A DNA stretch of 63,554 nucleotides, the filler included, from Stramenopiles sp. TOSAG23-6 (lineage: Eukaryota): the NCBI GenBank assembly GCA_900128565.1. It is 39 parts of 39 records of this genome, joined end to end, with 100 filler letters (N's around TTAATTAATTAA, not from the genome) between each part and the next. Parts side by side here need not be neighbours in the genome. Positions count along the whole stretch, not along the records: positions 1 to 1,546 come from LT638896.1; positions 1,647 to 3,191 come from LT638897.1; positions 3,292 to 4,836 come from LT638898.1; positions 4,937 to 6,481 come from LT638899.1; positions 6,582 to 8,125 come from LT638900.1; positions 8,226 to 9,769 come from LT638901.1; positions 9,870 to 11,411 come from LT638902.1; positions 11,512 to 13,053 come from LT638903.1; 31 more parts are not named here. The stretch is one strand, 5' to 3'. A program made the position numbers and the translations under genes. Below are positions 1 to 63,554 of the stretch, piece after piece. The notes beneath the pieces are model-generated. The model was not told the DNA's origin, searched no databases, and saw only the letters and a program-made list of their open reading frames with translations. Each line of letters starts with the position of its first letter. Positions within the stretch are counted from its first letter, which is position 1.

Positions 1-74
1 TTTTTTTTTGAAAANTGNTANGTACNAAANTTACTATGNAAAAAAAANAAAAAAACTGTGTAATAAAAACGTAC

Positions 75-1435
75 ATAATCTGGGCATTCCAAACGATTTA
101 CAGGTCCACGGACTGTTGTATACAAAAAAATGTACATTTTTTTTTGTTAGGTACAACATTTACTATGAAAAAAAAAAATTAAAAAAATTTAAATATGTTG
201 TCACAAAAATTTAGGTATTTAATTTTGAAAAAAAAAAATGAAAATCTTTGTTAGGTACAAAAATTCGTACGAAAATTGTTTTTTAAAATGATTATGCAAA
301 CATACAAGGTATTGAAAATGATTGTTTTACTAGTATTTGCATACAATATCTTAATTTTCTTGTAATTTGAGCAGAAAATGACAAACAAGAAGAACAAATC
401 ATTGAATTATTGGTATTTATTGTCTGTGTAGTGTTACACGATTCGCATATACAATGAAAAATATATAAAAAGAGAAAAAATTAGGTACAAATTTTCCATA
501 TAAAATTTCAAAAAAAATTTCAAAAAAAAATTTCAAAAAAAATTTTCAAAAAAAATGTCAATAAAAAAAATTTTCAAAAAAAATTTTCAAAAAAAATGAA
601 GTGTAAAAAAAAAAAAATGAAGTGTAAAAAAGTACATCTTCCAGCAGGACAATACAGACATCGAGTAGTAAAATGAGTATTATTTTTTTGTGAATTGTCA
701 GATTTCGTGATTTCAGTAGAACACGAATTACAAAAATGTCTTGGACAAAACCATTCATCCTCTGGAATTTCTGATTCACGTAATCCAATGCATGTAGTAT
801 GAAAAAAAAAAGTCAAATTCAAAATTATATTAGGTATGAAATTCATTATGAAGAAAAAAAAAAAAAAAAAAATGGAAATTCATGATGAAAAAAAAAAATA
901 ATGGAAATTCATCAATAATTTTTTTTTTTTTTTAAATTCATGATGAAAATAAAAATGTACATGCCATATGGTACACTGCACCACAACCAATGTATTCACA
1001 TTCAATTAATTCCCCACCATCACCACACACTCCACAGGATGAAAAATGACCAATAGGTAAAATTATATTAGTATTTCGTGATTTTGATGAATTTCTAATA
1101 TTTCGTGTTGTTGATGATCTTCTTGTATTTCGTGTTTTTGAATCATTACTATTTTTATCAAATATTGAAATTTCAGATTGTTCAGCAAAATTAGGAGTAT
1201 AATGATTTGTGACGTCATTTTTTGCTGCTTTTCGATCAATTGCATTTTGTTTTGTTTGTTGTTCAACAAATTCTTTAAATTCAGGATTTTTTAATTTTTC
1301 CTTAAATTCAGAAATTCCTTTTTTTTTCCATTTTTTCTTTTCCAATTTAGTTAATTTATTCCATTCGATTCCTAAAATTTTTGAAAACTCTGTCACTGGA
1401 ATTGACGGATTTTTACGTCTTAAATCAGCACCTGT
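75..1435 (-). CDS. Partial multi-exon chromatin protein: HMG box, PHD-type fingers and probable bromodomain start
   Basis: HMG-like EFSKILGIEWNKLTKLEKKKW. Spliced PHD CGVCGDGGELIEC..CGAVYHMAC|IGL..EWFCPRHFC. Last exon GPVNRLECPDY is bromodomain-like. Interrupted by family introns. Confidence 0.7.
447..635 (-). mobile_element. Family intron, GT...AT
   Basis: aga t|GTACTTTT...TTGTATAT|gc gaa restores CPAGRCESC. Core TACCTAA is present. Confidence 0.7.
792..960 (-). mobile_element. Family intron, GT...AT
   Basis: gca t|GTACATTT...ACTACAT|gc att restores the PHD HMACIGL. Confidence 0.8.
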
Positions 1436-1546
1436 AATGTCAATTGTTATTTTAAAAAAAATAATTTATTTTTGTTAGGTTTCAAAAAAAATTAAAAAAA
1501 ATTAAAAAAAAAAAAAAAAAAATTTTTTTTTTTTTTAAATCAAAAA

Positions 1547-1646
1547 NNNNNNNNNNNNNNNNNNNNNNNNNNNNNNNNNNNNNNNNNNNNTTAATTAATT
1601 AANNNNNNNNNNNNNNNNNNNNNNNNNNNNNNNNNNNNNNNNNNNN
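1547..1646. other. Artificial contig linker (N-run + TTAATTAATTAA + N-run), repeated about 40 times through the window
   Basis: An identical 12-mer with stops in all six frames is flanked by Ns at every junction, so adjacent contigs are not genomic neighbours. Confidence 0.97.
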
Positions 1647-1707
1647 TGTTAGATACAAAATTTTCTATGAAAAAAAAAATCGAAATTCAATTTTGAAAAC
1701 AAACATA

Positions 1708-2575
1708 TATCGAGATTTTACAGTATCAAAGGGCTGGGAAAAAGTTGTCGCCATGACTCCTGCAACTAGAGAAGCCACAATATGCAAAGGCACACCATCG
1801 CTCATATAATTATTAGAGCATAACAACATTTTTGTTTGATCATAAGAAGCTAGTTGGCCGCAGGCTAAAAAGGCAGCTCGTAGCATTGTCACGGATACTC
1901 CACGATAATACCCTTTAAGTCCTTCATCGCGCAAGATTGTACGGAAGGCGTTAAAAGTTGAAGAATATGTTGGTACTTTCCCTTTATGAAGCCCTGTAGA
2001 ATATTTACCGTCAATACTAAGAGACCCCGCTTCTTGTTGTATCCTAATTTTCACCAAGTCGCAGGGATTTGCGAGTGCTGACCCAAGACCTCCCTGTAAA
2101 ATATGATTATAAATTAAGTTAATTTCGGATGATTTTGACAAATATTAATAATAAAATAGTACGCATTTATATTGCTATGACTTACTGTTGTTAGTGCAGC
2201 ACCCATTCTACGAAACAAACCAATATCTTCTGAACTATCTTTGTGAAATAAATCCTTTATCACTGGGTACATACCAAAACGAAAAGAGCTATATCCAAAT
2301 TCTCTTAAAAGTGATGCTTGCAATCCTGGTATCCATAGTCCCCCATGTCTTGCAAATATACCTTCTTCTGCAATGATTCGTTGAGCAGCTCTAGAAAAGC
2401 TTCCATACATTTTGTTTCTTTTTGCTCCAGTTCCTTCCAGTTGTCCCTCAGTTTGTAACCTGATTTTTATAACATCCATAGGATTGAGTAGGGTGCTAGC
2501 AATAGCATTCGATAGTCCCCCAGCAAGAAGTTCCCGAGGGACACGCATTGGTATATCTTCGCTGGAATCTTCCAT
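1708..2575 (-). CDS. Mitochondrial carrier (SLC25, UCP/dicarboxylate-like), 3' truncated
   Basis: Three PxDxxKxR motifs (NPMDVIKIR, NPCDLVKIR, QPFDTVKSR). Canonical intron at 2094-2185. A family intron starts near 1709. Confidence 0.9.
2094..2185 (-). other. Canonical GT-AG spliceosomal intron
   Basis: aca aca|GTAAGT...TTTTACAG|gga ggt joins LTT-GGLGSALANP in frame. No family core motif. Confidence 0.85.
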
Positions 2576-3385
2576 ATTATCCCGATCTATTTACTTATGA
2601 CACAAGAGTCGAATAATAATAATAATATACTAAATAAGATGAGAAAGATGAAAAAGATGAAAAAGCAAGTTCAAACATGCATCAAAAAAACATTTGAATT
2701 TTGAAACGTTTTTTTTGCGTTTTTTTTTTTCTTTTTTTTCGACTGACGTTGACTGGCGATCGAGATCGATTTTCTCTCTTGATCGATCGATCGATCTAGC
2801 TAGATCCCAGCGCTCTGATTATTGTCTTAATAGCAGCCGTGTAAATATTAAATAGAATGCGATATATTCTTTTAGTAAGAGATGGCTTGAATAAACCTCC
2901 CTCTAATTCATTTACTACTTTACAAAATACCTTAAGGCAGCAATTACAAAATTTGGCTGATTCGAAAAACCTTGGCATGATAAACGAATGTCAAAGAGTA
3001 GTGAATAGTGAAAAGCACTTATTTTTTTCTAAAGCTGTAGCGGATCCCATCTATTTTTCATATATTGATACTCGTTGTACACAAAATATTTCTAGGAAGT
3101 GGCATAGCTCAGAAAAGTATAGTTCAATTCCTGTCACTCGTCCTCCGCAGACATTAACTTCTTCTCTTCTTGAAGGTGTAGTTAACTTCGTNNNNNNNNN
3201 NNNNNNNNNNNNNNNNNNNNNNNNNNNNNNNNNNNTTAATTAATTAANNNNNNNNNNNNNNNNNNNNNNNNNNNNNNNNNNNNNNNNNNNNTTTTTTTTT
3301 TTTTTGTAAAATTTGTTAGGTACGAAATTTCGTATGAAAAAAAATTATAAATATATTTTTTTTTTTAATCCTATATAGTATGTAC

Positions 3386-4836
3386 ATATGAGCTCGCTTC
3401 AAGTCATGTAAACTTTTTACGTATTTTTTACTACGCGTACGTGGAGTTGATTGAAACATAATTTTGATTTCTCTACCTAATTTTTGTGTGTTTGAATTTT
3501 TGTTTTTTGTACTTAATTTTTGTGTGTTTGAATTTTGTAACTGTAAACACTCTTTCAACTCAATCGCACAAATTTTATTCTCATATAAAGTTACCTGGTA
3601 CTGTGCATGTATATTTTTGAAATATGCAATACATGTATTTACTTTTGTTAGATAAAAAAGTGAACTACAAACAAAATAGTTACACAATATATAAATGTTC
3701 TATAAAAAAAATATTTAAAAAAAAAAAAATCGAAATTGAAAAAAAAAAAATTGAAATGAGTAATACAATAATAATGGTAAAATACATGACGGATATTTTC
3801 ATCAAGGATAGGCAAATGATTACTCTTGGTATTTTTTATCAAATGACTCATGTTATTATACTGTTTATCTATAGAATGATTTTCGGACATTTTCTCTAGT
3901 GTCTCGATTTCTTGCAGTGCAACTAATTTTGCTATTTCTTGTTGTCGTCTATTTAATGTGAACGATATATATATATATATATTTGTTAGGTACAAAATTT
4001 CGTATAAAAAAAAAAATAAAAAAAAATAAAAATAAAAAAAATAACTTATCTTTCTCAATTTTTGTAACTCTTTTTTCTGTAACGCTGACAAACATCTCTT
4101 CATTGGATTAGGGTTAGGGTTCTTCATTGGGTTTGGGCTACTTTGTGTACTATCCTGTAGACCATGTATTTTGGAAAAATATTTCAAAAAAAAATTTTAA
4201 AATTTGTTAGGTACGAAATTTCGTACGAAAAAAAAAATCGAATTTGAAAAAAAATAAAACATACATGTATATCATTCTGTTCTTTGTGTTGATTCATTTC
4301 ATCAGAATTATCTTTTGTATTGGAATGATAAATACTTGACTCAATTGTTCCATGATGTTTGCTAATCGAATGCACTCCTGTAACATTACTTTCTTTAGTG
4401 TTATGTTCAATATTATGTAAAGCTTTGTTGATTTTATGAACTTCTGCCTCAACGGCATGTTCAATATTATGTTCAATATTATGTATTTCATTCATAGCTT
4501 TATGAGCTTCTGCTGCAACAGCATGTTCAATATTTTGTAAGTCATTCTTAAGTTTATGAGCTTCTGCTCCAACGGCATGTTTAATATTATGTTCAATATT
4601 ATTTAACTCATTATTGATTTTATGTGCTTCTGCTCCAACAGCATGTTCAATATTATGTTCAGTATTATGTATTTCATTCTTAAGTTTATGAGCTTCTGCT
4701 CCAACAGCATGTTCAATATTATGTAACTCATTCTTAGCTTTATGAGCTTCTGCTCCAACAGCATGTTCAATATTATGTATTTCATTCTTAGCTTTATGAG
4801 CTTCTGTTCCAATGGCATGTTCAATATTGTGTTCAA
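3386..4836 (-). CDS. Partial multi-exon protein with His-rich 18/22-aa tandem repeats; unknown function
   Basis: About 7 units of EHAVGAEAHK(A/L)KNE(I/L)HNI at 4407-4836. Exons are joined by family introns. Confidence 0.6.
3607..3785 (-). mobile_element. Family intron (diverged), GT...AT
   Basis: cgt cat|GTATTTT...AAATATACAT|gca cag; phase 0 on both sides. Confidence 0.65.
4164..4264 (-). mobile_element. Family intron, GT...AT (consensus-like)
   Basis: ata cat|GTATGTTTT...TTTCGTACGAAATTTCGTACCTAAC...TCCAAAATACAT|ggt cta. Confidence 0.85.
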
Positions 4837-4936
4837 NNNNNNNNNNNNNNNNNNNNNNNNNNNNNNNNNNNNNNNNNNNNTTAATTAATTAANNNNNNNN
4901 NNNNNNNNNNNNNNNNNNNNNNNNNNNNNNNNNNNN

Positions 4937-6481
4937 TGTTGGTGATGGCCTTCCTACTGATGATCCACAAGACAATGCTCCCTTTCCGAAGAAGCCGACG
5001 TCATATTCCAAATCTTTATTGCAAACGGTTTTTGAGGAACACTTTATATTAAAAAGATTAGCAATCGTGAGTGGTTGTGGAATCTTCTTTGCTTTATGGA
5101 CAGTTTTCTATAGATTTTCAACCATATTCAACATTTTATTCTGGTTATTTTTCTGGTCTGGATTAGCGTCGTCTTGTTCGATCACAGTTCTATTACTCCG
5201 GCGCTGCGATTGTCGGTGCATACCTGGTATACTTTGGCCAGTTTGAGCTTGTAGCATTTTTTATTGCAGATGATTCCATCAAGCCTGGACCAATAGAAAA
5301 ACTTTTGGCACCATCATTTTGGCGCCCTATTTATACTACTGCATTTTCCGCTGCGGCTGCCCATTGGCTGGTGACAATCTATGAGGACTTTCGGGCGCGT
5401 CGTTTCCTCGGAGTAAAAATCGATTCTGAAATTTCTATGAAAGCAAAAGAATCTGATAAAGAACTTGATGTTGAATCAAATCAAAACGTTGCGGAAAGCT
5501 CAACAAAACGCAGAATATTTAGGTTACATTTTACAAGTGATCCGAATCAGTTCATGTTCAAAGCATACGTATGTTTTATATGAATTTCTAATTTAATTTT
5601 CTTTTCATACGAAATTTCGTACCTAACGATTTTTTTCTGAAATATTTTTTCACAATACATGTGATACACCATCTTCTAACAATTATATGCTATTTGTATT
5701 GTCTTTTTACCCACCGTCTAAGTGGCTTATGTTGTATGGGGCTTTTATTTGAGGCACCCGTGGCTATATTAAACTTTCGAGAATTTGCAGTTATTTTTGA
5801 CGATGAATACAATATTTTTAATTGGTTGTTGTGTTTGCCTTCTGGAGCAACACCTATTTTGCAGTCACTTGCAGATATACAAAAGTTACCTCGAGTTAAA
5901 ATGTTTAGAAAAACTTGGGATTTAATATTTTTTTTAACTGTTTGTTGTCGCTTTAATTGTATCTTAATATACTTTTGGGCTGTGATATGTTGGAGTACAA
6001 AAGTAGCAGAAGAAACTCCTGGTATTGTATACTATATATATCATTTTTTTGGTCTTTGTTTTAGTTTTATAAGTCTTTGGTGGTGGGGCTTGTTGACAAT
6101 GTGGAAGAACCAAGATGAATATAGACTAGTTAAGATGGGCGTGTCTCTCAGTAAAAATAATATATCACTTGATACTATTTCTGAAAGTAAGTGTCCGAAA
6201 GCTTGCTGTAACCGATCTAATATATCTGTTTGTGAGGCTAAAACGTCCCGAGAAAACCTTTTAAATGATGAAAGTTCCACAAAAATAAAAAAATCGCCAA
6301 ACCCATCAAAAACTAGATTTAATAAAACGAAAAATGATAAACAATGCTCTTCTAGTACTACAAAGACAAGTGTCGCCAGAACTAGATGTAGTAAATTATC
6401 TACTGCATTAGTGACAAATCAAGAAGAAGAAGAAGAGTCAGAACCTGATCCTTTGGGTGGATTATGCTGGCTCGGAGATGA
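4937..6481 (+). CDS. TLC (TRAM/LAG1/CLN8)-domain membrane protein, partial
   Basis: Spliced KAY|VIHHLLT...GLLFEAPVAILNFR...RF matches the TLC HH..E.P..N.R pattern. The 5' frame change near 5165 is unresolved. Confidence 0.65.
5569..5660 (+). mobile_element. Family intron, GT...AT
   Basis: gca tac|GTATGTTTT...CACAATACAT|gtg ata cac cat; 92 nt, joins two ORFs in different frames. Confidence 0.85.
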
Positions 6482-6825
6482 NNNNNNNNNNNNNNNNNNN
6501 NNNNNNNNNNNNNNNNNNNNNNNNNTTAATTAATTAANNNNNNNNNNNNNNNNNNNNNNNNNNNNNNNNNNNNNNNNNNNNAAAAAAACAACTGACTCTT
6601 CTGAACAGGTTTGCGCAAAAATATGATGGGTTTCATACAAAATTTTGTACCTAAAAAAACTCTTCCAGAAATGAGAAAAACGACACAACACGTGGTGTGT
6701 GAAAATTCCAGTCTATACTACAATAGTACTAACAATCACACGACAACTACTTACTATATATAGTAAAACACGACGGGGTTAAAGTTATTTCTCCATTGTA
6801 TTACACGCCATATTTATTTATAAGA

Positions 6826-7518
6826 ATGCTATCTAGAGTTTTGAAAATTCAACAAGCATCACCACTAGTGGCCCGTGCTTTTTGTAATAGATTGAACAGT
6901 ACTTCCGTACACGATGCGGATGCAACACGGGTTGACACTCAGCGTCAAATTATACAACAAAAGTCTGCATTCAAAGAGGCTGCAAGAGCACTTAGATCAC
7001 AATATATGCGTGAAATTGATTCACGTGAGAAGACAATTCAAATATTAGAAAGAGAGGTTGAGGTACGTAAAGAAAAAGAGAGAAAAGATCTGATCAAATT
7101 GAAACGGACTCGTGCAGAAGCCAATGTAAAGGCGAGAACTCTTGAGGAAAAAAAACGTATTGCTGAGACCGCTGCGAAACGCCAATCGAATGCNGAAGAA
7201 GCNAANAAATGGGCTGATCATGTATGTAAACGTCGAAATGACAGATTCGAATTTTTAGCCAATGAGGAAAAGTATTGGCTTGANGGTAGTCAACTAAATC
7301 CTAATCATGAAGAAGAATCAGAAAACATTATCAAAAAATATTGTGAAGATGCTTTCTCCAAACGTGTTCCGTGGGATACATGGATTCAAGAAATTAATAC
7401 ACGAAATCAACACCGTGCNACGGCNGTNAAAACAAAACATATGCCTAAACCAAAATTTGAAAAACGTAATTTCTTGATTGAACATGAACGTCAAAAAGGT
7501 NTTTNGAGTACAATCTAG
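6826..7518 (+). CDS. Coiled-coil protein with mitochondrial-presequence-like N-terminus; possible mitoribosomal mS26 homolog
   Basis: MLSRVLK.. presequence. ARALRSQY, AEEAxKWA and LANEEKYWL resemble MRPS26 as I recall it; no search was run. Confidence 0.4.
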   Translation: MLSRVLKIQQASPLVARAFCNRLNSTSVHDADATRVDTQRQIIQQKSAFKEAARALRSQYMREIDSREKTIQILEREVEVRKEKERKDLIKLKRTRAEANVKARTLEEKKRIAETAAKRQSNXEEXXKWADHVCKRRNDRFEFLANEEKYWLXGSQLNPNHEEESENIIKKYCEDAFSKRVPWDTWIQEINTRNQHRXTXXKTKHMPKPKFEKRNFLIEHERQKGXXSTI

Positions 7519-8326
7519 TTGTTTTTTTTCGTACGAAATTTTGTACCTAACAAACGAAAATTGGAAAATTGGATTTTTGAAACATTATTATTACAAATGT
7601 AGTAAGAAATCATTTTCCTTACATTTTTTTTAAACATTTTCTTGTGTATTTATGTATATAATAAANGTNATGTATGATACTATCTATTTAGATGATATTT
7701 TGTTGATATATGTATGTATAATGCAATGAAAAATTAAATNTAATGTTTTTAATTTTATTTTTTTTTTGTATGAAATTTTCTTAGTAAAAAAAAAGGAAAA
7801 ATTATTTATTTTCAACTGATTTCACTTTCTTGATTCAAATATTTTTGATCTTCACATTAANAATTCATGATGGAGACTTAATTCTTTTTCAGTAAGCATA
7901 TATATTTATGGTATGTATTGANTCTTTATTTTTTNAAATCATTTAGGTTTACTTTTGTTTTTGTATATTATTATGATTCATTATTTGAGCCAATTCGCCA
8001 TCAATTGAAGCTAATTGAGATTCAATATTTCGATATGTTGTTGTTTTTTCTTGCCATAACTTTTTAATCGACTTTTGTCTCTCCACAATACCTCGTAAAA
8101 TAGTTTCATGATTTTTTGCATTGTTNNNNNNNNNNNNNNNNNNNNNNNNNNNNNNNNNNNNNNNNNNNNTTAATTAATTAANNNNNNNNNNNNNNNNNNN
8201 NNNNNNNNNNNNNNNNNNNNNNNNNGTTACGACCACCAATTGAATTCCTCGATGTCATCGTATAGTAGATTTTAGACGCGCAACATTTTACTATCATCCG
8301 TCTGTTCTTCCAATAGAAAGTTGACA

Positions 8327-9423
8327 ATGGCAGAGTCTAAAACTGAGGAATGCGAAGAAAAGATTTTTATGGCAAAGGTAAGTTAAGTCAATTGTTTATC
8401 ATTGAAATTCTGGAATTTCTTTATCTCATGGTGTGCTCTGTTGCGTCGGCTTGTACACGTAACTTGTGCATGTCATCGTAAAGTCCTACCTTCCACTCAA
8501 CTTAACTTAGCTGTGAAATAACATGTTCATTACTCATAGTTAGCTGTCTAAAATGATGCATGAGAAACTCTAATTAGAGTAGAACATTGATTCAGCGAAG
8601 TGAATGTGTTTTTTTTTGTTTGGAAGCAAATATGTGTTTTCATCGTCGTGTTGTATCTCCGTTTCTATTTGACAGTACTAACTTTCTTTCCACAAAATCA
8701 TACGAAAACTCATTTATCACCCCTCTCTATATCATCATAATATATAGTGTTAAAGAAAAAGAGCGCTTGACTACAGAAGAACGTAATCTCCTTTCTGTTG
8801 CATACAAAAACGTCGTCGGTGCCCGCCGTGCTTCTTGGCGTGTATTGCATTCCATCGAACAGAAAGAGACGGACAGAAGAGCAAACGTAGAGTCTTATCG
8901 TACAGCTGTTGAGAAGGAGCTATCTGAGATATGTGGTGAAATCCTCACTCTCATTCAAAACACTCTCATCAAACATTCTGTTGAGAGCGAGGAGCGTGTT
9001 TTCTACTACAAAATGAAAGGTGACTACCATCGTTATATGGCCGAATACATGTCAGGAGATGGCCAAAAAGATGTAACCGAAGAGGCGCGACAGTCATACA
9101 GTAATGCCATGGAAGAAGCAAAATCCCTAAGTGCGACAAATCCAATTCGTTTGGGTCTCGCTCTCAACTTTTCTGTCTTCTATTACGAAATCATGGATAA
9201 GCCAAAGAAGGCATGTCAGCTTGCCAAAGATGCTTTCGATAAAGCTGTCGGTGAGCTTGAAGAGCTAAACGAGGAAGAGTATAAAGATGCCACTTTGATC
9301 ATGCAACTTCTCCGAGATAACCTTACTTTGTGGCAGAGCGAAGCTGGTGTTGAGTCAATGCGAATTGAGGATGACGGTACCGAAGTTGCTGAAGTAGACG
9401 GTGAAGCAGACGATGACTTTTAA
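8327..9423 (+). CDS. 14-3-3 protein (canonical introns; second exon appears largely missing)
   Basis: [63 protein letters not shown]. First exon [23 protein letters not shown]. Confidence 0.95.
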
Positions 9424-9946
9424 ATATCAGACTAAATCGTTTGAAATGGGGTTGTGTGTTTGAAGTATTTTATAGATTATATCACTTCTATTCGAAACAC
9501 TTGGTTTGCGTGAATGTTGTGTTTTCCTTATAATCACACCAAGAGTGCGAGAAAATATGGGAGATTTTTTTTACTATCAGTAAAATAAAAAATAATAGAA
9601 GTTTTGACCTTTCTTTGTCACTTGTTCTTTTACTGATTGAATATGTTAGACTAAGTAAGTTCATTTAGTTTATTCCTAAGAAATGAAAACAAAATCAATT
9701 ATAAAATCTGTTGAATATAATTTGCAGATTACACAAGCTAAAATTGACCCGATTCAAGCCTTTACAATANNNNNNNNNNNNNNNNNNNNNNNNNNNNNNN
9801 NNNNNNNNNNNNNTTAATTAATTAANNNNNNNNNNNNNNNNNNNNNNNNNNNNNNNNNNNNNNNNNNNNTTTTCAATTTCGAATTTATTTTTCGTACGAA
9901 ATTTTGTACCTAACGATTTTTTTTGAAATATTTTTCCAAAACACAT

Positions 9947-11358
9947 TCTTGGTTTAGCTTTACATTTAAACCCTTCACAAATAATAGGACCATTATTACA
10001 ACATTGTCATATATATTTAAAACCATCTGCATTACAACGGTTACAAAATGATCGAAGTTCTACAGTATCATGGAATATCACAGAAGATGATTTAGATTTA
10101 TCAATATCTCAAGCGGAGCAACCCTATTCAAAAGTAGCCCATAGTCAAATAGCTAAGATAAAAAGTAAAATTTGGGAATTGTGTAATTGTCTTGAAGAAT
10201 CTGAAAATACTTCTTCCGAATGGGATACTAGTGAAAATGGTACCGTCGCACACACAATCAACACTAACTCTAATGAAGTAAACAATACAAATCGACAACT
10301 TGAAAAGGCTTTGATGTATGTTTTATGGTTTTTCAAATTCGAATGTTTTTTCGAATTCGATTTTTTTTTTTATAAAAATATTGTACCTAACGATTTTTCT
10401 TTCAAATATTTTTCCAAAATACATGAATGCTAGATTTTGTTCAGCAGTATTTGCAACAACTGAAGGTAGCTCATTTGGTCATCAAAATTTAGGATATGAG
10501 GCTACTTTTGCTGAATCATGTTCAATATTACATGTAGGTTTGTATTATGCTGAAAATGATGATTATACGTGTTGTATGGATTGTATCTCTGCATGCTCGT
10601 CGAGTTTTGATGTTTTCAATCTTTGTCCTGCAAATATTGTGGTTCTTTGCACAGTTTTACGGGGGATTTGTTATGAAGCAAAATACGAGGATAATGCAGT
10701 AGCTGTATATTACTTGTATGCATCGGCACTTGAAGCTCTTCAACGATTGCTACCTCAAACACCTCGACATCCAAGTTCAACCTCTACGCTGAATCGTCAA
10801 TCCAGACGAAACCGAAACTCAAACGTTAAGATTCCAGTACGTTTTCAGTATGAATTTCAAATTTATTTTTTTTTCGTACGAAATTTTGTACCTAACAAAT
10901 TTCGAATTTTTTTTTTACAATACATGCACTGAGTAAGAACGATTCTTTCTCTGGAATTCCAGGTGTACATGCACTTGGGCTTGCACTTTGCGTGGCATTA
11001 ATTGAAATCATGCCAAGACTTCCACCACCAGTAATCAAAACTCTGTACGTTTTTTTTCAATTTCGACTTTTTTTTTATTTTTTTTTTTTTTGGTATGAAA
11101 TTTTGTACCTAACAAAAAACAGTAATCAAAAAAAGTTTCCAAAATTACATGCAGCACACTTTTGAATCTCTTGTAGAACTAAAAAATGAACTGCAAAGAT
11201 CTTGTTCTGTGTCTGATATAGTCAGTCATAATAAAATATCAATAATTTTAGCTGCAAGGCAACTACTACTTCAATCTACAAAGTCATTTGAAAAATGGAA
11301 TATTTCGTGTTTTGAAAAGTATATGAAAGTCAAGGATCTATCTGAATTGAAAATTCAT
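9947..11358 (+). CDS. Partial multi-exon helical protein, unknown function
   Basis: Four exons read continuously after removing family introns 10316-10424, 10837-10925 and 11045-11150. Confidence 0.6.
10316..10424 (+). mobile_element. Family intron, GT...AT
   Basis: ttg at|GTATGTTTT...TCCAAAATACAT|g aat; phase 2. Confidence 0.8.
10837..10925 (+). mobile_element. Family intron, GT...AT
   Basis: att cca|GTACGTTTT...ACAATACAT|gca ctg. The upstream exon ends in CA, not AT. Confidence 0.75.
11045..11150 (+). mobile_element. Family intron, GT...AT
   Basis: act ct|GTACGTTTT...CCAAAATTACAT|g cag. Confidence 0.75.
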
Positions 11359-11511
11359 GTATGTTTTATTTTTTTTCAAATTCGATTTTTTTTTTTATAA
11401 AAATTTTGTACNNNNNNNNNNNNNNNNNNNNNNNNNNNNNNNNNNNNNNNNNNNNTTAATTAATTAANNNNNNNNNNNNNNNNNNNNNNNNNNNNNNNNN
11501 NNNNNNNNNNN

Positions 11512-12368
11512 ACCCAGTCACTAAACGGTGATGTTTCACTCATACAACCAACATTTTTCTCTAGACATTCCGAATCATTCCATTTAAGATCACATGCAGA
11601 ATCGGACACTCTTGGTGATAATCCTTTACCTACTGTACGTCCTGCGATACCTGGTCCACCTGTGGCTTGTAGCGCTGGGTCGTGAAGATGCCATGTTTCG
11701 CATGAAGGATCATTTCCGCATATTTCTGAAGCTTGAGCCCAATCCCAATATGGCAATGTTACACATGAAAACTCTGAACCTAAATTACGAAGAGCAGTCT
11801 CCATTTCGTGTAAAAACTTACGATGCCAAGGAAGGAAAGAGGATGTTCCATGTGCTTGAGGGCCATTTGTATGGTTTGCATGTATTTTGGAAAAATATTT
11901 AAAATTGTTTTTCGTTAGGTACAAAATTTCGTACGAATTTTTTGTGAAAAAAAAAAAAAAAAAAAAACATACATGAATTATGGTAAAAACATCGTAGATA
12001 TTTCGTTCATCGTCACCACTTGGCGTTTTTTTTAAAGTATTAAAAGCTTTAAAAAGAATGTCTCTTTCTTTACGAGTAAGATCTCGGAAATCTTTTCGAA
12101 TGCGTTGTTTGCAAGCCCAACCAAATGGATCATCAACATCAAGGTTCTCTCGGGAGATCTCTATAGATGTAGACGTTGTCAATTCACGAGAATGTCGAAA
12201 GTTACCACCTTCACCTGGTGTAGAGTTTTGAACGTCACCATCAGAGATATCAGAGATAACGTCGGTCTGTGTTTGGTGTTTTCCTGGATGTGTTTGCGCA
12301 GTTGAAATGTTTTCCATTTCACTAGTCGCTCTACACGCCATTAGTAGTAGATACAATATACGCTTCAT
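11512..12368 (-). CDS. Secreted tyrosinase (type-3 copper protein), 3' truncated
   Basis: Signal-peptide-like MKRILYLLLMA; RIRKDFRDLT; CuA motif AHGTSSFLPWHRKFL; LPYWDW. Confidence 0.9.
11880..11972 (-). mobile_element. Family intron, GT...AT; 93 nt, in frame with no stop
   Basis: att cat|GTATGTTT...CCAAAATACAT|gca aac. The ORF track reads it as VCFFFF..YEILYLT..KYFSKIH. Confidence 0.85.
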
Positions 12369-12687
12369 TTTGAACTTTGTTTTTGTTTTCATGTGAGCTC
12401 GCGACACTTTATCAACAAAAAAATTCAAATTCAAAAAAATTCAAATTTGAAATTTTTCATTTTTTGCGCATTTTCAAAATGCTAGATTTTGTGTTTTTTT
12501 GATTTTTGACACCTAAAAATTTGATTGAATTTGATTTCATTCCGAATTTTGATTGTGTTTTTTGTTACCTTTGACCATTTTTTGTAAACTTATAATATGC
12601 AATGATCGACCCAATATAATAGTAGACATAGTATATAAACTTGCTTCTGTATACAGTATTCTTATACAGTAGATAAAGGCATCGTTA

Positions 12688-13053
12688 ATGTCAGACGAAG
12701 ATTTGAGATCTGCGAATGGTGGTCTAAGTTTTGAGGATGCTTTGGCTCGGGCAATGGCTCGCTCTTCAGCTGAAAGCAATACAAATAGTGATTCACGTAT
12801 CACCAGTGCATCTCATAGTAGATTCAGAGCAATTATGTCAACATTAAATCAGCATAGTAACACATTAGAGCGTTCAACTGACTCTGATGAATTCTCTGCT
12901 ACTGAGACGTTTATACCACTGGATAAGCCTGTGAAAAAAAATGATTTAAAGTCTTCACATTGGGCCGATTCGTCTGATGATGATTTTTTTTTGTCCACTT
13001 CAGCACGCATCACCAGTTTACCTCAAAGTAGATTAAGAGCAATGACATCAAAT
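12688..13053 (+). CDS. N-terminal fragment of an unknown protein (UIM-like LARAMARS)
   Basis: ORF divergent from tyrosinase that runs to the contig end. Confidence 0.5.
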
Positions 13054-13216
13054 NNNNNNNNNNNNNNNNNNNNNNNNNNNNNNNNNNNNNNNNNNNNTTA
13101 ATTAATTAANNNNNNNNNNNNNNNNNNNNNNNNNNNNNNNNNNNNNNNNNNNNTTTTTTTTCATACGAAATTTCGTACCTAACGATTTTTTTTTGAAATA
13201 TTTTTTCATAATCCAT

Positions 13217-14518
13217 CTGAAGATGTAATTGATTTATTATCAAGTAGTGATGAAGAGAATGACCCTGTGTCTGATTCAAATGATGAAGAGAATGACCCTG
13301 TGTCTGATTCAAATGATGAAGAGAATTCATTACAAAATCAATTTGAAGAGCGTTATGGCTCTTACAGTGAAGATAATGCTATAGAAGGAAAGTATAATAG
13401 TTCTACTGAAGAAGAAGAAGAAGAAGAAGAAGAAGATGCTACTGATGATGGATCAGATTTGGATGATATTCAGTCTGCTACTTCCTGGGGTGATATTCAA
13501 TCTCTTATTTTCCCACCAGAAAATGAAATGTTCAATAATTTTACGGATAAAGATATTGAACAAATCTGTCGTGCATTACCGCTAGACAGGAATTTAGATG
13601 AAGAAGAAATTGTAGCTTTCAACAAACGTGGGAAAATCCCAATAACACGTGAAATGATGGGATGTTTGTTAGATAATCAATGGCTTAAAGATGAAGTGAT
13701 GAATTATTTCTTGGAACTTATAGCAGCCCAATCACCTAGTCCTTCAAATCCTTCAAGTGATATCATTGGTGAAACAACAAAATCACTAAATGATACAAGC
13801 CTTCCGTCTGTATACATGTATGTTTTATTTTTTTTCAAATTCGATTTTTTTTCGTACGAAATGCTGTACCTAACGATTTTTTTTTGAAATATTTTTCCAA
13901 AATACATCCATAACACGCATTTTTATTCAAAACTTTTGGAGCATGATCAATACACGTATACAAATGTTCGTAGGTGGACACGAAAAGTAAAAGGAACAAT
14001 TTTTGCGTATGATAAAGTTATTATTCCAATTCATTTAGGAATTCACTGGGTAATGGCAGTAATGTACGTTTTCAAAATAGAATGTGTTTTTTTTCTTGGT
14101 AGAAAATTTCATACCTAACAAAACATTTTTACAAAAAAAATATTTTCCCAAAATTACATAAACTTTCGTGATAAACGATTAGAATATTATGATTCGATGG
14201 CAGCTGTAGATGCTGCTCATAAAGCAGCAGGTAAGTATTGTTTGGAACATTTACAGACTTATCTTAGAGATGAAAGTTTGCACAAAAGAAAAGTNNNNNN
14301 NNNNNNNNNNNAATGAAGAATTTGATTTTTATATTCCTACCAAAGATGAAATCCCCCAACAAGAAAATACCGTTGATTGCGGTGTGTTTGCTCTCAAATT
14401 TGCTGAATTGTGTAGTAGAGACCAAACATTATATGATTCTTTTTCTCAAGAAGATTTTCCACGTTTTAGAAGAGAAATAATGCTACAAATCCTTCAGTCA
14501 AGTGATGAAATTCCTTAA
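13217..14518 (+). CDS. SUMO protease (Ulp1/SENP, peptidase C48), 5' partial
   Basis: WLKDEVMNYF; spliced [53 protein letters not shown]. Confidence 0.95.
13818..13907 (+). mobile_element. Family intron, GT...AT
   Basis: tac at|GTATGTTTT...TCCAAAATACAT|c cat. Contains an in-frame TGA. Confidence 0.9.
14064..14159 (+). mobile_element. Family intron, GT...AT
   Basis: gta at|GTACGTTTT...CAAAATTACAT|a aac restores HWVMAVINF. Contains an in-frame TAA. Confidence 0.9.
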
Positions 14519-14795
14519 ATTATAAAGAAGCTAAAAATTTGTTTTTGTATATAATATTTTTTTTATACTATATACTATATACTGTATTACCAACTGTAAC
14601 TAATACGTGTACCACTCTTCTTACTATGCGCTCGTGTTTAAAAACATGCATCACTCTAAATCTTCAGCGACTTCTGCTAGAGTATCTCGTACCATNNNNN
14701 NNNNNNNNNNNNNNNNNNNNNNNNNNNNNNNNNNNNNNNTTAATTAATTAANNNNNNNNNNNNNNNNNNNNNNNNNNNNNNNNNNNNNNNNNNNN

Positions 14796-16336
14796 ATCAG
14801 AAACTTGTAAGCTCTTGAGATTTTCCTTTGGTGCTTTTTGTGAATCTATTTCATTATTACTTCTATTACTCCTGTTACTTCGATTAGTACTACTACCACT
14901 GTTTGATTTGCTTCTATTGCTTCTATTAGTACTATTACCACTATTTGGTTTACTTTTCCGATTGCCTGACTTCTTCTTCATGTTATTTATATTACCATAA
15001 GGATTTGGATCATTCACTTTTGCCCAAATAAATGCTTTATGTAAATTAAGTACTTCATTTCCACTAAGTCGCAACTGTCCAACATCTAGATAACGAGTGA
15101 ATATTTCACTGAGACAAACAATAGCCTTTGCACATAGTGCTTTTCTATGGTTTAATAAAATGCTGTTGAGCCAATCTACAGCGGTTGCATTTAGTTCTGG
15201 CCGAGGTTGTAATATACTTATCTTTTGGTTAGACGATGATGCAAATTTGTTTTCGTGAAAATTTTGAGGATTTCGTACAGGAACTTTACTCTGCCAATTC
15301 TTTCGCATTCGACTAGCAGAGCGGGCGCGACTAGTAAATTTTCCAGTGGAGTAAATGAGTAAGTACAGAATCTCTATATGGGATATGTGGTTGCTTTTGA
15401 ATTAGGGCTTTAGCAACACGACCAATTGCGAGTAAACTCTTATTGATACTTTGTGTCTCTCGAGCATGTATACCCTCTGCTTTAGATCTTTTTAAATTTT
15501 CACTTCCAGACAAATCAACAAAAGTTAATTGTCCTTCACGACCGGTGTCACAACTCTTAATATTAATTGTGAAAACAGAATGAGAGCGGGAACTTCGCTT
15601 GTTTAATTCTGTCTCAGCAGTTTGTCTGCGAAGAACGGATGTTTCAAGAATACTAATTATGTCTTCTGGGGTTCGTACAGGTGTTCTTGTCAAACCAGAT
15701 ACTCGCATACCGTATTCTTTATCACGATAAAGCAAAAGCTTTTTCGTCCCAGTATTAGAATAATTCGGGTCATCTCGCTTTTCGATATGCCGTTTTGGCT
15801 CGTAATGAATCCTTTGGTTTTCGCGCTTCCCCTTTTGATATTTCCCTTTTTTATTTGAGTATAACTCCTCGGCCGTTTTTGGTTGAAATCCAGATTGTGG
15901 AGATGGAGCTAGTAAGTCAGCAATTTCTTCGTTATATATTTCTAAGTGACTTACATCTATACTAAAATCTGATTTATTCGGAATATTAGGGTTTGGTGCT
16001 TTATCCTCAACTTTTAGAGTTTGAATGACACCGAATAATGTGTAAATTGAACGAGCAATGAGACCCGCATCTGGTCCCCTCAATCGCTCTGATCCTTTCA
16101 TTTTCTGACTTTCTGGCTCTGGTCCTTCCATTGTGTAAGTCTTTCCGGCGCCAGTCTGTCCATATGCAATAATCGTACATTTAACACCTTCCAATGACTG
16201 AAGAACAAGTGGGGCAATTAGTTCTCTAAAGATCTCCTCTTGATGAGCGTGTTGTTCAAACACTCGATCAAATGTATAACGTTTGCATTCATCGTAGTCT
16301 GGGTGTTCAACAATCACGTTACTATTTTGGCAGGTA
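14796..16336 (-). CDS. Kinesin motor protein, partial; frame break near 15345
   Basis: AYGQTGAGKTYTM, HLEIYNE, NKRSSRSH, FVDLSGSE, HIPYRDSVLT. Confidence 0.9.
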
Positions 16337-16964
16337 NNNNNNNNNNNNNNNNNNNNNNNNNNNNNNNNNNNNNNNNNNNNTTAATTAATTAANNNNNNNN
16401 NNNNNNNNNNNNNNNNNNNNNNNNNNNNNNNNNNNNATTTTTTTTTCATACGAAATTTCGTACCTAACGATTTTTTTTTTGAAATATTTTTTCACAATAC
16501 ATTGCGTAGAGGCGATCTCGAACACTCTCTATCTGAACAACATTATCAAGCTGCACTTCGTGCAAAAAATGATGATATTAGGCGATTTCGTGTAGAATTA
16601 GATGGTATCCTTGAAGTCATTTCAACGCTTCAACAACAAGGCATTCATATACCTTGTTTTAATTGAGAGTTTCTCTGGAAATAAAACTAAAAAATTTTGT
16701 GCTTTTTTTCCCTTTCAACACGAAATAAATGGAAAATTTAATCTCAAAATTCGCAAAAAAAACAATGACTCGTCGTCAATTTTAATTGGTGCCATGACAT
16801 TGTCAATTTGTCATGTGTGTTTATGGTACCGGTACCCCAAGTTGAACATAAATACTTGATAATACTTATACTTTCTAGAAGCGTGTGAAATTTTGAGTAG
16901 CATCGAGACACTTATTTTTCGAATCGTCGTATTCTTTTACTTTTCGTTTTTTACATTTTGAGCA

Positions 16965-17886
16965 ATGCGGGAAAAGTATATCCGAAAAAAGATGCTTCAA
17001 AAGTCCAAATTCTTTAGTCGAACTTTAGCTTGGACAGTGTGTATTACTGTAGTAATTTCATTTGTAGTATCTTTTTGGAAAACTTCGATTAATACTTCAC
17101 CCATATCACTATTTAGTATATTTTCTGGTCATGATGGTTCAGGAATTGCTTCAAATAATGATAGACGACTATACCTTGAAAACGAAGTCAATTCAGCCAT
17201 TCGTACTTCTGGCGTCGGTAGTACTTTGCATAAGAGTGCATCTTGTGATTTAGGTACATTCTTGTTTTCAGTTCATGAGTATGATAAAGGCATTGATCAT
17301 TTTGAGGTTGCTGGTGTTGAATGCGCAGGGGTAGAGTTTGCCTCCAGAATGGCTGGACATTTTTATGATAATTACGGAAGACGTAATCCTGTTACTTCAT
17401 TTGTAAAAGGGCTTTCAAATAGTGACAAGGTGTTGTCCTTTTTGTCAATGTTTCATCAAATTTCACAAAAAACACCAATTCCCAATGAAGCTTGGGATGC
17501 TTTACACTCAGGAATTTCTGCAGACGCTGTAGGTATTCGAAGTTGTTTATTACTTGCTGGACTTTTTCAACACAGTACGTTTTTAATTTTTTATCTAATT
17601 TTTTTTTTTGGTTTCATACGAAATTTTGTACCTAACGATTTTTTTTAAAATTTTTTTAAAATATTTTTTTCATTTCAATTTCGAATGTATTGTTTTTTTT
17701 TATAGTAAATTTTGTACCTAACGATTTTAATTTTTGAAATATTTTTCATGATGAATGTTCTCATCGGATAACTTCTTTATCAAGTGTTTTGCTACATGAT
17801 ATTGAAAGATGTGTACTCATTGTAAAAGCTCCATTTAATCCGACGTCTGATGTATTTGAAGCCGGTATTGCTTTAGTAGAATCTAA
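16965..17886 (+). CDS. Type II membrane protein, unknown function, partial
   Basis: N-terminal TM segment; the frame continues across family intron 17575-17756. Confidence 0.6.
17575..17756 (+). mobile_element. Family intron with duplicated core, GT...AT
   Basis: cac a|GTACGTTTT...ATGAAT|gt tct; two AAATTTTGTACCTAAC copies. Confidence 0.7.
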
Positions 17887-18160
17887 GCACGTTTTCAGTA
17901 TGAATTTCAAATTTATTTATTTTTCGTACGAAATTTTGTACCTAACAAATTTCGANTTTATTTTTTTTTNACANANNNNNNNNNNNNNNNNNNNNNNNNN
18001 NNNNNNNNNNNNNNNNNNNTTAATTAATTAANNNNNNNNNNNNNNNNNNNNNNNNNNNNNNNNNNNNNNNNNNNNTTTCAAAAAAAATCTAAAAAAAATT
18101 GTTAGGTACAAAATTTCGTATGAAAAAAAAAATTAAATTAGAAATTCATATAAAGCATAC

Positions 18161-19554
18161 ATCATTGCTATAACACTACAACTATGATGTGTTTTCCAAT
18201 CTTCTTCAATTTCATCCAAATGATTCAATGTAAATGCGATACCCATTTCTGAAATTTTGTTTTTTTCATGTACAACATTTGGATTTTTCCATGAAATAAA
18301 TCTATTTTCTAATATTTCGTGTACTTCTTTCAATTGTTCAGACATCACGAAATTCTCTATGTTTACACCTTTTAATGAAATTTCACGAAATAATCGCCGA
18401 CTACGATTTATTGTACAAGACGATTGGATAGCTTGTATTTTTTCTTCAATGATATTCAAAAATATTGATCCTAAAAATCCTTCAACAATGATTTCTTTTT
18501 CAGTAGTTTTACTACTATTGATTTGAGTAGAGTCAATATTATTTGATACATAAATATACAATGATTTACACTCTTGATAACATTTCAAAGACAAATCTAT
18601 CTTACCTTGAATACTACTCATTAACCCACGAAGCCAAAGAAGACGCAGCCATAGCATGTTTCTAAAAATATTTTCTGTAAATGAGCTAGGGAGAACTAGA
18701 AATCCAGATTCGACAATTTCAAGTTGATNTAAAATATACATCAATAATTGCGATAATGAATCAGCATCATCACATTTAGGTTTTTCTACAGGAATTTGTG
18801 ACTCATTTGTATCATCATTACACGTGGAAACTGCATTTGGNTATAATTTCCGAAATAAAATTTCAGCAAGCATCACCAATGTTTCAACAGTGAGACACGT
18901 GTCATTTGTACCAATCATTGAGGTATTACAACTATTCAAATTTTCATCACAAGTATTTCCNGCTTCTCTTCCTAATCCTAATCCTACTGTCTTTCCTATA
19001 TGTTTTTGTCGTTTCTGCTTCAATAAGTTTTGAAATCTTTGGTATACTAAAATAATTGTATCACATAAAGAGTTTTGTCGAAGACAGCTCCAAGGTATTC
19101 CAGCACTATTTTTTGTATCTAGATGTGTAGTATTATCAGTATTACTATCATCATCAAATGGTTGGTGTTCAATGAACTTAGAAATGCAATTATATGATTG
19201 CCCAAATTTTCTAAATGCATTTTTACTATTCGATAATATCTTTGAACTTTCATCTTGAACAATCTTTAGAGTAGAATAATGAAACATTGTAGTCGATGCT
19301 ACATAGCATAAATATCGTCCAAAACAAACAATGAAAATCTCTTCTTTTGCCTCTATCGAATGAAAATCACCCAACGTACTATTTTTGTTACAAAGTATAG
19401 ATTTTATCTCCTTGTCAACAAATGAAGTCAACAAAAGCGATGCCATGTTTAACTCTGGTAAAGATGGCGACATCATCCCTACTTGTAACTCATCTTGAGT
19501 ATTACATTGTTTGTTATTTTCATCGACAACAACCCTATCCGTCGAAACAGATAC
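18161..19554 (-). CDS. Internal exon of a probable CABIN1/Hir3-like protein
   Basis: LRLLWLRGLMSSIQGKIDLSLKCYQEC resembles the CABIN1 segment as I recall it. The exon is bounded by family intron ends on both sides. Confidence 0.5.
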
Positions 19555-19711
19555 ATGGATTATGAAAAAATATTTCAAAAAAAAAAAAAATGTTAGGTAC
19601 AAAATTTCGTANNNNNNNNNNNNNNNNNNNNNNNNNNNNNNNNNNNNNNNNNNNNTTAATTAATTAANNNNNNNNNNNNNNNNNNNNNNNNNNNNNNNNN
19701 NNNNNNNNNNN

Positions 19712-20471
19712 CAATTTGGTTAATACCTTTCCCAAGAACATTAAGTCTTCTTGCTGAAGATAAGACACCTTGGAGAGTAATCAACTTCACAGATGATGTT
19801 TCGGAGTATTTATTTTCTGTATTTATAGCGTTGTCTTGAACTTTTGATTCATCTTCAAATATATGAAAAAGCAATAATTTGATTTGTTCGTTGTCTAAAA
19901 ATGCCATATATAACTCAAGCTCATCTAATAAGTCAATGTCATTTACACCGCTATTCATTAAACCACCTATCGATTTATTGCCCTCAAATCGAAGATTAGT
20001 GATATAATGACATTTGCTATATGCTCGTAAACGAAATACTTTTTTACCACAATTTCTACACTTCTTTGATTTCATTTTGTATTCTTGAGGTGAAAATGTA
20101 ACTAAACTTCAAAAAGATTCACATAATTGATATCTAAGAGTCTGAAGAAATGCAACCATACCAGATCTTTCAATATGATTATCTCGTAGGTCTATCTCTC
20201 GAAATAACTGACCTTCTCGGAGAGAATCTGCTAGCGCAATAGCTTGATTGTTGGTAATACCTCGTTTCCTCAAATTTAGAGACTTTAAAACTCTAGCTTC
20301 CTTTTCAGATTTTTCAACTACATTCAAAACAATTGGAATTGGCGATACATTCAAACTAGCGGATATATCTATATAATGTGCACTATATCGACCTACATGA
20401 TGCGATTCTAAAGGAGGTACTTTCGGTCGCTTTCGAAATGATTTAACTTTAAACATAGAAAATGTGCACAA
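19712..20471 (-). CDS. Leucine-rich-repeat protein (RI-like), fragmentary
   Basis: LKSLNLRKRGITNNQAIALADSL...IDLRDNHI; ITNLRFEGN. Split across two ORFs. Confidence 0.6.
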
Positions 20472-20754
20472 GGAATATTTTCAAAACAGACTTTATGAAA
20501 ATGATCTATCTCAGTCAGATATAAATAGATCTGAAGATAATGCGTGTAGAAGAAGAGCATTTGCAAAATTCAAGATTTAGATTCGATTCGAGAAAGAGCT
20601 TTTCGCGATCTAGATCGCCCCGGGGGATTTCGTGTTTTTGTTCATCATATTATGCATGCGAGATCCACGAATTCGAGAGATCTTCAATTTTTTACTTGCT
20701 ATCCTTGCTATCATAATATATTTAGGAAATTGTTATTGTTTTGCAAGGCCTCAA

Positions 20755-21247
20755 ATGGATAATTTAAAAGATGTTGATGGACTATCTACTGATTATATGT
20801 CCCCCAAACAAGGTAACTATACACCTAGTGCAAAAGACCTAGAACATTTTCCTTCTGCACATGGCGCTGATTTTATCCCGTCGTCAAGTACAGATGAAGA
20901 CTTCAAATCAAATGAAGCTGTTGGAGAGCTCCGAAGCAGTAAAGTCGGGCCGCAAGATACAACACTTTTGGATGAACGATTAAATAGACTTCGTGATAGC
21001 ACACGTTCTACAAATGTTGTAGATCAACAATCGCCGTCATCAGTGGCAAAACGTATTTCTAATAGTGTTCAGAAGAGCGACAAGGTTGAAGTATTAAAAA
21101 CTCGTCTTACAGAAGTAGAAGCCATGCTGATAGAACAACAAAATAAATGGGCTAAAGAAAAGAGTGATTTGATTGAAGCGAATCGTGCTACAGTATCAAA
21201 TACAAAGGATCAAACTCGTTCTGCTGTTGAAAGTGCATTACAAGCGG
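20755..21247 (+). CDS. Coiled-coil protein N-terminus, unknown function
   Basis: Open frame to the contig end with heptad-rich sequence. Confidence 0.55.
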
Positions 21248-21354
21248 NNNNNNNNNNNNNNNNNNNNNNNNNNNNNNNNNNNNNNNNNNNNTTAATTAAT
21301 TAANNNNNNNNNNNNNNNNNNNNNNNNNNNNNNNNNNNNNNNNNNNNTATACTT

Positions 21355-22836
21355 GTGCAGCTGTTGAAAGATGAATGTGGTATGAAGACGCAAACTGTAT
21401 TTAGCTCCGTATTTCCTATTTATAGTGACACACAACCTGTCTTTGCTTTATTAGTGTTTTTGTTATGTAAAAATGTACGACGTGCACTTTTATTATGTGC
21501 TATAGCTAATGTGTGTACAGTTTTGTTACTTTTAGTCGCCATCGCAGTGCCCGGTCGACTGTTCGGTTCATGTTTTACTGTTTATGTTTCAGAATGCACC
21601 GCAGCTTGTGCCATGCTTCAAGTGTTTGTGCTACCTGCAATAATATGCTCAATTTCAGACGCTCAACATTATAAGACATATATTGGTGTTGGTAGAGCTA
21701 CGGGGATGTTGAGTTCTATTTTATCATCCTTATTTGGAAAGCTTTTATCAGAATGGTTTGCTTGTCGAAAAATGTATTTAACTACAGTTTGTTGTAGTTT
21801 AGGTTCTTCTGTATTCAGTTTAATTTTTGTTCTTTTAATCTTCACTCGTACGATACAGTATAATGATAATAATGATAATAATGATAATCATTATAATCAT
21901 TATAATAATTATTATAGTGATAATAATAATGATCAAAATAATAATGATCAAAATAATCAAAGAATACAAAATCGTTGTATTATTTTAAAAAGATTGTTGA
22001 ATTTTTTACATGTAAAACACCGAATTCTTTTTTGGCTAATTTTGAATTTTATGGTAAGAGGTGTTCATACTTTAGTTATGATTGACTGGCAAAGTATGAA
22101 CAGTTTCATATTTGAGAATAGCAAACGTTATAACCCTAACCCTAGTGTTAAACACTCTACTATTTTTGACGTACAAAACTGTTCAAAGTCTTCTAGTTAT
22201 TTTGTATTTCAATCTTGTATGTATGCAGCAGCAGCTATAACAATGTTCATCTATGCATTACGTACAACAATATCATGTTTTTCATGTTGTTTTCGTTGTT
22301 TTAGGGTTAGGGTTAGAAAAAATAATAATTTTGGTGGTATGACATTCATTCTGTTAGGGTTAGGGTTTTGTTTGTTAGGCATTGGTTTGATATCAAGTAT
22401 TACTACATATACTACAAAACTATATACATTTAGTACACTTTTAATAATATACCATTGCATTGCTGAAATAAGTATAGTTATTTGTTCAGCATTTATTGGA
22501 CAAGACATAAATTCCTTACATATGAACAAACCTGTCAATATTGAAAATTTGGAAAATTTGGAAAATTTTTCATCCTTGAATGTAAATGTACAAAATTNNN
22601 NNNNNNNNNNNNNNNNNNNNNNNNNNNNNNNNNNNNNNNNNNNNNNTATTGAATATATACCTTCACAATTGGAAATTTTTGTTTTCTCTGGATTTCTCTC
22701 CATGATGACACAATTTATGGTCCAATGTATAGCAGGTTTGTTCCATTTGGATATCAGTGAAAAATTTTATATATATTCTTCATGTATTTTTATTATTGCT
22801 ATTTTTTCTGGTACATTTTATTATAGACAAAAATAA
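21355..22836 (+). CDS. MFS transporter, SLC19 (folate/thiamine carrier)-like
   Basis: About 11 hydrophobic segments. VFPIYSDTQPVFALLVFLL resembles the RFC family N-terminus. Confidence 0.55.
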   Translation: MQLLKDECGMKTQTVFSSVFPIYSDTQPVFALLVFLLCKNVRRALLLCAIANVCTVLLLLVAIAVPGRLFGSCFTVYVSECTAACAMLQVFVLPAIICSISDAQHYKTYIGVGRATGMLSSILSSLFGKLLSEWFACRKMYLTTVCCSLGSSVFSLIFVLLIFTRTIQYNDNNDNNDNHYNHYNNYYSDNNNDQNNNDQNNQRIQNRCIILKRLLNFLHVKHRILFWLILNFMVRGVHTLVMIDWQSMNSFIFENSKRYNPNPSVKHSTIFDVQNCSKSSSYFVFQSCMYAAAAITMFIYALRTTISCFSCCFRCFRVRVRKNNNFGGMTFILLGLGFCLLGIGLISSITTYTTKLYTFSTLLIIYHCIAEISIVICSAFIGQDINSLHMNKPVNIENLENLENFSSLNVNVQNXXXXXXXXXXXXXXXXXIEYIPSQLEIFVFSGFLSMMTQFMVQCIAGLFHLDISEKFYIYSSCIFIIAIFSGTFYYRQK

Positions 22837-22983
22837 TAAAAATAATAAAAATAATAAAAATAATAAAAATAATAAAAATAATANNNNNNNNNNNNNNNNN
22901 NNNNNNNNNNNNNNNNNNNNNNNNNNNTTAATTAATTAANNNNNNNNNNNNNNNNNNNNNNNNNNNNNNNNNNNNNNNNNNNN

Positions 22984-23502
22984 TCCTATGGAGCCATACC
23001 CAGAAATTAGATCCCTATCGTCAAAAGGATGAATAAAGACGCGACCGTTTGTAGTGTGCCTTTTCACGGCAGGTAATAATTCTATACTAGGAACAAGTTC
23101 AACGTCACTTCCAAGGGCTTTAATTTTAGCTACTCGGTCAGCAGGAACAGTATTAGGCATACACACGGTTGCTTTAACACCTAACTGACCACAGAGAAAT
23201 GCAAATGTGCGACCTGCATTACCAGCTGACATTGTTACTGCGCCATGTTTTCGAATACGCTCTTCATTAACTCTAAATGAATTACACATGCCCCGAATTT
23301 TAAAACTGCCAGAAAACTGTAGAGATTCCATTTTAAGAAACACTGGTATTTCCTTCTTATTAGCATCAACGTTTAATAATGGAACACTGAAACCTGAAAG
23401 AAGAGGAGTGCGACGGACTAAATTGGACTTTGATATATATTCATTAGCTGTATATATACTTTCAAGAGATATTGTTTCAGATAATGCTTTGTTCGATGAC
23501 AT
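22984..23502 (-). CDS. PLP-dependent serine/threonine dehydratase family, 3' truncated
   Basis: RTPL, FLKMESLQFSGSFKIRG, SAGNAG, FIHPFDD. Confidence 0.92.
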
Positions 23503-23804
23503 CGTGCGTTCTAACGAATCAATAAGTGTGTAAGGTTTTATTGATTTGACTCATTTGAGATTATATATTATGATCTCAGACTCAGATCCGAGCCAAGGTA
23601 ATTACCTTTGCTATTATTCATGACCGTAGTGACGTATGACGTCATCTATAAAAATAGCGGTACTAGTCAAGTCAAGTGGAGCTGTCAAAATCGGTGCAAT
23701 CGCAATCATATAAGATTCATTCTCCAAAAAAACAGTCTTATTCTTTGCAATTTCTTGATTATTCCTTAAATTACCACCACAATCACGTGTTCCTTTTATA
23801 GTCT

Positions 23805-24455
23805 ATGGTAGATACATGTGTGAATAATCCACCTATAGTTGATGGTGGTGATCAAAGTATAGGGGTGTCACCTTGTTCGGACTCTGTTTCAAAAAAATCT
23901 CAGCCATCTTCATCAGAAGAATCTAGAGTCCAGGTCATTGTTCGAGTTCGTCCTTTATTACCCCTGGAGCTTGCTCATAACGCACGACATTGTCTAAAGG
24001 TATCAGAAGGCCGTCACGAAATAGTAATAGAAGGTGCAAGAAGTGGTACATATACATATGATGGTGTAGTATCAGCTTCGCGCTCACAGCAGTACATGTA
24101 CGAAACAGTAGCTCAGCCATTAGTTGCTGACGTACTCAAGGGCTACAATGCAACTATAATGGCATATGGGCAAACTGGTTCAGGTAAAACCTATTCTGTT
24201 GGTAGTACTGCTGGCAGCGTTGGTGGAATTACAGTGAGTGCTGGTATTATTCCCCGTTTTATGCAAGAACTCTTTAACTCTCTTTCAAAGGAAACTACGA
24301 GTAATACAGTGGCTTCCGCTACTTTTATTGAAATATACAACGAAGAACTTCGAGATCTGCTTAAAGATCGTACGGTATCCCAACCTTCAGACGTTTGGGG
24401 TAATCATTCTTCATCTCAATCAAAATCTTTGCGAATTGTTGAAAACTCAAATCAT
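23805..24455 (+). CDS. Kinesin (kinesin-4-like) motor N-terminus
   Basis: VIVRVRPLL, GYNATIMAYGQTGSGKTY, GIIPR, FIEIYNEELRDLL. Ends at a family donor (24456). Confidence 0.92.
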
Positions 24456-24617
24456 GTAACTTTTTTCATTTCAATTTCAATTTTTTTTTTTTTTTTTGAA
24501 AATCCAATTTTTTCGTANNNNNNNNNNNNNNNNNNNNNNNNNNNNNNNNNNNNNNNNNNNNTTAATTAATTAANNNNNNNNNNNNNNNNNNNNNNNNNNN
24601 NNNNNNNNNNNNNNNNN

Positions 24618-26002
24618 TCTTTATTATCTTCCCCTTTAGTCACAGCTCTAGAGGGAGCCATTGGTGTTGCTGTTGTTCGGTCATTTCTTAGACATAAATG
24701 TTCATACGAAGCTCTACAATTTCTCCGATGTTCTCCTCCTCAATTGAATACGTCTGCTGAAAAAGAAATGAAAATTGTAGCCACGTTGAGCTGTGATTTA
24801 TGGCAAGAAGCATTAGTCGAACAACGGCGTATTCTTTCTGCGACATCTTCTGCTCTATTATCTAAACCAGGTCGAGCTTCAACTGATACAAATACGAAAA
24901 TGGAATGTAATAGACTTCGCGAGCGTTTATTATATTTGTTATTTACTTGGTTTTGGGACAAAAGGGACATGGATAAACTTACGCAGTATATGATTCTATG
25001 GAGAGCGAAAATATGTCTGAAATGGAAAACTGTCAGAGTAGACAACCTCAAGCATTAAGTCTTCTTATAGGATTTCTTTTACTACAAAATCGTATAGGGG
25101 AAGCGTTGTGGCTCCATGAAGACCATATTAGACGACATCCAGAAATTAGTTCAGCACCTGAAGTTTCTGCTCGTCATGCATTACTTGAAGGGTATTGCAG
25201 AACATTACCTGAAGCACATTGTAAATCTATGAAACCAGAAGCTCTATCGCGAAGATTTTGTAGTCACCGTCTTACAAGTGACGCAAAGCGTCAAGATGAA
25301 AATGATTCTAAAGTAAATGATGAAAATAGTAATGAAGATGTAAATAAGTATCATTGTTTCAAACAAACTCCAGTCCAGAATCGTCATACTGTTGGAAGTG
25401 ATACTAACAATTCTTCACATACTCTTTCTGGTAAAAGTCATCTCACAATCGCAAAATCTAGATTAATAAATACAGGTTATTCACCAGGACAAGTATCTCT
25501 CGGGCAATCTCCCCTTGTCCACCGTAGTACAGTTACGAACAAATCGTGTACTATACCTTCAACACCTGGTATACAATCTTGTGATGTACGCGAAGGTTTT
25601 CGTCTAGATTCCCATACAATGCCATCACAACAACTTCGACATTTTGCAACACCGTTTAGTAACACACAAACAACAAAAAGTGCTACACAAATGTCTCAAT
25701 TACGCATGACTCCTTCTTCTTCTCGACTTCCACTTGATACAAATAATAAAATCAACAACACTACATATGAACATCGAGAAGGATTGAACTGGAAAAAAAA
25801 GAATTTGACTCGACAACCACCTGCGGGAGTAGGATTATCTTTTGGTCATTTAGGTGGAAAAAATAATTTTGATGATACAGATATGAATTTTGGGGGGAGA
25901 TCTATTGGTCGTGATAGTTCACTCACTGTAGATACACCTCTTCATAATATGGAGAGAGAAAAAGGAAAAAATAATAGATCTGTTCGTTTTGTAGAAAGTT
26001 AA
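24618..26002 (+). CDS. Probable ELYS-domain nucleoporin, partial, frame change near 24990
   Basis: EALQFLR..L..DLWQEAL..QR and LLIGFLLLQNRIGEAL resemble the ELYS domain, followed by a disordered tail. Confidence 0.45.
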
Positions 26003-26476
26003 TTTTATTATAAAATCTGGAGTCATTTCACAAAGTCTTTTATATGAGAAATAAATAAATTGACTGATTTGAATATCTCTGACTGGAGATTTAGATTGAT
26101 CTTCACGCCAGTCTCCAGCTAAATATCAATATTATAAATATTTTATCATCANNNNNNNNNNNNNNNNNNNNNNNNNNNNNNNNNNNNNNNNNNNNTTAAT
26201 TAATTAANNNNNNNNNNNNNNNNNNNNNNNNNNNNNNNNNNNNNNNNNNNNAAATGTCGACCATCAAACATTACTCTGACGAAATCAATATTATGATTTG
26301 TTCGTACGGCAATTTTTCGTCTCAGAGATAAAACAGATTCATGACCGTGAAGATCTAATTCAAATGGTTTTAACTTTTCAGATGAGTTGCCACGTGTAGA
26401 ATTAGGATACTGGTGTTTTGGAATTGGGCGAATGCGACGATGTAAACTGGGATAAATTAACTGGGGGGGAGTCTTA

Positions 26477-27785
26477 TCATGGGACGATGTATGCCTTGCA
26501 GATTGTTGATTTTTTACTGATGCCAGCAGAAGGTACTACCGAACAAGCTCTTTTTAAAAATCTTTGTTGAGCAGCGTTATTTGTCGTTTTCAATTTCTCG
26601 TAAATAGAAAGTAAAACATTTGTAGGACTATAATCAGGTTTCTTATCATTCCCCCCAACGTCCACATTAGAATCTGTCACTATATCTTTTGTAAGTAATT
26701 TTGCACCTGTGGGACAAGTTGAATGTTTACTGTTTAAAACTAAATACCACAAAGCATCCAGTCCAACTATTGAATCAAGCTGATCAACTTCAAGAATTTT
26801 TCCCAAATGGCTCAAAATATTTTTTGGTTCATTCGATAATCTAGATAGATTTGTCGTATTCTTAATTTGAGCTGGTTGACGAGACATTACAATCGCATTA
26901 CGTTCATGATTGATAGCGAGAAAATACACACAAAAACAACGCCAAACTGCAGCAGTATCACGTAAACTACTTTTTAGTATTGGCTTATTACTCAAAAGAT
27001 CAGAAAAAATCTTCTGGCGTGTGACAGAGGTAAATACTGTACACACATTATTTTCATTATCATCAGTATTACCAGAATTATCATCTATACAAACTGATGT
27101 CAACCAATCTAAATAAATTTTTCTTTCTTCTGAAGATGACAAAGTATCCCAAAGAATTTTTACACGAGCAAATGATAACTCCATACCACGAGAATTGCCG
27201 TACATAAATCGTAGTAATTCAAGTCGCTGTTTAATACTATTTGCATTGGTCAGTTTTCCACTCGCCCATAATTGAACATTTCCACTATGTCCATTGGAGA
27301 GTTTATTATCTGTCTTTCTTCGGTGAGATGAACGCTCCCAAGAACGGGATGATCGTGAGTTTCTTATTGGTGTTGCTGGAGGGGGGGGTCGCTTGTGGAA
27401 AGCACACAATTCTTCAAATAGAATATCAAGTAACGGAGTAGTATTGGCTAGTTTTGTGACTTCGTATTCAATTTCATCTTCATGAGTAAGCACTATGAAA
27501 CATAGTAAACCTACAGCACGGATAACTCATTGACTACATTATTTCCATTATTCGGAGCAACAGAATCTCCATGATGATTTGATCCATTCATTCGTGAAGA
27601 ATCACGAGATCGTTTTACTACTGCAATGCACTTTTCTGTGAAATAATTTCGAAACGATTTTCCTTCTTTTAGTCTCAAACCTTCATCAAATACACGAATT
27701 ACATCTGGATTCGAAGATTTTGCAAATGATTGTGAATTTTCCTGTAACTCCCACAATAATTGAAGAAGTGCAGCAACAGCAGCCG
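26477..27785 (-). CDS. USP9/24/34-like deubiquitinase N-terminal helical region, fragmentary
   Basis: IKQRLELLRF..LSFARVKILWDTL; IVGLDALWYLVL. Confidence 0.6.
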
Positions 27786-27885
27786 NNNNNNNNNNNNNNN
27801 NNNNNNNNNNNNNNNNNNNNNNNNNNNNNTTAATTAATTAANNNNNNNNNNNNNNNNNNNNNNNNNNNNNNNNNNNNNNNNNNNN

Positions 27886-28035
27886 CCTTGATAATTGCTT
27901 GTCTAAAATTGGATGTCTATAGGTTTTCACTGGACGTTGCTTTACTACTACTGGGACACCAAGCAACGTTGTTGTATGTATTATGGCTTCAGCACCTTGT
28001 GAAAGAAGTTGCCATGAAGATGGCACAGATGTCAT
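27886..28035 (-). CDS. TP53RK: Bud32/PRPK (KEOPS kinase) N-terminus
   Basis: QGAEA...VVKQRPVKTYRHPILD. Confidence 0.88.
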
Positions 28036-28297
28036 GCTATGCTAGATATATTTATATATTGCCTACTATCAATTGATTAATTACCAGATTAGTGTATTAT
28101 ACTTGGTCAAAGTGGAGGAAGTGGAGATGAGCATAAAATAAGAGAAGAAGTCGAAAAATGACACGTGTTCCGGGAGTCAGCTCAGCGAGAGTGCGAGACA
28201 AGTGTTTCATCAGCACGTAGTCGTATTATTTCAGTCTATATTATCATCACTCATAAAGCCCTGCGAGATTTGATTCATCGTCACTCGTGGCATAACG

Positions 28298-29418
28298 ATG
28301 GATGATCTTGATTTATTCGGCGCCTTTGATGATGATACCACTCCATCAATTTCTTCTGGTAAGCGTAGTTTATCTAATGGCAGTGAGCAACCAGCAAAAC
28401 GTGCAAAAGCTGTGGGTGCTTCGACTCCAGATGCCTCAGTAAAAGCTGCCCTCGCTTTGGCCATGTCACAACGAGAGTCTTCGTCTCGTGACTTAGGTAC
28501 ATCTAATGTCGCTGAAAGTTCTATAAACGCTGATTCAAAAGATAAAGATAGCAAATGCGGTTCCTATGAGGCTCAGGCATTAGCTCGTGAGTCAAACGAA
28601 GACGCTGAAAAAATCCTTGCAAAAGGTGGAGTTGTGAAAGGTGGCGCTGGTACGTCATCTAAAAATTGTATACACGAAGTTGAACTTCCGGAGAACTACC
28701 CTCAGACAAAGAGTGAAGTTCTTGCTGAGACACAAACCCCTCCTACTCCATTGATTCACAAATATGGCTTTGAACTAGATCCATTTCATAAGCATTCAGT
28801 TGCTTGTATTGAAAAAGGCCATTCTGTTCTTGTGGCAGCTCACACATCTGCTGGTAAAACGGCAGTCGCGGAGTATGCAATCAAACGTGCTCTTTTAAAT
28901 GGTGCCACTGTGATATATACATCACCAATTAAAGCTTTGTCTAATCAAAAGTATCGTGATTTGTACGAAACATTTGATAAAGATGTCGGTCTAATGACTG
29001 GTGACGTCACTATCAACCCTGGGGCCTCATGCCTAGTTATGACGACAGAAATTTTACGTTCTATCCTGTGCAGATGTTCCGAAATTATGCGCGAGGTTGC
29101 ATGGGTAATTTATGATGAGGTACATTATATGCGCGACAAAGAACGTGGTGTTGTATGGGAAGAAAGTATGATCATGTTACCACACAAAGTACGTTTTGTA
29201 TTTCTTTCTGCGACCATTCCTAATTCACCTCAATTTGCCTCATGGATAGCTAAAGTGCATGATCAACCATGTCATGTTGTATACACTGAATATCGTCCAA
29301 CACCACTTGTACATTACATGTTTCCATCTGGTGGCGATGGTTTGCATTTAGTTGTAGATGAAAATGGTAAATTTCGTGAAAAGAATTTTCACAAAGCAGT
29401 GCGAAAAATAGAACGCTG
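28298..29418 (+). CDS. MTR4: MTR4 DExH RNA helicase, 3' truncated
   Basis: [59 protein letters not shown]. Confidence 0.95.
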
Positions 29419-29518
29419 NNNNNNNNNNNNNNNNNNNNNNNNNNNNNNNNNNNNNNNNNNNNTTAATTAATTAANNNNNNNNNNNNNNNNNNNNNNNNNN
29501 NNNNNNNNNNNNNNNNNN

Positions 29519-30213
29519 ACTTTTAATGGTTATGGAAACAAAAACATCAGATAGAAATTACTCAATCACTTGGGGTACAAGTCCAGCAGTGAATGAACTT
29601 TTTTCTTCATCAACTCGTGCTTGTGTGTTGGAAACGAGTGAAGTAGATACAAATCAAGACGGGATACCTGATTCCATTAATATCAGTCTAGAGGTTCCAT
29701 TAAGAAAGGATGAAGAAGTTTATCGAGCCTCCGTCGTAGCTGCTGTTCAATACTCGCTGAAAGACAGAACTGAATTTTCGATGGAATCTCTGGCATTTCT
29801 AGACCAATCGAGTCCAATCTCTGGCCGTTCTTTGGTATCTGACGGTGATATTGTTCTAAAGCAACGCATTCCTATGACGTTGAAAGGACTTGAAGAAATA
29901 TAACGAACGTGATTTCAGAACTCAGTATGAAATAAATTCTTCATTATGGCTCTCTGCAGGACCAAAGACGGTTGTAGGTGGTACACGGAATTTCAAAATC
30001 GATATGACACTTCGTTTGCCTCAACAAGCTGTGGATTATTACACAAATTGGAGTGAATGTATGAAATTTGCGTTTGTTCAGTATGTTCCATTATTTCTAC
30101 TTTGTCAATATTTAATCAGACGAATTAGAAAATACTTGTATGAAAATCAAGTATTTGAAACCCAATTTGTTGTGGATACTCAATTTGGTCGTCAAAAAGA
30201 GCATCATTTTTAA
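29519..30213 (+). CDS. TMEM231: Ciliary transition-zone protein TMEM231, partial, frame break near 29900
   Basis: EVDTNQDGIPD, MESLAFLD, DGDIVLKQ, KFAFVQY, LYENQV. Confidence 0.8.
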
Positions 30214-30845
30214 TTAAAGTGGTGCCAAAATTAAAAGTGAAACAGTAACTTAGATGTTTGTTTTAGAATATTTCGTGTCCTTGATAGGATGAAACATTAA
30301 TTTGATAGATTTAATGATTTTAATCCAAATAAAACAATATTTCATAGAACTAATAATAGTACTTTTTTTTGTAAAATTTGTTAGGTAGAAAATTCCGTAC
30401 GAAAAAAAATCAAAATTAAAAAAAAATAACACATACACAAAGATATATATAATATAATTAGAAGCAAACTTTTTAAAGATTTAATGAAAATGTTTCAAGA
30501 GTCTCTAGACGAGACCAGTCAATTCCTAAATACACATGATGTGCTGTACTATCGATATATATACGTTTATATTTGTTATGCTTATTTCACCTCATTATAT
30601 CTCGTTGTTTTGCTTATTTCACCTCATTATATATCTCTTTACAACAGAGGAAGGGGTACAAAAGCCGATTTCCACTTTACATAATTTGGTGATTTNNNNN
30701 NNNNNNNNNNNNNNNNNNNNNNNNNNNNNNNNNNNNNNNNNNNNNNNNNNNNNNNNNNNNNNNNNNNNNNNNNNNNNNNNNNNNAATATCGTTAGATATA
30801 ACTTTAAAAAAAAAATCGAAATTGAAGAGATCAAAAAAAACCTAC

Positions 30846-31051
30846 AAGCAGATTCAAAACGTGCAATTTCAATCGGAGACCAGTGATCTGTTATGGCAAC
30901 TTTGTGTAATGGATTTGATAATAAGCCTGCCATTGTCGGTCGAAGCCATTCCGTATCCTTCACAATTTCACGTACCAAATTTATTCGGTCATGTAATTCT
31001 TCTTTTTCACTAGGTCCCAAATTTTCTTGTACGGTTTCTTTTGTCAGATCA
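30846..31051 (-). CDS. SANT-domain protein exon (MIER/ELM2-SANT-like)
   Basis: DHWSPIEIARFESA followed by a family-type intron. Confidence 0.6.
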
Positions 31052-31151
31052 NNNNNNNNNNNNNNNNNNNNNNNNNNNNNNNNNNNNNNNNNNNNTTAAT
31101 TAATTAANNNNNNNNNNNNNNNNNNNNNNNNNNNNNNNNNNNNNNNNNNNN

Positions 31152-31741
31152 AAAAGATAGAAAATAAAGGTGCACAGAATTTATTTGAACTTGGTTATGC
31201 AAAATACAAAGGTAATGACTTTCAGACTATGGATACAGAAAATGGAAAACTAATGATTGGATCTGCAGCTATTGCTGGTTTTCCAATGGCTATTGCATTA
31301 TGTACATATTGGGGTTGGAATGGTTATAAAATGGATAGGGAAAAAGCATTTAAAATGTTTATGGATAATAGTGATTATAGTTATGCTCAATGTCATGTTG
31401 GTTATTGTTATTATACTGGTGATCATGTTGCTGAAGATGATGAAGAAGCTTTCAAGTGGTTTACTAAATCGGCAAATGCTGGTAATAGTCGAGGACAAAA
31501 TAGTCTTGGTGATTGTTATTCTAATGGTTGGGGTGTTGCTGAAGACAAAATAGAAGCTTTCAAGTGGTATACTAAAGCTGCTAATGCTGGTAATAGTTTT
31601 GCACAATGTGAACTTGGTGAATGTTATTTTTATGGTAATGGTGTTGCTGAAGACAAAAAAGAAGCTAAAAAGTGGTATACCAAAGCTGCTAATGCTGGTA
31701 ATTTTCAAGCACGAGATATGCTTAAGTATAATGACTTTTAA
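31152..31741 (+). CDS. SEL1-like repeat protein C-terminus
   Basis: Three 36-aa repeats AQxxLGxCYxxGxGVAEDxxEAxKWYTKAANAGN. Confidence 0.92.
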
Positions 31742-32172
31742 ATGTATTTGTTGTATCTATTTTTAGGTTAATATATTTTCTGAAAAAACAAAAAAAAAAA
31801 TGTAAATGAAATTTTTCAATTTTCAGTGAATGAAAATTTTCCAACACAAAAAAATAGAAATAATGTTATTGAAATTGATATAAAACGTAAACAAAAAACT
31901 GAAAGTCAGCAAAATTCGTTTGGTACAAAAAGATTAAAATTGTAAAAATAAATTATTAAAAAAATTTCAAATTTGTGATTTTTTTCAATTTCAAAATTTT
32001 TTTTCTCTCATTTCAATAAAAAATTTCTCTCAAAATTATTAAAATGTTTCGTTACCAGGTACCCTTTTAACAACAATTATTTTAACGCTATTTTAACCGT
32101 TAAATTCAAGTTTCGACGAATAAAATAAAATATTGTTGTTTCTCTTGCTTATAAAAAAATAATCTAGAGATA

Positions 32173-32683
32173 ATGCAACAAGAAATACCCGACGATTTAC
32201 TATGCCCTATTACACGAGACTTATTCAAGGATCCTGTGTTTGCTGCGGATGGTCACACGTATGAACGATCTGCAATTTTGCGCCACTTTCAAACAAAAAG
32301 TACGTCACCTTATACAAATGAAGTGTTGCCGCATTTAAATCTTGTGCCAAACTGTCTTTGTAAATCTCAATGTATGGAATGGAAACAACAACAAGATAAA
32401 AAAAGCATTGATGTTGATTCATTATTATGGAAATGCTTCCAAGCAAAAAATTCTCCAGATATTATCGAGGCTATTACACAAATCATTGAGTTGGTCACAG
32501 AGTCTGATTCATGTACTCTTCAAATGTCAAGTCTTGATAAGTTAAAATCAGTTTTTATAGGGGGAAATAATTATACAAAAGAAGTCGAATCCGCATTGGA
32601 TACGCTACAAATGATGTGTAAAGCAAAAAATGATAAAGGATTTCAAAAGCTTATTAAAATAAGAGAAATGAGAAAAGTCAATG
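32173..32683 (+). CDS. U-box protein N-terminus
   Basis: IPDDLLCPITRDLFKDPVFAADGHTYERSAI...SPYTN..L.PN. Confidence 0.92.
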
Positions 32684-32860
32684 NNNNNNNNNNNNNNNNN
32701 NNNNNNNNNNNNNNNNNNNNNNNNNNNTTAATTAATTAANNNNNNNNNNNNNNNNNNNNNNNNNNNNNNNNNNNNNNNNNNNNAAAAAATTTGTTAGGTA
32801 CAAAATTTCGTATGAAAAATAAATTCGATTTTTTTGTTTAAAAAAAAAAATAAAACATAC

Positions 32861-34260
32861 ATTATACGGTTTCTGAGGCAAGTAAAATACACCTGATGAA
32901 AGTCCATGACTATTATTGTTGTTAAATGCACCATCGCCAATATTTGTAATTGGTTTTGTAATCGAACCTCCAAGTGGAATTGGCCAGAGTGAACCTAAAC
33001 ATCTAAATATTGAAGATTTTCCTGAACCATTACATCCTGTCAAAAGCATGTTTGTGCCATGCTCAATAGAAAAGGTAAGATCTTTTACAAGTAATACTCC
33101 AGTTGGTGTAAAAACTTGAACATTATCAAATGCAATACGGTTTTGATTACTTTTTATTAGGTTAGGGTTAGGGTTAGGGTTAGGGTTGTGTGTCTGAATA
33201 TTTTTTCCATTGGATTCATTTTGGAACAATAATTTTGAATTTGATGACATTTGAGGATTAGGGTTAGGGTTCGCATTTTCATGAGCTGCTCGACACTTCA
33301 AATTTTGTAATGTATCAAATAAATCAGTGAGTCGTTGAGCTGGGCCTTTCATTGCATGTATTGTGAAAATATATATTTTTTTTTGATTAAGAAAAACAAT
33401 TTATTGGGTACAAAATTTTCATATTTTCATAGTAAAAAAAAATAAAATTCATATTATACACAAAAAATATTTTTTTTTTTTTTTTTTTTTTGGTTGTTGG
33501 TTAGGTATGAAATTTCGTATGAAAAAAAAAATTAAATATATTTTATACACGTACATGAAGTTGACGCAAAACTTTGACAATAATTCCCTGAGCTGACATG
33601 GCTCTAATAAAGTATTCTGTAATAAAACGAACTCGTGAGAAAAGTTCTCCAGTGTCTGACACAGTGTTGCCATTTCTATGTAATACCTCCAAATATTGGC
33701 GTTTTGCAACTGTCGATGTTGGTGAAATAAACCGACCGATAATATATTGTGAAAAATATTTTTGTTTTGTAAAATTTGTTAGGTATGGAATTTTTATAAA
33801 AAAAAAAATAAATTCGAAATTGAAAAAAATAAAAGATACATCACAGCTTGAGCAAAACTATAGCTACCGTATTCAAATAAAGCAGAGGTAATACATTGAT
33901 ACATGTATTATGAAAAAAATATTTCAAAAAACTTCGTTAGGTACAAAATTTCGTATGAAAAAAAATAAAAAATAAAAAAAAATAAAACATACCTTGTTAT
34001 TTTTTCTACAAAGTCATTACAATATTTTAGAAATATTTGCCATAAATTATCTAGAATATATTTTGGAAAAATATTTCAAAAAAAAAAATTTTGAAAATTT
34101 GTTAGGTACAAAATTTCGTACGAAAAAAAAATTCATACAAAAAAAAATTTAAAAAAAAAAAAAAAAAAACATACATGCATAATCCAATTATTATGACAAT
34201 GTGAGACTGACCGTAGAATATGAAGCATATATGTTTTTGTATCACTTGGTGAAAGTGGTG
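32861..34260 (-). CDS. ABCD (peroxisomal-type) ABC transporter, internal exons
   Basis: IAFDNVQVFTPTG..LLTGCNGSGKSSIFRCLGSLWP..FYLPQKPY. Six family introns or intron ends in 1.5 kb. Confidence 0.88.
33356..33554 (-). mobile_element. Family intron, GT...AT
   Basis: ctt cat|GTACGTG...CACAATACAT|gca atg gives VLRQLH-AMKGPAQRL. Confidence 0.8.
33742..33839 (-). mobile_element. Family intron, GT...AT
   Basis: gtg at|GTATCTTTT...CACAATATAT|t atc. Confidence 0.8.
33903..33992 (-). mobile_element. Family intron, GT...AT
   Basis: aca ag|GTATGTTTT...CATAATACAT|g tat. Confidence 0.8.
34056..34174 (-). mobile_element. Family intron, GT...AT
   Basis: tgc at|GTATGTTTT...CCAAAATATAT|t cta. Confidence 0.75.
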
Positions 34261-34841
34261 ATGTATTTTGAAAAAATATTTCAAAAAAAATTCTAAAAAA
34301 TTTGTTAGGTACAAANNNNNNNNNNNNNNNNNNNNNNNNNNNNNNNNNNNNNNNNNNNNTTAATTAATTAANNNNNNNNNNNNNNNNNNNNNNNNNNNNN
34401 NNNNNNNNNNNNNNNGTAAAGTATATTTATTTATATATATGAAAGAAAAAATTGGGAAAAAGAAAAAAAAGTAGGAGAGTAATTCTCTTAGGATTGAGTT
34501 TATTTAATCTTAATAATAAACAATGAGGTCCGCCAGAATTGTATTGTTGTATATATATATTTATTTATAGTTATTGTTGAGAAGTTATGTTTCATTATAT
34601 TTATGTATAGTTATTGTTGAGAAGTTATGTTTCATTAGAATATTGTAGTTTCTATTGTTGTTCTTTATAATAAAAATGGGCATATTACAGTATGTGATGA
34701 ATGCCCTTCAGCCGGACTCCTGCGGAGAGCTTGTAAATAAAAATGTGACCCTGACCCTCCCAATGGTAAAGTAAAACTAATGAAAATTCAATAAAACGTT
34801 TATTTTTTTGATTTTTTTGATTTTAATCCGAGGAAAATATT

Positions 34842-35117
34842 TCAAAAAAAGTGTTAGGTACAAAATTATCTACGGAAAAAAAAACAGGATAACCCGAGGA
34901 ATAAAAGTCTCGCGAGAATGCATTATGGTCATCGAAAGTATACTTTGAGGCTATTTAAATGCTCAGTGATGACTTGGTCTAAGTGTATGAAGTTCATGAC
35001 AAAAAAAAAGAAGTCATTCTATGTATACTTGAGGTGGCTATTTCGGCTATTTCAAAAAAAAAAATTCCTATTTTTTTGTTTTTCGTACGTAATTTTGTAC
35101 CTAAGAGATTTTTTTAA
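34842..35117. repeat. Inverted pair of the intron-family core motif (about 50-bp arms) in non-coding DNA
   Basis: Left arm 34842-34889 AAAAAAAGTGTTAGGTACAAAATTATCTACGGAAAA..CAGGA. Reverse complement of right arm 35066-35117 AAAAAAATCTCTTAGGTACAAAATTACGTACGAAAA..TAGGA. Confidence 0.7.
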
Positions 35118-35594
35118 AAGGTTGAGCAAATTGAGCCATCGGGACACAAAACTGCTCAAAAACAGCTCGAATATCAGTCTGTAGGAACCCCACGTGTCAC
35201 GTCATGTGTGCACTGACTCGCGAGACAATTTTAAAAAACCTTCGATTTTTTCGGTTAATAGATACGTATATACCGTATACTCGCACTTCCTCCGAGTAAT
35301 CCGACTTACTAGCTAGAGTACGTATTCTTCAGTAAGATCTCAATCACCAACTCCTCGAAGATCTTTATATTTTCGATATAATACGTTTTCAATTTTTTTA
35401 CAAATTCTTAAAAAAAAAATTCATTTTTCAAGAAATTAGTTTTATTATTAGATTATAGAGTCATAAAAAATGATAGGACGTATATCCCATTTATATATCG
35501 TATTAAAACTCCAAAGTAACTATTATTTCTAGTTTCCACATAATACAAATAAAAACAAAAACATTGTTTTTTTATCACTTCCCTTCTACAATGT

Positions 35595-35947
35595 CTACTC
35601 CATATTTTTTAGAAACTCTTCAAGAACATGAATCATTTCTTGTTTTTTTCGAGGTGCTTTCATTTGAAGATCTTTGAATATTTTACGAATTTCATTCATT
35701 TTCAAAGTATGTATTGTTCCGACAAGACTTTTGTATGGATTTTTAACTTTTTGTGTGGGTATTTCAGTGTTAGTTGCCATGTTTGATTCAAGTTGAATTT
35801 TTACAAGGCGTTCAACTAAGTCACTTTTTTTCCCACTTGAATCTGCATCAACTTCTTCGAGTTTAGATCTCAAGCTAGATACTTTTTCTTTTAAAAGTAA
35901 TGCACGAATTTCAAGTACTACTGTACTATCAGGTAGNTCCACTGATT
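35595..35947 (-). CDS. SAP-domain protein C-terminus
   Basis: KVSSLRSKLEEVDADSSGKKSDLVERL plus a second SAP-like motif. Confidence 0.65.
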
Positions 35948-36049
35948 NNNNNNNNNNNNNNNNNNNNNNNNNNNNNNNNNNNNNNNNNNNNTTAATTAAT
36001 TAANNNNNNNNNNNNNNNNNNNNNNNNNNNNNNNNNNNNNNNNNNNNAT

Positions 36050-36832
36050 TTAGCAGAAAAACTTGTAGCATTAGCTGAAAAGTTTTCATCTGCCGCGGTT
36101 GCTGCTGTATTATGCAAGAAATATCCAGAGTTATGGGAAAGTATATCAGCTCAATGTTTCCGTCATTGTTGCTTATGTGTACCTGTATTTGATTCTAGCA
36201 TTCCAGGCTTCAAAAATGCTGGCGCTCAGCTTAATAAAGCATATGATGCCGATCCAGTTGGTGAGCGCTCATCGAAAGAAGCGATCATGACATTTTATGC
36301 ATTTTTGTTGTTTCACAATACATGTCATAGGATGGGAGAGACAGTACCTAAACTTGCTCCTAGTGTTTTAGATACAATTTTGCTTATTATTGGTTCTTCT
36401 TTAGGAAAAAAGTCCCCGAGGGAATTTGGTAAATTAATGAACATTGCAAAACAGATTTTTGATTCTGGTATTTTTAAGAATGCTGACCCTGGTGTAGTTC
36501 GTCGATTAGAAACAACTATAGATGGTGCGTTACCAAGTAAACATGGTGGAGTGTGGACATTCAAAATACATGCTGATCGTGAGGCGATCAAGGAAAGTTA
36601 TTGTGAAAATGAAGCAGAAAAGGAAAGTAATCGAGGCCAAAATAATAATAGCCCAAGTCCTCGACGTGGACGTGGTAATGCTTTTGGTGGTAGTAGTGGA
36701 CAAAACAGTAATCCATTTGGTGGTAGTAGTGGACAAAACAGTAACCCATTTGGTGGTAGTAGTAATGCTTTTGGTGGTAGTAGTTTTCAAAACGATAGTA
36801 GAGGTTCTACCAATTTTGGCTCTTTTAAATAA
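36050..36832 (+). CDS. GLE1: Probable GLE1 mRNA export factor C-terminus with NPFGG repeats
   Basis: One open frame from LAEKLV..CCLCVP through LDTILLIIGSSLGKKSPREFGKLM and VVRRLE, matching the GLE1 domain pattern. Confidence 0.6.
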   Translation, partial: LAEKLVALAEKFSSAAVAAVLCKKYPELWESISAQCFRHCCLCVPVFDSSIPGFKNAGAQLNKAYDADPVGERSSKEAIMTFYAFLLFHNTCHRMGETVPKLAPSVLDTILLIIGSSLGKKSPREFGKLMNIAKQIFDSGIFKNADPGVVRRLETTIDGALPSKHGGVWTFKIHADREAIKESYCENEAEKESNRGQNNNSPSPRRGRGNAFGGSSGQNSNPFGGSSGQNSNPFGGSSNAFGGSSFQNDSRGSTNFGSFK

Positions 36833-36892
36833 ATCCAACATAATCATTTTCTTTCGATCATCACTGTTATCAAAATGAATGTTTAGTAAGTT

Positions 36893-37578
36893 TTAATAAT
36901 TGTTTATATTTGTTAAATCTAGTATGATTTCTTTGTGTTGCAATAAATCTCTTTTATGTCTTTCAAGTAAAGTTTGCCACTCGAGGCAAAATGAAGCATC
37001 ACTTTCCAACCCTTCTCCTTGACTTTTTCGAATCTTCAACATATCTAATTTTCTTGTTACATGTATAATTTGACATTCCACATCTAGTAGATTGCTCTCT
37101 AAGGCTTTACTTGAATTTTGTGAACTATTTAATGTAACATCGAAATCGGGACGAATATATGGCCCTACTGCTTTATTTATTCTCAATATCGCATCAGCTT
37201 CAAGTCTTTTTAATTCCTTCATCAAAGTTGCTTTGGCGATTTCGTCCGTCTCAGGATCGTTATGAGAGTGTATGACTTGATCAACATTGTCGGACTTTTC
37301 GTCAACTTGGTCCACTAATACGTTTTCTATATGCTCTGAATCCGGTTCAGACCCTGATGCGGGCTCAAATATTCCTATATCATCATTATACTCAGTACTT
37401 ACATCGGTTGATTCTTGTCCGCTATTGTGGAAGCTAATTTTTACCTCTTTGGGCTCAATATCATCATCATAGTTCTTGCTCAAATATGTAACAACATCAT
37501 CGATTACCTTTTCGTCATTTGATAATGGCATTGGTGTATCATTCTTTTCAATATTTATTAAGTAATTCATTTCACCCA
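36893..37578 (-). CDS. Unknown acidic/coiled-coil protein C-terminus
   Basis: 225-aa ORF convergent with the GLE1-like gene. Confidence 0.55.
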
Positions 37579-37734
37579 NNNNNNNNNNNNNNNNNNNNNN
37601 NNNNNNNNNNNNNNNNNNNNNNTTAATTAATTAANNNNNNNNNNNNNNNNNNNNNNNNNNNNNNNNNNNNNNNNNNNNATTTTGTACCTAACAAATTTTA
37701 GTTTTTTTTTTTGAAATATTTTTCCAAAATACAT

Positions 37735-38606
37735 ATTCTGTAGCAGTTATTCTGATGGAACTTCTTTTAGGACATTACCATACACTGGGGGCAAAATATG
37801 ACGAATGTGGTGTAAATTTTGATGGCAGAATATGTCGGAGTGTTTTAAAAAATTATGCAGATAATGAAAAGCGGTTTATTCAGCAAATTTACTTATTTCC
37901 TTTGTATAACAGTCAGTTAAACGAAACTGATCTCCAAAAGAAAGCAACTGAAGAAATGATAAAATTCATGAATGATAGTTCTAAAATGGAACCTTCCACG
38001 GAAAATGGATTTCTAAATACAATACCGAGCAAGAGACGCGACGATAAGCTTCGTTGGGGAATTTTATGGAACGCAATGGATTCAGGGCAAAAAGAATATT
38101 TAGCGTGTATTATTGTACCCATGTTGATGATCCAATTTTGGCCAGATGATGCAGACGTAACGAAAGTAATAGAAAGTAAGTTAAAACGTCCATCAGCATC
38201 GGATATTTTAAGAGTTATTAGAAAAATAGATCAGATGTACAGAGTCGGAGTGTGGGGAACCGGTGTTAAAGACACAGGAGTGTGGGGAACCGGTGTTAAA
38301 GACACACTCGATAATCCCGTAGAACCAGATGATAAGCCTGTGCAACCAGATGCTAAAAATACATTTCGTGATAAGCCCGTACAACCAGACATCGAAAATA
38401 CATTTCGTGATGGAGAACAAGAGACAAGGGAATGTTTCACAGTTTACGATCTTAAGAAAAATAAAGAGATAACTGGTGTAAAAGAAGTTGGAACGAATGC
38501 ATCAATCGAAGTGTATTTGTATATACGAAGCGTATTAGGTTTCATGTTCGATATTTTCCAAGAAGCAATTTTTAACGAGAGAGAGAGCTTTCTTTCACAA
38601 CTTTGA
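37735..38606 (+). CDS. Protein kinase C-lobe terminal exon
   Basis: SVAVILMELLLG (subdomain IX) and KRPSASDIL (XI); tandem GVWGTGVKDT. Preceded by a family acceptor. Confidence 0.6.
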
Positions 38607-38649
38607 TTTAAAAGGTAACACTAATATTATTTGGGTTTCATTTATAAAT

Positions 38650-39153
38650 TTATTTTTTACCAGATTTACTAAATTTTTCTTTAGTTAAATGCTTGCGCCA
38701 CGGAGATCGAAATATTGATAAATTAATTTCATCCTTCTTGTCCTTCGAAGCACTAAATGATGTTTGAAGTTTCTTTTGTTGTAATTTTTTATTTTGCCGC
38801 TTAGACCTGTGCATCTCCAATGATTTAGTTTGTGTCCTGTACTTCTTTTTTACAATACTTTTTGGCGTTTGAAATATTTTGTCCTTGTTATCAACTTTAT
38901 GTGCCATAAAACTCTTCTGTGGTGATTGTATTCTCTCCATTTGTCTCTTTTTTTCTTTATGTTTTAGAGGCTTCTCTTGCACTTCAAATTTTAGTAGTTT
39001 CCTTGGAGAATATCGGTTGGTATTGCTACGGAAAGCTAATTCAACTGCCTGTTCCTTCAACTGAGATCGAAGCATTGCAATTTCTACATCCTTTTCATTT
39101 AGTTCTGTTCTTTCAAATTGTTTATTAGCATCAAAATGACCAGAGGTCACATG
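38650..39153 (-). CDS. Unknown basic protein terminal exon
   Basis: The ORF begins directly after family acceptor AAAATACAT. Confidence 0.55.
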   Translation of the reverse strand, partial: HVTSGHFDANKQFERTELNEKDVEIAMLRSQLKEQAVELAFRSNTNRYSPRKLLKFEVQEKPLKHKEKKRQMERIQSPQKSFMAHKVDNKDKIFQTPKSIVKKKYRTQTKSLEMHRSKRQNKKLQQKKLQTSFSASKDKKDEINLSIFRSPWRKHLTKEKFSKSGKK

Positions 39154-39515
39154 ATGTATTTTGGAAAAATATTTCAAAAAAAAATCGTTAGGTACAAAAT
39201 TTCGTATGNNNNNNNNNNNNNNNNNNNNNNNNNNNNNNNNNNNNNNNNNNNNTTAATTAATTAANNNNNNNNNNNNNNNNNNNNNNNNNNNNNNNNNNNN
39301 NNNNNNNNTTACTGGGCTACCACCACTACCACATAAACAACTAGATGATAAATCTGTAAGTAATTATGAAAAGTATCGAGGTTTTGATGGTCGACCTACT
39401 TCATGTCTTCACAAAACTGTATCTAGTCCAAAAGAAGTTATTCGTGTTACATCTGCTATTTATGTATCACCATGTATAGAAAACAATAACTAAATGAATT
39501 TTTTTAAATGAATAT

Positions 39516-40837
39516 TTATATGTTTTTAACTTGAGTTTCAATAGAATATACGGCATCAATATCAGATTTTTTTAACATGCCAAATTGATTTTCAAAATTT
39601 AATAAATAAGTCATTGCCCCATTCATCAGTGGCATCAAAAGAGGGTCAGACTCTTGACAAACTCCTAATATGCGAAGACAGTGGAGAAATTCACCCACAA
39701 TTTCAGCATCGTCTAAAACATCCATACATAAACTAAGTGAACTAATTATTAACTCAAATTCCGGGGTAAACTGGACACGCGGTAATTGATGAGAACCCCA
39801 ATCACTAATAACATACAAGAAATGTGTAACAAAATAACACTGGAGTTTGAAATTAAGCTGCCCCAATTCATCCAATCCTGAATACTTTCTAACTAATGGA
39901 AGCATATGTAGAAAATCAGACATAGTACACATCCCATCTTGACATTTCATAGGAATTCCTATATCTTCACATACATATAGCCAGACAACTGCATCAGTTA
40001 AAGCACCAAAATCAACACAAGGACGGATAATCATACTACAATTACTACATCTCCACAGAAGTTTGGTGGAGTCATTGGAATAGAATCAAGATTAGTGCCA
40101 ATAAATTCCTCTAATAATATTTCATGTGATAACATTCGAATAACTTCCTCTTTAATTCTTTGATACGAAAATTGAAATGATGCTTTGGAAGTTTCGAAAA
40201 GTGTTATACTCTTGAGGACATTTGAGCAACGTCGAGCTGCTTTTCTAGAAGGACGAGATTCAATATTCGTTTTTGATTCATGTATAGTATCGCAATTGTT
40301 TTCTATTTCAGTACATTGTTTTTCATTGTGAGATGTATCTTCTGTAGATGTTGCTGTTAATGTATTTTTTTCATAAATACCTAATCTTCTACATATATGC
40401 AAAGTCTCCAATGCTTTTTGTATTATACGTTGCATAGATTCACCAGCAGGACAATAGTCCGATAGTTGCTTGTAAACATTTGTCCACTGATCAGCTAGTG
40501 TATGACAAATATGTTTTAACTTATTTTGTAAATCTATACATTTTGGTGCACTTGCACACGATATGCGCCATAATTTATGTAAAAGAAATAATTGATTACT
40601 TACATTACAAGGTATCCATCGTTCTGCACTACATACAGTGCACAAGTAGTCAACACCACGCATACAAGCTTCAATGCAATCATCTTTAAACATTTTCATA
40701 ATTGCTTGGTCCCATTTAAAATAATTTGACTCTCGTAAATATACCTCACATTTATATGACTCATATAATTTAGTCCATTTTGCTTTTATTTTTGACATTG
40801 GTTTAACACCTATGTAGAGTTTGTAGGATGACCACAT
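39516..40837 (-). CDS. Unknown helical protein, two frames, partial
   Basis: 268-aa and 172-aa overlapping ORFs; YFVTHFLY motif. Confidence 0.55.
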
Positions 40838-41131
40838 ANNNNNNNNNNNNNNNNNNNNNNNNNNNNNNNNNNNNNNNNNNNNTTAATTAATTAANNNNNN
40901 NNNNNNNNNNNNNNNNNNNNNNNNNNNNNNNNNNNNNNTCACGTATAATAATATATGTATGTTTGATTTTTTTTCAATTAGGGTTAGGGTTAGCGTCGCG
41001 ATGGCACAAATTAAAAAATTACTTCTTCGAGTCAAAGTTTGATTGATTTGATTTGAATCATTTGAATTTTGAAATTTTGATTGAATATATGAATTAGGAA
41101 TGGAGAGGACTCTTTGTAAAGTACTGTAGCA

Positions 41132-42461
41132 ATGGCATCTTACAGTATCAATGACGCAAATCACTTTTACATTGGTTTCTGTACATGTGCTTTGACTTGT
41201 GCATCTTTATTCGCTGCGTACTATTTCATGAAACTGAAAGATCAGAGACAAGGACAAACGAGTACAGTTTTACAGTGCAGCGGGTCTGAAAAACACATCC
41301 AACGTAGTCAGATTGGTAGTTCGAAGTGTTTCATTACTACTCTTGGTCTTGGAGGAGCAAGTTTAGGTGATTTATATACCAGTATTAGTGATCAACAAGC
41401 CCTCAATACAGTCACTCATGCTTATAGTATGCAAATTGGTCATTTTGATACAGCTCCTTGGTATGGAATTGGATTATATGTTATTTTCTTATCAGTGCAC
41501 TAGTAAATAATATACAACGTATTCTATTATAACTCTACATTCATTTATAACAAAATTGAAATATTCCAAACATTGCAAAAGTGAGTCACGAATGGGTTTA
41601 GTTTTACACCGCTTAGACAGAAAATCCTTTACCCTATCAACCAAAGTTGGGCGTTTTCTCGTGCCTGTATTTTTCTTTTCTTTCACAAACTTTCAATTTT
41701 TTTGTGTAATCACTGTGTATTTATTATTTTATTATCAAACATATGGTACACATTCTGGGATGGGGAAACTCTTTCTCCTCATAAAGTTTTAGGCTGGAGA
41801 GGTGGGTTTCGAATGAAGGTAAAATTTGACTATTCAGGAGAGGCATTTAAACAGCAACTCAATGATAGCTTACAAAGATTAGGCATAGGAAGAGTGGACT
41901 GCCTTGTAATTCATGATCTTGAACCAAATAATTTTCCTGATGAAAACAGAATTCCAAATATTGCAAATGCCCAGATTAAACTCGAGGAACTTTTGGATCT
42001 TAAAACTGGTGGTTTTACAACNNNNNNNNNNNNNNNNNNNNNNNNNNNNNNNNNNNGTGTTTTGGTGCTGGTGTTAATGCCGCAGAATCAAATGAAGATC
42101 CAAAACAAAAAATACAATGGAACATTTCTTATGTGAAAAAATTACTACAGAGAAAGACCGCTTCAAACGCTACTTCTATTGATTTCCTATTACTAGCAAA
42201 TATGTATAGTTTATTAAATGATACTGCACACACATCAAAAATATTAGATATGTGTCTTGAGGCCAAAGTTTCAGTAATTGTTGGAGGTCCTTTTTCTTCT
42301 GGAATATTAGCGACTGGTGCAGATCCAAAAAATGGAAATACTGTTCACTATAACTATCTTCCAGCATCAGCGAAAATTTTAAATAAGTGCAGACGCATTC
42401 AAAAAATCTGTGACTTTTATTCAGTACCACTTATATCAGCCGCATTACAATTCCCACTAGG
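41132..42461 (+). CDS. Aldo-keto reductase (D-threo-aldose/L-fucose dehydrogenase-like), multi-exon
   Basis: LGLGGASLG, FDTAPWYGIGL|SESRMG, STKVGR, FDYS, SLQRLG..VDCLVIHD, GGPFSSGILA. Confidence 0.9.
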
Positions 42462-42584
42462 GTATGTGNNNNNNNNNNNNNNNNNNNNNNNNNNNNNNNN
42501 NNNNNNNNNNNNTTAATTAATTAANNNNNNNNNNNNNNNNNNNNNNNNNNNNNNNNNNNNNNNNNNNNACTATATTTGAAATTC

Positions 42585-42968
42585 TTATTCGAACTTCGTA
42601 GCATATTCGTATTTGTCATTAGATTTCGTTTTTCTCAGTTTCCTCCTAATGTGGCTACTTCTAATATAGCCTGATTGCAACTTCCCACTATTCCAAGCTA
42701 ATGTAGTCGCCATAACACTCACCGTAGCAGATCCAAACATACCAAGAAAAAGACAAATGATTCCACTAATTAGATCATGACTATTATGTGCGTGTACCCA
42801 ACTCACAACACCACCACATAGCGATAGTAACACTGACACCAATACTCTCCACTCCCTCCCATAGTCTCTTACCAAATGAGCGTACATAGCACCCCCCATA
42901 TTTAATTGTAATAAAAAAGCACCAATTCGAGGATATATTAACAATGAACTAGCTATAACCATTTCTGA
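42585..42968 (-). CDS. DoxX-like small membrane protein C-terminus
   Basis: GAFLLQLNMGGAMYAH followed by TM helices. Confidence 0.5.
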   Translation of the reverse strand, partial: SEMVIASSLLIYPRIGAFLLQLNMGGAMYAHLVRDYGREWRVLVSVLLSLCGGVVSWVHAHNSHDLISGIICLFLGMFGSATVSVMATTLAWNSGKLQSGYIRSSHIRRKLRKTKSNDKYEYATKFE

Positions 42969-43368
42969 NNNNNNNNNNNNNNNNNNNNNNNNNNNNNNNN
43001 NNNNNNNNNNNNNNNNNNNNNNNNNNNNNNNNNNNNNNNNNAATACCTTCATAAAAAAATGTAGGTACCAAAAAACATCTCGTAGTTATAGATAATAAGA
43101 ATCTATATATAGAAAGTGACATTTCTGGGTATTTTCTTTTAACACTGCCGGTAACTACTCCAACTTGGTTGTAAAGCTTGAGTTTGTTGCTGTTTTTTCT
43201 TTTTTTTTGTTGAAAATCGACGAGTCAAACATCAAACACCATCAATTTGCCATCATCATCGTAAAATTTTATTTTCCCCCGGGCCCGAAGAAGAAATAGA
43301 AATTAGAAATTGGCCATCGTATTATGATAGTCAGCAGCAGAAATACTTTCTAAACGCGAGGATTTATT

Positions 43369-43779
43369 ATGGGGTTACCCGTATTGTCTTTTGATATACC
43401 ACAGGCACTCGCTGATCAAATTAGACGGAGTCAGCGTCCAAAACAGACAACTTTGGCAACAACTGATGATTCCAAAGACGGAACAAATCTAGAAACAGTA
43501 AATTTTACCAATAGTTCACACCATGTATCTACAAAGGTGACTAGTGTAGTACCACAAGACTCTTCACAAATCGATAATCCAATGGCGCAAAGTTCTTTGT
43601 CTCTAGATGCTATACAACGAATGAAGGATGCTGAAAATAAGATAGGTTGGTTAGCGGAAATGTTATCTAGTTCGCTGATCTCACAAGAACAACACGACGA
43701 AGAGTTGCGTTGTTTAGTGGAGAATACATATGAGTATTTATGCCAAGAAAGTCTAAACCTATCGCTGAATGATTCATAG
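43369..43779 (+). CDS. Unknown protein
   Basis: 136-aa ATG-initiated ORF with normal composition. Confidence 0.45.
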   Translation: MGLPVLSFDIPQALADQIRRSQRPKQTTLATTDDSKDGTNLETVNFTNSSHHVSTKVTSVVPQDSSQIDNPMAQSSLSLDAIQRMKDAENKIGWLAEMLSSSLISQEQHDEELRCLVENTYEYLCQESLNLSLNDS

Positions 43780-44263
43780 ATCTTGATACATCCTCTGAGA
43801 AAAGATTCGATCAAGATGACTGGAAAATAGATAATAAAACTTCTCTCGATTCTACTGAAGTTGAAAACAAAAATAGCAATATTGTAGAAAGCAATCAAAT
43901 GGGTGATTGTGTTGATGATTGGGACACAGCAGATTGGGATAATATAGACACTACTATATACACAGACATGAAATCTGGTATAGAAAATATCAAGAGTGTA
44001 AATCAAGAATTGAAGAGTAAAAAAAAAGAAACACTCAAAACGCGAAAAGGGTGTAAAAGATGAAAAAGAAGAAAAATATGGAAGTCAAAAAGGTATTGNN
44101 NNNNNNNNNNNNNNNNNNNNNNNNNNNNNNNNNNNNNNNNNNTTAATTAATTAANNNNNNNNNNNNNNNNNNNNNNNNNNNNNNNNNNNNNNNNNNNNTA
44201 CCTAACAATTTTTTTTTTTTTTTACGGAAAAAAAAAATTTTGAAATATTTTTCTAAAATTCAT

Positions 44264-44842
44264 GTATTACGAAATGCATTAAATAGGATTACATCAAATA
44301 GAGAAAAGGTCGCGGTAGTTAAAGCATTTTCAATGGATAAAATGAAAAATCCATCATTTAGAACTTTATCTGATTTTGTACAACAATATGCACAAAACAC
44401 AAAAAAAACAAAAAACACAAAAAACACAAAAAATACCAAAAAAGCACAAAATACAAAAAGAACAAAAAAAACAGCAAAACTTAAAAACAAAAAAAACGTA
44501 GGAAAAAATAAAATAAAAATGCATGAAAACAACAAAACACATAAAAACATTGGACAATTTACACATTTGGGTGAAGATCACGAAATCAGGCCTGCATTAA
44601 CTACGTGTCAAATACAAAATATACTACAATATTTTTTAAAAGATTCTACTGAATTTTTGACAGTACTGAAATTCCTCCTTGAAAGAATTGATTTTGTGTA
44701 TACAGCAATACGTTTACTTCCATCCATGTCTCCAAAGCATCAATTTGCTTTACAATTATGGATGGTAGGTAATGAATGGCCTGATATGTCTGCTATTCAA
44801 AGTGAGACTTTACCTTTAACTTCAACTTCAACTTCAACATAG
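44264..44842 (+). CDS. Unknown protein terminal exon with K/N/T repeats
   Basis: The ORF follows family acceptor AAAATTCAT. Confidence 0.5.
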   Translation, partial: VLRNALNRITSNREKVAVVKAFSMDKMKNPSFRTLSDFVQQYAQNTKKTKNTKNTKNTKKAQNTKRTKKTAKLKNKKNVGKNKIKMHENNKTHKNIGQFTHLGEDHEIRPALTTCQIQNILQYFLKDSTEFLTVLKFLLERIDFVYTAIRLLPSMSPKHQFALQLWMVGNEWPDMSAIQSETLPLTSTSTST

Positions 44843-45068
44843 ATTTTAGTTTGAAAAAAAATTGATTTATATAAAAGAATAATTTAATTTTTTTATCGAA
44901 ATTTTGTACTTAAAAAAAAATTATGTCTGCTATTCAAACTTCAACTTCAACGTTAACTTCAACTTAACTTCAACTTGAACGTTAACTTGAACGTTAACTT
45001 CAACTTAGTTTTTAGTTTGCAAAAAAATATATTTATATAAAAGAATAATTAAAATTTTTTTTTGCTGT

Positions 45069-45570
45069 TTATGCTTCATCATCGTCTTCATCAAAAGCAG
45101 CTACTTCACCAAAAGCATCATTAAATCCATTTTTTGACAATAAATCAACATTTTTGCTATTATTTTCATTCTTTGCTGGTTTTGGTGGCGGTGGCGGCAT
45201 TACGTCATTTTTGTCTTTGTTACCCGGTTCTGTAGATGTCTGTTGTTTTGCGTCTTGGATTTCTTTTTTTTGTTTCTTTCGTAATAAAAGTTTCTCTTCC
45301 AATGCCTTTGCATGTATTTTGGAAAAATATTTCAAAAAAAAATTTTGAAACATTTGTTAGGTACAAAATTTTTATAAAAAAAAAAATTTCAAAAAAAAAA
45401 AATTTTGAAAATTTGTTAGGTACAAAATTTACTATAAAAAAAAAATTTTAGTTAAAAAATTAAAAAAAAACTAAAACATACATGTTTAATTTGTTCTTCC
45501 ATCTTTGCTTTACTGACAGTAAATTGTTGTTGTCCTTCCAATTTATCAGGATCTTTCCACAACATCATTA
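45069..45570 (-). CDS. Unknown protein, last two exons
   Basis: EEQIKH|AKALEE joined across family intron 45312-45481. Confidence 0.55.
45312..45481 (-). mobile_element. Family intron with duplicated core, GT...AT
   Basis: aaa cat|GTATGTTTT...TCCAAAATACAT|gca aag; two TTTTGTACCTAAC copies. Confidence 0.8.
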
Positions 45571-45693
45571 CTGTCTTTGTTGAAAATATTTATATATATT
45601 TTTTTGTTAGGTACAAAATTTTGTATGAAAAAACGATTGAAAAAAAATTTAAAAAAAATTGAAATTTTTTTTTGGACTTTTTTCTTTGTTTTG

Positions 45694-45727
<34 letters not shown>

Positions 45728-45912
45728 NNNNNNNNNNNNNNNNNNNNNNNNNNNNNNNNNNNNNNNNNNNNTTAATTAATTAANNNNNNNNNNNNNNNNN
45801 NNNNNNNNNNNNNNNNNNNNNNNNNNNTTTTTTTTTTTTTTTTTTTTTTTTGTTATAGTAAATTTTGTCCCTAACAAAAAAAAAAAAAAAAATATATTTT
45901 TCCAAAATACAT

Positions 45913-47250
45913 ATAATAATACAACAACAAATCGAGTGTGTATTTCCTCTGAAGAGAATGAAGATAATACAACAGGTTTGTCAAACATCTCCAAACTATC
46001 CAATGAAACAAATAATAAAAATAATAAAAATAATAAAAATAATAAAAAAAACACGAAAAAACGACAACGTGACGAAGAAATGTCTGATTTTGAAATTGTT
46101 GACAAAAAACAAAAAAATCAAAAAAATCAAAAAAATCAAAAAAATCAAAAAAAAGTACATTATAGCATCCCTCAATACCCAAATAAAATTACTGCTGTAG
46201 GTTGGGAAGATGTAACAATGAGTATTGGTTCCGTATGGGCAGAAATTTTATCATTACAAAAACAATTGTATGTTTTTATCATTTTTCAATTTGGAATTTA
46301 TGTCAAAATTTTTTTTTTTTTTTTTTTCAAAAATTTTTTTTTTTTTTTTTTTTAAAATTTTTTTTTTTTTTTTTTTCTTTCAAAAAAAATTTTTTTTTTT
46401 TTTTTTCGTACAAAAAAATTTTTTTTTTTTTTTCGTACAAAAAAAATTTTTTTTTTTTTTACACTTTTTTTCAAAATTTTTTTTGAAACATAAAAATTTA
46501 CAAAATTGTACAACAAATATGAAATATTGTGCAATACTATAGATATACACCAATGGAGTTACCACTAAGTTCATGGAATTGGCAAAGATCTTTATCACAA
46601 GGACTATCTAAAAAAGTTGAAGTTTTTTTCAAATTAAAAATTCAAAAAAATTCAATACATCAAAAAAAAAATATTTTGAAATTATCAAAGAAAAACATCA
46701 ATATCAATGATGAATGTCATGATGCTGAAGAAGAAATACATGCTGCTGAAAGTGTTGTACATGGGATTAAAGATAGAAAACGTCATGTACATATTATTTT
46801 TTTCATACGAAATTTTGTACCTAACGATTTTTTTTTTCAAAAAAAAATTTTGTACGAAATTTTGTACCTAACAATTTTTTTTTCAAAAATTTTGAAATAT
46901 TTTTTTTACAATACAGTATCATTCAAAAAGATCTCAACGGAGAAAAACCATTGCTCAATCGAACCCTAACCCTAATAATTCGAATACTTCTATTCAATCT
47001 ATTCAGATTAACCCTAACCCTAGAGTATCTAATTTTGGTGTAGAGTGTTCGAGTAGTACAATGACGTCATCGAGTAGTTGTGATGATTTGAACCCTAACC
47101 CTACAACAAAACGGTATGCACGAAATCCACCTATATTTTCTATGAAATTTAAAATTCCTCCACTTTCGAATAACCCTAACCCTAGTAGTACACAGTCAAC
47201 TACATTGAAGAAATCAAAAAAATCAATTCAAATAGTTGGAGTCAAATCAT
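45913..47250 (+). CDS. Unknown low-complexity multi-exon protein
   Basis: Exons between family introns; NK/NQK and NPNP repeats. Confidence 0.45.
46787..46916 (+). mobile_element. Family intron ending in AG
   Basis: cgt cat|GTACATATT...ACAATACAG|tat cat; duplicated core. Confidence 0.75.
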
Positions 47251-47258
47251 GTTTGTTT

Positions 47259-47293
<35 letters not shown>

Positions 47294-47453
47294 AATTTTT
47301 TACCTAAAAAAAAAAAAAAAAAAAAAAAAAATTTTTTTTTTTTTAAATTCTTTNNNNNNNNNNNNNNNNNNNNNNNNNNNNNNNNNNNNNNNNNNNNTTA
47401 ATTAATTAANNNNNNNNNNNNNNNNNNNNNNNNNNNNNNNNNNNNNNNNNNNN

Positions 47454-47506
47454 AACCCGCACTGTCTGATTGGAAGTCAGATTATCTACCAATTAATAAT
47501 ACCCGC
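47454..47506 (-). tRNA. trnG: Mitochondrial tRNA-Gly(UCC), 3' truncated
   Basis: Anticodon arm TCTGA-CTTCCAA-TCAGA. Confidence 0.85.
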
Positions 47507-47510
47507 AATT

Positions 47511-47582
47511 AAGCCAAGGACGGGCTCGAACCGTCTTCAAAAGATTTGCAATCTCTTACATTACCAATTATGCTACTTGACC
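47511..47582 (-). tRNA. trnC: Mitochondrial tRNA-Cys(GCA)
   Basis: Cloverleaf, TTGCAAA anticodon loop, GGTTCGA T-loop. Confidence 0.9.
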
Positions 47583-47595
47583 TTTATTTGATTTT

Positions 47596-47669
47596 TCAGA
47601 GCGGTAGGATTTGAACCTACGACCTACTGCTCCCAAAGCAGTTGCTCTTCCAGGCTAAGCTACGCTCTG
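47596..47669 (-). tRNA. trnP: Mitochondrial tRNA-Pro(UGG)
   Basis: CAGAGCG acceptor stem, TTTGGGA loop. Confidence 0.9.
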
Positions 47670-47672
47670 TAT

Positions 47673-47756
47673 TGGGAAAAGTAGGATTCGAACCTACGTA
47701 GGGAATATCCCAGAAGATTTACAATCTACCGCCTTTAACCACTCAGCCATCTTCCC
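47673..47756 (-). tRNA. trnY: Mitochondrial tRNA-Tyr(GUA)
   Basis: TTGTAAA loop, long variable arm (bacterial type). Confidence 0.9.
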
Positions 47757-47759
47757 GAA

Positions 47760-47832
47760 AGTGTTTAGTAGGATTTGAACCTACATCTACGGGGCCGAAA
47801 CCCATGACTCTATCCAATTGAGCTATAAACAC
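47760..47832 (-). tRNA. trnR: Mitochondrial tRNA-Arg(UCG)
   Basis: GTGTTTA acceptor stem, TTTCGGC loop. Confidence 0.8.
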
Positions 47833-47837
47833 TTTTT

Positions 47838-47909
47838 TATCCCTTACGGGAATTGAACCCGTATTAATGCCTTGAAAAGGCATTGTCCTAACCGTTAGAC
47901 GAAAGGGAC
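47838..47909 (-). tRNA. trnE: Mitochondrial tRNA-Glu(UUC)
   Basis: GTCCCTT acceptor stem, TTTTCAA loop. Confidence 0.9.
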
Positions 47910-47945
47910 TTTTATATTCTAAATAGAATATTTACTTTTAAATAA

Positions 47946-48672
47946 CTAAATGTATAATTGTAAAATACTTAACTTATCTATAATTGGTGTAGGATATACA
48001 CCTAAAAAAATAGTTAGAAATACTAAAGGTAAAAAAACCATAAACTCACGTTTATTTATATCTTCAAAACCGCTAATGAAACTTATTTTTAAATTACCAT
48101 AAGCTATACGATTAAAAAGCCATAACGAATATGCACCACTTAAAATTATACCTAGAGAAGCTATTAAAGCAATAAATGCGTTATCTTGAAAAATACCTGT
48201 AAATAACATAAGCTCTCCGACAAAATTACAAGTACCAGGCAATGCGGCGTTTGCAAAAGTAAATACTAAAAATAAAAAAATAAACAATGGCATTACTTGA
48301 ACAAAACCACCGTAATACTTAACTAAACGTGTATGGTGCCGATCATAAAGCACACCTACACATAAAAATAAAGCACTTGCAACAATTCCATGACTAATCA
48401 TTTGTACAATACTACCTGCAACACCTTGAATATTTAAACTAAATAAACCTAAAACGATTAAATTCATATGTGCAATAGAAGCATATGCTATAATACGTTT
48501 TAAATCTGTTTGACGAATTGCTGTCAGTGAAGTATAAACAATACTTATAGTCGCAATAGTATAAACTATAGGGTTATAATAAATTGCACCAAAACTAAAT
48601 AACGGTATTGAAAACCGAAGAAACCCATAGCTACCTAATTTCAATAAAATACCTGCTAAAATTACAGACCCT

Positions 48673-48680
<8 letters not shown>
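47946..48680 (-). CDS. nad4: NADH dehydrogenase subunit 4, 3' half
   Basis: PTIGSVILAGILLKLGSYG, QTDLKRIIAYASIAHMN, LYDRHHTR. Confidence 0.97.
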
Positions 48681-48977
<297 letters not shown>

Positions 48978-49162
48978 NNNNNNNNNNNNNNNNNNNNNNN
49001 NNNNNNNNNNNNNNNNNNNNNTTAATTAATTAANNNNNNNNNNNNNNNNNNNNNNNNNNNNNNNNNNNNNNNNNNNNATTGTTTTTTTTTTTTATAAAAA
49101 TGTTGTACCTAACAAAATTTTGAAAAAAAAAAAAAAAAAAAAAAAAAAAATTCACAATATAG

Positions 49163-49619
49163 GAGCCAGTTCAATTTTCTACTTTAAGTTCTAATTCACA
49201 CACACAACCTATTTATTCATTATCAATGTATGTTTTTTTTTTTCAATTTTGAATTTATGAATTTTTTTTTTAATACGAAATTTTGTACCTAACAGATTTT
49301 TTTTTTTGACATATTGACACGAAATAAATGGTAGGCACAGCTGCTGCCAATAATCTTGTGTCTGTTAGTACATCAGGTCAATTGTGCAAATGGGTAACAT
49401 CATCCTTAAATGCACCGATTTCGTGTAACTCATTAAAGTACAAAAAAAAAGTCGGTATTGAAAATGATGTTGCAGTGACGTCATTTTGTTTTCCATCTGG
49501 TGAAAATAGTCGATATTGTTGTGGTAGTGAAACAGGCGAGTTGTATACATCATCGTTGGATGAAGCAAAAATGGAATTAACTAAATATCCCACGTATTTT
49601 TTCATTTTCATAGAAAATG

Positions 49620-49650
<31 letters not shown>

Positions 49651-49895
49651 GAAATTGAATAAAAAAAAAAAAAAAAAAAAAAATTGACATATTTTTTTAA
49701 AAATAAATGGGTGATTTTTCTTCTACAGTTACATCAAAACTTACTGAACTGCCAATGTCTCAGCCAAGGGCAACTTCACCTGAAACCATTGACCAAAAAA
49801 GTGATAATTATTTAGGTCATTTTGGACCAGTGACGGCGTGTACGTTTTTTTCATAGAATTTTTTTTTTTTTTTTTTTTTGTAGGGGTTTTTTAAA

Positions 49896-49933
<38 letters not shown>

Positions 49934-50498
49934 CATAGAATTTTTTTTTTTTTTTTTTCATAGAAATTTTTGTACGTAACAAATATATCAACGTTTTTGA
50001 AATATTGTTCCACAATATATTGCAATATCATCCAAATGTGCAAGGTAAAAACACATCATCTGGTGTTTTTGATTTACTACTAACTACTTGTATGTTGGTC
50101 AATCAACAGAATCCTAACACTGGTTTTATCATTTTTTACAATCAATTTTTTTTTTTAATTTTTTTTTGGTAGATAATTTTGTACCTAAGATTTTTTTTTT
50201 TAAATTTTGAGTTATTTTCACACAAATGCAGCTGTAGATTGGACATGTAAACTTTGGAATCTCAGTCAGAATGATAGACCATTATATGTTTTATTTTTTT
50301 TAATTTTTTTTTGTTTGGTTTTCGTACGAAATTTCGTACCTAACAAATTTTAACAAAAAAAAATATTTTTCACAATATATATATTCTTTTCAAGCTCATG
50401 ACTATTTACTTGATGTGAAATGGTCACCCATGCATCCTTCATTATTTGCTACCGGTGATGCTAGTGGCAATGTCAATTTTTGGAATATAAATGTCGAT
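49163..50498 (+). CDS. Cytoplasmic dynein intermediate chain (WD40), internal exons
   Basis: Spliced HTQPIYSLSMVGTAAANNLVSVST..GHFGPVTALQYHP..LLTTSVDWTCKLW..PLYSF..DVKWSPMHPSLFA. Seven family introns or intron ends. Confidence 0.9.
49228..49329 (+). mobile_element. Family intron, GT...AT
   Basis: tca at|GTATGTTT...GAAATAAAT|g gta. Confidence 0.85.
49594..49708 (+). mobile_element. Family intron (core degraded), GT...AT
   Basis: ccc ac|GTATTTTT...AAAATAAAT|g ggt. Confidence 0.65.
49840..50020 (+). mobile_element. Family intron, GT...AT
   Basis: gcg t|GTACGTTT...CACAATATAT|tg caa. Confidence 0.85.
50090..50231 (+). mobile_element. Family intron ending in AG
   Basis: act t|GTATGTT...CACAAATGCAG|ct gta gat tgg. 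Confidence 0.85.
50284..50380 (+). mobile_element. Family intron with ATATGTTT 5' end (exact register ambiguous)
   Basis: cca tt|ATATGTTTT...CACAATATAT|a tat tct restores RPLYSF. A +4 shift gives an equivalent GT...AT intron. Confidence 0.75.
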
Positions 50499-50543
50499 GT
50501 ATGTTACATTTTCATTTTCGATTTTTTTTTTTTTTTTTTACCG

Positions 50544-50581
<38 letters not shown>

Positions 50582-50807
50582 TTTAATTTTTAAAATTTTT
50601 TNNNNNNNNNNNNNNNNNNNNNNNNNNNNNNNNNNNNNNNNNNNNTTAATTAATTAANNNNNNNNNNNNNNNNNNNNNNNNNNNNNNNNNNNNNNNNNNN
50701 NTTTTTTTTTTTTCCCAAAAAAAAAAAAATCCAATTTTTTTTTTTATAAAAATTTTTTTCCCAACAAATTTAAATTTTTTTTTTTCAAATATTTTACCAA
50801 AATACAG

Positions 50808-51735
50808 TAAGCTATACAACATCTAAAAAATGTTCAAAATTACTTATAGACGCCGGTGCTGATCTATCAAAGATTCATTTTCGTGCATCTTTAAAGAATC
50901 AAAACATGAATGTATCTTTTATTTTTTTTTTTTAAACAAAAAAATTCGAATTTATTTTTTTTTGAAAATTTTGTACCTAACAATTTTTTTAGATTTTTTT
51001 TGAAATATTTTTCCAAAATACGTGGACAAATTGGACAAAATAATTTTTTATATTCTTCATTTGATGAAACAATAACAGAAATGAATGGATTTGACTTATT
51101 ACGACTGTATTTAATAACACAAAGAAAATTAAAACATTTGAGAATAAAACGAAATAGTTTGAATGTATTAGAACAATCAAAAAAATATAGTACATCTCAA
51201 ACGATGCATTCAAAAATGAGGTATCAAAATAGATTTAGTACGTTTTATTTTTTATTTTTTTTTGAGTTTTTGAATTTTTTGAATTTTTTTTCATACGAAA
51301 TTTTGTACCTAACAAAAAACAAATTTAAAAAAAAAAAAATTCACAATATATGCAATACACCAGTCATCTATGATGTATTTGATGATAGGTGGACAAAAAA
51401 AGAAGTTCAAAAACGTATTCAACAATATACAAAGAACCAAAACAACACAAGAAATCCTAACTTTAATCAACAATATCCACATTTTTCACTTCGAGTAGGT
51501 AAAGGTATTACATCTGAATATCGTGATTATAATCATTCAAAGTCTTTCAAAAGACATTTAAATAGTAGTTCTAGAAGTAGTATCATGAAACGACACTTAT
51601 ATAGTTCTAGAAGTAATACAAAACATTTAAAACAATATTTGCGTTCATTTGCACATGATCAAAATCAAAATCAAAATGTACATCATATAGAAAACAAAAA
51701 AATAAAAGAAATAAAAGAAATAAAAGAAACCAAAA

Positions 51736-51774
<39 letters not shown>

Positions 51775-51783
51775 ATGGATTAT

Positions 51784-51815
<32 letters not shown>

Positions 51816-52116
51816 AACCATCGGCATACTCTTGCAAGATACCGAGTTAAAATACCAAACAGGTTTGCGCGATCGCATGTGGGTATAGATGTACAAAAGT
51901 CAAATCGAATAAAAATGTGGAGACGACAAAATTACAAAAAAACTTTAAAAAAAACTTTAAAAAAAACAAAAAAACAAAAAAATAATGGACAATTTGATAC
52001 AAATCAATTTTTTAGTAAAAAACACCTGGAAAAACTTATAAAAAAACCATTTATTATAGCATGTCAAAATGGTGATTTAGACACCATTGAAAAAATGATC
52101 AAAAATGATGCGACTT
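50808..52116 (+). CDS. Ankyrin-repeat protein with low-complexity insertions, internal exons
   Basis: KLLIDAGAD; FIIACQNGDLDTIEKMI. Family introns at 50912-51023 and 51238-51351. Confidence 0.65.
50912..51023 (+). mobile_element. Family intron ending in GT
   Basis: atg aat|GTATCTTTT...TCCAAAATACGT|gga caa; phase 0. Confidence 0.65.
51238..51351 (+). mobile_element. Family intron, GT...AT (in frame)
   Basis: ttt a|GTACGTTTT...CACAATATAT|gc aat. Confidence 0.7.
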
Positions 52117-52326
52117 GTACGTTTTTTATTTCAATTTTTTTTTTGAAATTAAATTTTGTTTTTTTTTCGTACGAAATTTTGTACCTAACATATTTTTTTT
52201 TTTTAATATTTTTTTTTTCTCCATNNNNNNNNNNNNNNNNNNNNNNNNNNNNNNNNNNNNNNNNNNNNTTAATTAATTAANNNNNNNNNNNNNNNNNNNN
52301 NNNNNNNNNNNNNNNNNNNNNNNNAT

Positions 52327-52425
52327 GTATGTTTTCAGGATCAATTTTAAATTCATTTTTTTTTCGTACGAAATTTTGTACCTAACAAAAACTTTTACTA
52401 AAAAAAATATTTTCCCAAAATACAT
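52327..52425 (+). mobile_element. Family intron, GT...AT
   Basis: at|GTATGTTTT...CCCAAAATACAT|g aaa. The upstream exon is lost at the contig edge. Confidence 0.75.
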
Positions 52426-53781
52426 GAAAGCTACGGATAAAATGAATCGTCTTATGAAAAATGCAGGAAAAAAAATCACCTCACATGTGGGAAAGAATAA
52501 AGATGTTCATTTTTCTTCTAAAACTAAAAGAATGTATGTTTTCATCAATTCTAACTAATTATAGATAATGACGTACCTCAATGTTTTTTTTAATCTACAT
52601 TTTTTTTATAGGAAATTTCGTACCTAACAAATTTGAAAAAAAAAATATACTTTTTTACAATGTGTGGTCGCAACATTTGAAAAAGATTCACATAATTTGA
52701 AACAAGTAACTAGAAGTGGTTTGTCTCTGTTGATGCAAAGTCTTCAGCACGTAGAAAACAAAGCGAGTCTTCGAATTGTTCATTCAACAATATATCAGAA
52801 ACATGTCGCTGTCAAGCATGTACATTTTNAAAATTGAATTTCAAATGTATATATATTTTTCATACTAAATTCCGTACCTAACGATTTTTTTTCGGTAAAA
52901 AAAAAATATATTTTTTCACAATACAGGGACATGTAGAAGAAGATCCCGATCCAACAAAATCAAGTGCAACTCAGCAAAATCTCGCTGCAGCTTCAATTAT
53001 TGTTAATGCTGTGATGGATTTCAATACGGAAGTACGTTTTCATTATGAATTTTAAATTTCTTTTTTTTTATTCAAAACAAAATATACTAAACAAATTTCA
53101 AATTTGATATAATTCCCCAAAATACATGTATTCTACTCTATGGACTGTGCTGCGGAAATTGTACTAGAAGATGGCAAAAATGTTGTAGTAGATACGACAG
53201 ATGATATCTATGGAAAAGAAGCTTCAGAACTTGTATCTGAAGTTGCTGAAGCACTCACTGATGATATATCTGTTGCTGGTACAATGTGTAAAATGGCAAG
53301 CATTGCCTCGTGTGGTACAACCACTGTAGTTGTAGGTATTGGCAAAAGCGCGATACATTTGAAAAATCGTTCAGAATGGGCGTCAGGCGATATCATTCAA
53401 CAAGGGTTTATGTACAGTTTACTTCCTCGAGAGTTATCAGATGTAATTAAAGTTGCTAAAAGTGTAAGCAAAAGCACAAAAGAAAAGGCAACCAATTTTT
53501 ATCATCAAGGTCTGGAAAGTTTTCAAAAAATAAAAAAACAAACCTGGTTTCGCAAGGGTAAAGCAGTAGCTGCTGCAAAAGATCATGAAACACCTAAAAC
53601 AACGAAAAACAATGCGACTGATAGTATCGTACATGAAATGGATGGTGTAACAAAAGAAGCTGATGTAGTTGTGAATGTTGCAACAAAAGTGATTCTAAAG
53701 TGGACCAAAGTCTGGTGTATTTTACGACAAGACACCTTTGCTGTATTTCAGGAAAAGCCAAAAAAAGATAACGCAGAAGAT
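52426..53781 (+). CDS. Multi-exon protein reaching the start of a PH domain
   Basis: KWTKVWCILRQDTFAVF. Continuous frame after removing introns 52534-52665, 52820-52926 and 53031-53127. Confidence 0.6.
52534..52665 (+). mobile_element. Family intron ending in GT
   Basis: aga at|GTATGTTTT...ACAATGTGT|g gtc. Confidence 0.6.
52820..52926 (+). mobile_element. Family intron ending in AG
   Basis: aag cat|GTACATTTT...CACAATACAG|gga cat. Confidence 0.8.
53031..53127 (+). mobile_element. Family intron, GT...AT
   Basis: acg gaa|GTACGTTTT...CCAAAATACAT|gta ttc. Confidence 0.8.
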
Positions 53782-53991
53782 GTATGTTTTATTTTTTTTC
53801 AATTTCGATTTTTTTTCGTACGAAATTTTGTACCTAACGATTTTTNNNNNNNNNNNNNNNNNNNNNNNNNNNNNNNNNNNNNNNNNNNNTTAATTAATTA
53901 ANNNNNNNNNNNNNNNNNNNNNNNNNNNNNNNNNNNNNNNNNNNNAAAATGAAAAAATACACAAAAATTTAGAGCCTTGTATTTGTTCAGG

Positions 53992-54159
53992 TGTTATTAG
54001 TTCCATTGAAGAACCTCAGAGATCCATATTAATGTTTGTTTTAGATATCCTCGTAGACGTTGAGAAATATAAAGACTGTAATTTGATGACTGCAAAAAAC
54101 ATAGCTGTTGTCATAGCTCCCAATCTTTTCCCTCCTCCCACGGAAACACAATTGAAAAA
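53992..54159 (+). CDS. RhoGAP domain C-terminal exon
   Basis: NLMTAKNIAVVIAPNLF. Confidence 0.75.
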
Positions 54160-54660
54160 NNNNNNNNNNNNNNNNNNNNNNNNNNNNNNNNNNNNNNNNN
54201 NNNNNNNNNNNNNNNNNNNNNNNNNNNNNNNNNNNNNNTATATTGTTCATTTTAGATAAAATAAAACAAGTGCCTTAATTATTTTTCTTAACGACACTAT
54301 ACATTTTTTCAGGTGCCAACTTCTGTTCCAGAAGAACCGCCGCTAACTGGCTCAAGTGCTGCGAGTATATATTTATTTTGAAGTTTTGGAAATATCTTTC
54401 CTGCTTGCAGAGTAATAATAATACTAAGTGATATTATTGAAATCAAAATGTTCATTGTTGTCGTTGTGTAATTGATAAATCAAATTTGAAATTGTGCTTC
54501 ATCTTTTTGCAATCTAAATCTGTTTTGTTGTTGTTGTTGTTGTTGTTAACAAGTATTACTCATTTAGTACTGCCACCGGATGTACAAACTATAGCTTATA
54601 CTCATCGAACCGAATCTGAATCTGGTCAGATTTGTATAAAACACGATTAATACAAAGTAA

Positions 54661-55413
54661 ATGGGAAAAAATAATATTGACAGGACTGGTGATGAGGAGC
54701 AAAGGAATATTCGAACTGATGATATGAGTGGGAAAACTTCTGCTAACGGCGTCGCAAATAAAAGGTTCCATACATTGACCCGAGCAATCAGAAAACTTAA
54801 AAAGCCAACAAAAAAGCACAAGTTTAATAAAGGAGTCAAGATGCACATGAGCAAACGTATTTGGATAGAAAAGCATCATAAGGTCCATGATGAACTAATT
54901 GACACTGCGACGTCTGGTGTTGGTAAAAATATCAATAAACATATTCAACTCATCGACGGGAACCGAAAACTTCAGGCTAAAGAACCAAAGTGCATTGTTG
55001 CTGCGAGGCACCGCCAAAAGGTTGTTGACTTTGAAAATGAAGGGATAATGCACTTGTTGTTACGAGTTAAGGAAAGGAAAAATAGGTACCATGGCAATAA
55101 AAATGATAACTGGCATGAACTAATACAACAGAAAAAAATATATAGACAAAAAGCAGTAAAGGCTGCAGTTGAAAGTTATAAACAAAAGATTGAAGAAGAG
55201 AATAAAGTGATACTCGGTCATTTATGCAAAATTAAGTCTTCTTTTTCTGCCGATCGATGGAAAAAAGATTATAAAAGACATCTACATATGCGAAAAGTAA
55301 TGGCTCAAGTTTCAAGACCAAAAAACAAAAAAAAAGCCACGCATAAGTATTCCTTCGTGGCAGGTTCACCCGCCAGTGAAAGAGGGATTCCTGAATACAA
55401 CGCTGATATGGAT
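54661..55413 (+). CDS. CFAP97/Hemingway-like domain protein, partial
   Basis: KIEEENKVILGHLCKIKSSFSADRWKKDYKRH pattern. Ends at family donor 55414. Confidence 0.5.
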
Positions 55414-55566
55414 GTATGTTTTATTTTTTTTCAAATTCGAATTGTTTTTTCATACGAAATTTTGTANNNNNNNNNNNNNNNNNNNNNNNNNNNNNNNNNN
55501 NNNNNNNNNNTTAATTAATTAANNNNNNNNNNNNNNNNNNNNNNNNNNNNNNNNNNNNNNNNNNNN

Positions 55567-55967
55567 CCTTCGTCCTCGGCGCCATATAACATTCCCATAT
55601 TTAGTGCTGCCCCTAAGTGGTGTAGATAGTGCAACCAGGAAACATTTTTGCCTTTTACTATCAAGAAAAGTGTATCGGCAAACTCGACGAACTTGCTCAT
55701 GAAGAACGCCCACACAATTCGCCGAAATGAAGGGTCACGAAATGCAACTGAGCAGTCCTGACTGAATAAAGGCACTCTTTGCACAGCCATTATCATTCCT
55801 ACACAGCACCACAGAGAAAAGAAAACCATCCCCAAGTTGTAAATGAGCATGAGTGGCTTCCAAAATGAAGCGGTGCTTGCTGAGTTCCCGTACGCCCGTT
55901 TCAGCACGGGAACGGCCACCGCGTAGACCGGAAGAGCCAAAAAGCTTGGTTGCCAAAGAACGTCCAT
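55567..55967 (-). CDS. GNS1/SUR4 (ELO) fatty-acid elongase N-terminal half
   Basis: YNLGMVFFS, FFMSKFVEFADTLFL, WLHYLHH. Confidence 0.92.
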
Positions 55968-57186
55968 TGAAATAAACCGTTGGTAAAAGTATAGCTGTTT
56001 GAGATGCTTATTTGAATAAAAGTGCAAGATGTTTTAATTTTCTTTGTTAGTAAACATTTTCAATCGTAGTTCTTATTCGTCAATGCAGTGCAGTATTCGG
56101 CAACTTGAGCAGGTATCACCAATTAGTTTCAACAGAAGATATGTGAAAAAAAATTGTTGTAGTAGTAGTAGCGATAAGTAATAAATGTTGGTGGGCGATG
56201 ATATTCCTATGTAATTTTAATTGAATCATCATCATTTTTCTTCGTCATTCACAACACTTCTTTTTATTATACACTACAGGTATATACCAGGGTACGGTAT
56301 AAATATTATACCTGGGTCCTCGGTATAATACCAAGGTGAAAATACAAAAAAATAATAATTGGACGACCTCGTATTCTTCGATTAGTCGTCTTTAAAAATA
56401 TATGTATAAATACATCAACACAGCAAAGGGATTAAATTTTTTGGTAAAAAAGTCCTCCAAGCTTTCCAAGTACGAGAGTCTCCTAAAGGTTGTTTCTATG
56501 CTATGACCTGTTATAAATGTTATATTAACCACAAGACTTTGATGGAATGACGCATTTTGCATTTCGCAAGTGCGTCATTTTATTGTCATTATTGCCTTTG
56601 TTTGTTGTAAAAAAATAGAGGGCATCTTCGTTTTCATTTACCCTACTATTACCTCTAATCGTACTACACATCAACAAATTTTTGCGCTGAAAAAATAATT
56701 ATCTAATAATAATAAAATTATTTTTCTATTATAAACTGTGCTACTAGTCTATGATGATGATATTTGATAGACTATGTAAATGAACAAAATACATTGAATA
56801 GCTATGAGAGAGATAGCAGCAAACCTAAAAATAATAGTTTTAAAACTTTACGCCTTAACTCGTCTTTAAAAATGATGGTCAGGTCGCGGAACCTGCTCTC
56901 GATACTAGTGAACATCTTTCCACACAAGATCAAAACCTGCGATCAGAACTAATCCTCTTGCTCCCAAAAATATTTTTCCAAATTGTCGGTTTAATCCACG
57001 TGTAATCACTTCTTTCTAGATACCCTTTAACAGTTTTATTCAAGGCAGAGAACGTGTTACTCTCCAACGCGGATAGACTCATTTGGNNNNNNNNNNNNNN
57101 NNNNNNNNNNNNNNNNNNNNNNNNNNNNNNTTAATTAATTAANNNNNNNNNNNNNNNNNNNNNNNNNNNNNNNNNNNNNNNNNNNN

Positions 57187-58559
57187 CAGAAGCAAGCAAA
57201 AATGCTGCTGAGACATATGCGCTTGAAATGGCAATCCATTTGAAGAGAGCAGAGCGTGAACGAAAAAAGAAAGAACTGGAAGCTGAGTTTTCTGGTGTCT
57301 TTGCAGAAGTCACTCAAAAACGAGAACAACTTGGTACATTGGAGCGAAATATTGCAGAAATGGAAATGAATAGGCAACGCAAAGATCGCGAATTCCAAAG
57401 GCTACAACGTAAATTGATGGAATTATTAGAAGAACAAAAGCTTGAGTTAGATAACTTACGAGCCAAAGGAGTAGAGCTTGAGGTTGCTACTGCCACATCT
57501 GCTGCTGCTGCTGCTGCAACGGCATCATCTGCAAAGAAACATGAAGAAAAGACAAAGGCAATTTTTTCGGGTACAGAAGAGTTATTGAAGTTTCAATTTA
57601 TGAGTATGAGTCTTGGATATTTTAATAGTTTGAACATGCTCAAATCATTAAAAGATATGAATGCAGATACAACTGCTAGTGCCATGAAGTCTTCAGCGGA
57701 CACTGCTGCCGCCGCCGCTGCTGCTGCTGCTGCTGCGAATATCCCATCCATGAAACATCTCGGTATTGGGGCAGACGAATTAGTCAGCGCAATGTCGCAA
57801 AAACGAATTATGAATGCTGCTGCAAAGAAAAAGGAAATAGAAGACGCAAAGAAAGCAATGCAAGAATCATTTCCTGATGATGTGCATATATGGAAAGTTC
57901 GTGACGTTGTCCGATGGTTGGATCTACAAATGCTTGGACAATACAAGAAAGCTTTCAAGGAAGCTGCTGTAGATGGTGATTTCTTGATGGAATTAACACC
58001 GGAAGATATGCGAGATATATTGGGTATTGAGCATAGATTACATGTGAAGAAAATAATAACGATGAGAGAAAGATTAAAGCCTTTGACTGCTGCTGAAATT
58101 AGACAAAGGAACGAACTACAGCGAGAAGAACACGCATCACAGTTGAGATCAATGGGTGCTGGTGCTTCAGCAATGCATCGCATATCTGAGACGAAGTCGA
58201 GCAGTGGTGAACCACCACCAACATTAACAACTCTATTTATGCACGTTCGAAATGGTCGTAAAAATAAAGTAGAAACCGGAATTGGTCGAGGATTTGATGT
58301 CAATACTGAAGATGGTCATGGAAATACATTGTTGATTACAGCTGCTCAGCAAGTAAACATTCCAATGTGTGAAATGCTCATTGATCGAGGTGCCAAAATT
58401 AATCATCAAAATTTGCAAGGGAATACTGCACTTCATTATGCCATGGCATATGATCCTACAGGGGATGTTGGGGAATTTCTTATTGCAAAAGGTGCTGATG
58501 ACACAACTGAAAACCAGTGGGGATTATCACCATATGATGGAATTTCAGATGATATGTAA
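57187..58559 (+). CDS. Coiled-coil + SAM + ankyrin-repeat protein, 5' partial
   Basis: SAM WKVRDVVRWL..F..AAVDGDFL; ANK GNTLL, GNTALHYA. Confidence 0.85.
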
Positions 58560-58805
58560 AAAAAACGAATGTGAGGGATTTTATTGTTTAAATAAAAACT
58601 TTTTTAGAGTAATAATTATTTTTTGTATTAAATTTTGTACCTTAAAATTGATAGCTCAGCAAGCAGGCTTCCAAACGGGTCCCCCACGATCGTACTAGCT
58701 GCTCTNNNNNNNNNNNNNNNNNNNNNNNNNNNNNNNNNNNNNNNNNNNNTTAATTAATTAANNNNNNNNNNNNNNNNNNNNNNNNNNNNNNNNNNNNNNN
58801 NNNNN

Positions 58806-59648
58806 GAGGCAGAAGGTTGTATAAGATATCGGCGAGTGTTTAATGCAATTCAACGTCAGGTGGAAGAAGAAGTCAAAACAAATTCAGGTTTAGATAGCGT
58901 TCCTCTCTCTGAAGCGATAGCATCATCAGCAGTAAAAACAGCAATGTATGTTTTTCATCATAAAAAAAGTTTCAATTTTTTTTCATACGAAATTTCGTAC
59001 CTAAACAAAAAAAATATTTTTTTTTTTTTCACAATACATGGACATTGGCGCTAAAGCTATCGTAGTGCTTACACAAAGTGGAGCCACTGCCCGTTTAGTT
59101 GCTAAATATCGTCCAAGTCAACCAATATTATGTCTAACACCATCCACAGACACTGCACGAAATACAAATGGATTACTCCGGGGTGTGACATCGCGTGTTA
59201 TGTACGTTTTTTTTGTACCAAATTTTGTACCTAACGAATTTTTTTTTTTTTTTTTTTTCATTCATTTCAAATTTTTTTTTCATTGAAAATTTTGTACCTC
59301 ATAATTTTTTTTTCTAAAAAAAAAATATGTTTTCACAATACATGAAATCAATGGAAGGTTCAGATGGCATTCTTAGACAAGCAGGTCTGTTAGCCAAAGA
59401 ATTAGGGTGGGTGAATTCAGGGGATCTTTACGTAGCTATTCACGTATGTTTTTTTTTTGGTACGAAATTGTATACCTAACAATTTCTTTTAAATCATTTG
59501 TTTCATCATTTATGTCCTTTTTTTTTTTTTTTAAATTTTTGTTACTTAACAAAACATTGAATGTCTGAAATATTTTTTCATAGTACATGGACAAATTGAA
59601 GGTCTTAGTGGTGAAACTAATTTGATGAAAGTACTAACAGTGTCTTAG
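58806..59648 (+). CDS. Pyruvate kinase C-terminal domain, four exons
   Basis: EAIASSAVKTAMDIGAKAIVVLTQSGATARLVAKYRP..LRGV..GDLYVAIHGQIEGLSGETNLMKV*. Confidence 0.95.
58946..59039 (+). mobile_element. Family intron, GT...AT
   Basis: gca at|GTATGTTT...CACAATACAT|g gac. Confidence 0.9.
59202..59343 (+). mobile_element. Family intron with duplicated core, GT...AT
   Basis: gtt at|GTACGTTT...CACAATACAT|g aaa. Confidence 0.9.
59444..59588 (+). mobile_element. Family intron, GT...AT
   Basis: att cac|GTATGTTT...CATAGTACAT|gga caa. Confidence 0.88.
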
Positions 59649-59651
59649 TTT

Positions 59652-59890
59652 TATGTTTTTTTTTTTAAATAAAAGTAGAAATATAAGACATTTCTTATTG
59701 TATGTTTTTTTTTAAAAAAAAAAGTAGAAATATAAGACATTTCTTATTGTATGGTTTTTAAAATAAAAGTAGAAATATAAGACATTTCTTATTGTATGGT
59801 TTTTTTAAATAAAAGTAGAAATATAAGATATTTCTTATTGTATGGTTTAAAAAAAAAAAATAGAAATATAAGACATTTATTATTGTATGG
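59652..59890. repeat. Five tandem units of about 47 nt downstream of the PK stop
   Basis: TATG(G/T)TTTT..AAA(T)AAAAGTAGAAATATAAGACATTTCTTATTG x5. Confidence 0.85.
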
Positions 59891-60484
59891 TACAATATAT
59901 AAGATATCATATGCTAAAAGTTATAATTCTTGTTCAAATTGATTAATGACGTCATTACTACGGTTTATAAATTGTTGAGCCATTGTCACATGAAAATTCA
60001 ATGCGATTCGTTCGGCGCGTCGTACGTAAGCCAAAACTTTCTTATTCATTGATGCTGAAACGTCACTACATGTTTTTCTATCATTTTCTTCAGAAAATTT
60101 ACCATTATACGCAGGACTTTTAATTTTTTTTTGAATAATTTGTAGAAATTGAGTATATGCTAGAGTTTCATTTTCCTTGGAAACAAATCCTAAGAATGAA
60201 TTGTCTTTATCCCACGAATTCTCTACTTTTGAAAAATCATTTTCAGTAAGATTTGATAAACGAAGGCATGTATTTTGGAAAAATATTTCAAAAAAAAAAA
60301 CTTAAATTTGTTAGGTACAAAATNNNNNNNNNNNNNNNNNNNNNNNNNNNNNNNNNNNNNNNNNNNNTTAATTAATTAANNNNNNNNNNNNNNNNNNNNN
60401 NNNNNNNNNNNNNNNNNNNNNNNGCATAGTACAATACGCGCACTTACACGATATATATACTCTCAAGTAAAGCCTATTAAAGAT

Positions 60485-61066
60485 GTGAATCGAAATAAAT
60501 GTAAAAATGTACAGTTAAAACATATGCGTGTCCCAAGGACACTTGGAGCAAAGACGCATGAAAAGATTGCCATTACCGGAATGGCTTGCCGATTCCCAGG
60601 GAATTCAAATACACCTGATTCTTTTTGGAATATGTTATGTAGTGGATATGATGCGATGTCTGCGAATCCTCCAGCATGGCGTCGTGACCTTGGTGGTGGA
60701 GGTGGGTTTTTGTCGGAAGAAACTATAACTACGTTTGACCCGAAAGCCTTTGGTTTGTCTCCAAATGAAGCTCAGGAGATGGATCCACAACAACGGCTTC
60801 TGTTACAAACAGCGAGAGAAGCACTCGAAGATTCTGGAATGCTACAAAATGATGGTTCTGTTATTGATAATGAAATGGTTGGAGTATACTTAGGTATGAT
60901 GAATTTTGATTATTCGGCGAAAGCTATCGATTCGGAATCACCGTATTCAGTTACTGGTGTTTCAATGAGTATTGCTGCGAATCGTATTTCGTATATATTT
61001 AATTTACGTGGACCATGTTTTGCAGTCGATACCGCTTGTTCATCAAGTCTTGTTGCGATGCACCGG
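60485..61066 (+). CDS. Type I polyketide synthase, ketosynthase N-half
   Basis: IAITGMACRFPG, MDPQQRLLL, ANRISY, DTACSSSLVA. Confidence 0.95.
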
Positions 61067-61939
61067 TAACAGTTGAAACAAACTTTATATTATTATGAAN
61101 CTTGGTATGTCCTTGAAGAATGNTTGAGGCTGCAGAACGAATATCAGGNATTGCCGATTCAACACATTCACTNTGAAATCCACTNGTNACACCAAGTCGN
61201 TTTGCCTTTATTGATTTCGAGTGTAATAAAACAAGNGTNTTATTTATTGNTTCNACTGAACCACTAANTACAACACTTTTAGGACCATTGACAACTGCTA
61301 CAACGACATCTNTGATATTTGCTGAAGCTAAAANTATTTCAANATTTTCCTCAGATTCCCATACAGCTGCCATTGTTCCAGTTTCTGTGCTATNTGANTG
61401 TGCAAGTTTCGACATTGCTTTACCACGAGCCGCAACAAGGGCACATGCCTCAGATAATGTTAACATACCTGCTATACACATAGCGGCAAACTCACCTAGA
61501 CTATGTCCCACTACCGCAATTGGTTCAACACCGAGTTGCTTCTGAATGACTTGACAAAGTGCATACTCCACAGCAAATAATGCTGGTTGTGCGAATGTAG
61601 GATCACTTAAATTTAATGATATGTTTGTATTGCTGGATTCATCGGTATCAAGTTGTTTATATAACTTCGAAACTAGAGAGACTTCCATATACTCAACGAA
61701 GAACTTGTCGCATTCTTCCATTGCATCACGAAAAATAGTGTTGTTCTGGTACATTTGAAAAGCCATATTTGAGTATTGTGCGCCTTGGCCAGTGAATACA
61801 AATGCAACTCTACATGGATTTTGCAATATTTTACCGACTACTACATTACTTTTTGTTTCACTATTTTCTAAACTTTCAAGACTCTTTTGTAGATTATCTA
61901 TTGANTCTGTTACNATAGCAGNACGNTNTGCATGTCGTT
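61058..61939 (-). CDS. Type I polyketide synthase, acyltransferase domain
   Basis: FVFTGQGAQ, AQPALF, GHSLGE, VNGP. Confidence 0.95.
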
Positions 61940-62041
61940 NNNNNNNNNNNNNNNNNNNNNNNNNNNNNNNNNNNNNNNNNNNNTTAATTAATTAANNNNN
62001 NNNNNNNNNNNNNNNNNNNNNNNNNNNNNNNNNNNNNNNCG

Positions 62042-63076
62042 ATGAATCAAGTAGTTATGACAGATACTGGAACGAATGAAAGCCAAATTATTGCGTTGGG
62101 AGTGCCCGGGGTGAGTTCGAGATTGAGGCATGGTCGATGGAAGCCCTTCGAACACAAAAGATTCGTTGATGGTATAAAGATACATGGTAAAGAATGGAAG
62201 AAAATTGCAGATGTTGTTAACACAAGAACAGTTGTACAGATTCGAACGCATGCCCAAAAATACTTTCTAAAATTGGAAAGAGATGCCTTGAGACGCGCTA
62301 ATGGCGGAGTGCTTCCAAAGAATCTTCCTGCTAGTAAAGTAAGTACGAAAAAAAATAAAAAGTCAAAGCCTTCCCCCAAAAAGAAGATTGTGATGAAAAA
62401 AAGAAGAGAAAGTGCTAAGAAACGAAAATCAGGCACTAATGATATGTCTACTGCTGTCAGTCGCGGTGGATACATGTATTCTGATTATAATCCAAGTATG
62501 CTTTCACTCATGGCACCTAACACGAAAACAACGTTTAATCCAAGAGATGGGAGTCCTACAGCAGTGTCTGATATTAGCCTTCCCTACCAAATGGATATAT
62601 CCTCGGGTTCAAAACGACACAAAACTGACACTTTACAACTCAGTGATAGAGTGAATGACTCTGCTACCGAACTCTCTGAACTTTTCAGTTGTCCAATTAC
62701 GAATAATTCGGGTATGGAGAGTATAGTTACAGGAGAAACAAATGATGGAATGCTCACAAATTGGCTCAATGTATGTTTTATTTTTTGTTCAATTTTGAAT
62801 TTATTTTTTATAGTCAATTTTATACCTAACAAATTTTAGTTTTTTTTTTTGAAATATTTTTCCAAAATACACGATGTTGGAACATCAGCTCCACTTGGGT
62901 TACGATCCGACACAGAAGGATCTTCAGATAATAACTCTGACACTGTATCTAATTTTCAATCTAATGGAAACTCCATATCAGCTGATTGTGGCAAATGGGA
63001 AGAATCTTGGTCACAGCCATTTGATTTTGGTGCTTCGTTTGACAAACTGCCCATGTTAGAAATAGAAAATTCGTAA
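62042..63076 (+). CDS. MYB-related (SHAQKYF class) transcription factor
   Basis: GRW...EHKRF...TRTVVQIRTHAQKYF. Two exons joined by family intron 62771-62872. Confidence 0.9.
62771..62872 (+). mobile_element. Family intron ending in AC
   Basis: ctc aat|GTATGTTTT...TCCAAAATACAC|gat gtt. Contains an in-frame TAG. Confidence 0.8.
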
Positions 63077-63268
63077 GTAACTGGTAGAGAAAGCTCGAAT
63101 TGTATCAAACAAGAAAGAAAAACGAGAAAAATATAATATATATTAGAGTTGTGATGTATTTTTGTTATTTCTAAAACAAGAATTATAACTAGAATTATAA
63201 ACATTACAACTATAGAAATTACTATTGTTTTTTTAATGATAATGTCGATATATTACTACGATATATTA

Positions 63269-63554
63269 CTACGATAATTTTGACTTCTTATTACTGCATT
63301 TCTCCGTCTTTGGAATATTCTTGCGTTTTGAAACCTGACCTTTTACAATTTCTATAATATCATTCTCAAGCAAGACTAGGATCATTGCATTTACATCTTT
63401 AGATGAGACGTCAGGAACTGCAATTTGGTAAAGTTTTGATAAAATAACTGATGACGAATTTAGTAAACACAACAATACTTTTTTGTAGATATATGGGAAA
63501 ATGATAGCACCGGTATCCAGTGAAATCACATCACAATATTCATCTTCTTCATCT
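63269..63554 (-). CDS. Unknown protein C-terminus
   Basis: Open frame from the window edge to a stop at 63269. Confidence 0.45.
   Translation of the reverse strand, partial: DEEDEYCDVISLDTGAIIFPYIYKKVLLCLLNSSSVILSKLYQIAVPDVSSKDVNAMILVLLENDIIEIVKGQVSKRKNIPKTEKCSNKKSKLS

Follow-up and report, generated by a model that had tools for sequence, protein, structure and literature searches.

Introners of Micromonas pusilla and of stramenopile and dinoflagellate algae are MITE-like DNA transposons that create introns, and in them the element gives one splice site and the duplicated target the other, so that splicing takes out the element and one target copy (PMC11282704). These introns are canonical because the co-opted 3' site is AG. 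In the larvacean Fritillaria borealis, non-canonical introns are also transposon-derived, commonly end in AC or AT, mostly start with AG, are very diverse, take their 3' splice site from a repeated exonic trinucleotide (TAC) and are processed by the major spliceosome with diverged U2AF paralogues. GT-AT itself has been recorded, rarely, as a boundary of U12-type introns and of a few U2-type ones; it represents 7 of the 66 non-canonical U12-type introns tabulated in one paper, which reports it to be splicing-competent in vitro (PMC1557818). The same paper describes rare vertebrate U2-type cases (DGCR2, conserved in human and mouse) that join an optimal U2-type donor and a pyrimidine tract to an AT end. 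Finally, euglenid nonconventional introns and Amoebophrya introners have non-canonical borders and junction repeats resembling target-site duplications, and probably derive from MITEs; they have neither GT nor a pyrimidine tract and depend on pairing between the intron ends.

The element family described here resembles the algal introners, with many near-identical short introns in unrelated genes and inverted-repeat ends, but its target duplication is only a probable one and shows no covariation, and its acceptor would be CAT| because the repeated dinucleotide is AT. Unlike the introns of Fritillaria, it has a near-perfect GTAYGT donor, a strong branch motif and a single dominating family, in a host that, going by the source label of P0008, looks like a marine stramenopile. 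With the U12-type introns of human and mouse (GT-AT) and of Physarum polycephalum it shares a GT-AT boundary known to be spliced, extended donor and branch motifs and a class distinct from the GT-AG majority; there, however, GT-AT makes up only a small part of an already rare class, and the defining RTATCCTT donor and the short branch-to-3' distance are both absent here. The vertebrate U2-type introns are single cases, neither a family nor mobile, and the euglenid and Amoebophrya introns differ by the canonical donor found here and by pairing, as RNAalifold found no consensus base pair among 18 copies. The machinery not needing the terminal G that a preliminary description inferred would not be unprecedented, given the rare GT-AT introns and the common AT or AC ends of Fritillaria.

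The window, that is, the whole stretch of 63,554 nucleotides analysed, consists of 39 eukaryotic, AT-rich contigs of 1515-1546 nt each (GC 0.23-0.41) from an uncultured marine protist, separated by N..TTAATTAATTAA..N spacers. One repeated element family is present in it. Its core motif had 36 matches at <=3 mismatches in the window against 0 expected (100 shuffles) and its 3' motif 20 against 0, bearing out both motifs as first described, and GTAYGTTTT occurred 31 times against 2.9 expected. An nhmmer search of the window (profile from 11 copies, cut-off E<0.01) gave 62 matches, some of them on the opposite strand over the palindromic core, which reduce to 50 distinct loci; with 3 further diverged copies spotted by eye, this is close to the "about 65" of the hand count. 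The window thus holds about 50 copies, the complete ones 89-199 nt long, and mean column identity among 18 aligned copies is only 64%. The family also occurs outside the window, as one copy (ACAT|GTATGT..ACAT|G) on the JGI metagenome contig L001. The copies, and one ordinary intron for comparison, are as follows.

4164..4264, minus: copy 1, GTATGT..ACAT, 101 nt, phase 0, CAT upstream, G downstream, tool-found terminal inverted repeat
5569..5660, plus: copy 2, GTATGT..ACAT, 92 nt, phase 0, AC upstream
10316..10424, plus: copy 3, GT..AT, 109 nt, phase 2
10837..10925, plus: copy 4, GTACGT..ACAT, 89 nt, phase 0, CA upstream
11045..11150, plus: copy 5, GTACGT..ACAT, 106 nt, phase 2, CT upstream
11880..11972, minus: copy 6, tyrosinase-like gene, GT..AT, 93 nt, phase 0
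13818..13907, plus: copy 7, Ulp1/SENP-like gene, GT..AT, 90 nt, phase 2
14064..14159, plus: copy 8, same gene as copy 7, GTACGT..ACAT, 96 nt, phase 2
17575..17749, plus: copy 9, two cores, shortened 3' end; longest frames stay unjoined after GT..AT removal
33356..33554, minus: copy 10, ABCD-type transporter gene, GTACGT..ACAT, 199 nt, phase 0 (homologue alignment)
33742..33839, minus: copy 11b, diverged, GTATCT..ATAT, 98 nt, phase 2 (homologue alignment)
33903..33992, minus: copy 11, AAG|GTATGT..ACAT, 90 nt, phase 2 (homologue alignment)
34056..34174, minus: copy 12, GT..ATAT, 119 nt (junction at alignment edge)
45312..45481, minus: copy 13, two cores, GT..AT, 170 nt, phase 0
46787..46916, plus: copy 14, two cores, GTACAT..ACAG (GT-AG), 130 nt
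49840..50020, plus: copy with GTACGT donor and ATATAT end (boundaries from motif and profile only)
50090..50231, plus: diverged copy, GTATGT donor, GTACCTAAG core, ..GCAG end (GT-AG; frame by eye)
50284..50380, plus: copy whose +1 base is A (ATATGT), extra ATAT beyond its 3' end; same mRNA from a GT..AT pair shifted downstream by 4 nt
50912..51023, plus: copy 18, GTATCT..ACGT (GT end), 112 nt
51238..51351, plus: copy 19, GTACGT..ATAT, 114 nt, phase 1, TA upstream
52327..52425, plus: complete copy at contig start, GT..AT, 99 nt, only 2 exon nt upstream
52534..52665, plus: copy 21, GTATGT..GTGT (GT end), 132 nt
52820..52926, plus: copy 22, GTACAT..ACAG (GT-AG), 107 nt
53032..53127, plus: copy 22b, diverged, GTACGT..ACAT, 96 nt, AA upstream
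58946..59039, plus: copy 23, pyruvate kinase intron 1, GT..AT, 94 nt, phase 2
59202..59343, plus: copy 24, pyruvate kinase intron 2, GT..AT, 142 nt
59444..59588, plus: copy 25, pyruvate kinase intron 3, GT..AT, 145 nt
62771..62872, plus: copy 26, GTATGT..ACAC (AC end), 102 nt
1647..1708, minus: 5' part cut by contig end, ATATGT donor, mitochondrial-carrier gene
2094..2185, minus: comparison outside the family, ordinary GTAAGT..TTTTACAG intron, 92 nt (read from sequence)
9871..9946, plus: 3' part cut by contig end, ACAT end
13154..13216, plus: 3' part, CCAT end
16437..16502, plus: 3' part, ACAT end
17887..17960, plus: 5' part, GC donor (GCACGT)
19555..19611, minus: 3' part, CCAT end
32789..32860, minus: 5' part, AAT|GTATGT
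34261..34315, minus: 3' part, ACAT end
37679..37734, plus: 3' part, ACAT end
39154..39208, minus: 3' part, ACAT end
53782..53840, plus: 5' part, GAT|GTATGT
55414..55466, plus: 5' part, GAT|GTATGT
60268..60323, minus: 3' part, ACAT end, minus-strand gene adjoining pyruvate kinase

The element termini as scored are a GT donor and mostly an AT end. Among 37 scored donors, G1 is conserved in 35, T2 in 36, A3 and T6 in all 37, and position +5 is G in 32; at the 3' end, C(-3) is found in 30, A(-2) in 34 and T(-1) in 33 of the 36 scored copies, which end in AT (31), AG (2), GT (2) or AC (1), two more AG-ending copies not being included in this tally. The earlier figures (27 AT, 3 AG, 2 GT and 1 AC of 33) shift little, and AG ends are confined to a minority of copies. 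A terminal inverted repeat, CATGTATTTT/AACATACATG, was detected by tool across the element boundaries. The putative branch site precedes the 3' end by a median distance of 38 nt, with 22 of 25 copies falling between 24 and 46 nt, which is the U2-type range. In the aligned copies, conservation of the donor and branch motifs clearly exceeds the element average. The results support the proposed U2-like donor and CTAAC branch motif within one repeated element.

The copies are sense-oriented and their exact removal restores open reading frames and homology. A crude flank-ORF test on the 50 loci gave 27 sense, 1 antisense and 22 undecided, and the sole "antisense" copy sits downstream of an ORF on the same strand; the sense bias claimed in the preliminary description is thus confirmed, but "every copy" in a gene goes too far with 22 of 50 undecided. 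When the longest open frame was picked independently on each side, GT..(AT) removal was frame-compatible in 21 of 23 complete copies (chance expectation 1 in 3), with best-scoring phases 0/1/2 of 13/1/9, as expected from the claim that such removal restores ORFs. The two failures were copy 9 (17575-17749, double core) and copy 12 (34056-34174), for which two upstream frames tie (47 vs 46 codons).

Homologues agree with these frames, and the conserved proteins said to be restored are indeed recovered at six junctions lying in gap-free alignments, three in pyruvate kinase and three in the ABCD-type transporter. All three pyruvate kinase junctions are gap-free against P0003-P0007. The ABCD-type gene without its four introns is a 298-codon frame with 0 stops (15 and 28 in the other two frames), and its junctions 10, 11 and 11b fall in gap-free blocks against P0009 and P0023, while that of copy 12 is at the edge of the homologue alignment. 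Elsewhere, the exon downstream of copy 6 matches Pfam Tyrosinase and the exon upstream of copy 8 aligns with SENP1 to its last residue. Protein searches found no transcript-derived protein of this organism. Taken from the sequence, these data suggest that removal at GT..AT occurs in RNA.

We also looked at the bases flanking the element. AT stands directly upstream of the donor in 23 of 37 copies vs a 10% background (p about 2e-14), but in only 3 of 11 GTACGT-type copies counted by eye; G follows the 3' end in 22 of 36. The GT..AT boundary, as originally drawn, restores ORFs but overlooked this AT, which leaves the cut register of those 23 copies undefined from sequence: GT..AT, TG..CA and AT..AC removals give identical mRNA. 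The CAT| acceptor looks like an AT target-site copy. Flanking dinucleotides differ in copies 2, 4, 5, 11, 14, 19, 22, 22b, 25 and 26, and the change in the upstream base is silent in copies 2 and 25. There is no covariation: the 14 copies with another upstream dinucleotide and a scored 3' end all end in AT and, conversely, the 5 with a non-AT 3' end all have AT upstream. Because the duplication does not covary, AT may belong to the element itself, and its occurrence upstream may reflect a preference for such targets.

We consider it likely, with some reserve, that the element belongs to the introners, short MITE-like mobile elements that are non-autonomous and act as spliceosomal introns wherever inserted in sense. 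Each copy brings a yeast-like GTAYGT donor with an invariant T run behind it, a 16-nt palindromic core closing in the CTAAC branch-site motif, then a T-rich stretch and the conserved end ..CAAAATAC. We infer as follows how the element transposes, where it is cut and by which machinery. The element would insert into ..C|AT|G..-like sites and duplicate AT, so that its last C and the second AT copy would form CAT| in place of the ordinary CAG|; the 5' cut would fall at |GTAYGT, CTAAC, some 38 nt before the end, would serve for branching, and the 3' cut would follow ..ACAT. We favour a major-type spliceosome tolerating U at the last intron position, although the major spliceosomes known so far handle an intron-terminal U poorly. 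Several observations run against the introner reading: copy 9 is not restored, copy 11 gives R vs L, L and I in the homologues, copy 26 ends in AC, and the AT duplication shows no covariation.

The same introner family could instead be removed by a minor (U12-like) or diverged minor spliceosome, with two intron classes and two machineries, which we regard as unlikely. The minor machinery is known to accept GT-AT, a documented U12-type boundary (PMC1557818). Donor conservation reaches +9, GTATGTTTT agrees with RTATCCTTT at 7 of 9 positions, one copy has GTATCTTTT, TACCTAAC and TCCTTAAC agree at 6 of 8 positions (our own comparison), and discrete GTAAGT..CAG and GTAYGT..CAT classes occur within one gene. 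Against this, positions +5/+6 carry GT in place of the defining CC (G 32/37, T 37/37), the extended conservation may merely reflect the common descent of repeat copies, and the median of 38 nt from branch motif to 3' end compares with 9-12 nt in Physarum, or up to about 45 nt generally, in published accounts. RTATCCTTT itself occurs 0 times in the window vs 1.55 expected, a result that weighs neither way.

Real introns might also be cut 2 nt upstream at both ends, giving AT..AC in two thirds of copies, a possibility we find rather improbable. With AT ahead of 23 of 37 donors and C occupying -3 at 30 of 36 3' ends, the shifted intron reads AT..AC with the same mRNA, and A at +1 with C at -1 is the other well-known compatible pair. 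Junction 11, the only register-informative one covered by homologues, yields R with the GT..AT cut (homologues L, L, I) and M in the register shifted by -2, in which the AC end of copy 26 also turns into a silent exon change. Yet 14 of 37 copies have no upstream AT and would therefore begin with AC, CA, CT, AG, TA, AA, TT or GT; G1, T2 and A3 (35-37/37) are far better conserved than the two upstream bases (28/37 and 29/37); the silent changes in copies 2 and 25 are expected if the upstream base is exonic; and, judging from the known 5' splice-site consensus, /ATGTATGT would shift the U1/U6-pairing hexamer out of register.

Use of ordinary AG acceptors near the AT end, with small insertions or deletions in the proteins, is very improbable. 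An in-frame open AG within -45..+60 exists in 12 of 21 non-AG-ending copies (at -33 in copy 26), but the other 9 have none, and the six homologue-covered junctions show no gap at AT. In pyruvate kinase intron 3 (copy 25), a TAG 5 nt ahead of the AT end would shift the frame and destroy the conserved C-terminus, which follows only from the AT cut, and P0008, an existing gene model forcing GT..AG on intron 2, enters the wrong frame. DNA excision, as of ciliate internal eliminated sequences, or transposon insertion into dead genes is scarcely credible: the AT direct repeats and inverted ends on a short AT-rich element only superficially resemble TA-bounded eliminated sequences, a 27 vs 1 sense bias and such conserved donor and branch motifs are unexpected, about 50 insertions per 58 kb would have killed most genes, and the genes are intact once the element is removed, with stop codons that look standard.

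As for ordinary introns, GTAAGT occurs 25 times in the window vs 27 expected, and only one canonical GTAAGT..CAG intron was confirmed by reading (2094-2185, minus strand). The family outnumbers ordinary introns in the window, but to call it the dominant intron class was an overstatement on a basis of 58 kb of short contigs, which break at repeats. The canonical intron shares a mitochondrial-carrier gene with a family copy, and the exon downstream of it begins at Mito_carr profile position 16. On L001, a GTAAGT donor lies 79 nt beyond the family copy.

We looked for copies of the element along the window. Results showed 36 matches to its core motif (at most 3 mismatches) and 20 matches to its 3' motif, against 0 for each in shuffled sequence, and 31 occurrences of GTAYGTTTT against 2.9 expected. 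The abundant family of a single element and its AT ends, both put forward in the preliminary description, are real. A profile-based copy count, proposed there for the whole genome, was run on the window and gave 62 matches at 50 distinct loci, to which three further diverged copies could be added by eye; beyond the window, scanning metagenomes with the core motif yielded one locus only, a copy on an independent JGI metagenome contig (L001). Many contigs end inside a copy, indicating that the assembly breaks at this repeat. The host genes are unrelated (pyruvate kinase, ABCD-type transporter, tyrosinase-like, Ulp1-like, WD40 and mitochondrial carrier), and many similar copies lying as introns of unrelated genes is what characterizes introners. 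The complete copies are numbered #1 to #26 (with #11b and #22b), and those needed below by position are the following:

5569-5660: copy #2
14064-14159: copy #8, in a Ulp1/SENP-like gene
17575-17749: copy #9
33356-34174, minus strand: ABCD-type transporter gene, with copies #10, #11, #11b and #12
58946-59588, plus strand: pyruvate kinase gene, introns 1 to 3 being copies #23 to #25
62771-62872: copy #26

An alignment of 18 copies, with a mean identity of 64%, contains three conserved blocks: the donor, the core and the 3' end. In the donor GTAYGTTTT (37 copies), G1 is present in 35, T2 in 36, A3 in 37, G5 in 32, T6 in 37 and T7 to T9 in 33 to 36. The core block reads ..TTTTCRTACGAAATTTYGTACCTAAC, within which GTACGAAATTTCGTAC is a perfect 16-nt palindrome. 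The CTAAC branch motif, identified from sequence only, has a median distance of 38 nt to the 3' end, and in 22 of 25 copies this distance is 24-46 nt. The 3' block, ..CAAAATACAT, has A at -2 in 34 and T at -1 in 33 of 36 copies, and the 36 scored ends comprise 31 AT, 2 AG, 2 GT and 1 AC, so that the predominance of AT reported earlier holds.

We also tested if the element behaves as an intron. Every copy inside an identifiable gene had been described as sense; among the 50 loci, 27 were sense and 1 antisense, in agreement with such a bias, and 22 were undecided. The longest open frame was then chosen independently on each side of 23 complete copies, and removal from GT to the previously assigned end made the flanking frames compatible in 21 of them, with 13, 1 and 9 introns in phases 0, 1 and 2. 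The two exceptions are #9, which has a double core and a shortened 3' end, and #12, for which two upstream frames tie. In pyruvate kinase, the three-intron model was gap-free at every junction against five homologues. Similarly, the ABCD-like gene without its four introns gave a 298-codon frame with 0 stops (15 and 28 in the other frames), and three of its junctions fell within gap-free blocks of 43-48% identity, the fourth (#12) being at the alignment edge. In all, six junctions lie in gap-free homologue alignments. Pfam scans of each exon gave matches to single exons only. At junction #8 of the Ulp1-like gene, the upstream exon aligns to PDB SENP1 through ..HWCLAV, and SENP1 presumably continues in register across this junction; the 44-aa downstream exon alone was unmatched. 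A search for transcript-derived proteins gave no match to the 218-aa exon at 53128-53781, and a close-match protein search with pyruvate kinase exon 2 returned the genomic gene model P0008 only. The identification of the element as an intron is well supported, and from gene integrity, orientation and signal conservation we infer its splicing and the positions of the cuts.

As U2-type introns are defined by a GT(R/Y)NGT donor, a YTRAY branch motif some 18-45 nt before the 3' end and an AG end, we compared the element with these features. It showed sense orientation, restoration of frame and protein, the donor and the branch motif, and lacked the AG end. The yeast-like GTATGT donor, the CTAAC and its distance of 24-46 nt fit a major spliceosome. 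A serious rival, which we nonetheless consider unlikely, is that a U12-like machinery removes the family: GT-AT is a documented U12-type boundary (PMC1557818), and the element's extended motifs resemble those of U12-type introns, agreeing at 7 of 9 and 6 of 8 positions. The element nevertheless lacks the CC that defines a U12 donor, having GTAYGTTTT and not RTATCCTT; moreover, its branch motif is TACCTAAC and not TCCTTRAC near the 3' end, and the median of 38 nt is not the short U12 distance. The canonical U12 donor RTATCCTTT occurs 0 times in the window, which is uninformative.

The flanks of the element carry two features overlooked in the preliminary description. Immediately before the donor, 23 of 37 copies carry AT, against a background of 10% (p ~2e-14), and 22 of 36 have G as the first base of the downstream exon; a typical copy is therefore (C)AT|GTATG....ATACAT|G. 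A 10-nt inverted repeat, CATGTATTTT/AACATACATG, spans both boundaries, reaching 3 bases into the upstream exon and 1 into the downstream exon. The neatest reading would be that an element GTAT..ATAC inserts into a palindromic C|AT|G-like target and duplicates the AT, the acceptor CAT| being composed of one element base and the target copy. On the other hand, the AT repeat does not covary: copies with another upstream dinucleotide still end in AT, all five copies that end differently are preceded by AT, and only 3 of 11 GTACGT-type copies (hand count) are preceded by AT. The AT may thus be borne by the element, with the upstream AT as a target preference.

As AT stands on both sides of 23 copies, removal of GT..AT, TG..CA or AT..AC gives one and the same mRNA, and the register, that is, the exact pair of cut sites, is not fixable from these copies' sequence alone. 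We favour the GT..AT register, considering that the donor hexamer is much better conserved than the two bases upstream, that the upstream AT is absent in 14 of 37 copies, and that the upstream copy of #2 and #25 carries a silent difference, which is what one expects of an exonic base. Cut sites 2 nt upstream at both ends, giving the AT..AC register where AT precedes the donor, appear decidedly improbable, even if two copies speak for them. At junction #11, the only register-informative one reached by homologues, GT..AT gives R and the shifted register M, at a position where three homologues carry L, L and I; in addition, the AC end of #26 becomes a silent exon change. The host genes of the register-informative copies #4, #5, #19 and #22b belong to no recognisable family.

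We also looked at whether a nearby AG could serve as acceptor, one of the outcomes named beforehand as counting against AT ends. Of the 21 copies not ending in AG, 9 lack any in-frame open AG between -45 and +60. Pyruvate kinase intron 3 has a TAG 5 nt upstream of its AT end, and cutting there would destroy the C-terminus, swapping the conserved ..HGQIEGLSGETNLMKV.. for an unrelated tail. On the gap-free pyruvate kinase junctions and the survey of in-frame AGs, this possibility was rejected as very unlikely. DNA removal, as of ciliate-type internal eliminated sequences, which are orientation-independent, and dead genes were likewise rejected as very unlikely, given the sense bias, the restored frames and the intact ABCD-like gene.

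An existing gene model, P0008, imposes GT..AG boundaries on pyruvate kinase intron 2 and finishes in the wrong frame. The P0008 protein, 70 aa long and identical to one exon, bears a source label that starts with GSMAST32. The model corresponds to 59038-59360; its start ATG is the intron's last AT plus G, and it then reads into intron 2. Annotations of the host probably mis-model this intron family. The host has canonical introns too, since an ordinary GTAAGT..TTTTACAG intron is found at 2094-2185 (minus strand), in the same mitochondrial carrier gene as a family copy. GTAAGT is not enriched in the window (25 against 27 expected), and an ORF-pair scan of the window for ordinary introns was too noisy for a count.

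Taken as a whole, our reading, possible but tentative, is that the commonest intron class here is a mobile element spliced from GT to AT by the major spliceosome, its acceptor being set by duplication of an AT target and not by the AG rule. Few signals in eukaryotic genes are as constant as the terminal AG. If the reading is true, recognition of the last nucleotide has been re-specified or relaxed (U for G) with the yeast-like donor and branch site kept, and the host's existing gene models are systematically wrong at these introns. Dozens of introns in 60 kb with a textbook donor and branch site and a terminal U would isolate 3' splice-site recognition as the sole changed variable, making testable both the reading of the last nucleotide by U2AF35 or ZRSR2, Prp8, Slu7 and Prp18 and the way in which the first and last intron nucleotides pair. 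It would also be a clean case in which the target specificity of a transposon dictates how its host's splice sites are defined. Considering the error in P0008, predicted proteomes of such organisms, and the analyses depending on them, may be truncated wherever the family sits.

Introners are already known, and acceptors other than AG have been described for Fritillaria and for U12-type introns; the family is therefore not categorically new. In Micromonas introners an element base and a target copy likewise build the acceptor, but the co-opted site is AG (PMC11282704). In Fritillaria an exonic TAC is described as forming the 3' site, the same logic as the CAT| acceptor; those introns have a non-GT 5' end (mostly AG) and an AC or AT 3' end, whereas here 35 of 37 copies start with GT and the AT 3' end alone is in common. 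In euglenid nonconventional introns a stable pairing joins the ends, while RNAalifold on 18 copies of the element gave 0 consensus pairs. Like the preliminary description, our literature search found no GT-AT-dominated intron family in main texts; the same search, with the same scope, found no introns of this kind in work on marine stramenopile single-cell genomes. In the accessible portion of one such genome paper, the word "intron" appears solely in a methods description. An introner survey reports having accepted AG and AC 3' sites and dropped families with unfamiliar sites unless RNA-supported.

Several copies depart from the consensus. Variable sites in the core (CG/CA, CG/TG) and the donor (GTACGT/GTATGT/GTACAT) are all changes of CpG to TpG or CpA, the middle CpG of the core being mostly retained, which suggests CpG hypermutability in the host genome and perhaps cytosine methylation. 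Both scored AG-ending copies (46787-46916 and 52820-52926) have the donor GTACAT, with A at +5; with two cases only, this may be chance, mark a subfamily or hint that +5 and the last base are coupled. Tandem branch-site cores at 17575-17749, 45312-45481, 46787-46916 and 59202-59343 point to the element having inserted into a copy of itself or having been duplicated in part. At 50284-50384, the donor reads ATATGT, with A in place of G at +1, and the 3' end is followed by an additional ATAT, so that a GT..AT pair 4 nt downstream yields an identical mRNA (..NDRPLYSFQAHDY.., WD40 repeat); the two splice sites may have shifted together in compensation.

The 39 contigs are each 1515-1546 nt long, separated by N..TTAATTAATTAA..N spacers, with a GC content of 0.23-0.41 and eukaryotic coding content (pyruvate kinase, 14-3-3, kinesins, ABCD-type transporter, mitochondrial carrier and others). 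From record labels, the host is read as an uncultured marine stramenopile, and the best named relative of pyruvate kinase exon 2 is a EukProt record with 73% identity. Sampled words of 50702-60323 occur in small DNA runs that may be the source and in seawater-metagenome runs (0.41 in X3, 0.21 in X4); six RNA runs share just 0.07-0.14 each, which does not speak for expression or habitat. One mitochondrial-looking contig (47454-48977) carries five clustered tRNA genes and a 244-aa nad4-like ORF, and an Rfam search of the window returned 5 tRNAs only. In another 1.5-kb contig (60424-61939), a ketosynthase-like ORF on the plus strand overlaps an acyltransferase-like ORF on the minus strand, an arrangement that could reflect two genes or a chimera formed during genome amplification. 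Finally, the telomere-like hexamer AACCCT is repeated in frame within ORFs, where it reads NPNPNP, at about 33000-33200 and 4090-4130 (minus strand) and 46950-47150 (plus strand). The NP-rich stretch of the ABCD-like gene is an insertion relative to its homologues P0009 and P0023, and on L001 AACCCT repeats are found in non-coding DNA at about 2290-2330.

What the first reader, a model, noticed from the sequence alone, without database searches (positions are those of the whole stretch)
4160..4270. Transposon-like ends: inverted termini and AT|G target preference
A typical junction is AT-[GTATGTTTT...AAAATAC]-AT. The ends GTAT(G)TTT and AAAATAC are imperfect inverted repeats. The exon ends in AT in 21 of 33 complete copies and usually resumes with G. 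Inference: a MITE-like element duplicates a 2-bp AT target, supplies the donor, and co-opts the duplicated AT as the acceptor, analogous to AG/GT co-option by described introners. A reverse-splicing route into AT|G proto-splice sites is an alternative.
Basis: partly seen in the sequence, partly recalled or inferred. Interest (0 to 1): 0.8.

Follow-up and report, generated by a model that had tools for sequence, protein, structure and literature searches.

The report
Mobile intron family ending in AT
Genes of an uncultured marine eukaryote are peppered with near-identical introns of about 100 bases that appear to be cut out at GT...AT instead of the usual GT...AG, most likely because a small mobile element created them.

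Summary
Window 4164-4264 (minus strand) is one copy of an intron family with 52 loci in 22 of 39 short contigs. Each copy has a donor GTAYGTTTT, a 16-nt palindrome abutting CTAAC, and a 3' block ending AATACAT.

- The upstream exon ends in AT at 24 of 36 junctions, against a 10-12% background.
- The intron ends in AT at 30 of 36 junctions.
- Reading frames (22 of 25 complete copies) fit removal of GT...AT, not GT...AC.
- Gap-free alignment of three pyruvate-kinase junctions to homologs agrees. The acceptor is therefore AT, even where an AG lies 5 nt upstream.
- Copies in unrelated genes share spacer sequence (up to 60 of 62 nt), so the family spread by copying.

The "AT target-site duplication" is not proven. 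There is no locus-specific match between flank and intron end. Six copies sit at non-AT sites yet still end in AT. The inverted termini are short (at most 7 of 9).

DNA insertion and RNA-mediated insertion both remain open. No RNA evidence could be obtained. Verdict: an introner family with a non-canonical AT acceptor, a new variant of a known kind.

The parts
4164..4264 (-). focal family intron, 101 nt, GT...AT
   Evidence: phase 0; frame open 191 codons upstream and 171 downstream if GT..AT is removed, 13 if GT..AC
4265..4266 (-). AT at the end of the upstream exon
4256..4264 (-). donor block GTATGTTTT
   Evidence: nine positions each conserved in 32-36 of 36 copies; position +4 is T in 24 and C in 12
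4211..4226 (.). 16-nt perfect palindrome GTACGAAATTTCGTAC
4206..4210 (-). CTAAC branch-site-like motif directly after the palindrome
   Evidence: the branch-site role is inferred
4164..4174 (-). 3' block CCAAAATACAT with terminal AT (4164-4165)
113..305 (-). complete copy with two cores, ends ACAG; exon end TT
5569..5660 (+). complete copy; exon end AC (synonymous to AT)
10316..10424 (+). complete copy; exon end AT
10837..10925 (+). complete copy, GTACG type; exon end CA (not derivable from AT by a synonymous change)
11045..11150 (+). complete copy, GTACG type; exon end CT
11880..11972 (-). complete copy in a tyrosinase gene; exon end AT
13818..13907 (+). complete copy in a Ulp1/SENP-type protease gene; exon end AT
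14064..14159 (+). complete copy in the same protease gene, GTACG type; exon end AT
17575..17756 (+). complete copy with two cores, ends GAAT; exon end CA
33356..33554 (-). complete copy with two cores; exon end AT
33903..33992 (-). complete copy; exon end AG
34056..34174 (-). complete copy, ends ATAT; the frame test is ambiguous here
45312..45481 (-). complete copy with an internal tandem duplication of the core unit
46787..46916 (+). complete copy, donor GTACAT, ends ACAG, two cores
49228..49329 (+). complete copy, ends AAAT; exon end AAT
50912..51023 (+). complete copy, ends ACGT
51238..51351 (+). complete copy, GTACG type, ends ATAT; exon end TA
52327..52425 (+). complete copy at a contig start
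52534..52665 (+). complete copy, ends GTGT
52820..52926 (+). complete copy, donor GTACAT, ends ACAG
58946..59039 (+). pyruvate kinase intron 1; AT|...AT|G splits a Met codon
59202..59343 (+). pyruvate kinase intron 2, GTACG type
59444..59588 (+). pyruvate kinase intron 3; exon ends CAC, intron ends CATAGTACAT; the AG 5 nt upstream is not used
62771..62872 (+). complete copy, ends ACAC
1..74 (-). 5' part of a copy cut by the window start; exon end AT
1647..1704 (-). 5' part (donor GTTTGT) in a mitochondrial-carrier gene, cut by the contig end
17887..17975 (+). 5' part, donor GCACG; 60 of 62 nt identical to copy 10837; exon end AA
18076..18160 (-). 5' part cut by the contig end
30376..30436 (-). 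5' part; coding context uncertain
32784..32860 (-). 5' part cut by the contig end, in an ABC-type ATPase gene
47251..47353 (+). 5' part (donor GTTTGT) cut by the contig end
50090..50232 (+). diverged copy; 3' end uncertain (AAAT|G or GCAG|)
52117..52224 (+). 5' part cut by the contig end
53782..53845 (+). 5' part cut by the contig end
55414..55466 (+). 5' part cut by the contig end
9870..9946 (+). 3' part at a contig start, ends ACAT|T
13154..13216 (+). 3' part at a contig start, ends CCAT|C
16437..16502 (+). 3' part at a contig start
19555..19611 (-). 3' part at a contig end
34261..34315 (-). 3' part at a contig end
37679..37734 (+). 3' part at a contig start
39154..39208 (-). 3' part at a contig end
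45828..45912 (+). 3' part at a contig start
49946..50020 (+). 3' part; 5' end not placed
50304..50380 (+). copy whose donor is unclear (ATATGTTTT or GTTTTA), ends ATAT
60268..60323 (-). 3' part at a contig end
34826..34895 (-). core-plus-3'-block fragment without splice ends, in a stretch with no long ORF
35040..35110 (+). core fragment in the opposite orientation, about 200 nt from the previous one

Best explanation
The piece at 4164-4264 is one copy of a family of short (89-199 nt) spliceosomal introns that multiplied by copy-and-paste, an introner family.

Every copy carries its own donor (GTAYGTTTT) and a 16-nt palindrome that abuts a U2-type branch motif (CTAAC). It also has a T-rich tail and a fixed 3' block ending AATACAT.

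The transcript loses exactly GT...AT, so the last intron base is T where almost all known introns have G.

Copies sit preferentially at (C)AT|G sites, so the flank and the intron end form a 2-3 nt direct repeat and the two ends form a short inverted repeat.

The most likely origin is DNA-level insertion of a small non-autonomous element at AT, with one AT then serving as the acceptor. This is analogous to introners that carry one splice site and take the other from the duplicated target.

Shown here: the family, the sense-strand position in genes, the exact length removed, the non-AG acceptor and the AT|G bias. Inferred: the use of CTAAC as branch site, splicing by the major spliceosome, the DNA-level route and the duplication.

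My confidence by part:
- copied family: about 0.9
- GT...AT removal: about 0.8
- DNA insertion with AT duplication: about 0.4-0.5
For: **Family and copying**
- 61 profile hits merge into 52 loci in 22 of 39 contigs.
- 19 of 76 internal contig ends lie in or beside a copy, as expected if the assembler broke at a high-copy repeat.
- 18 full copies have mean pairwise identity 71% (range 58-91%).
- Copies in different contigs share spacer sequence outside any splicing signal. Over the first 62 nt, 10837 and 17887 share 60 of 62, 13818 and 53782 share 59 of 62, and 5569 and 18160 share 57 of 61. The median over all pairs is 68%.
- No other similarity links the contigs.
- One further copy, with the same ACAT|GT...ACAT|GG ends, lies in an independent metagenome contig, L001.

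**Exact removal of GT...AT**
- In 22 of 25 complete copies the downstream frame stays open for at least 20 codons if GT..AT is removed. With GT..AC this holds for 9 of 25.
- Three pyruvate-kinase junctions align to five homologs without a gap. One residue is left for each split codon (AT|G), and intron 3 gives AIH|GQIEG (PK_C).
- 16 of 25 tails between the last CTAAC and the 3' junction hold no AG.
- In pyruvate-kinase intron 3 an AG 5 nt upstream would break the frame.

**AT|G bias**
- 24 of 36, 30 of 36 and 21 of 36, as in the observation check.
- 0 of 5 canonical-looking GTAAGT donors have an AT flank.
- Six of the 12 non-AT flanks differ from AT by one synonymous change, so up to 30 of 36 could once have been AT.

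**DNA route**
- The termini are more complementary than interior pieces.
- Two core fragments lie in opposite orientation in a stretch without long ORFs.
- Published precedent, seen as passages and one full section: most introner families show DNA-transposon marks; some carry the donor and take the acceptor from the duplication; an exonic TAC gives the AC acceptor in Fritillaria.
Against: - There is no RNA evidence.
- A duplication is not demonstrable. Within-locus flank/end matches equal random pairing at -1 and -2.
- Where the intron ends in AG, GT or AC, the flank does not follow.
- Six of 36 copies (10837, 11045, 17575, 17887, 33992, 51238) have flanks that only non-synonymous changes could derive from AT. 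The five of them whose 3' end lies in the window still end in AT, and five of the six are of the GTACG/GCACG type.
- The most similar pair (10837 and 17887) has flanks CA and AA.
- The inverted termini reach at most 7 of 9 with one gap, which published criteria would call ambiguous.
- Every copy with recognisable splice ends lies in sense to flanking ORFs. Selection explains this, but an RNA route predicts it directly.
- I know of no DNA-transposon superfamily with an AT duplication (recalled, not tested).
- The window over-samples the family, because its contigs are short and often break at copies.
Confidence: 0.5

Rival explanations
1. Same family and same GT...AT splicing, but the mobile unit is the intron itself, including its terminal AT. 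It is inserted without any duplication. The route could be reverse splicing of the excised intron into other transcripts followed by reverse transcription and recombination, or another duplication-free route. AT|G is then a preferred or best-tolerated site.
For: - Six of 36 copies lie at non-AT flanks that synonymous change cannot explain. The five of them whose 3' end lies in the window still end in AT, so there the AT belongs to the element.
- There is no locus-specific flank/end match.
- All copies with splice ends are in sense within genes.
- Each copy carries a complete set of splicing signals.
- The flank preference M-A-T|G mirrors the ordinary M-A-G|G exon consensus except for one base (the consensus is recalled).
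- Fungal introner-like elements without duplications or inverted ends have been interpreted this way (passages).
Against: - It gives no reason for inverted termini or for the central palindrome.
- Core fragments lie in both orientations in a stretch without ORFs.
- The cited survey concludes that most introner families move as DNA.
- The near-universal AT flank of GTATG-type copies (23 of 24, counting synonymous drift) looks more like a rule of insertion than a mild preference.
Confidence: 0.3
2. Not mobile. These are ordinary, possibly old introns of a lineage whose splicing signals have become very long and strict, and the similarity reflects constraint only.
For: - The best-conserved blocks are the donor, the branch region and the 3' block.
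- Mean pairwise identity is only 71%.
Against: - Subfamilies share spacer sequence between the blocks: 57-60 of 61-62 nt in introns of unrelated genes.
- Contigs break at copies.
- Canonical GTAAGT...YAG introns coexist in the same genes and contigs, for example 2094-2185 and a CAG|GTAAGT donor after 14159. The strict signals are therefore not a general requirement.
- Differences at CG sites of the consensus are mostly TG or CA.
Confidence: 0.05
3. The family is spliced by a minor (U12-like) spliceosome, or is read as AT...AC in the copies with an AT flank.
For: - The donor is long and rigid, and equals the U12 donor RTATCCTTT at 7 of 9 positions (recalled consensus compared).
- GT-AT is among the rare non-canonical U12 boundary pairs in Physarum, where such introns also multiplied with inverted ends and a TA repeat (passages).
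- With an AT flank, AT...AC gives the same message.
Against: - Position +5 is G in 33 of 36 and +6 is T in 35 of 36, where U12 donors have C-C or C-T.
- No TCCTTAAC-like motif lies near the 3' end (consensus).
- The CTAAC lies 24-145 nt from the 3' end, median 38.
- 12 of 36 copies lack the AT flank, and pyruvate-kinase intron 3 cannot be read as AT...AC.
Confidence: 0.05
4. The pieces are removed from DNA, like ciliate internal eliminated sequences, and not from RNA.
For: They are short, sit inside coding sequence at high density, are bounded by a dinucleotide repeat of which one copy stays, and have inverted ends.
Against: - A strict GTAYGT donor and a CTAAC motif, always in sense, point to the spliceosome.
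- Nuclear ORFs are long under the standard code.
- Ordinary introns are present.
Confidence: 0.03

Closest known systems
Introners that carry one splice site and take the other from the target-site duplication (Micromonas and Aureococcus, Huff et al. 2016; the Chrysochromulina type in Gozashti et al. 2022, PMC9860276; seen as passages, Huff only as cited there)
   Same: Many near-identical short introns in unrelated genes of a marine protist. The element brings the donor, the acceptor coincides with a repeat of the flank, and the message length is unchanged.
   Different: The acceptor here is AT, not AG. The repeat is only 2-3 nt and invariant, so a duplication cannot be shown. No nucleosome-linker or population data exist for this case.
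Non-canonical introns of Fritillaria borealis (Henriet et al. 2019, as summarised in review PMC11282704, section 6, read in full)
   Same: Transposon-like introns whose acceptor dinucleotide repeats the end of the upstream exon (TAC gives AC there, AT gives AT here). Canonical GT-AG introns coexist as a minority. AT occurs there as an intron end (AG-AT).
   Different: Fritillaria donors are non-GT (AG-AC, AG-AT) and very diverse. Here the donor is a strict GTAYGT, with a yeast-like CTAAC motif and a single sequence family.
Expanded U12-type introns of Physarum polycephalum (Larue, Elias and Roy, preprint 10.1101/2020.10.12.336362; passages)
   Same: A long rigid donor beginning RTAT, short inverted ends with a dinucleotide repeat (TA), a proposed transposon origin, and GT-AT among the tolerated boundaries.
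   Different: Those introns have C at donor position +5 and a TTTGA motif 10-12 nt from the 3' end. GT-AT makes up 17% of the 0.8% of introns with non-canonical boundaries there, whereas here AT is the rule (30 of 36).
Introner-like elements of ascomycete fungi (van der Burgt et al. 2012, as cited in passages)
   Same: Complete introns copied into new sites without demonstrable duplication, all in sense, with reverse splicing proposed.
   Different: The fungal elements use GT-AG and lack inverted ends.
Repeated non-canonical introns of Amoebophrya (Farhat et al. 2021; search listing, and review section 6)
   Same: A marine protist with multi-copy introns that have inverted ends, flank repeats and non-canonical boundaries.
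   Different: Those repeats are 3-5 nt and variable, and the boundaries are highly variable. Here there is one fixed GT...AT pattern.

Membership tests
Introners (multi-copy intron-generating elements) | Introns of unrelated genes similar over their whole length | tested here: met
   52 loci; up to 60 of 62 identical bases including spacers
Introners (multi-copy intron-generating elements) | Each copy is removed exactly, restoring the reading frame | tested here: met
   22 of 25 frames; three pyruvate-kinase junctions gap-free against homologs. Inferred from DNA and protein only, with no RNA
Introners (multi-copy intron-generating elements) | Recent gain: positions not shared with relatives, or presence/absence alleles | not testable with these tools
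MITE-like DNA transposon | Target-site duplication shown by a locus-specific match of the two flanks | tested here: inconclusive
   matches equal random pairing at -1 and -2, and are 13 against 9.9 at -3; six copies contradict a simple AT duplication
MITE-like DNA transposon | Terminal inverted repeats | tested here: inconclusive
   mean 5.9 of 9, at most 7 of 9 with one gap; above the null of 3.3 but short
MITE-like DNA transposon | Copies in both orientations and outside genes; an autonomous partner with the same ends | tested here: inconclusive
   only fragments without ends lie outside ORF context; a partner cannot be sought without the assembly
Canonical U2-type GT-AG intron | GT (or GC) donor | tested here: met
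   G at +1 in 36 of 36; T at +2 in 35 of 36
Canonical U2-type GT-AG intron | Branch-site motif upstream of the acceptor | tested here: met
   CTAAC-like motif in all 25 complete copies, 24-145 nt from the 3' end; its use as branch site is not tested
Canonical U2-type GT-AG intron | AG acceptor | tested here: not met
   AG in 3 of 36; 16 of 25 tails hold no AG
U12-type intron | Donor RTATCCTT (recalled consensus) | tested here: not met
   +5 is G in 33 of 36; +6 is T in 35 of 36
U12-type intron | TCCTTAAC-like branch motif 10-20 nt from the 3' end (recalled) | tested here: not met
   consensus of the last 25 nt: GAAATATTTTTCCAAAATACAT
Ciliate-type internal eliminated sequence | Absent from somatic DNA | not testable with these tools
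   no read-level DNA data could be laid

The most novel reading that the evidence does not exclude
In this uncultured marine eukaryote a mobile element has installed a third splice rule, GT...AT. It covers most introns of the genes sampled here. On this reading the spliceosome routinely accepts U as the last intron base. It finds the site not by scanning for AG but through a fixed 3' block (AAAATACAT) that is the inverted repeat of the 5' junction (AT|GTAT). That would imply either an adapted second-step or U2AF-type recognition, or pairing of the intron ends.
Probability: 0.4. Interest if true: 0.85.

Novelty: new variant of a known kind. Interest (0 to 1): 0.7.

Why it matters
Introners are the best current explanation for bursts of intron gain. 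The few known cases with non-canonical boundaries show that the spliceosome can be reshaped by the elements it has to remove.

A single, strict GT...AT family beside ordinary GT...AG introns in the same genes would be a clean natural experiment. It bears on how the 3' splice site is chosen: the last base is U, and an AG 5 nt upstream is ignored.

There is also a practical consequence. Gene finders that allow only GT-AG would break most genes of this organism, and surveys based on annotated introns would miss the family.

Tried and rejected
**RNA evidence (not obtained)**
- It did not complete four times.
- So no read-level RNA or DNA evidence exists here.

**Tools and data not available**
- No whole genome is held.

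**Searches that added little**
- Pattern scans for the core gave one metagenome contig with a true copy, one match in a bacterial MAG that I take for chance and did not examine, and none in viral contigs.
- Protein searches meant to find transcript-derived copies or a lineage found none above 79% or 73%. They found only an unnamed 100% identical cox1. The lineage stays unknown.
- Pfam on short single exons gave nothing.
- A PDB search with the 36-residue exon after 14159 found nothing useful.

**Structure and covariation**
- The RNA fold of the focal copy pairs the ends and the palindrome, but it is no better than shuffles (z = -1.46).
- Donor +4 (T or C) shows no compensating change opposite it, so I dropped an RNA-helix argument.

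**Readings rejected**
- GT...AC with both ATs kept (frames).
- AT...AC.
- AG acceptors nearby.
- A 4-bp CATG duplication, because C at -3 is present in only 14 of 36.

**Other checks**
- The self-comparison of contigs found no paralogs or alleles that could show an empty site.
- Supplementary tables of the introner surveys, which list families per genome, were closed and may bear on whether this family is already catalogued.
Full report
**What the window is.** The 63,554 bases are not one locus. They are a chain of 39 contigs of 1515-1546 nt, sorted by length and joined by N44-TTAATTAATTAA-N44 linkers. G+C is about 30%. The genes are eukaryotic: kinesins, 14-3-3, a mitochondrial carrier, tyrosinase, pyruvate kinase, a Ulp1/SENP-type protease and an Mtr4-type helicase. 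No whole genome is held. Near-identical DNA is present in small runs labelled organism A, in seawater metagenomes and, in small shares, in marine metatranscriptomes. The source is therefore an uncultured or little-studied marine eukaryote. I did not establish its lineage.

**The observation.** At 4164-4264, read on the minus strand, the sequence is ...ATACAT|GTATGTTTTATTTTTTTTCAAATTCGATTTTTTTTTTCGTACGAAATTTCGTACCTAAC...GAAATATTTTTCCAAAATACAT|GGT. The same build recurs throughout the window.
- A fuzzy search for the core gives 57 hits.
- A profile made from 10 copies gives 61 hits, which merge into 52 loci in 22 of 39 contigs.
- 19 of 76 internal contig ends fall in or beside a copy. This is what an assembler does at a high-copy repeat. 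It also means the window over-samples the family.

**Junction counts.** I fixed 36 5' junctions and 36 3' junctions by coordinate. I left out five copies whose ends I could not place.
- The donor is G36 T35 A34 Y36 G33 T35 T33 T35 T32, each out of 36.
- The upstream exon ends in AT in 24 of 36. The background is 9.7%, or 11.6% directly before GT, giving p about 1e-14.
- The intron ends in AT in 30 of 36: CAT 24, TAT 4, AAT 2. It ends in AG in 3, GT in 2 and AC in 1.
- The next exon begins with G in 21 of 36, against 18% background.

**What is removed.** That is not the case.
- In 22 of 25 complete copies the downstream frame stays open for at least 20 codons if GT...AT is removed. With GT...AC this holds in only 9 of 25.
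- The three exceptions are a copy at a contig start with no upstream frame, a copy with two equally open upstream frames, and the last pyruvate-kinase intron, where 19 codons lead to the true stop.

The pyruvate-kinase contig (58806-60323) gives the sharpest test. Its four exon translations align to five homologs without any gap at the three junctions. One column is left for each split codon at junctions 1 and 2 (AT|G, Met). Junction 3 reads AIH|GQIEG, against AVHGQIEG and AIHG in the homologs.
- Introns 1 and 2 have no AG between CTAAC and the junction.
- Intron 3 ends CATAGTACAT, and use of its AG would shift the frame.
- Intron 3 also has a CAC flank, so it cannot be read as an AT...AC intron.

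The exon between the two protease introns aligns to SENP1 up to ...HWCLAV. The next exon continues with a YYDS motif that I recall from that family; could not confirm it.

I conclude that the acceptor is AT, with about 80% confidence. What is missing is RNA.

**Ordinary introns coexist.**
- The mitochondrial-carrier gene has ACA|GTAAGT...TTTTACAG|GG at 2094-2185, in the same gene as a family copy at 1704.
- The 14-3-3 gene has AAG|GTAAGT and ...ATATAG|.
- The protease gene has CAG|GTAAGT after its two family introns.
- 63073-63215 is GTAAGT...CTATAG.
- L001 has AAG|GTAAGT.

None of these five donors has an AT flank: 0 of 5 against 24 of 36, p 0.008. The AT flank and the AT acceptor are therefore properties of the family, not of splicing in this organism in general.

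**Copied, not merely constrained.**
- The 18 full copies are 58-91% identical pairwise, mean 71%.
- Subfamilies share the spacers between the signal blocks. Over the first 62 nt, 10837 and 17887 share 60 of 62, 13818 and 53782 share 59 of 62, 5569 and 18160 share 57 of 61, and 32860 and 50912 share 54 of 60. All these pairs lie in different contigs and genes.
- Nothing else links the contigs.
- At consensus CG sites the variants are mostly TG or CA: donor +4/+5 has CG 6 and TG 13; the left edge of the palindrome has CG 15, CA 18 and TG 2. This is the usual decay pattern of repeated DNA.
- Seven of 25 complete copies carry a second core, 45312-45481 being a clear case. By eye this is an internal tandem duplication of about 50-60 nt.

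An introner family is thus well supported, at about 0.9.

The survey by Gozashti et al. 2022 (passages) points out a limit. When all introns of a family are preceded by the same dinucleotide, a duplication cannot be told from a preferred site without duplication, unless at least one position matches within loci but not between them.
- Here within-locus matches equal random pairing: 15 against 16.1 at -1, 18 against 18.4 at -2, and 13 against 9.9 at -3.
- Where the intron ends in AG, GT or AC the flank is still AT or TT.
- Of the 12 non-AT flanks, six differ from AT by one synonymous change (305, 5569, 30436, 50090, 52117, 59444). They are compatible with an original AT that drifted.
- The other six are not (10837, 11045, 17575, 17887, 33992, 51238; the script's 'synonymous' label for 17887 is wrong, since AA versus AT is a second codon position). 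The five of these whose 3' end lies in the window all end in AT. In those copies the terminal AT must have come with the element.
- Five of these six have GTACG or GCACG donors: 5 of 12 against 1 of 24, p 0.01. The rule 'AT flank' is therefore nearly absolute for GTATG-type copies and loose for GTACG-type copies.
- The closest pair, 10837 and 17887, has flanks CA and AA.

**The inverted ends.** The first 9 nt and the 9 nt before the final AT are more complementary than random interior pieces: mean 5.9 against 3.3, with 7 of 9 in 10 of 25 copies. Including the flank, AT|GTAT is the exact complement of the last six bases ATACAT in 7 of 25 copies. This is short, and because the copies are related it counts as one observation. 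It could be a transposase footprint or an RNA helix that brings the 3' end to the 5' junction. I found no compensating changes. The whole-intron fold is not better than shuffles.

**Orientation and location.** Every copy with recognisable splice ends lies in sense to flanking long ORFs. Fragments that hold only the core occur near gene ends (6636, 44895, 58626). Two more lie in opposite orientation within about 200 nt of each other in a stretch without long ORFs (34826-34895 and 35040-35110). This leans slightly towards DNA-level presence outside genes, but these fragments have no ends.

**Most likely mechanism.**
- Shown: a copied family; exact excision of GT...AT as judged from frames and homology; the AT|G bias.
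- Inferred: the donor GTAYGT and the CTAAC motif (24-145 nt, median 38, from the 3' end) are used by the major spliceosome. The 3' site is specified by the fixed block ...AYAATACAT rather than by the first AG or the first AT. Each tail holds 3-20 AT dinucleotides before the one used.
- For the route of spread I put DNA insertion at AT, with duplication and co-option of the second AT, at about 0.4-0.5. A duplication-free route, such as reverse splicing, I put at about 0.3.
- Minor-spliceosome, AT...AC, DNA-elimination and 'constraint only' readings are each unlikely, for the reasons given under the rivals.

**Comparison with what is known.** Three literature searches found introner surveys and the known non-canonical cases, but no family with a GT...AT rule. 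The library is partial and supplementary tables were closed, so I cannot say the family is uncatalogued.
- The nearest parallels are introners that carry the donor and take the acceptor from the duplication.
- In Fritillaria an exonic TAC precedes introns that end in AC.
- In Physarum, U12-type introns with RTATCTT...AAGATAT ends and a TA repeat multiplied, and GT-AT is a rare tolerated pair.

The present case differs in three ways: one strict family, a canonical-looking donor and branch motif, and an AT acceptor as the rule.

**Verdict.** This is a new variant of a known kind, with interest 0.7.

Noticed in passing
4108-4121, 22131-22144, 22301-22316, 22353-22367, 33160-33187, 33258-33271, 40978-40993, 46962-46975, 47009-47022, 47091-47103, 47171-47184: Eleven short runs of the telomere-like hexamer (TTAGGG/CCCTAA, two or more units) lie inside long ORFs of unrelated genes. 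They are read in frame mostly as NPNP, and once each as FRVRV, LLGLG and LTLTL. L001 also has such motifs in non-coding DNA. This is far more than chance would give for 11-mers in 59 kb.
   Followed up: partly
47454-48977: Mitochondrial contig with five tRNA genes (Cys, Pro, Tyr, Arg, Glu), part of nad4 and part of cox1. The cox1 frame is open only if TGA is read as Trp (four TGA codons). An unnamed protein on a 26.7-kb public contig is 100% identical to the cox1 piece.
   Followed up: partly
46787-46916 and 52820-52926: The only two copies with donor GTACAT (A at +5) are two of the three copies that end in AG (2 of 2 against 1 of 23, p 0.01). They may be one subfamily, so this is not independent evidence of a donor-acceptor link.
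   Followed up: partly
34826-34895 (minus strand): A family fragment without splice ends is flanked on both sides by the same eight bases (TTCCTCGG). This could be chance or a different kind of insertion.
   Followed up: no
59650-59890: Downstream of the pyruvate-kinase stop codon there are about five tandem copies of a unit of about 45 nt.
   Followed up: no
4270-4836 (minus strand): The exon upstream of the focal intron encodes a histidine-rich protein made of about 10 tandem units of roughly 20 residues (NIEHAVGAEAHK...). It has only weak coiled-coil-type Pfam matches below the cut-offs.
   Followed up: no
17575-17756, 33356-33554, 45312-45481, 46787-46916, 59202-59343, 113-305, 59444-59588: Seven of 25 complete copies carry a second core (palindrome plus CTAAC). 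At least in 45312-45481 and 46787-46916 this looks like an internal tandem duplication rather than a nested insertion.
   Followed up: partly
6636-6655, 44895-44914, 58626-58645: Core-like motifs without intron ends lie just upstream or downstream of ORFs. They may be in untranslated regions, as decayed copies or as a separate use of the palindrome.
   Followed up: no

What the first reader, a model, noticed from the sequence alone, without database searches (positions are those of the whole stretch)
13801..14200. Two AT-ending introns inside the SENP catalytic domain
Both copies (13818-13907 and 14064-14159) contain in-frame stops. Excision gives [13 protein letters not shown] and [20 protein letters not shown], the standard C48 protease motifs. 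The first copy contains no AG at all, so a canonical intron cannot explain it.
Basis: partly seen in the sequence, partly recalled or inferred. Interest (0 to 1): 0.85.

Follow-up and report, generated by a model that had tools for sequence, protein, structure and literature searches.

The report
Short introns ending in AT, not AG
Two roughly 90-base introns that start with GT but end with AT interrupt a SUMO-protease gene; they belong to a repeated intron family spread through this marine eukaryote's genome, much like the odd introns already described in Fritillaria sea squirts.

Summary
13818-13907 (90 nt) and 14064-14159 (96 nt) each carry an in-frame stop. Removing them joins the exons exactly as Pfam Peptidase_C48 and human SENP1 require. 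Intron 1 contains no AG.

They are not isolated. The window is 39 unlinked, size-sorted scaffolds of about 1.5 kb, and 20 of them carry the same intron type. Its parts are a GTAYGTTTT start, a TACCTAAC branch-site-like block, a T-rich tract and a 3' block CAnAATAyAT. Of 23 hand-picked complete copies, 23 start with GTA. Nineteen end in AT, 2 in GT, 1 in AG and 1 in AC, and position -3 is a pyrimidine in all 23. In 19 of 20 clear cases the flanking reading frames agree. In a second gene, an ABCD transporter, three such junctions lie inside a gap-free alignment to a homologue.

RNA support is partial. One polyA-RNA contig lacks intron 1, but so does a DNA contig from another sample.

My best reading is U2-type spliceosomal introns of an introner-like family with a YAT 3' splice site. 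The closest known case is Fritillariid larvaceans, where 3'AT is the commonest intron end (PMC13326754). I could not identify the organism, so this is either that known case or a new lineage.

The parts
13154..13216 (+). 3' part of a third family intron, cut by the start of the scaffold. It has TACCTAAC at 13176-13183 and ends ..AATCCAT.
   Evidence: the scaffold is 13154-14695. PolyA-RNA contig X3#10 fits the exon only from 13214 on and leaves the genomic sequence there (table 8). This is a weak hint of a junction.
13217..13817 (+). Internal exon holding an acidic low-complexity linker and the N-terminal part of the C48 protease domain. It ends ..LPSVY plus two bases (AT) of a split codon.
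   Evidence: Frame 1 is open. There is a weak SENP1 match, E 0.045-0.29. Pfam finds nothing for this exon alone.
13818..13907 (+). Intron 1 of the finding: 90 nt, GTATGTTTT start, ATACAT end, no AG, 22% G+C. The 6 nt ATACAT also ends the upstream exon.
   Evidence: RNA contig X7#23 and DNA contig X1#2 both join 13811 to 13902, skipping 90 nt in the same register within the 6-nt repeat.
13867..13874 (+). TACCTAAC, the branch-site-like block of intron 1. The presumed branch A lies 34 nt from the 3' end.
   Evidence: That it is the branch point is inferred from its likeness to the yeast TACTAAC / yUnAy consensus (recalled), not shown.
13908..14063 (+). Exon carrying [20 protein letters not shown], the region of the catalytic His.
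   Evidence: Pfam C48 positions 33-101 and SENP1 E 6.6e-08. The catalytic role of the His is recalled from knowledge of the family.
14064..14159 (+). Intron 2 of the finding: 96 nt, GTACGTTTT start, TTACAT end. It is a more diverged family copy.
   Evidence: best identity to another copy 0.78, median 0.67. Its first 85 nt also stand in DNA contig X1#2 from another sample.
14112..14119 (+). TACCTAAC block of intron 2. The presumed branch A lies 41 nt from the 3' end.
14160..14294 (+). Exon carrying (I)[13 protein letters not shown].., the region of the catalytic Asp.
   Evidence: Pfam C48 positions 104-145, E 0.12. No PDB match on its own.
14295..14311 (.). A run of 17 N inside the coding sequence. 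It is not an intron.
   Evidence: DNA contig X1#7 spans 14184-14354 with 10 letters fewer, so 7 real bases stand here, which keeps the frame (tables 4 and 8).
14312..14518 (+). Last coding part (..[15 protein letters not shown].., the catalytic Cys region) and the TAA stop at 14516-14518.
   Evidence: Pfam C48 positions 152-209, E 4.5e-11.

Best explanation
Both stretches are true spliceosomal introns of a repeated, dispersed (introner-like) intron family. The pre-mRNA is cut at a normal U2-type 5' splice site (GTATGT or GTACGT). The branch probably forms at the A of TACCTAAC. After a T-rich tract of about 30-46 nt, the second step uses a YAT 3' site (CAT or TAT) instead of YAG, at a fixed place in a conserved block CAnAATAyAT. 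So the organism's major spliceosome, or its 3'-site factors such as U2AF, accepts U in place of G at the last intron base.

Shown: exact excision is required by protein homology at five junctions in two genes. Sense orientation and reading-frame agreement hold across the family. An intron-less form of intron 1 exists in a polyA-RNA library.

Inferred: the type of spliceosome, the branch point, and how the 3' site is chosen.

The family probably spread as a mobile element. Intron 1, which is close to the family consensus, is absent from the same locus in a DNA contig from another sample, while the diverged intron 2 is present there.
For: Junction exactness. For SENP, Pfam profile positions run 33-101 | 104-145, supported by the SENP1 alignments. 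For the ABCD gene on the minus strand, joining exons at introns 33992-33903, 33839-33742 and 33554-33356 (GT...ACAT, GT...ATAT, GT...ACAT; 1, 0 and 0 AG inside) gives a product that aligns to P0121 residues 279-498. Identity is 47% over 270 columns, with no gap at these three junctions. A fourth junction (34174-34056) lies at the edge of the alignment.

Family statistics. Of 23 curated copies, 23 start GTA and 23 have T at the sixth intron base; the fifth base is G in 19. At the 3' end, -1 is T in 21, -2 is A in 21 and -3 is C or T in 23. The ends are AT 19, GT 2, AG 1, AC 1. Frames agree in 19 of 20 clear cases against 1 in 3 expected by chance. The one miss, 33839-33742, is confirmed by homology. 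Intron lengths modulo 3 are spread, 9/8/5 among the 22 candidates auto-detected, several with imperfect 3' ends.

Orientation. The longer flanking ORF is on the element's own strand for 34 of the 51 TACCTAAC sites, on the opposite strand for 3, and tied for 14. Selection of this kind acts on RNA, not on DNA excision.

RNA. PolyA run X7 gave one contig, which joins 13811 to 13902 with 172 and 95 nt on the two sides and 1 and 2 mismatches. The two polyA runs laid 9 and 1 contigs in all and almost nothing on the intron element, while DNA run X1 laid 4968 contigs with summed depth of about 1e5 on it. The tool warns that such depths are not copy numbers.

Precedent. A U2-type spliceosome removing 3'AT introns in bulk is published for Fritillaria (PMC13326754, sections read).
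Against: The same intron-1-less join stands in X1, which is typed 'DNA?'. It shares the C>T change at 13953 with the RNA contig, so that contig may come from an allele that never had intron 1 rather than from splicing.

No RNA contig covers junction 2. Only contigs could be laid, not raw reads.

No snRNA or splicing-factor gene lies in the window and no whole genome is held, so the type of spliceosome is untested.

AT occurs several times in the last 22 nt of each intron, so the dinucleotide alone cannot define the site.

No spliced protein longer than 90 aa containing exon 2 is in the 5.8-billion-protein collection.
Confidence: 0.72

Rival explanations
1. The family is removed by a minor (U12-type) spliceosome, whose 3' end choice is known to be loose, possibly with co-evolved snRNAs as in Physarum.
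For: GT-AT made up 17% of the non-canonical U12-type introns in Physarum, and a transposon origin was proposed there (10.1101/2020.10.12.336362, passages). Here the 5' site is conserved out to the ninth intron base (GTAYGTTTT; 2 of 23 copies read GTATCTTTT). The branch block is long and conserved, and the terminal dinucleotide varies (AT, GT, AG, AC).
Against: The fifth and sixth intron bases are G and T (19/23 and 23/23) where the U12 consensus has CC. TACCTAAC is not TTCCTTRAC. The presumed branch A lies 30-46 nt from the 3' end in the 17 copies with one CTAAC near the 3' end, whereas U12-type introns need about 10-20 nt (recalled; the Physarum paper gives 9-12). GTATGT and GTACGT are classic U2-type sites (recalled).
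Confidence: 0.08
2. These two introns are AT-AC introns: the boundaries lie 2 nt to the left, at 13816-13905 and 14062-14157.
For: Both upstream exons end in AT, so the product is identical. AT-AC is an accepted pair, because A at the first base and C at the last are isosteric with G and G (PMC13326754, section 30). Sixteen of 23 family copies allow this register (my count).
Against: Seven of 23 copies have no AT before the GT, and 4 of 23 do not end in AT, so the register fails for them. One of these, 33992-33903 (AAG|GT...ACAT|G), is confirmed by homology. In this register the 5' site would read ATGTAT, which fits neither the U1/U6 nor the U11 consensus (recalled).
Confidence: 0.06
3. The elements are removed other than by the spliceosome. 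Either they are cut out of DNA (precise transposon or IES-like excision), or they leave the RNA by a Euglena-type nonconventional route guided by pairing of the intron ends.
For: A DNA contig lacks intron 1 precisely. The ends form a short palindrome, (C)ATGTAT...ATACAT(G). In 4 of 5 folded copies the minimum-energy structure pairs the two ends.
Against: The fold z-scores are -1.69 to +0.08, so not significant. The strong sense-strand bias (34 against 3) and the conserved GT, branch block and T-tract are what a spliceosome needs, not a transposase. Bulk DNA in X1 is full of the element. The boundaries are not TA...TA as in Paramecium IESs: that register breaks the frame of intron 2 (read). Euglenid and diplonemid nonconventional introns lack conserved GT ends (abstracts).
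Confidence: 0.05
4. The insertions are not removed at all: these are dead genes hit by a repeat, or assembly artefacts.
For: The assembly is very fragmented (39 scaffolds of about 1.5 kb). Scaffold ends hold a family block in 24 of 98 cases against 135 of 1664 internal windows, so the repeat does disturb assembly.
Against: Exons around 23 copies keep long open frames that agree in phase. Intron 2 is confirmed in an independent DNA sample. No alternative letter reaching 10% is reported at the last intron bases in X1 or X4 (table 3). A genome with this many broken conserved genes would not be viable (inference).
Confidence: 0.03

Closest known systems
Non-canonical introns of Fritillariid larvaceans (Fritillaria borealis, F. 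pellucida), removed by the U2-type spliceosome
   Same: 3'AT is the most frequent intron end there (44% of F. pellucida introns, 34% of F. borealis). A YAY triplet forms the last three intron bases and often stands just before the 5' site. 3'AT introns keep a uridine-rich tract. An origin from introner or MITE transposons is proposed. The animals are marine plankton (PMC13326754, sections 4, 21, 22 and 30; review PMC11282704, passages). Here the last three bases are YAY in 20 of 23 copies and the triplet before the GT is YAY in 9 of 23 (my counts).
   Different: In F. borealis the main classes begin with AG (AG/AC, AG/AT) and only 5% are GT/AG. Here all 23 copies begin with GT. The text I read does not give the 5' ends of the F. 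pellucida 3'AT introns, nor any family consensus such as TACCTAAC; the figures and supplements were not visible. I could not tell whether the window is from such an animal.
Introner elements (Micromonas, Aureococcus and many aquatic eukaryotes)
   Same: Many similar short introns in unrelated genes, all in sense orientation, with short inverted ends and insertion polymorphism (PMC12130899 passages; PMC11282704 passages).
   Different: Classic introners use canonical GT-AG and show clear target-site duplications. The PNAS 2025 authors list only AG and AC as expected 3' sites. Here the 3' AT belongs to the element (it is present even when the exon does not end in AT), and no clean duplication was found.
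Amoebophrya non-canonical introns and introners
   Same: A marine organism with repeated introns that have inverted repeats at their ends and 3-5 nt direct repeats over the boundaries (PMC7789003 passages).
   Different: There, no dinucleotide signature stands out and the inverted repeats are 8-20 nt. Here GT...YAT is a firm signature and the palindrome is only 6-7 nt.
Non-canonical U12-type introns of Physarum polycephalum
   Same: GT-AT termini occur, and a transposon origin with inverted ends is proposed.
   Different: Those carry RTATCYTT 5' sites and a branch motif 9-12 nt from the 3' end, and GT-AT is a small minority. Here the 5' site looks U2-type and the branch block lies 30-46 nt from the end.
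Euglenid and diplonemid nonconventional introns
   Same: Non-AG ends, and intron ends that can pair (abstracts; review).
   Different: They lack conserved GT ends and a polypyrimidine tract, and they leave as circles. Here a GT, a branch block and a T-tract are present.

Membership tests
U2-type (major) spliceosomal intron | 5' splice site GTRNGT-like, complementary to U1 and U6 | tested here: met
   GTA in 23/23 copies, fifth base G in 19/23, sixth base T in 23/23. Intron 1 reads GTATGT and intron 2 GTACGT.
U2-type (major) spliceosomal intron | Branch site (yUnAy / TACTAAC-like) followed by a pyrimidine tract | tested here: met
   TACCTAAC occurs 51 times against 0.95 expected. It is followed by a T-rich tract of 30-46 nt before the 3' end. 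Use as the branch point is not shown.
U2-type (major) spliceosomal intron | 3' splice site YAG | tested here: not met
   One of 23 copies ends in AG and 19 end in AT. Position -3 is a pyrimidine in 23/23 and -2 is A in 21/23. Intron 1 holds no AG.
U2-type (major) spliceosomal intron | Removed from the mRNA | tested here: inconclusive
   PolyA-RNA contig X7#23 lacks intron 1, but a DNA contig (X1#2) lacks it too. There is no read evidence for junction 2.
U12-type (minor) intron | 5' site RTATCCTT and branch site TTCCTTRAC 10-20 nt from the 3' end | tested here: not met
   The consensus is GTAYGTTTT (2/23 copies read GTATCTTTT). The block is TACCTAAC, and its presumed branch A lies 30-46 nt from the end.
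U12-type (minor) intron | U11, U12, U4atac and U6atac snRNAs present in the genome | not testable with these tools
   No genome is held. Rfam finds only 5 tRNAs in the window.
Introner / MITE-derived intron family | Many related copies in unrelated genes | tested here: met
   The motif is in 20 of 39 unlinked scaffolds. There are 23 curated complete copies. Among the 17 compared, each copy's median identity to the others is 0.59-0.77 and its best 0.67-0.86.
Introner / MITE-derived intron family | Terminal inverted repeats and target-site duplication | tested here: inconclusive
   There is only a 6-7 nt palindrome, (C)ATGTAT..ATACAT(G). The exon ends in AT in 16/23 copies, but the 3' AT stays when the exon lacks it, and all four non-AT-ending copies still have the exon AT.
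Introner / MITE-derived intron family | Presence/absence polymorphism or an empty site | tested here: met
   DNA contig X1#2 lacks intron 1 precisely and keeps intron 2. This is one locus in one sample, and the run's type is a guess ('DNA?').
Introner / MITE-derived intron family | An autonomous partner (transposase) with matching ends | tested here: not met
   No transposase or reverse-transcriptase domain was found in the 58 ORFs or exons scanned against Pfam. Only 63 kb was seen.
Fritillariid-type non-canonical introns | 3'AT frequent, with YAY as the last three intron bases and often before the 5' site | tested here: met
   The last three bases are YAY in 20/23 copies and the exon triplet before the GT is YAY in 9/23 (my counts). 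The published signature is in PMC13326754, section 21.
Fritillariid-type non-canonical introns | The host is a Fritillariid larvacean with duplicated or chimeric U2AF | not testable with these tools
   The lineage is unresolved. There is no U2AF gene in the window.
Ciliate IES | TA...TA boundaries and removal from somatic DNA | tested here: not met
   A TA-TA register breaks the frame of intron 2. The element is abundant in bulk DNA. The standard stop codons appear to be in use, with long ORFs.
Peptidase C48 (Ulp1/SENP), the host gene | Domain match above Pfam's cut-off | tested here: met
   Exon 2 scores 36.7 bits and the last part 43.4 bits against a cut-off of 20.7. SENP1 is the best PDB match.

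The most novel reading that the evidence does not exclude
The window is not from a larvacean but from an uncultured marine protist. That protist has evolved, independently of Fritillaria, a major spliceosome that routinely uses a YAU 3' splice site set by an extended 3' block. The trigger would be a still-mobile introner family present in perhaps tens of thousands of copies, with young copies polymorphic in the sea. That would be a second, independent natural experiment in re-specifying the 3' splice site.
Probability: 0.38. Interest if true: 0.85.

Novelty: new member of a known kind. Interest (0 to 1): 0.6.

Why it matters
Nearly all eukaryotic introns end in AG, and the last G is read directly in the second step of splicing. 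Genomes that break this rule in bulk show how far the spliceosome can bend. So far the well-studied bulk case for 3'AT is one family of tunicates.

If this record is one of those animals, the value is modest. It adds a concrete consensus for a GT/AT intron family, a polymorphic young copy, and a first hint from environmental RNA.

If it is another lineage, the relaxation of the AG rule has arisen more than once together with introner invasions. That would support the idea that transposon-born introns drive changes in the spliceosome.

In practice, gene finders that allow only GT-AG will break most genes of this organism.

Tried and rejected

A spliced SENP protein: a search with exon 2 for proteins of 91-2000 aa found none.

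Scans of JGI metagenome contigs for a 34-nt piece of exon 2 and for the 22-nt branch block each gave 0 hits. Viral contigs also gave 0. I draw nothing about distribution from this.

Read laying could be run only once, and on contigs. Parts without cover (for example, no RNA over 14038-14500 beyond repeat matches) say nothing. The small shares of runs X3-X19 were not used to name a habitat.

Lineage was not resolved. The 14-3-3 search gave 100% identity only to an unnamed protein, with named proteins at 65% or less, and that scaffold has no family intron, so it may not even be the same organism. ABCD relatives are unnamed, and the named ones (choanoflagellates, a diplonemid, Chloropicon) reach only about 29% over the long alignment. 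The atlas taxa were mixed. The tyrosinase exon matches molluscan hemocyanin and bacterial tyrosinases alike. Cluster look-ups gave no organism names.

A hairpin in the block CGTACGAAATTTTGTAC was considered. Copies vary without compensating changes (read), so I dropped it.

A 4-bp CATG or 2-bp AT target duplication was considered and not upheld.

My first automatic 3'-end finder was too loose, giving 150 'ends'. Its 60-nt frame test did not discriminate (24 of 30 passes at offset 0 against 10-17 of 30 at other offsets). I replaced it with the curated set and the longest-ORF test.

Literature: I found no paper on a genome-wide GT-AT family outside tunicates and Physarum. The searches were 23 papers held the terms, 21 listed; 377 papers, 15 listed, none on introns; 7 papers. 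I judged these from titles and abstract starts only. Henriet et al. 2019 is not held, and supplements are closed, so Supplementary Fig. S1 and Fig. 2E of PMC13326754, which may show the F. pellucida classes, were not seen.

Full report
WHAT THE WINDOW IS. It is not one locus. Thirty-eight linkers (N run, TTAATTAATTAA, N run) cut it into 39 scaffolds of 1546 down to 1515 nt, sorted by size. Neighbouring pieces are therefore unlinked samples of a fragmented assembly. G+C is 22-39% in 2-kb windows. No whole genome is held. The finding lies in scaffold 13154-14695.

THE OBSERVATION. 13818-13907 (90 nt) runs GTATGTTTT...ATACAT, and 14064-14159 (96 nt) runs GTACGTTTT...TTACAT. In the exon frame each has one stop codon. 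Intron 1 has no AG. Intron 2 has two, both upstream of its TACCTAAC block. Pfam places exon 13909-14061 on Peptidase_C48 positions 33-101, exon 14161-14295 on 104-145 starting at its second residue (E 0.12, weak alone), and 14312-14515 on 152-209. The split codon and the first residue fill positions 102-103, so junction 2 is exact. Exon 2 aligns end to end with human SENP1 (E 6.6e-08). Exon 1 is only weakly SENP1-like (E about 0.05), but the spacing from LPS to the N of the NT.F..KL motif equals that in SENP1, so junction 1 is exact too. Exon 3 alone finds nothing in the PDB. The apparent frame change at the 17-N run (14295-14311) is not an intron: a DNA contig from another sample has 7 bases there, which keeps the frame.

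A FAMILY, NOT TWO ODDITIES. TACCTAAC occurs 51 times against 0.95 expected. The 22-nt 3' end of intron 1 has 23 matches at up to 3 mismatches against 0.02 expected. The motif is present in 20 of the 39 scaffolds. From the listings I picked by eye 23 copies with both ends inside a scaffold. The other sites were cut by N runs or scaffold ends, lacked a clear end, or were tandem or composite.

In these 23 copies:
- The 5' end is GTA in 23, followed by T or C (14/9), G (19) and TTTT.
- The last bases are a pyrimidine at -3 (23), A at -2 (21) and T at -1 (21).
- The ends are AT 19, GT 2, AG 1, AC 1.
- Positions -9, -7 and -5 are invariant, giving the block CAnAATAyAT.
- The presumed branch A lies 30-46 nt from the end in the 17 copies with one CTAAC near the 3' end.
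- Ten of 23 contain no AG.
- Copies are not near-identical. Among the 17 compared, each copy's median identity to the others is 0.59-0.77 and its best 0.67-0.86. Conserved blocks are separated by variable T/A runs.
- Scaffold ends hold a family block in 24 of 98 cases against 8% of internal windows, so the repeat breaks the assembly.

ARE THEY REALLY EXCISED AT THESE ENDS? Three lines of evidence bear on this.

(1) Reading frame. I took the longest open frame on each side. The two agree with excision from GT to the conserved end in 19 of 20 clear cases, where 1 in 3 is expected by chance. Of the three unclear cases, one agrees and two do not by this crude rule. One of those two (34174-34056), and also the single clear miss (33839-33742), belong to the ABCD gene tested next.

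(2) Homology in a second gene. On scaffold 32784-34315 (minus strand) I joined five exons at four family introns. The product aligns to P0121 (1281 aa, unnamed) residues 279-498 with 47% identity. There is no gap at the junctions after residues 49, 70 and 133. The first junction lies at the edge of the alignment. These introns end in ATAT, ACAT, ATAT and ACAT. Three of the four hold no AG, one of them in 199 nt. In 33992-33903 the exon ends AAG, so an AT-AC register is impossible there.

(3) Orientation. The longer flanking ORF lies on the element's own strand at 34 sites, on the opposite strand at 3, and is tied at 14, out of 51.

Only the GT...YAT register is allowed in all 23 copies. A shift of -1 or -2 fails in 7 copies or more, and a shift of +1 fails in 5 (read).

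RNA AND DNA FROM OTHER SAMPLES (contigs only; one call allowed). A polyA metatranscriptome contig (X7#23, 267 nt) covers 13640-13811 and 13902-13996. It lacks 90 nt in a register equivalent to 13818-13907, given the 6-nt repeat ATACAT. However, contig X1#2 from a run typed 'DNA?' shows the same join, shares the C>T change at 13953, and runs on through the first 85 nt of intron 2.

I read this as an insertion polymorphism. The consensus-like intron 1 is young and the diverged intron 2 is fixed. Precise loss of intron 1 would look the same.

Three softer points:
- The two polyA runs laid 9 and 1 contigs and almost nothing on the element, while X1 laid 4968 contigs with summed depth near 1e5 on it. 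The tool warns that such sums are not copy numbers.
- PolyA contig X3#10 leaves the genomic sequence exactly at the 3' end of the third intron (13214-13217).
- No alternative letter reaching 10% is reported at the last intron bases.

Junction 2 has no RNA evidence.

MECHANISM. Apart from its last base, the anatomy is that of a U2-type intron: a yeast-like 5' site, a CTAAC branch motif, a T-tract, and a pyrimidine and an A at -3 and -2. I therefore favour the major spliceosome with a relaxed or re-specified 3' site (confidence 0.72). Since AT occurs several times near the end, the conserved block probably fixes the site. That last point is inference.

The ends can pair: exon AU plus GUAU with AUACAU. 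The minimum-energy fold does this in 4 of 5 copies, but the z-scores are not significant. The U12-type, AT-AC, non-spliceosomal and artefact readings are weighed in the Rival explanations section. A canonical GTAAGT...TACTAAC...TATAG intron exists on the 14-3-3 scaffold, but that scaffold has no family copy and may belong to another organism.

COMPARISON WITH WHAT IS KNOWN. My searches for GT-AT families first turned up only rare U12-type cases in Physarum and nothing for GU-AU.

A later search found Soo et al. 2026 (PMC13326754; I read the abstract and sections 4, 21, 22 and 30, and saw neither figures nor supplements). It reports for Fritillariid larvaceans:
- 3'AT is the commonest intron end: 44% of F. 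pellucida introns and 34% of F. borealis introns.
- A YAY triplet ends the intron and often precedes the 5' site.
- 3'AT introns keep a U-rich tract.
- Larvaceans lack the minor spliceosome.
- The U2-type machinery removes all intron classes.
- Duplicated U2AF subunits are implicated.
- An introner origin is discussed.

The signature here (YAY at the end in 20 of 23 copies and before the GT in 9 of 23) fits this well. It differs from F. borealis in keeping GT at the 5' end. The text I could read does not say what the 5' ends are in F. pellucida.

WHICH ORGANISM? Unresolved. One scaffold in the record (47454-48977) is a mitochondrial fragment. Its relatives sit on unnamed marine contigs of 35-41 kb, a size that suits protists rather than animals (recalled). 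It may, however, be prey or a contaminant. I put roughly even odds on a Fritillariid against another lineage.

VERDICT. I file it as a new member of a known kind, bulk non-AG (YAT) introns of introner type. Interest is 0.6, and it would rise to about 0.85 if the host proves not to be a larvacean.

Noticed in passing
whole window; linkers at 1591, 3236... 61984: The record is an artificial chain of 39 scaffolds (1546 down to 1515 nt, sorted by length) joined by N44-TTAATTAATTAA-N44. Neighbouring genes are therefore not neighbours in the genome.
   Followed up: yes
47454-48977: This is a mitochondrial-type fragment. It holds a nad4/NuoM piece (47949-48680, minus strand, Proton_antipo_M, E 8e-45) next to five tightly packed tRNA genes (Cys, Pro, Tyr, Arg, Glu; 47510-47909). 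The best bacterial identity is 50% or less, while unnamed marine relatives reach 72-90% on contigs of about 35-41 kb. It may be the host's mitochondrion or that of another organism.
   Followed up: partly
8226-9769 (14-3-3 scaffold): Exon 1 (8329-8379, ends ..IFMAK|GTAAGT) and the main exon (from 8748, after TACTAAC...TATAG) are present. The roughly 18 codons between them, which relatives have and whose last 8 residues the 100%-identical protein P0001 also carries, are nowhere in the window. Only TTAGCTG after a CATAG looks like their start. Unexplained; it could be a misassembly, a deletion or another allele.
   Followed up: partly
33162-33185 (minus-strand ABCD exon): A telomere-like (CCCTAA)4 run lies in the coding frame and reads NPNPNPNP. 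It sits inside a roughly 60-residue insertion that the homologues P0121 and P0135 lack.
   Followed up: no
15334-16336 (minus): The kinesin motor domain (Pfam positions 29-289 of 327) stops after ..IPYRDSVLTHLL and runs into a stop codon. There is no recognisable splice site and no continuation in the next frame.
   Followed up: no
45481-45312 (minus); 46818-46916; 17575-17760; 33554-33356 (minus); 59202-59343; 59444-59588: These are longer, composite introns made of two partial family units in tandem, with two branch-like blocks. The conserved 3' end still agrees with the reading frame.
   Followed up: partly
60424-61939: A beta-ketoacyl synthase N-terminal domain (60380-61066, plus strand) and an acyltransferase domain (60999-61991, minus strand) lie on opposite strands of one 1.5-kb scaffold, with an N gap between them. 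This is probably a scaffolding error in a FAS/PKS gene.
   Followed up: no
scaffolds 19712-29418: Six scaffolds in a row have no family motif, and some have higher G+C, up to 0.39. Together with the mitochondrial piece, this suggests the record may mix DNA of more than one organism.
   Followed up: no

What the first reader, a model, noticed from the sequence alone, without database searches (positions are those of the whole stretch)
49078..50601. Dynein intermediate chain fixes the splice register: AT and AG occupy the same position
Seven copies occur in one gene. The 3' ends align as ACAATATAG, GAAATAAAT, AAAATAAAT, ACAATATAT, CAAATGCAG and ACAATATAT. AG-ending copies place AG exactly where the others place AT. 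A 2-nt shifted AT-AC reading fails here because it would give AA ends. This favours GT-AT over U12-like AT-AC.
Basis: partly seen in the sequence, partly recalled or inferred. Interest (0 to 1): 0.85.

Follow-up and report, generated by a model that had tools for sequence, protein, structure and literature searches.

The report
Repeated introns ending in AT, not AG
A dynein gene fragment from an unidentified marine plankton eukaryote is interrupted by seven copies of a repeated, transposon-like intron that starts with the normal GT but mostly ends in AT instead of AG, an unusual splicing habit so far described mainly in a few tunicates and parasites.

Summary
Contig 49078-50601 encodes part of a cytoplasmic dynein 1 intermediate chain cut by seven introns.

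They belong to a family found across the window:
- The GTACCTAAC box gives 67 hits against 6.2 expected.
- Of 40 family 3' ends, 33 end in AT, 5 in AG, 1 in AC and 1 in GT, all at one aligned position.

Removing GT...AT (or GT...AG) gives a 699-nt open frame. It aligns end to end with 32 of 33 full-length homologues, with no indel at junctions B, D, E and F. One metatranscriptome contig skips intron B by exactly 102 nt. None of the five equivalent registers ends in AG or AC.

GT-AT is favoured over a shifted AT-AC. GT starts 38 of 39 family 5' ends, while the upstream AT is present in only 25 of 39.

My reading is a U2-type, MITE-like "introner". The element carries the 5' site, and the 3' AT is the second copy of an AT target-site repeat.

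The register at asymmetric sites was not shown by RNA. This is a new variant of a known kind; the nearest parallels are Fritillaria and Amoebophrya.

The parts
49078..49162 (+). Intron A, 3' part (the contig starts inside it); box GTACCTAAC at 49105-49113; ends ...CACAATATAG
   Evidence: Its 5' end lies off the contig. Read laying was masked here as repeat, so RNA says nothing about it.
49163..49227 (+). Exon 1 (65 nt), ends ...TCAAT
   Evidence: Covered from 49162 to 49224 by the spliced X1 RNA contig (table 8).
49228..49329 (+). Intron B, 102 nt, GTATGT...GAAATAAAT; box at 49285-49293
   Evidence: An X1 RNA contig skips 102 nt (49224 to 49327, 4 letters shared), giving registers AA..TA, AT..AA, TG..AA, GT..AT and TA..TG. 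In frame. No indel against 16 homologues.
49330..49593 (+). Exon 2 (264 nt)
   Evidence: Matches human DYNC1I2 residues 364-438, E 4e-10. 105 homologues found.
49594..49708 (+). Intron C, 115 nt, GTATTT...AAAATAAAT; degenerate copy without the box; upstream exon ends in AC (asymmetric site)
   Evidence: Needed for the open frame. The junction lies in a lineage-specific insert, so homology is uninformative. The only RNA contig at its 3' edge is unspliced (record 5).
49709..49839 (+). Exon 3 (131 nt)
49840..50020 (+). Intron D, 181 nt, GTACGT...CACAATATAT; box GTACGTAAC at 49972-49980; upstream exon ends in GT, so no AT-AC reading exists
   Evidence: In frame. Junction GPVTA|LQYHP is contiguous with 16 homologues. 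The RNA contig at its 5' edge is unspliced (record 5).
50021..50089 (+). Exon 4 (69 nt)
50090..50231 (+). Intron E, 142 nt, canonical GTATGT...CAAATGCAG; box GTACCTAAG at 50181-50189
   Evidence: In frame. Junction contiguous with homologues. AG aligns with the AT of the other copies. The RNA contig over its 3' edge is unspliced (record 6).
50232..50283 (+). Exon 5 (52 nt)
50284..50380 (+). Intron F, 97 nt. By alignment to the family it reads ATATGT...CACAATATAT (AT..AT). The same mRNA results from four further registers, up to 50288-50384 (GT..AT). Box at 50336-50344.
   Evidence: The junction gives P-L-Y-S-F, with L in the column where 13 of 16 homologues have L.
50381..50498 (+). Exon 6 (118 nt), WD40 blade; ends ...GTCGAT
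   Evidence: Matches human DYNC1I2 residues 492-531, E 4e-11 to 4e-10. WD40 at 20.9 bits, below the Pfam cut-off.
50499..50601 (+). Intron G, 5' part only (GTATGT..., preceded by exon AT); the contig ends inside it

Best explanation
These are spliceosomal introns of the major (U2) type. They descend from one short, mobile, MITE-like 'introner' family that has spread through the genes of an AT-rich marine eukaryote.

The element itself carries:
- the 5' splice site (GTATGT or GTACGT);
- a small hairpin (GTACGAAA/TTTYGTAC) that runs into a branch-point-like box (UACCUAAC);
- a pyrimidine run and the tail AAAATAC.

The last two bases of the intron, AT, are most simply the second copy of a 2-nt AT direct repeat, like a target-site duplication. 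Its first copy stays at the end of the upstream exon. Cutting at GT...AT therefore restores the original coding sequence exactly. The spliceosome of this organism accepts A at -2 with either U or G at -1, so AT-ending and AG-ending copies are cut at the same aligned position.

Shown:
- the family, its conserved parts and its 3'-end statistics;
- frame restoration;
- agreement of the spliced product with homologues;
- one RNA contig lacking intron B.

Inferred:
- the exact phosphodiester bonds cut, that is the register;
- the U2-type machinery;
- the transposon origin;
- how the 3' site is picked.
For: Family:
- The GTACCTAAC box gives 67 hits against 6.2 expected. The palindrome gives 48 against 0.
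- 24 complete copies from unrelated genes align along their whole length.

3' ends:
- Among the 40 family tails that I selected plus the curated set: AT 33, AG 5, AC 1, GT 1. Position -2 is A in 39 of 40.

Frame:
- 18 candidate introns come out in frame, with the longest ORFs on both sides, when cut at GTAYGT and the end of the consensus tail.
- Two more are in frame with a near-equal second ORF. One could not be tested because of N upstream.
- 53032-53127 is also in frame.

Dynein gene:
- The six exons joined at these borders give 699 nt with no stop. They align over aa 2-233 as a single HSP with 32 of 33 full-length homologues (best E 3e-56).
- Against 16 homologues there is no gap at junctions B, D, E and F.

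RNA:
- One X1 contig (219 nt, depth 7.6, 2 mismatches) joins 49224 to 49327, skipping 102 nt. The five equivalent registers end in TA, AA, AA, AT and TG, never AG or AC. Only GT..AT has a standard 5' end.

Register:
- GT starts 38 of 39 aligned 5' ends. The upstream dinucleotide is AT in 25 of 39, against a background of 0.117 (P 1.5e-14). For GTATGT copies it is 17 of 22, and for GTACGT copies 4 of 11.
- Three non-AT cases are AC (5569, 49594, 59444). The change is synonymous in 5569 and 59444 (read by eye). That is what is expected if this AT is exon.

Inverted termini:
- (C)ATGTAT and ATACAT(G) pair in the predicted folds of young copies.

Precedent:
- A 3' site co-opted from a target-site duplication is described for Micromonas introners and for Fritillaria (exonic TAC). 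I saw this in passages of the review PMC11282704.
Against: - RNA support is one short metatranscriptome contig for one intron, and its register is ambiguous by 4 nt. It could also come from a strain or DNA that lacks the insertion.
- The only contigs seen over the edges of introns C, D and E are unspliced (records 5 and 6). X2 and X4 gave only repeat-core matches, and X7 gave nothing.
- Frame tests cannot tell GT..AT from a shift of both borders by 2 nt. They also cannot exclude an upstream TAT 15 nt before the tail, because ORFs stay open through it. Only homology (D, F) and RNA (B) argue against that site.
- At asymmetric sites the two registers often give the same or an unconstrained residue, so homology did not decide them.
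- The tail is conserved at all six last positions, so conservation favours -2/-1 over -4/-3 only mildly.
- The inverted repeat is short (6-7 nt). The fold z-scores are mixed: -2.9, -0.95, -1.2, +2.07 and -3.5.
- The direct repeat is only 2 nt in most copies. No autonomous element, empty site or intergenic copy was seen.
- UACCUAAC has one more C than the classical UACUAAC box, and no U2 snRNA was available to compare.
Confidence: 0.7

Rival explanations
1. The true borders lie two bases to the left. The copies preceded by AT would then be AT...AC introns (AT...AA for B), spliced like U12-type or U2-type AT-AC introns. The apparent GT-AT is an artefact of the repeated AT.
For: - In 25 of 39 copies an AT sits directly before the GT.
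- Tail positions -4 and -3 are A (36 of 40) and C (32 of 40). AT..AC therefore gives the same mRNA in most young copies.
- The RNA joint of intron B fits AT..AA as well as GT..AT.
- A first A with a last C is a known compatible pair (recalled). AT-AA and GT-AT are both recorded non-canonical U12 classes in Physarum.
Against: - 14 of 39 copies have no upstream AT yet keep GT. A shifted 5' end would read AC, CA, CT, GT, TT, TA, AG or AA.
- C and D in this very gene cannot be read as AT-AC.
- ATGTATGT does not resemble [AG]TATCCTT. Only 2 of the 25 curated copies have GTATCT.
- The box lies 30-43 nt from the 3' end (my count from coordinates), not the 10-20 nt that I recall as typical for U12.
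- AG-ending family members are ordinary GT-AG introns in the unshifted register.
Confidence: 0.12
2. The 3' border is set not by a terminal dinucleotide but by pairing of the two intron ends (inverted repeat). This would resemble euglenid non-conventional introns or Amoebophrya introners, possibly with non-standard machinery.
For: - Young copies fold with (C)AUGUAU paired to AUACAU(G), bringing both junctions together (z -2.9 and -3.5 for two of five).
- In intron B the used 3' end (AAT) lies after earlier CAT and TAT triplets, so a simple 'first YAT' rule fails.
- IR plus DR architecture is described for Amoebophrya (passages) and for euglenids (review passages).
Against: - The 5' site is a perfect U1/U6-type GTATGT, and a branch-like box and pyrimidine run are conserved. 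None of this would be needed.
- GTACGT copies show no compensating change in the tail.
- Diverged copies B and C hardly pair (B z +2.07), yet B is the one shown removed in RNA.
Confidence: 0.1
3. The elements are not removed from RNA at all. The intron-less contig would reflect an insertion polymorphism or DNA-level excision of a MITE- or IES-like element bounded by a repeated AT.
For: - The elements are bounded by a 2-nt direct repeat with short inverted termini, formally like TA-bounded eliminated sequences (recalled).
- The same RNA library holds unspliced contigs of this gene.
- The tool warns that RNA libraries may hold DNA. Table 5b, on the joined form in DNA runs, was not given.
Against: - The 24 complete family copies I curated and 53032-53127 lie in the sense orientation of the flanking reading frames and carry 5' site, branch box and pyrimidine run in that orientation.
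- Seven insertions in 1.5 kb of an essential gene would otherwise destroy it.
- The ORFs use the standard code: no in-frame stop in 233 codons.
Confidence: 0.05

Closest known systems
Non-canonical introns of Fritillariidae tunicates (Fritillaria borealis, F. pellucida)
   Same: - 3' AT is the commonest intron end: 44% in F. pellucida and 34% in F. borealis.
- A YAY triplet forms the last three intron bases and often also precedes the 5' site.
- A MITE/TSD origin is proposed, and removal is by a U2-type spliceosome.

Sources: PMC13326754, where I read section 21 in full plus passages, and passages of the review PMC11282704. In this window the last three bases are YAY in 32 of 40 tails, and YAY precedes the 5' site in 15 of 37 (my count).
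   Different: - There the 5' ends are mostly AG (the AG/AC and AG/AT classes) and only 5% are GT/AG. Here the 5' end is a strong GTAYGT.
- Here one near-identical family with a hairpin and UACCUAAC box dominates.
- The window's genes look protist- or fungus-like rather than tunicate-like (SHAQKYF-type Myb, a very conserved mitochondrial nad4, TGA=W). The organism was not identified.
- Supplementary Fig. S1 of that paper could not be seen.
Introner elements (Micromonas, Aureococcus and many aquatic eukaryotes)
   Same: - Hundreds to thousands of near-identical short introns in unrelated genes.
- TIR plus TSD.
- One splice site is carried by the element and the other is co-opted from the TSD.
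- They are enriched in aquatic organisms.

Sources: review passages and passages of PMC12130899.
   Different: - Described families use canonical ends.
- The 2025 survey takes 3' sites to be AG or AC and discards unverified non-canonical families.
- Here the co-opted repeat is AT, so the 3' end is non-canonical.
- Only a 2-nt repeat and a 6-7-nt inverted terminus are visible.
Amoebophrya introners / non-canonical introns
   Same: Marine protist. More than 60% of introns are non-canonical. Repeated introns have 8-20-nt inverted repeats at the ends and 3-5-nt direct repeats over the junctions, so the borders are ambiguous (passages of PMC7789003).
   Different: There no preferred terminal dinucleotides exist, U1 was apparently not found, the genome has about 50% or more GC and there is no mitochondrial genome. 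Here the ends are uniform (GT / AT or AG), the 5' site is U1-like and the DNA is 22-41% GC.
Non-canonical U12-type introns (for example Physarum GT-AT, AT-AA)
   Same: GT-AT (17%) and AT-AA (27%) occur among 1,014 non-canonical U12-type introns. The family motifs are extended and highly conserved (passages of 10.1101/2020.10.12.336362).
   Different: The U12 5' motif [AG]TATC[CT]TT and a branch site close to the 3' end are absent here. GT-AT is the majority form here, not a rare exception.

Membership tests
U2-type (major) spliceosomal intron | 5' end GU with U1/U6-complementary extension (GTRAGT / GTATGT) | tested here: met
   38 of 39 aligned family 5' ends start with GT, as GTATGT (22), GTACGT (11) or variants. 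The exception is F, with ATATGT.
U2-type (major) spliceosomal intron | 3' end YAG | tested here: not met
   Only 5 of 40 family tails end in AG; 33 of 40 end in AT. A at -2 is kept in 39 of 40.
U2-type (major) spliceosomal intron | Branch site complementary to U2 snRNA, followed by a pyrimidine tract | tested here: inconclusive
   A conserved UACCUAAC box and T-runs are present. The box has one extra C compared with UACUAAC (recalled). No U2 gene lies in the window (Rfam), and no genome is held.
U2-type (major) spliceosomal intron | Removed from RNA with exact exon ligation | tested here: inconclusive
   One RNA contig lacks intron B exactly (102 nt). Contigs over the edges of C, D and E are unspliced. 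Homology supports exact removal of B, D, E and F.
U12-type (minor) intron | 5' motif [AG]TATCCTT | tested here: not met
   The consensus is GTATGTTTT. GTATCT occurs in 2 of the 25 curated copies, at 50912 and 33839.
U12-type (minor) intron | Branch motif TTCCTTRAC close to the 3' end | tested here: not met
   The box is GTACCTAAC, 30-43 nt from the 3' end (coordinates).
U12-type (minor) intron | Minor-spliceosome snRNAs in the genome | not testable with these tools
   No genome is held for this window. Rfam on the window found only 5 mitochondrial tRNAs.
Introner (transposon-derived intron family) | Many near-identical introns at unrelated positions and in unrelated genes | tested here: met
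   About 40 copies in 63 kb spread over many contigs and genes.
Introner (transposon-derived intron family) | Terminal inverted repeats and target-site duplication | tested here: inconclusive
   An AT direct repeat occurs in 25 of 39 copies (P 1.5e-14), extended to ATACAT in 2 (13818, 4264). The inverted termini (C)ATGTAT / ATACAT(G) are only 6-7 nt.
Introner (transposon-derived intron family) | Evidence of mobility: empty sites, intergenic copies, autonomous partner | not testable with these tools
   There is no genome. The core motif has 0 hits in JGI metagenome contigs and in GTDB genome contigs.
Fritillaria-type non-canonical introns | 5' AG with 3' AC/AT and YAY triplets; tunicate host | tested here: not met
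   YAY forms the tail in 32 of 40 copies, but the 5' end is GT, not AG. The gene content does not point to a tunicate.

The most novel reading that the evidence does not exclude
A marine protist lineage has, independently of the Fritillaria tunicates, shifted its major spliceosome to accept U as the last intron base (a G1/U-1 pair). GT-AT, not GT-AG, would then be the commonest intron type in its genome. The driver would be a single introner whose AT target-site repeat supplies the 3' splice site. This would be a second natural system in which transposon invasion re-wrote the 3' splice-site rule, here with the 5' rule left intact.
Probability: 0.45. Interest if true: 0.75.

Novelty: new variant of a known kind. 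Interest (0 to 1): 0.55.

Why it matters
The GT-AG rule is among the most constant features of eukaryotic genes. Cases where most introns break it are few: Fritillaria, Amoebophrya, euglenids and diplonemids. Each one shows how far the spliceosome can be pushed.

Here the 5' site, the branch box and the A at -2 stay strict, and only the last base changes (T in 33 of 40, G in 5 of 40). That isolates one variable of 3' site recognition. It also ties that variable to a simple cause, a 2-nt repeat left by a mobile element.

There is a practical side. Gene finders and introner surveys that allow only AG or AC ends would miss or mis-annotate nearly every gene of such an organism.

Tried and rejected
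RNA evidence:
- There X2 and X4 matched only the repeat core, and X7 matched nothing. I take none of this as evidence either way.

Searches for transcript-derived proteins or related DNA across junctions:
- The search for homologous proteins found nothing with exon 2 (longer).
- It also found nothing with the exon between the two asymmetric introns 10837 and 11045 (after one search was rejected as one residue too short).
- The search for related loci with exon 2 in metagenome contigs gave 0 relatives.
- The core motif CGTACGAAATTTTGTACCTAAC gave 0 hits in metagenome contigs and in genome contigs.

Organism identity:
- The nad4 search gave relatives at up to 89% identity but no names.
- The Atlas search on the ABCD exon gave only 'Eukaryota'.

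Other checks:
- Pfam on single exons gave only a sub-threshold WD40 hit.
- Rfam found no snRNA in the window.
- My first two regex/ORF intron catalogues were too noisy and were replaced.
- In one search I dropped by eye the rows that paired an internal GTAC of the box, or a wrong tail, as splice sites.
- A target-site duplication longer than 2 nt (CAT, ATG, CATG, ATGT) was considered. The third base matches in only about half of the symmetric copies, so it is not resolved.
- I saw no compensating changes in the hairpin arms or between 5' GTACGT and the tail. This was judged by eye, not tested formally.
- Deciding the register from junction residues failed. The two registers give the same residue at 5569, 49840 and 59444, and unconserved residues elsewhere.

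- Searches for the motif strings returned primers only.
Full report
**What the window is**

The 63,554 bases are a chain of about 45 separate scaffolds of roughly 1.5 kb, some broken by short N runs, joined by N runs with a TTAATTAATTAA spacer. GC ranges from 22 to 41%. The finding covers exactly one contig, 49078-50601. RNA runs that share words with 49078-58705 are all seawater or marine metatranscriptomes, with small shares of 0.05-0.13. The source is therefore a marine plankton eukaryote. I could not name it.

**The observation**

Reading the contig and extracting borders gives seven intron stretches:

| Intron | Coordinates | Note |
|---|---|---|
| A | 49078-49162 | 3' part only |
| B | 49228-49329 | |
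| C | 49594-49708 | |
| D | 49840-50020 | |
| E | 50090-50231 | |
| F | 50284-50380 | |
| G | 50499-50601 | 5' part only |

- Five of the seven carry the box GTACCTAAC with at most one mismatch.
- Window-wide that box occurs 67 times against 6.2 expected, with 0 of 100 shuffles reaching it.
- The palindrome next to it, GTACGAAATTTYGTAC, gives 48 matches against 0 expected. Many sites are counted on both strands.
- Listings around every box and a MAFFT alignment of 24 complete copies show one family. Its consensus is GTATGTTTTATTTTTTTT-CAAATTCGA...-TTTTTTTTCGTACGAAATTTTGTACCTAAC-(A/T-rich run)-GAAATATTTTTCCAAAATACAT.
- In that alignment the AG of copies 46787-46916 and 50090-50231 sits in the same columns as the AT of the others.

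**The gene**

- Exon 2 and exon 6 match human cytoplasmic dynein 1 intermediate chain 2 in the PDB (residues 364-438, E 4e-10; residues 492-531, E 4e-11 to 4e-10).
- Pfam on single exons gave only a sub-threshold WD40 hit.
- A HMMER search of 1.84 billion representatives with exon 2 found 105 relatives.
- In a script I joined the six exons at the GT...AT/AG borders. The result is 699 nt with no stop, or 233 residues.
- It aligns as a single HSP over residues 2-233 (or nearly so) with 32 of 33 homologues of at least 560 residues. The best is P0150, E 3e-56.
- In a MAFFT alignment with 16 of these (the top 16 of the 32 by E-value) there is no gap at four junctions: B (…SLSM|VGT…), D (…GPVTA|LQYHP…), E (…LLTT|SVDW…) and F (…RPL|YSF…). 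At F the split codon gives L, in the column where 13 of 16 homologues have L.
- Junction C falls in an insert that only the closest homologue partly shares, so it tells nothing.
- Using the next downstream AG instead would delete conserved residues at D and F, or break the frame.

**RNA**

- One X1 contig (219 nt, depth 7.6, 2 mismatches) covers 49162-49224 and 49327-49465 and skips 102 nt, with 4 letters shared.
- The possible cuts are 49225-49326 (AA..TA), +1 (AT..AA), +2 (TG..AA), +3 = 49228-49329 (GT..AT) and +4 (TA..TG).
- None ends in AG or AC, so a non-AG 3' end is needed. Only GT..AT has a standard 5' end.

Against this:
- Record 5 (49697-49850) runs 12 nt into the tail of C and 11 nt into D.
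- Record 6 (50173-50286) runs through the 3' part of the canonical intron E.
- So the same library holds unspliced RNA or DNA of this gene, and C, D and E were not seen spliced.
- X2 and X4 matched only the repeat core, and X7 matched nothing.
- The core 49262-49307 reached summed depths above 10,000. Table 1 shows that most of the laid contigs are only 90-95% alike, so most of this depth probably comes from other copies or relatives.
- The spliced contig could in principle come from a strain or DNA without the insertion. The table of joined forms in DNA runs was not given.

**The family in numbers**

3' ends:
- A profile of the last 24 bases found the tails.
- I kept 40 that are clearly family members. 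Weak hits (high E-value or short coverage of the profile), one inside the mitochondrial contig and one inside a long ORF at 36323 were dropped.
- Of these 40, 33 end in AT, 5 in AG, 1 in AC (62872) and 1 in GT (51023).
- Position -2 is A in 39 of 40, -3 is C in 32 of 40 and the first exon base is G in 24 of 40.

Frame test:
- With the 5' end at GTAYGT and the 3' end at the end of the tail, 18 introns join the longest ORFs on both sides in frame.
- Two more (34174-34056 and 33839-33742) are in frame with a second ORF of 46 against 47 codons and 65 against 96 codons.
- One (52327) could not be tested because of N upstream.
- 53032-53127 is in frame as well.
- The pyruvate-kinase introns 59202-59343 and 59444-59588 are in frame by my reading.
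- Cutting at GT and two bases earlier (…ATAC) would put all of them out of frame.
- Two limits apply. A shift of both borders by 2 nt is frame-neutral. ORFs also stay open through a TAT 15 nt upstream of the tail.

**Register**

From I collected 39 family 5' ends.

| 5' class | Upstream AT |
|---|---|
| All | 25 of 39 |
| GTATGT copies | 17 of 22 |
| GTACGT copies | 4 of 11 |
| Other variants (GTATCT, GTACAT, GTATTT, ATATGT) | 4 of 6 |

- 38 of the 39 start with GT. F starts with ATATGT by alignment, though the same mRNA also results from a GT..AT cut four bases on.
- The rate of AT before any GT in the window is 0.117, so P = 1.5e-14 for 25 of 39.
- The AT is thus strongly enriched but dispensable, while GT is not.
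- In the 14 copies without it, a shifted 5' end would read AC, CA, CT, GT, TT, TA, AG or AA.
- Three of them are AC (5569, 49594, 59444), one transition from AT. The change is synonymous in 5569 and 59444. That fits an exonic AT that drifts under coding constraint.
- AG-ending members are ordinary GT-AG introns in the unshifted register.
- The 5' sequence is U2-like, not [AG]TATCCTT, and the box lies 30-43 nt from the 3' end.

Together this favours GT-AT. AT-AA introns are a recorded non-canonical U12 class in Physarum (27% of 1,014, with GT-AT at 17%; passages).

**How it most likely works**

- The exon AT plus GTAT is the reverse complement of ATAC plus the tail AT. Young copies fold with (C)AUGUAU paired to AUACAU(G) (z -2.9, -0.95, -1.2, and for the dynein introns B +2.07 and F -3.5).
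- Two copies repeat ATACAT on both sides (13818, 4264).
- This is the layout of a MITE-like introner with short inverted termini and a 2-nt direct repeat. The element brings the 5' site, and the second copy of the repeat becomes the 3' site.
- The same logic is described for Micromonas (3' AG from the duplication) and for Fritillaria (exonic TAC giving the 3' site), in passages of the review PMC11282704.
- It requires a spliceosome that accepts U as well as G at the last position.
- How the site is chosen is open. In intron B earlier CAT and TAT triplets are skipped, and I saw no compensating changes that would argue for a required end-to-end helix.

**Comparison with what is known**

- Soo et al. 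2026 (PMC13326754; outline, section 21 in full and passages) report 3' AT as the commonest end in F. pellucida (44%) and F. borealis (34%), with YAY triplets at both junctions. Their 5' ends are mainly AG. Their supplementary figure could not be seen.
- Amoebophrya has more than 60% non-canonical introns, with inverted and direct repeats but no preferred ends (passages).
- The 2025 introner survey treats AG and AC as the 3' sites and discards unverified non-canonical families (passages).
- I did not see Henriet 2019 or Huff 2016 themselves.
- My searches listed no description of a GTATGT...AT introner family. They were: 24 papers with all four terms; 11 papers; motif strings, 388 papers, of which the 20 listed are primers or unrelated; 16 papers.
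- That is only as good as those searches and the open-access library.

**Verdict**

- The thing is a new variant of a known kind: introner-derived non-canonical introns with a strict GT 5' end and an A-T/G 3' end.

Noticed in passing
window 4108-4119, 22134-22365, 33162-33269, 40978-40995, 46964-47185: Telomere-like (CCCTAA)2 repeats lie inside long open reading frames of several contigs, where they read as Asn-Pro runs. There are 14 matches against 0.07 expected. They could be interstitial telomere repeats in coding sequence or another kind of insertion.
   Followed up: partly
window 47454-48977: A mitochondrial contig holds nad4 (minus strand), the start of cox1 (plus strand, four TGA read as W under table 4) and five tRNA genes at 47511-47909. 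The best nad4 relatives in the big protein collection are 89% and 86% identical and unnamed.
   Followed up: partly
window 49262-49307 (intron core): The hairpin-plus-box core reaches summed contig depths of about 13,000-25,000 in two seawater RNA libraries, against 5-8 for the exons. Most of the contigs laid are only 90-95% alike. The family, or relatives of it, appears to be very abundant in poly-A marine RNA, whether as retained introns, stable excised introns or DNA.
   Followed up: no
window 17575-17760, 45481-45312 (minus), 46787-46916, 59202-59343, 305-132 (minus): Some introns hold two hairpin-plus-box modules in tandem, which suggests nested or duplicated element insertions.
   Followed up: no
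window 59660-59891: Five tandem copies of a 45-nt unit (88% matches) lie just after the stop codon of the pyruvate-kinase gene fragment.
   Followed up: partly
window 8226-8760: The 14-3-3 gene contig has a differently built, non-family intron (GTAAGT...TACTAAC...ATATATAG, about 375 nt). Ordinary GT-AG introns therefore coexist with the family, unless this contig comes from another organism in the assembly.
   Followed up: no
window 50912-51023 and 62771-62872: Two family copies end in ACGT and ACAC instead of ACAT and are still in frame at the same aligned position. The last base may therefore be even more permissive than T or G.
   Followed up: partly
window 60380-61991, 61988-62839, 11460-12440: Gene content includes polyketide/fatty-acid synthase KS and AT domains, a SHAQKYF-type Myb protein and a tyrosinase-like protein. 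I read these from the ORF translations by eye and did not run them against Pfam.
   Followed up: no

What the first reader, a model, noticed from the sequence alone, without database searches (positions are those of the whole stretch)
58900..59648. Pyruvate kinase carries three family introns in about 650 bp
A core glycolytic gene is restored by removing 58946-59039, 59202-59343 and 59444-59588, all GT..ACAT. The third has an AG five bases upstream of its end (CATAGTACAT), and using it would frameshift the protein. An available AG therefore appears to be skipped in favour of AT.
Basis: partly seen in the sequence, partly recalled or inferred. Interest (0 to 1): 0.85.

Follow-up and report, generated by a model that had tools for sequence, protein, structure and literature searches.

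The report
Mobile GT-to-AT introns in pyruvate kinase
The end of a pyruvate kinase gene from an AT-rich marine protist is split by three copies of a repeated mobile intron that appears to be cut out from GT to AT instead of the usual GT to AG, which would make it an unusual splicing rule if RNA data confirm it.

Summary
The window is 39 short contigs joined by linkers. Contig 58806-60323 holds the 3' end of a pyruvate kinase (PK) gene. Removing 58946-59039, 59202-59343 and 59444-59588 gives a 152-aa PK C-terminus. It aligns end to end with homologues (52.9% identity, down to their last residue). No gap falls at any junction in 31 of 31 homologues.

All three introns belong to a highly repeated family. 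It has a GTAYGT start, a small hairpin next to a GTACCTAAC box (44 copies against 0.09 expected), a T-run, and a CA(A/C)AATACAT end. Fifteen of 15 testable members keep the reading frame with GT..AT borders. GT..AT is the only border pair possible for all 15. Two further members, in a Ulp1/SENP-like gene, are also gapless against 23 homologues.

The AG at 59582-59583 frameshifts if used with the GT at 59444. An in-frame AG alternative (donor at 59448) adds three residues seen in 0 of 31 homologues.

A few members carry AG, AC or GT at the homologous last position. The 3' border therefore looks position-defined.

I obtained no RNA evidence. RNA-level removal and a spliceosomal mechanism are inferences. 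Verdict: a new variant of introner-like, non-canonical introns.

The parts
58806..58945 (+). PK exon, cut at its 5' side by the contig start; ends with AT of a split ATG codon
   Evidence: Open frame. Aligns to homologues without a gap at the junction.
58946..59039 (+). Family intron 1 (94 nt), GTATGT...CACAATACAT, phase 2
   Evidence: Branch-like CCTAAAC at 59000-59006. No AG near the end.
59040..59201 (+). PK exon 2
   Evidence: Pfam PK_C 8.2e-18. PDB pyruvate kinases, best E-value 2e-10.
59202..59343 (+). Family intron 2 (142 nt), GTACGT...CACAATACAT, phase 2, with two core modules
   Evidence: GTACCTAAC at 59227-59235 and GTACCTCAT at 59294-59302.
59344..59443 (+). PK exon 3
   Evidence: Residues 2-33 align to 3eoe_A 461-492 (E 1.1, weak). 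Gapless in the alignment.
59444..59588 (+). Family intron 3 (145 nt), GTATGT...CATAGTACAT, phase 0
   Evidence: TACCTAAC at 59473-59480 and TACTTAAC at 59543-59550. Only GT..AT or TA..TG borders give this mRNA.
59582..59583 (+). AG lying 5 nt before the inferred intron end, apparently not used
   Evidence: It frameshifts with donor 59444. With donor 59448 it adds 3 residues seen in 0 of 31 homologues.
59589..59648 (+). Last PK exon (19 codons plus TAG)
   Evidence: Aligns to the very C-terminus of the homologues.
13818..13907 (+). Family intron in a Ulp1/SENP-like gene, GT..AT, phase 2
   Evidence: Junction is gapless against 23 of 23 homologues. Its borders exclude the TA..TG reading.
14064..14159 (+). 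Family intron in the same gene, GT..AT, phase 2
   Evidence: Junction is gapless, and the split codon gives a residue conserved in the homologues. Excludes TA..TG.
46787..46916 (+). Family member ending in AG at the homologous position (5' GTACAT)
   Evidence: Phase 0 on both sides, 88 and 145 open codons.
52820..52926 (+). Family member ending in AG (5' GTACAT), in a gene whose other introns end AT, GT and AT
   Evidence: The four exons join into a 340-aa frame with no stops, against 23-24 stops in the other two frames.

Best explanation
The PK gene is interrupted by three members of a proliferated intron family that resembles introners (introns created by transposon-like elements). The basic unit is about 90 nt, and longer copies hold two core modules.

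Each copy carries its own signals, in this order:
- a GTAYGT 5' end;
- a T-run;
- a small palindromic hairpin directly followed by a CTAAC branch-like box;
- a second T-run;
- a conserved CA(A/C)AATACAT 3' end.

The element is removed from the transcript exactly from the G of GT to the final T of ACAT. This restores the coding sequence.

The 3' cut is set by the element's own conserved end and not by an AG. Most copies end in AT. A few end in AG, AC or GT at the same position. AGs lying upstream of that position are passed over.

The most likely machine is the major spliceosome with a relaxed requirement at the 3' site.

Shown: the sequence family, the frame-keeping, and the exact borders by homology for five introns.
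Inferred: that removal happens at RNA level, that the CTAAC box is the branch site, and that the spliceosome does the cutting.

The AT before the GT (23 of 30 copies) together with the terminal AT fits a 2-nt target-site duplication, or an AT|G insertion preference, of a small DNA element with GTAT/ATAC ends.
For: PK:
- All three junctions are gapless against 31 of 31 homologues.
- BLAST of the GT..AT product against P0009 covers 153 of 153 positions up to the subject's last residue, at 155 bits.
- In PDB chain 3eoe_A, exon 2 maps to residues 409-456 and exon 3 to 461-492. The chain has 511 residues, which is 492 plus the 19 residues of exon 4.

Family:
- A rule-based scan found 27 sites with the 3' motif. 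Twelve had no 5' partner in their contig. Fifteen were paired, and one of these was untestable at a contig start.
- Fourteen of the 14 testable pairs were frame-consistent. With 10837-10925 this makes 15 of 15. Chance is 1 in 3 for each.
- The border shifts that give the same mRNA are GT..AT in 15 of 15, TA..TG in 13 of 15, TG..CA in 10 of 15 and AT..AC in 9 of 15.
- Both junctions of the Ulp1-like gene are gapless against 23 of 23 homologues.
- Motif enrichment is given.
- The CTAAC-type box lies 30-48 nt before the end in the members listed.
- Variants ending in AG, AC or GT at the homologous position keep the frame.
- All tested members lie in the sense orientation of their host frame.
Against: - There is no transcript evidence. 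The read-laying run failed, and two metagenome scans found no near-identical PK.
- No snRNA genes are available, because no whole genome is held and Rfam found only tRNAs in the window.
- A 3' AT is a very poor substrate for known major spliceosomes (my own knowledge).
- One member, with its donor at 17575, is not frame-consistent at the homologous CAT end. It is consistent only 7 nt further on, at an AAT end.
- 34174-34056 is ambiguous and 50090-50380 is inconsistent.
- Frame tests fix the borders only modulo 3. Exact borders rest on five introns in two genes.
Confidence: 0.6

Rival explanations
1. The elements are removed from RNA by a non-spliceosomal route, as proposed for euglenid and hemistasiid nonconventional introns and for the Amoebophrya introners. 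In that route, short direct repeats at the junctions and pairing of the intron ends define the cuts.
For: - Direct repeats of 1-7 nt overlap the junctions in 15 of 15 members (shift ranges).
- The 5' GUAU can pair with the 3' AUAC, which leaves a 2-nt 3' tail. This helix appears in several minimum-free-energy folds.
- The last dinucleotide varies between copies.
- Comparable layouts are described in PMC7789003 (passages) and PMC12621601 (sections read).
Against: - The borders are conserved, not variable.
- The 5' end is a textbook GTAYGT, and a CTAAC box plus a T-run are conserved.
- The end-to-end helix is only about 4 bp.
- Folds are barely more stable than shuffled sequence, with z from +0.16 to -3.67 in 16 members.
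- The copy ending in GTGT (52534-52665) has no matching change at its 5' end.
Confidence: 0.2
2. They are minor-spliceosome (U12-type) introns. Such introns tolerate non-AG 3' ends, including GT-AT.
For: - GT-AT is a documented rare U12 subtype, with 7 cases in human and mouse. U12 splicing accepts GT-AT experimentally (PMC1557818 passages).
- The CCTAAC box loosely resembles the U12 branch box.
Against: - None of 30 family 5' ends has the CC of RTATCCTT. All read GTAYGT.
- The box lies 30-48 nt from the end, which is further than is usual for U12 introns (my own knowledge).
- A long T-run is present.
- AT..AC borders are possible for only 9 of 15 members.
Confidence: 0.07
3. For intron 3 only: the AG at 59583 is used after all, together with a donor at 59448. 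This would give a PK with three extra residues.
For: The combination is in frame (+9 nt) and gives an open frame.
Against: - The insertion is absent from 31 of 31 homologues.
- It costs one gap and 6 bits against P0009.
- The donor at 59448 would read GTTTTT.
- Introns 1 and 2 have no such option.
Confidence: 0.07
4. The elements are not removed from RNA. Either the genes are dead copies hit by small transposons, or the elements are excised at DNA level, as in ciliate internal eliminated sequences.
For: No RNA data were seen. The family looks transposon-like, with short inverted ends and an AT on both sides.
Against: - Fifteen of 15 members keep the frame and lie in the sense orientation.
- The exons show no stops and are conserved.
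- The borders are not TA..TA.
- Spliceosome-like signals are conserved inside the element.
Confidence: 0.05

Closest known systems
Introner elements of marine algae and protists (Micromonas, Aureococcus, Chrysochromulina, dinoflagellates; PMC9860276, passages read)
   Same: - Many near-identical short introns sit in unrelated genes.
- The element carries one splice site and borrows the rest from a short repeat at the insertion site.
- Removal is precise and restores the coding sequence.
   Different: - Described introners are spliced at canonical GY..AG. This family ends in AT.
- Its inverted ends are only about 4-7 nt.
- Whether the AT repeat is a target-site duplication is ambiguous.
Non-canonical introner elements of Amoebophrya (PMC7789003, passages read)
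   Same: - They are repeated introns with non-GT-AG borders.
- Direct repeats of 3-5 nt overlap the junctions.
- The inverted ends can pair.
- The organism is a marine protist.
   Different: - In Amoebophrya no dinucleotide pair dominates, the 5' end is not U1-like, and no U1 was found.
- Here the 5' GTAYGT and the 3' ACAT are nearly invariant.
- This genome is far more AT-rich.
Nonconventional introns of euglenids and hemistasiid diplonemids, and the non-canonical introns predicted in marine diplonemid single-cell genomes (PMC12621601, PMC6221363; the 2016 primary paper is not held)
   Same: - The borders are non-GT-AG.
- A transposon origin is suspected.
- Short repeats lie at the junctions.
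- The diplonemid 5' consensus GTATG is shared.
   Different: - Those introns have variable, often G+C-rich borders and strong end-to-end pairing.
- This family has fixed borders and weak pairing.
- The lineage of this organism is unresolved.
Fritillaria borealis non-canonical introns (known to me only through citing papers)
   Same: A major spliceosome is thought to handle a majority class of non-GT-AG introns that derive from transposons.
   Different: The Fritillaria borders are reported as AG-A(N), so the 5' end is non-canonical there. Here the 5' end is canonical and only the 3' end departs.
Rare GT-AT introns of mammals (PMC1557818, passages read)
   Same: They have the same terminal dinucleotides. 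One U2-type case is conserved in DGCR2, and there are 7 U12-type cases.
   Different: Those are isolated single introns. Here it is a proliferating family, apparently the main intron type in the family-bearing contigs.

Membership tests
U2-type GT-AG spliceosomal intron | 5' GT with a U1/U6-like extended consensus | tested here: met
   GTAYGT in all 30 collected 5' ends. The set was chosen by the pattern GTAYGTTT, so this is partly circular. That pattern is enriched 31 against 2.89 expected.
U2-type GT-AG spliceosomal intron | Branch-site YTRAY followed by a pyrimidine tract upstream of the 3' end | tested here: met
   A CTAAC-type box lies 30-48 nt from the end, followed by T-runs. Its use as the branch point was not tested.
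U2-type GT-AG spliceosomal intron | 3' terminal AG | tested here: not met
   All 22 collected typical 3' ends read ACAT. AG occurs only in variants at 46916, 52926 and 49153.
U2-type GT-AG spliceosomal intron | Removal by the spliceosome as a lariat | not testable with these tools
   No reads could be laid.
U12-type intron | 5' RTATCCTT | tested here: not met
   None of 30 ends has CC at +5 and +6.
U12-type intron | Branch box TCCTTAAC close to the 3' end | tested here: not met
   The box reads (A)CCTAAC and lies 30-48 nt from the end. The usual distance range for U12 introns is recalled, not tested.
Introner (transposon-like intron family) | Many highly similar introns in unrelated genes of one genome | tested here: met
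   There are 44 core copies in 18 of 39 contigs. Hosts include PK, a Ulp1-like gene, tyrosinase and an ABC protein.
Introner (transposon-like intron family) | Target-site duplication and/or terminal inverted repeats | tested here: inconclusive
   AT precedes the GT in 23 of 30 copies and ends the intron in all typical copies. The GTAT/ATAC ends are inverted. The match is the same across loci, so a duplication cannot be told from an insertion-site preference.
Introner (transposon-like intron family) | Spliced at canonical sites | tested here: not met
   The inferred borders are GT..AT.
Euglenid-type nonconventional intron | Variable borders with no U1-like 5' end | tested here: not met
   The borders are conserved and the 5' end is GTAYGT.
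Euglenid-type nonconventional intron | Stable pairing that brings the intron ends together | tested here: inconclusive
   Only a helix of about 4 bp is possible. z ranges from +0.16 to -3.67 in 16 members.
Ciliate internal eliminated sequence | TA..TA borders with one TA retained | tested here: not met
   No TA..TA reading is allowed for the PK introns.
Pyruvate kinase (host gene) | PK_C alpha/beta domain continuous to the C-terminus | tested here: met
   Pfam PK_C for exon 2. The spliced product aligns to homologues' C-termini at 50-53% identity. The barrel domain lies off the contig.

The most novel reading that the evidence does not exclude
An uncultured marine protist carries a proliferating mobile intron family whose 3' splice site is not AG. 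The site is fixed by position within the element: AT in most copies, with AG, AC or GT at the same spot in others. Well-placed AGs upstream of that spot are ignored. Ordinary GTAAGT...AG introns seem to coexist in the same assembly. That would mean a splicing machinery that has dropped 3' AG recognition for a whole class of introns, a natural system for asking how the 3' site is chosen in the second step of splicing.
Probability: 0.4. Interest if true: 0.8.

Novelty: new variant of a known kind. Interest (0 to 1): 0.62.

Why it matters
Recognition of AG at the 3' splice site is among the most conserved rules of gene expression. Known exceptions fall into three kinds. Some are rare single introns. 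Some are lineages where both borders have degenerated (Amoebophrya, hemistasiids, Euglena). One is Fritillaria, where the 5' end changed.

A family that keeps a textbook 5' site, branch box and T-tract but ends in AT would isolate the 3'-site question cleanly. It would also catch intron gain by a mobile element in action.

There is a practical point too. Standard gene finders would miss or garble most genes of such a genome, including core metabolism such as PK.

Tried and rejected
- **Junction reads.** The look-up of sequencing runs listed 16 runs. Three DNA runs held 63-95% of the sampled words, and ten poly(A) seawater RNA runs held 5-17%. Unlaid shares are not evidence, so I draw nothing from them.\n- **Exact 30-mer of exon 3 in metagenome contigs.** It had 0 matches.\n- **search for related loci with exon 2.** It returned 80 loci, the best at 64% identity. 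None was a near relative, so I found no spliced or intron-free copy.\n- **search for homologous proteins with the Ulp1 exon.** It gave no hit.\n- **The Ulp1 downstream exon alone against the PDB.** Only chance hits came back.\n- **Whole genome and earlier findings.** Neither was available.\n- **The broad scan.** Pairing GTAYG with the nearest TACAT gave 140 pairs, mostly noise, so I dropped it in favour of the rule. Its pair 52534-52600 was a false positive, because that 'exon' would contain the family core. The homologous end is 52665.\n- **A GTGAGT...CACAG candidate at 5067-5187.** I rejected it as more likely a frameshift, because it would remove 40 open, coding-like codons.\n- **RNase III-like or tRNA-endonuclease-like cutting at the 2-nt stagger.** I considered this and set it aside because the helix is too short.\n- **Lineage.** It remains unresolved. 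The nearest named relative of PK exon 2 is Platysulcus tardus, a stramenopile (73% identity). The best PDB hits are Leishmania PKs. The mitochondrion-like nad4 + tRNA contig argues against a diplonemid, if it belongs to the same cell.\n- **Literature.** Searches found no paper describing a GT-AT intron family. The 2016 marine diplonemid paper is not held, and supplements were closed. A prior description may therefore exist that I could not see.

Full report
**What the window is.** The 63,554 bases are 39 contigs of about 1.5 kb, sorted by length and joined by N-TTAATTAATTAA-N linkers. The DNA is AT-rich, with G+C from 0.22 to 0.39 per 2 kb. The finding lies in contig 58806-60323. Public runs holding this contig are three small DNA runs of one coded organism, several seawater metagenomes, and poly(A) metatranscriptomes. 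The source is therefore a marine eukaryote with a very fragmented assembly. No whole genome is held.

**The observation.**
- 58946-59039: GTATGT...CACAATACAT.
- 59202-59343: GTACGT...CACAATACAT.
- 59444-59588: GTATGT...CATAGTACAT, with an AG at 59582-59583.

Removing them gives a single open frame ending at TAG 59646-59648. The intron phases are 2, 2 and 0. Exon 2 alone hits Pfam PK_C at 8.2e-18, while exons 1 and 3 alone hit nothing. Exon 2 also hits 83 PDB pyruvate kinases.

**Are the borders right?** I could not submit the spliced protein to the database tools, so I used single exons there and did the joins in scripts.
- In PDB chain 3eoe_A (511 residues), exon 2 residues 3-51 map to 409-456. 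Exon 3 residues 2-33 map to 461-492, a weak hit at E 1.1. That leaves exactly 19 residues, the length of exon 4.
- I fetched 31 PK homologues with exon 2 and aligned them with the spliced product. None of the 31 has a gap at junction 1, 2 or 3.
- BLAST of the GT..AT product against P0009 covers 153 of 153 positions and ends at the subject's last residue (52.9% identity, 155 bits).
- Using AG 59583 with donor 59444 frameshifts and loses the last 19 residues (132 bits).
It inserts three residues found in 0 of 31 homologues and scores 149 bits with one more gap.

**Border ambiguity.** For introns 1 and 2 the same mRNA also results from AT..AC, TG..CA or TA..TG borders. For intron 3 only GT..AT or TA..TG are possible.

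**The family.** The three introns are members of a highly repeated family.
- A typical copy is about 90 nt. It reads GTAYGTTTT, then a T-run, then a small palindrome of the type (C/T)GTACGAAATTT(C/T)GTAC. That palindrome runs into CCTAAC, followed by a second A/T-run and then CA(A/C)AATACAT.
- Longer copies, including PK introns 2 and 3, hold two core modules.
- GTACCTAAC occurs 44 times against 0.09 expected. GTAYGTTTT occurs 31 times against 2.89. CAMAATACAT occurs 20 times against 1.05. None of 100 shuffles reached these counts.
- The core is present in 18 of 39 contigs.
- Twenty of 78 contig termini have a family motif within 90 nt, against 9.6% of random 90-nt windows. The assembly therefore tends to break inside this repeat.

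**Frame test across the family.** A rule-based scan looked for a family 3' motif and the nearest upstream GTAYGT(T/G)T.
- It found 27 3' sites. Twelve had no 5' partner in their contig.
- Fifteen were paired. One pair sits at a contig start and cannot be tested.
- All 14 others keep the best upstream and downstream frames in register when cut as GT..AT.
- Adding 10837-10925, which the regular expression missed, gives 15 of 15. Chance is 1 in 3 for each.
- GT..AT is allowed for 15 of 15. TA..TG is allowed for 13, TG..CA for 10 and AT..AC for 9.
- The two members that exclude TA..TG lie in a Ulp1/SENP-like gene (Pfam Peptidase_C48; SENP1 in the PDB). I fetched homologues for that gene. Both of its junctions are gapless in 23 of 23 aligned homologues, and the split codon of the second gives a residue they share.

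Exact GT..AT borders are thus supported by homology for five introns in two genes.

**Results against a simple rule.**
- The member with donor 17575 has a shortened 3' end. It is not in frame at the homologous CAT (17749) but is in frame 7 nt later, at an AAT end.
- 34174-34056 is ambiguous, and 50090-50380 is out of frame.
- A few members have another dinucleotide at the position homologous to AT. These are:
  - AG in 46787-46916 and 52820-52926, both with a GTACAT 5' end;
  - AG at 49153, whose 5' end is cut off;
  - AC in 62771-62872, where the downstream frames of 67 and 61 codons are not clearly separated;
  - GT in 52534-52665 and at 51023;
  - CCAT or TCAT at 13216, 19555 and 44263.
- In contig 52325-53845 four successive introns end in AT, GT, AG and AT. 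The four exons join into a 340-aa frame with no stop, against 23 and 24 stops in the other two frames.
- One copy has a GC donor, at 17890.

I read this as a 3' border fixed by position in the element, not by the dinucleotide itself. These variants rest on reading frame only.

**AG skipping.** In the 14 rule-based members, an AG lies within the last 45 nt in 3 members: 11045-11150 (28 and 15 nt from the end), 33992-33903 (29 nt) and PK intron 3 (5 nt). Other 3' ends show TTTAG-type AGs shortly after the CTAAC box. PK intron 3 is the most informative case. Its AG is well placed, and homology speaks against its use. The AG arose by one change in the conserved AATACAT.

**Structure.** Folds of 16 full members are weak, with z from +0.16 to -3.67. 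The 5' GUAU pairs either with an internal AUAC or with the terminal AUAC, which leaves a 2-nt AU tail. This is too weak to count as the stable end pairing of nonconventional introns.

**Ends and origin.** AT precedes the GT in 23 of 30 5' ends. G follows the final T in 15 of 22 3' ends. GTAT and ATAC are inverted. This fits a small DNA element with a 2-nt AT duplication that carries its 5' splice site and builds its 3' end from the duplication. Such layouts are described for introners (PMC9860276 passages). Because the repeat is the same at all loci, a target-site duplication cannot be told from an AT|G insertion preference.

**Do ordinary introns coexist?** A mitochondrial-carrier contig has a probable canonical intron on the minus strand, 2185 to 2094, reading GTAAGT...TTTTACAG.
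- The Pfam match of the downstream frame starts at the first residue after the AG.
- An in-frame ...AATCAT end 9 nt upstream cannot be excluded.
- The 14-3-3 contig has a GTAAGT donor at 8378 and a TACTAAC further on.
- GC3 of family-bearing and family-free contigs overlaps. Nothing therefore marks these contigs as foreign, but a common origin is not proven.

**Mechanism.**
- Best supported (0.6): RNA-level removal by the major spliceosome, using element-borne GTAYGT, a CTAAC branch box and a T-tract, with a 3' cut at the element's conserved end regardless of AG.
- Rivals: a non-spliceosomal route guided by end pairing and direct repeats (0.2); the minor spliceosome (0.07); AG use with a shifted donor in intron 3 only (0.07); no RNA-level removal (0.05).

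**Comparison with what is known.**
- Non-canonical, repeated introns with junction repeats and inverted ends are described in Amoebophrya (PMC7789003).
- Variable nonconventional introns are described in euglenids and hemistasiid diplonemids. Non-canonical introns were predicted without transcript data in marine diplonemid single-cell genomes (PMC12621601; PMC6221363; PMC6792441). The primary 2016 paper is not held.
- GT-AT itself is known as a rare border pair of single mammalian introns (PMC1557818).
- My four literature searches found no description of a family with conserved GT..AT borders. Supplements were closed.
- Lineage is unresolved. Hints point to a stramenopile-like PK and a gene-rich mitochondrial contig.

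**Verdict.** RNA proof is missing. I rate it a new variant of introner-like non-canonical introns, with interest 0.62.

Noticed in passing
47454-48977 (tRNAs at 47510-47909, minus strand; ORF 47949-48680, minus strand): One contig holds the C-terminal 244 codons of NADH dehydrogenase subunit 4 / NuoM (NCBIfam 2.9e-94). Five tightly packed tRNA genes (Glu, Arg, Tyr, Pro, Cys) follow it on the same strand. It looks like part of a gene-rich mitochondrial genome or an alphaproteobacterium. If it is mitochondrial and from the same cell, it argues against a diplonemid or myzozoan host.
   Followed up: partly
60424-61939: A polyketide/fatty-acid synthase ketosynthase N-domain lies on the plus strand (60425-61066). 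An acyltransferase domain lies on the minus strand (61002-61937) of the same 1.5-kb contig, which also has many single Ns. This may be an inverted chimera from whole-genome amplification, or two genes.
   Followed up: no
59660-59891: A 45-nt unit is repeated 5 times (88% matches) directly after the PK stop codon, between PK and a converging minus-strand gene (59924-60301). That gene itself ends in a family intron cut by the contig end.
   Followed up: partly
2094-2185 (minus strand) and 8378 onward (plus strand): Probable ordinary introns with GTAAGT donors occur in a mitochondrial-carrier gene (GTAAGT...TTTTACAG, 92 nt) and in a 14-3-3 gene (TACTAAC box at about 8677). Both lie in contigs without the family. 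The middle part of the 14-3-3 N-terminus was not located.
   Followed up: partly
contig termini throughout, e.g. 16437, 37679, 39208, 34315, 60323: Twenty of 78 contig ends lie within 90 nt of a family motif, against 9.6% of random 90-nt windows. The assembly breaks inside this repeat, which implies a very high copy number in the genome.
   Followed up: yes
29780-30000: The TM231 gene frames 29520-29900 and 29884-30210 overlap by 17 nt in different frames near an A-run. This is more likely a 1-nt assembly error than an intron. A similar case lies at about 5160-5250.
   Followed up: partly
46787-46916 and 52820-52926: The two family copies that end in AG both start with GTACAT instead of GTAYGT. 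This may be a subfamily signature, or a link between position +5 and the last base. Two cases are too few to tell.
   Followed up: no
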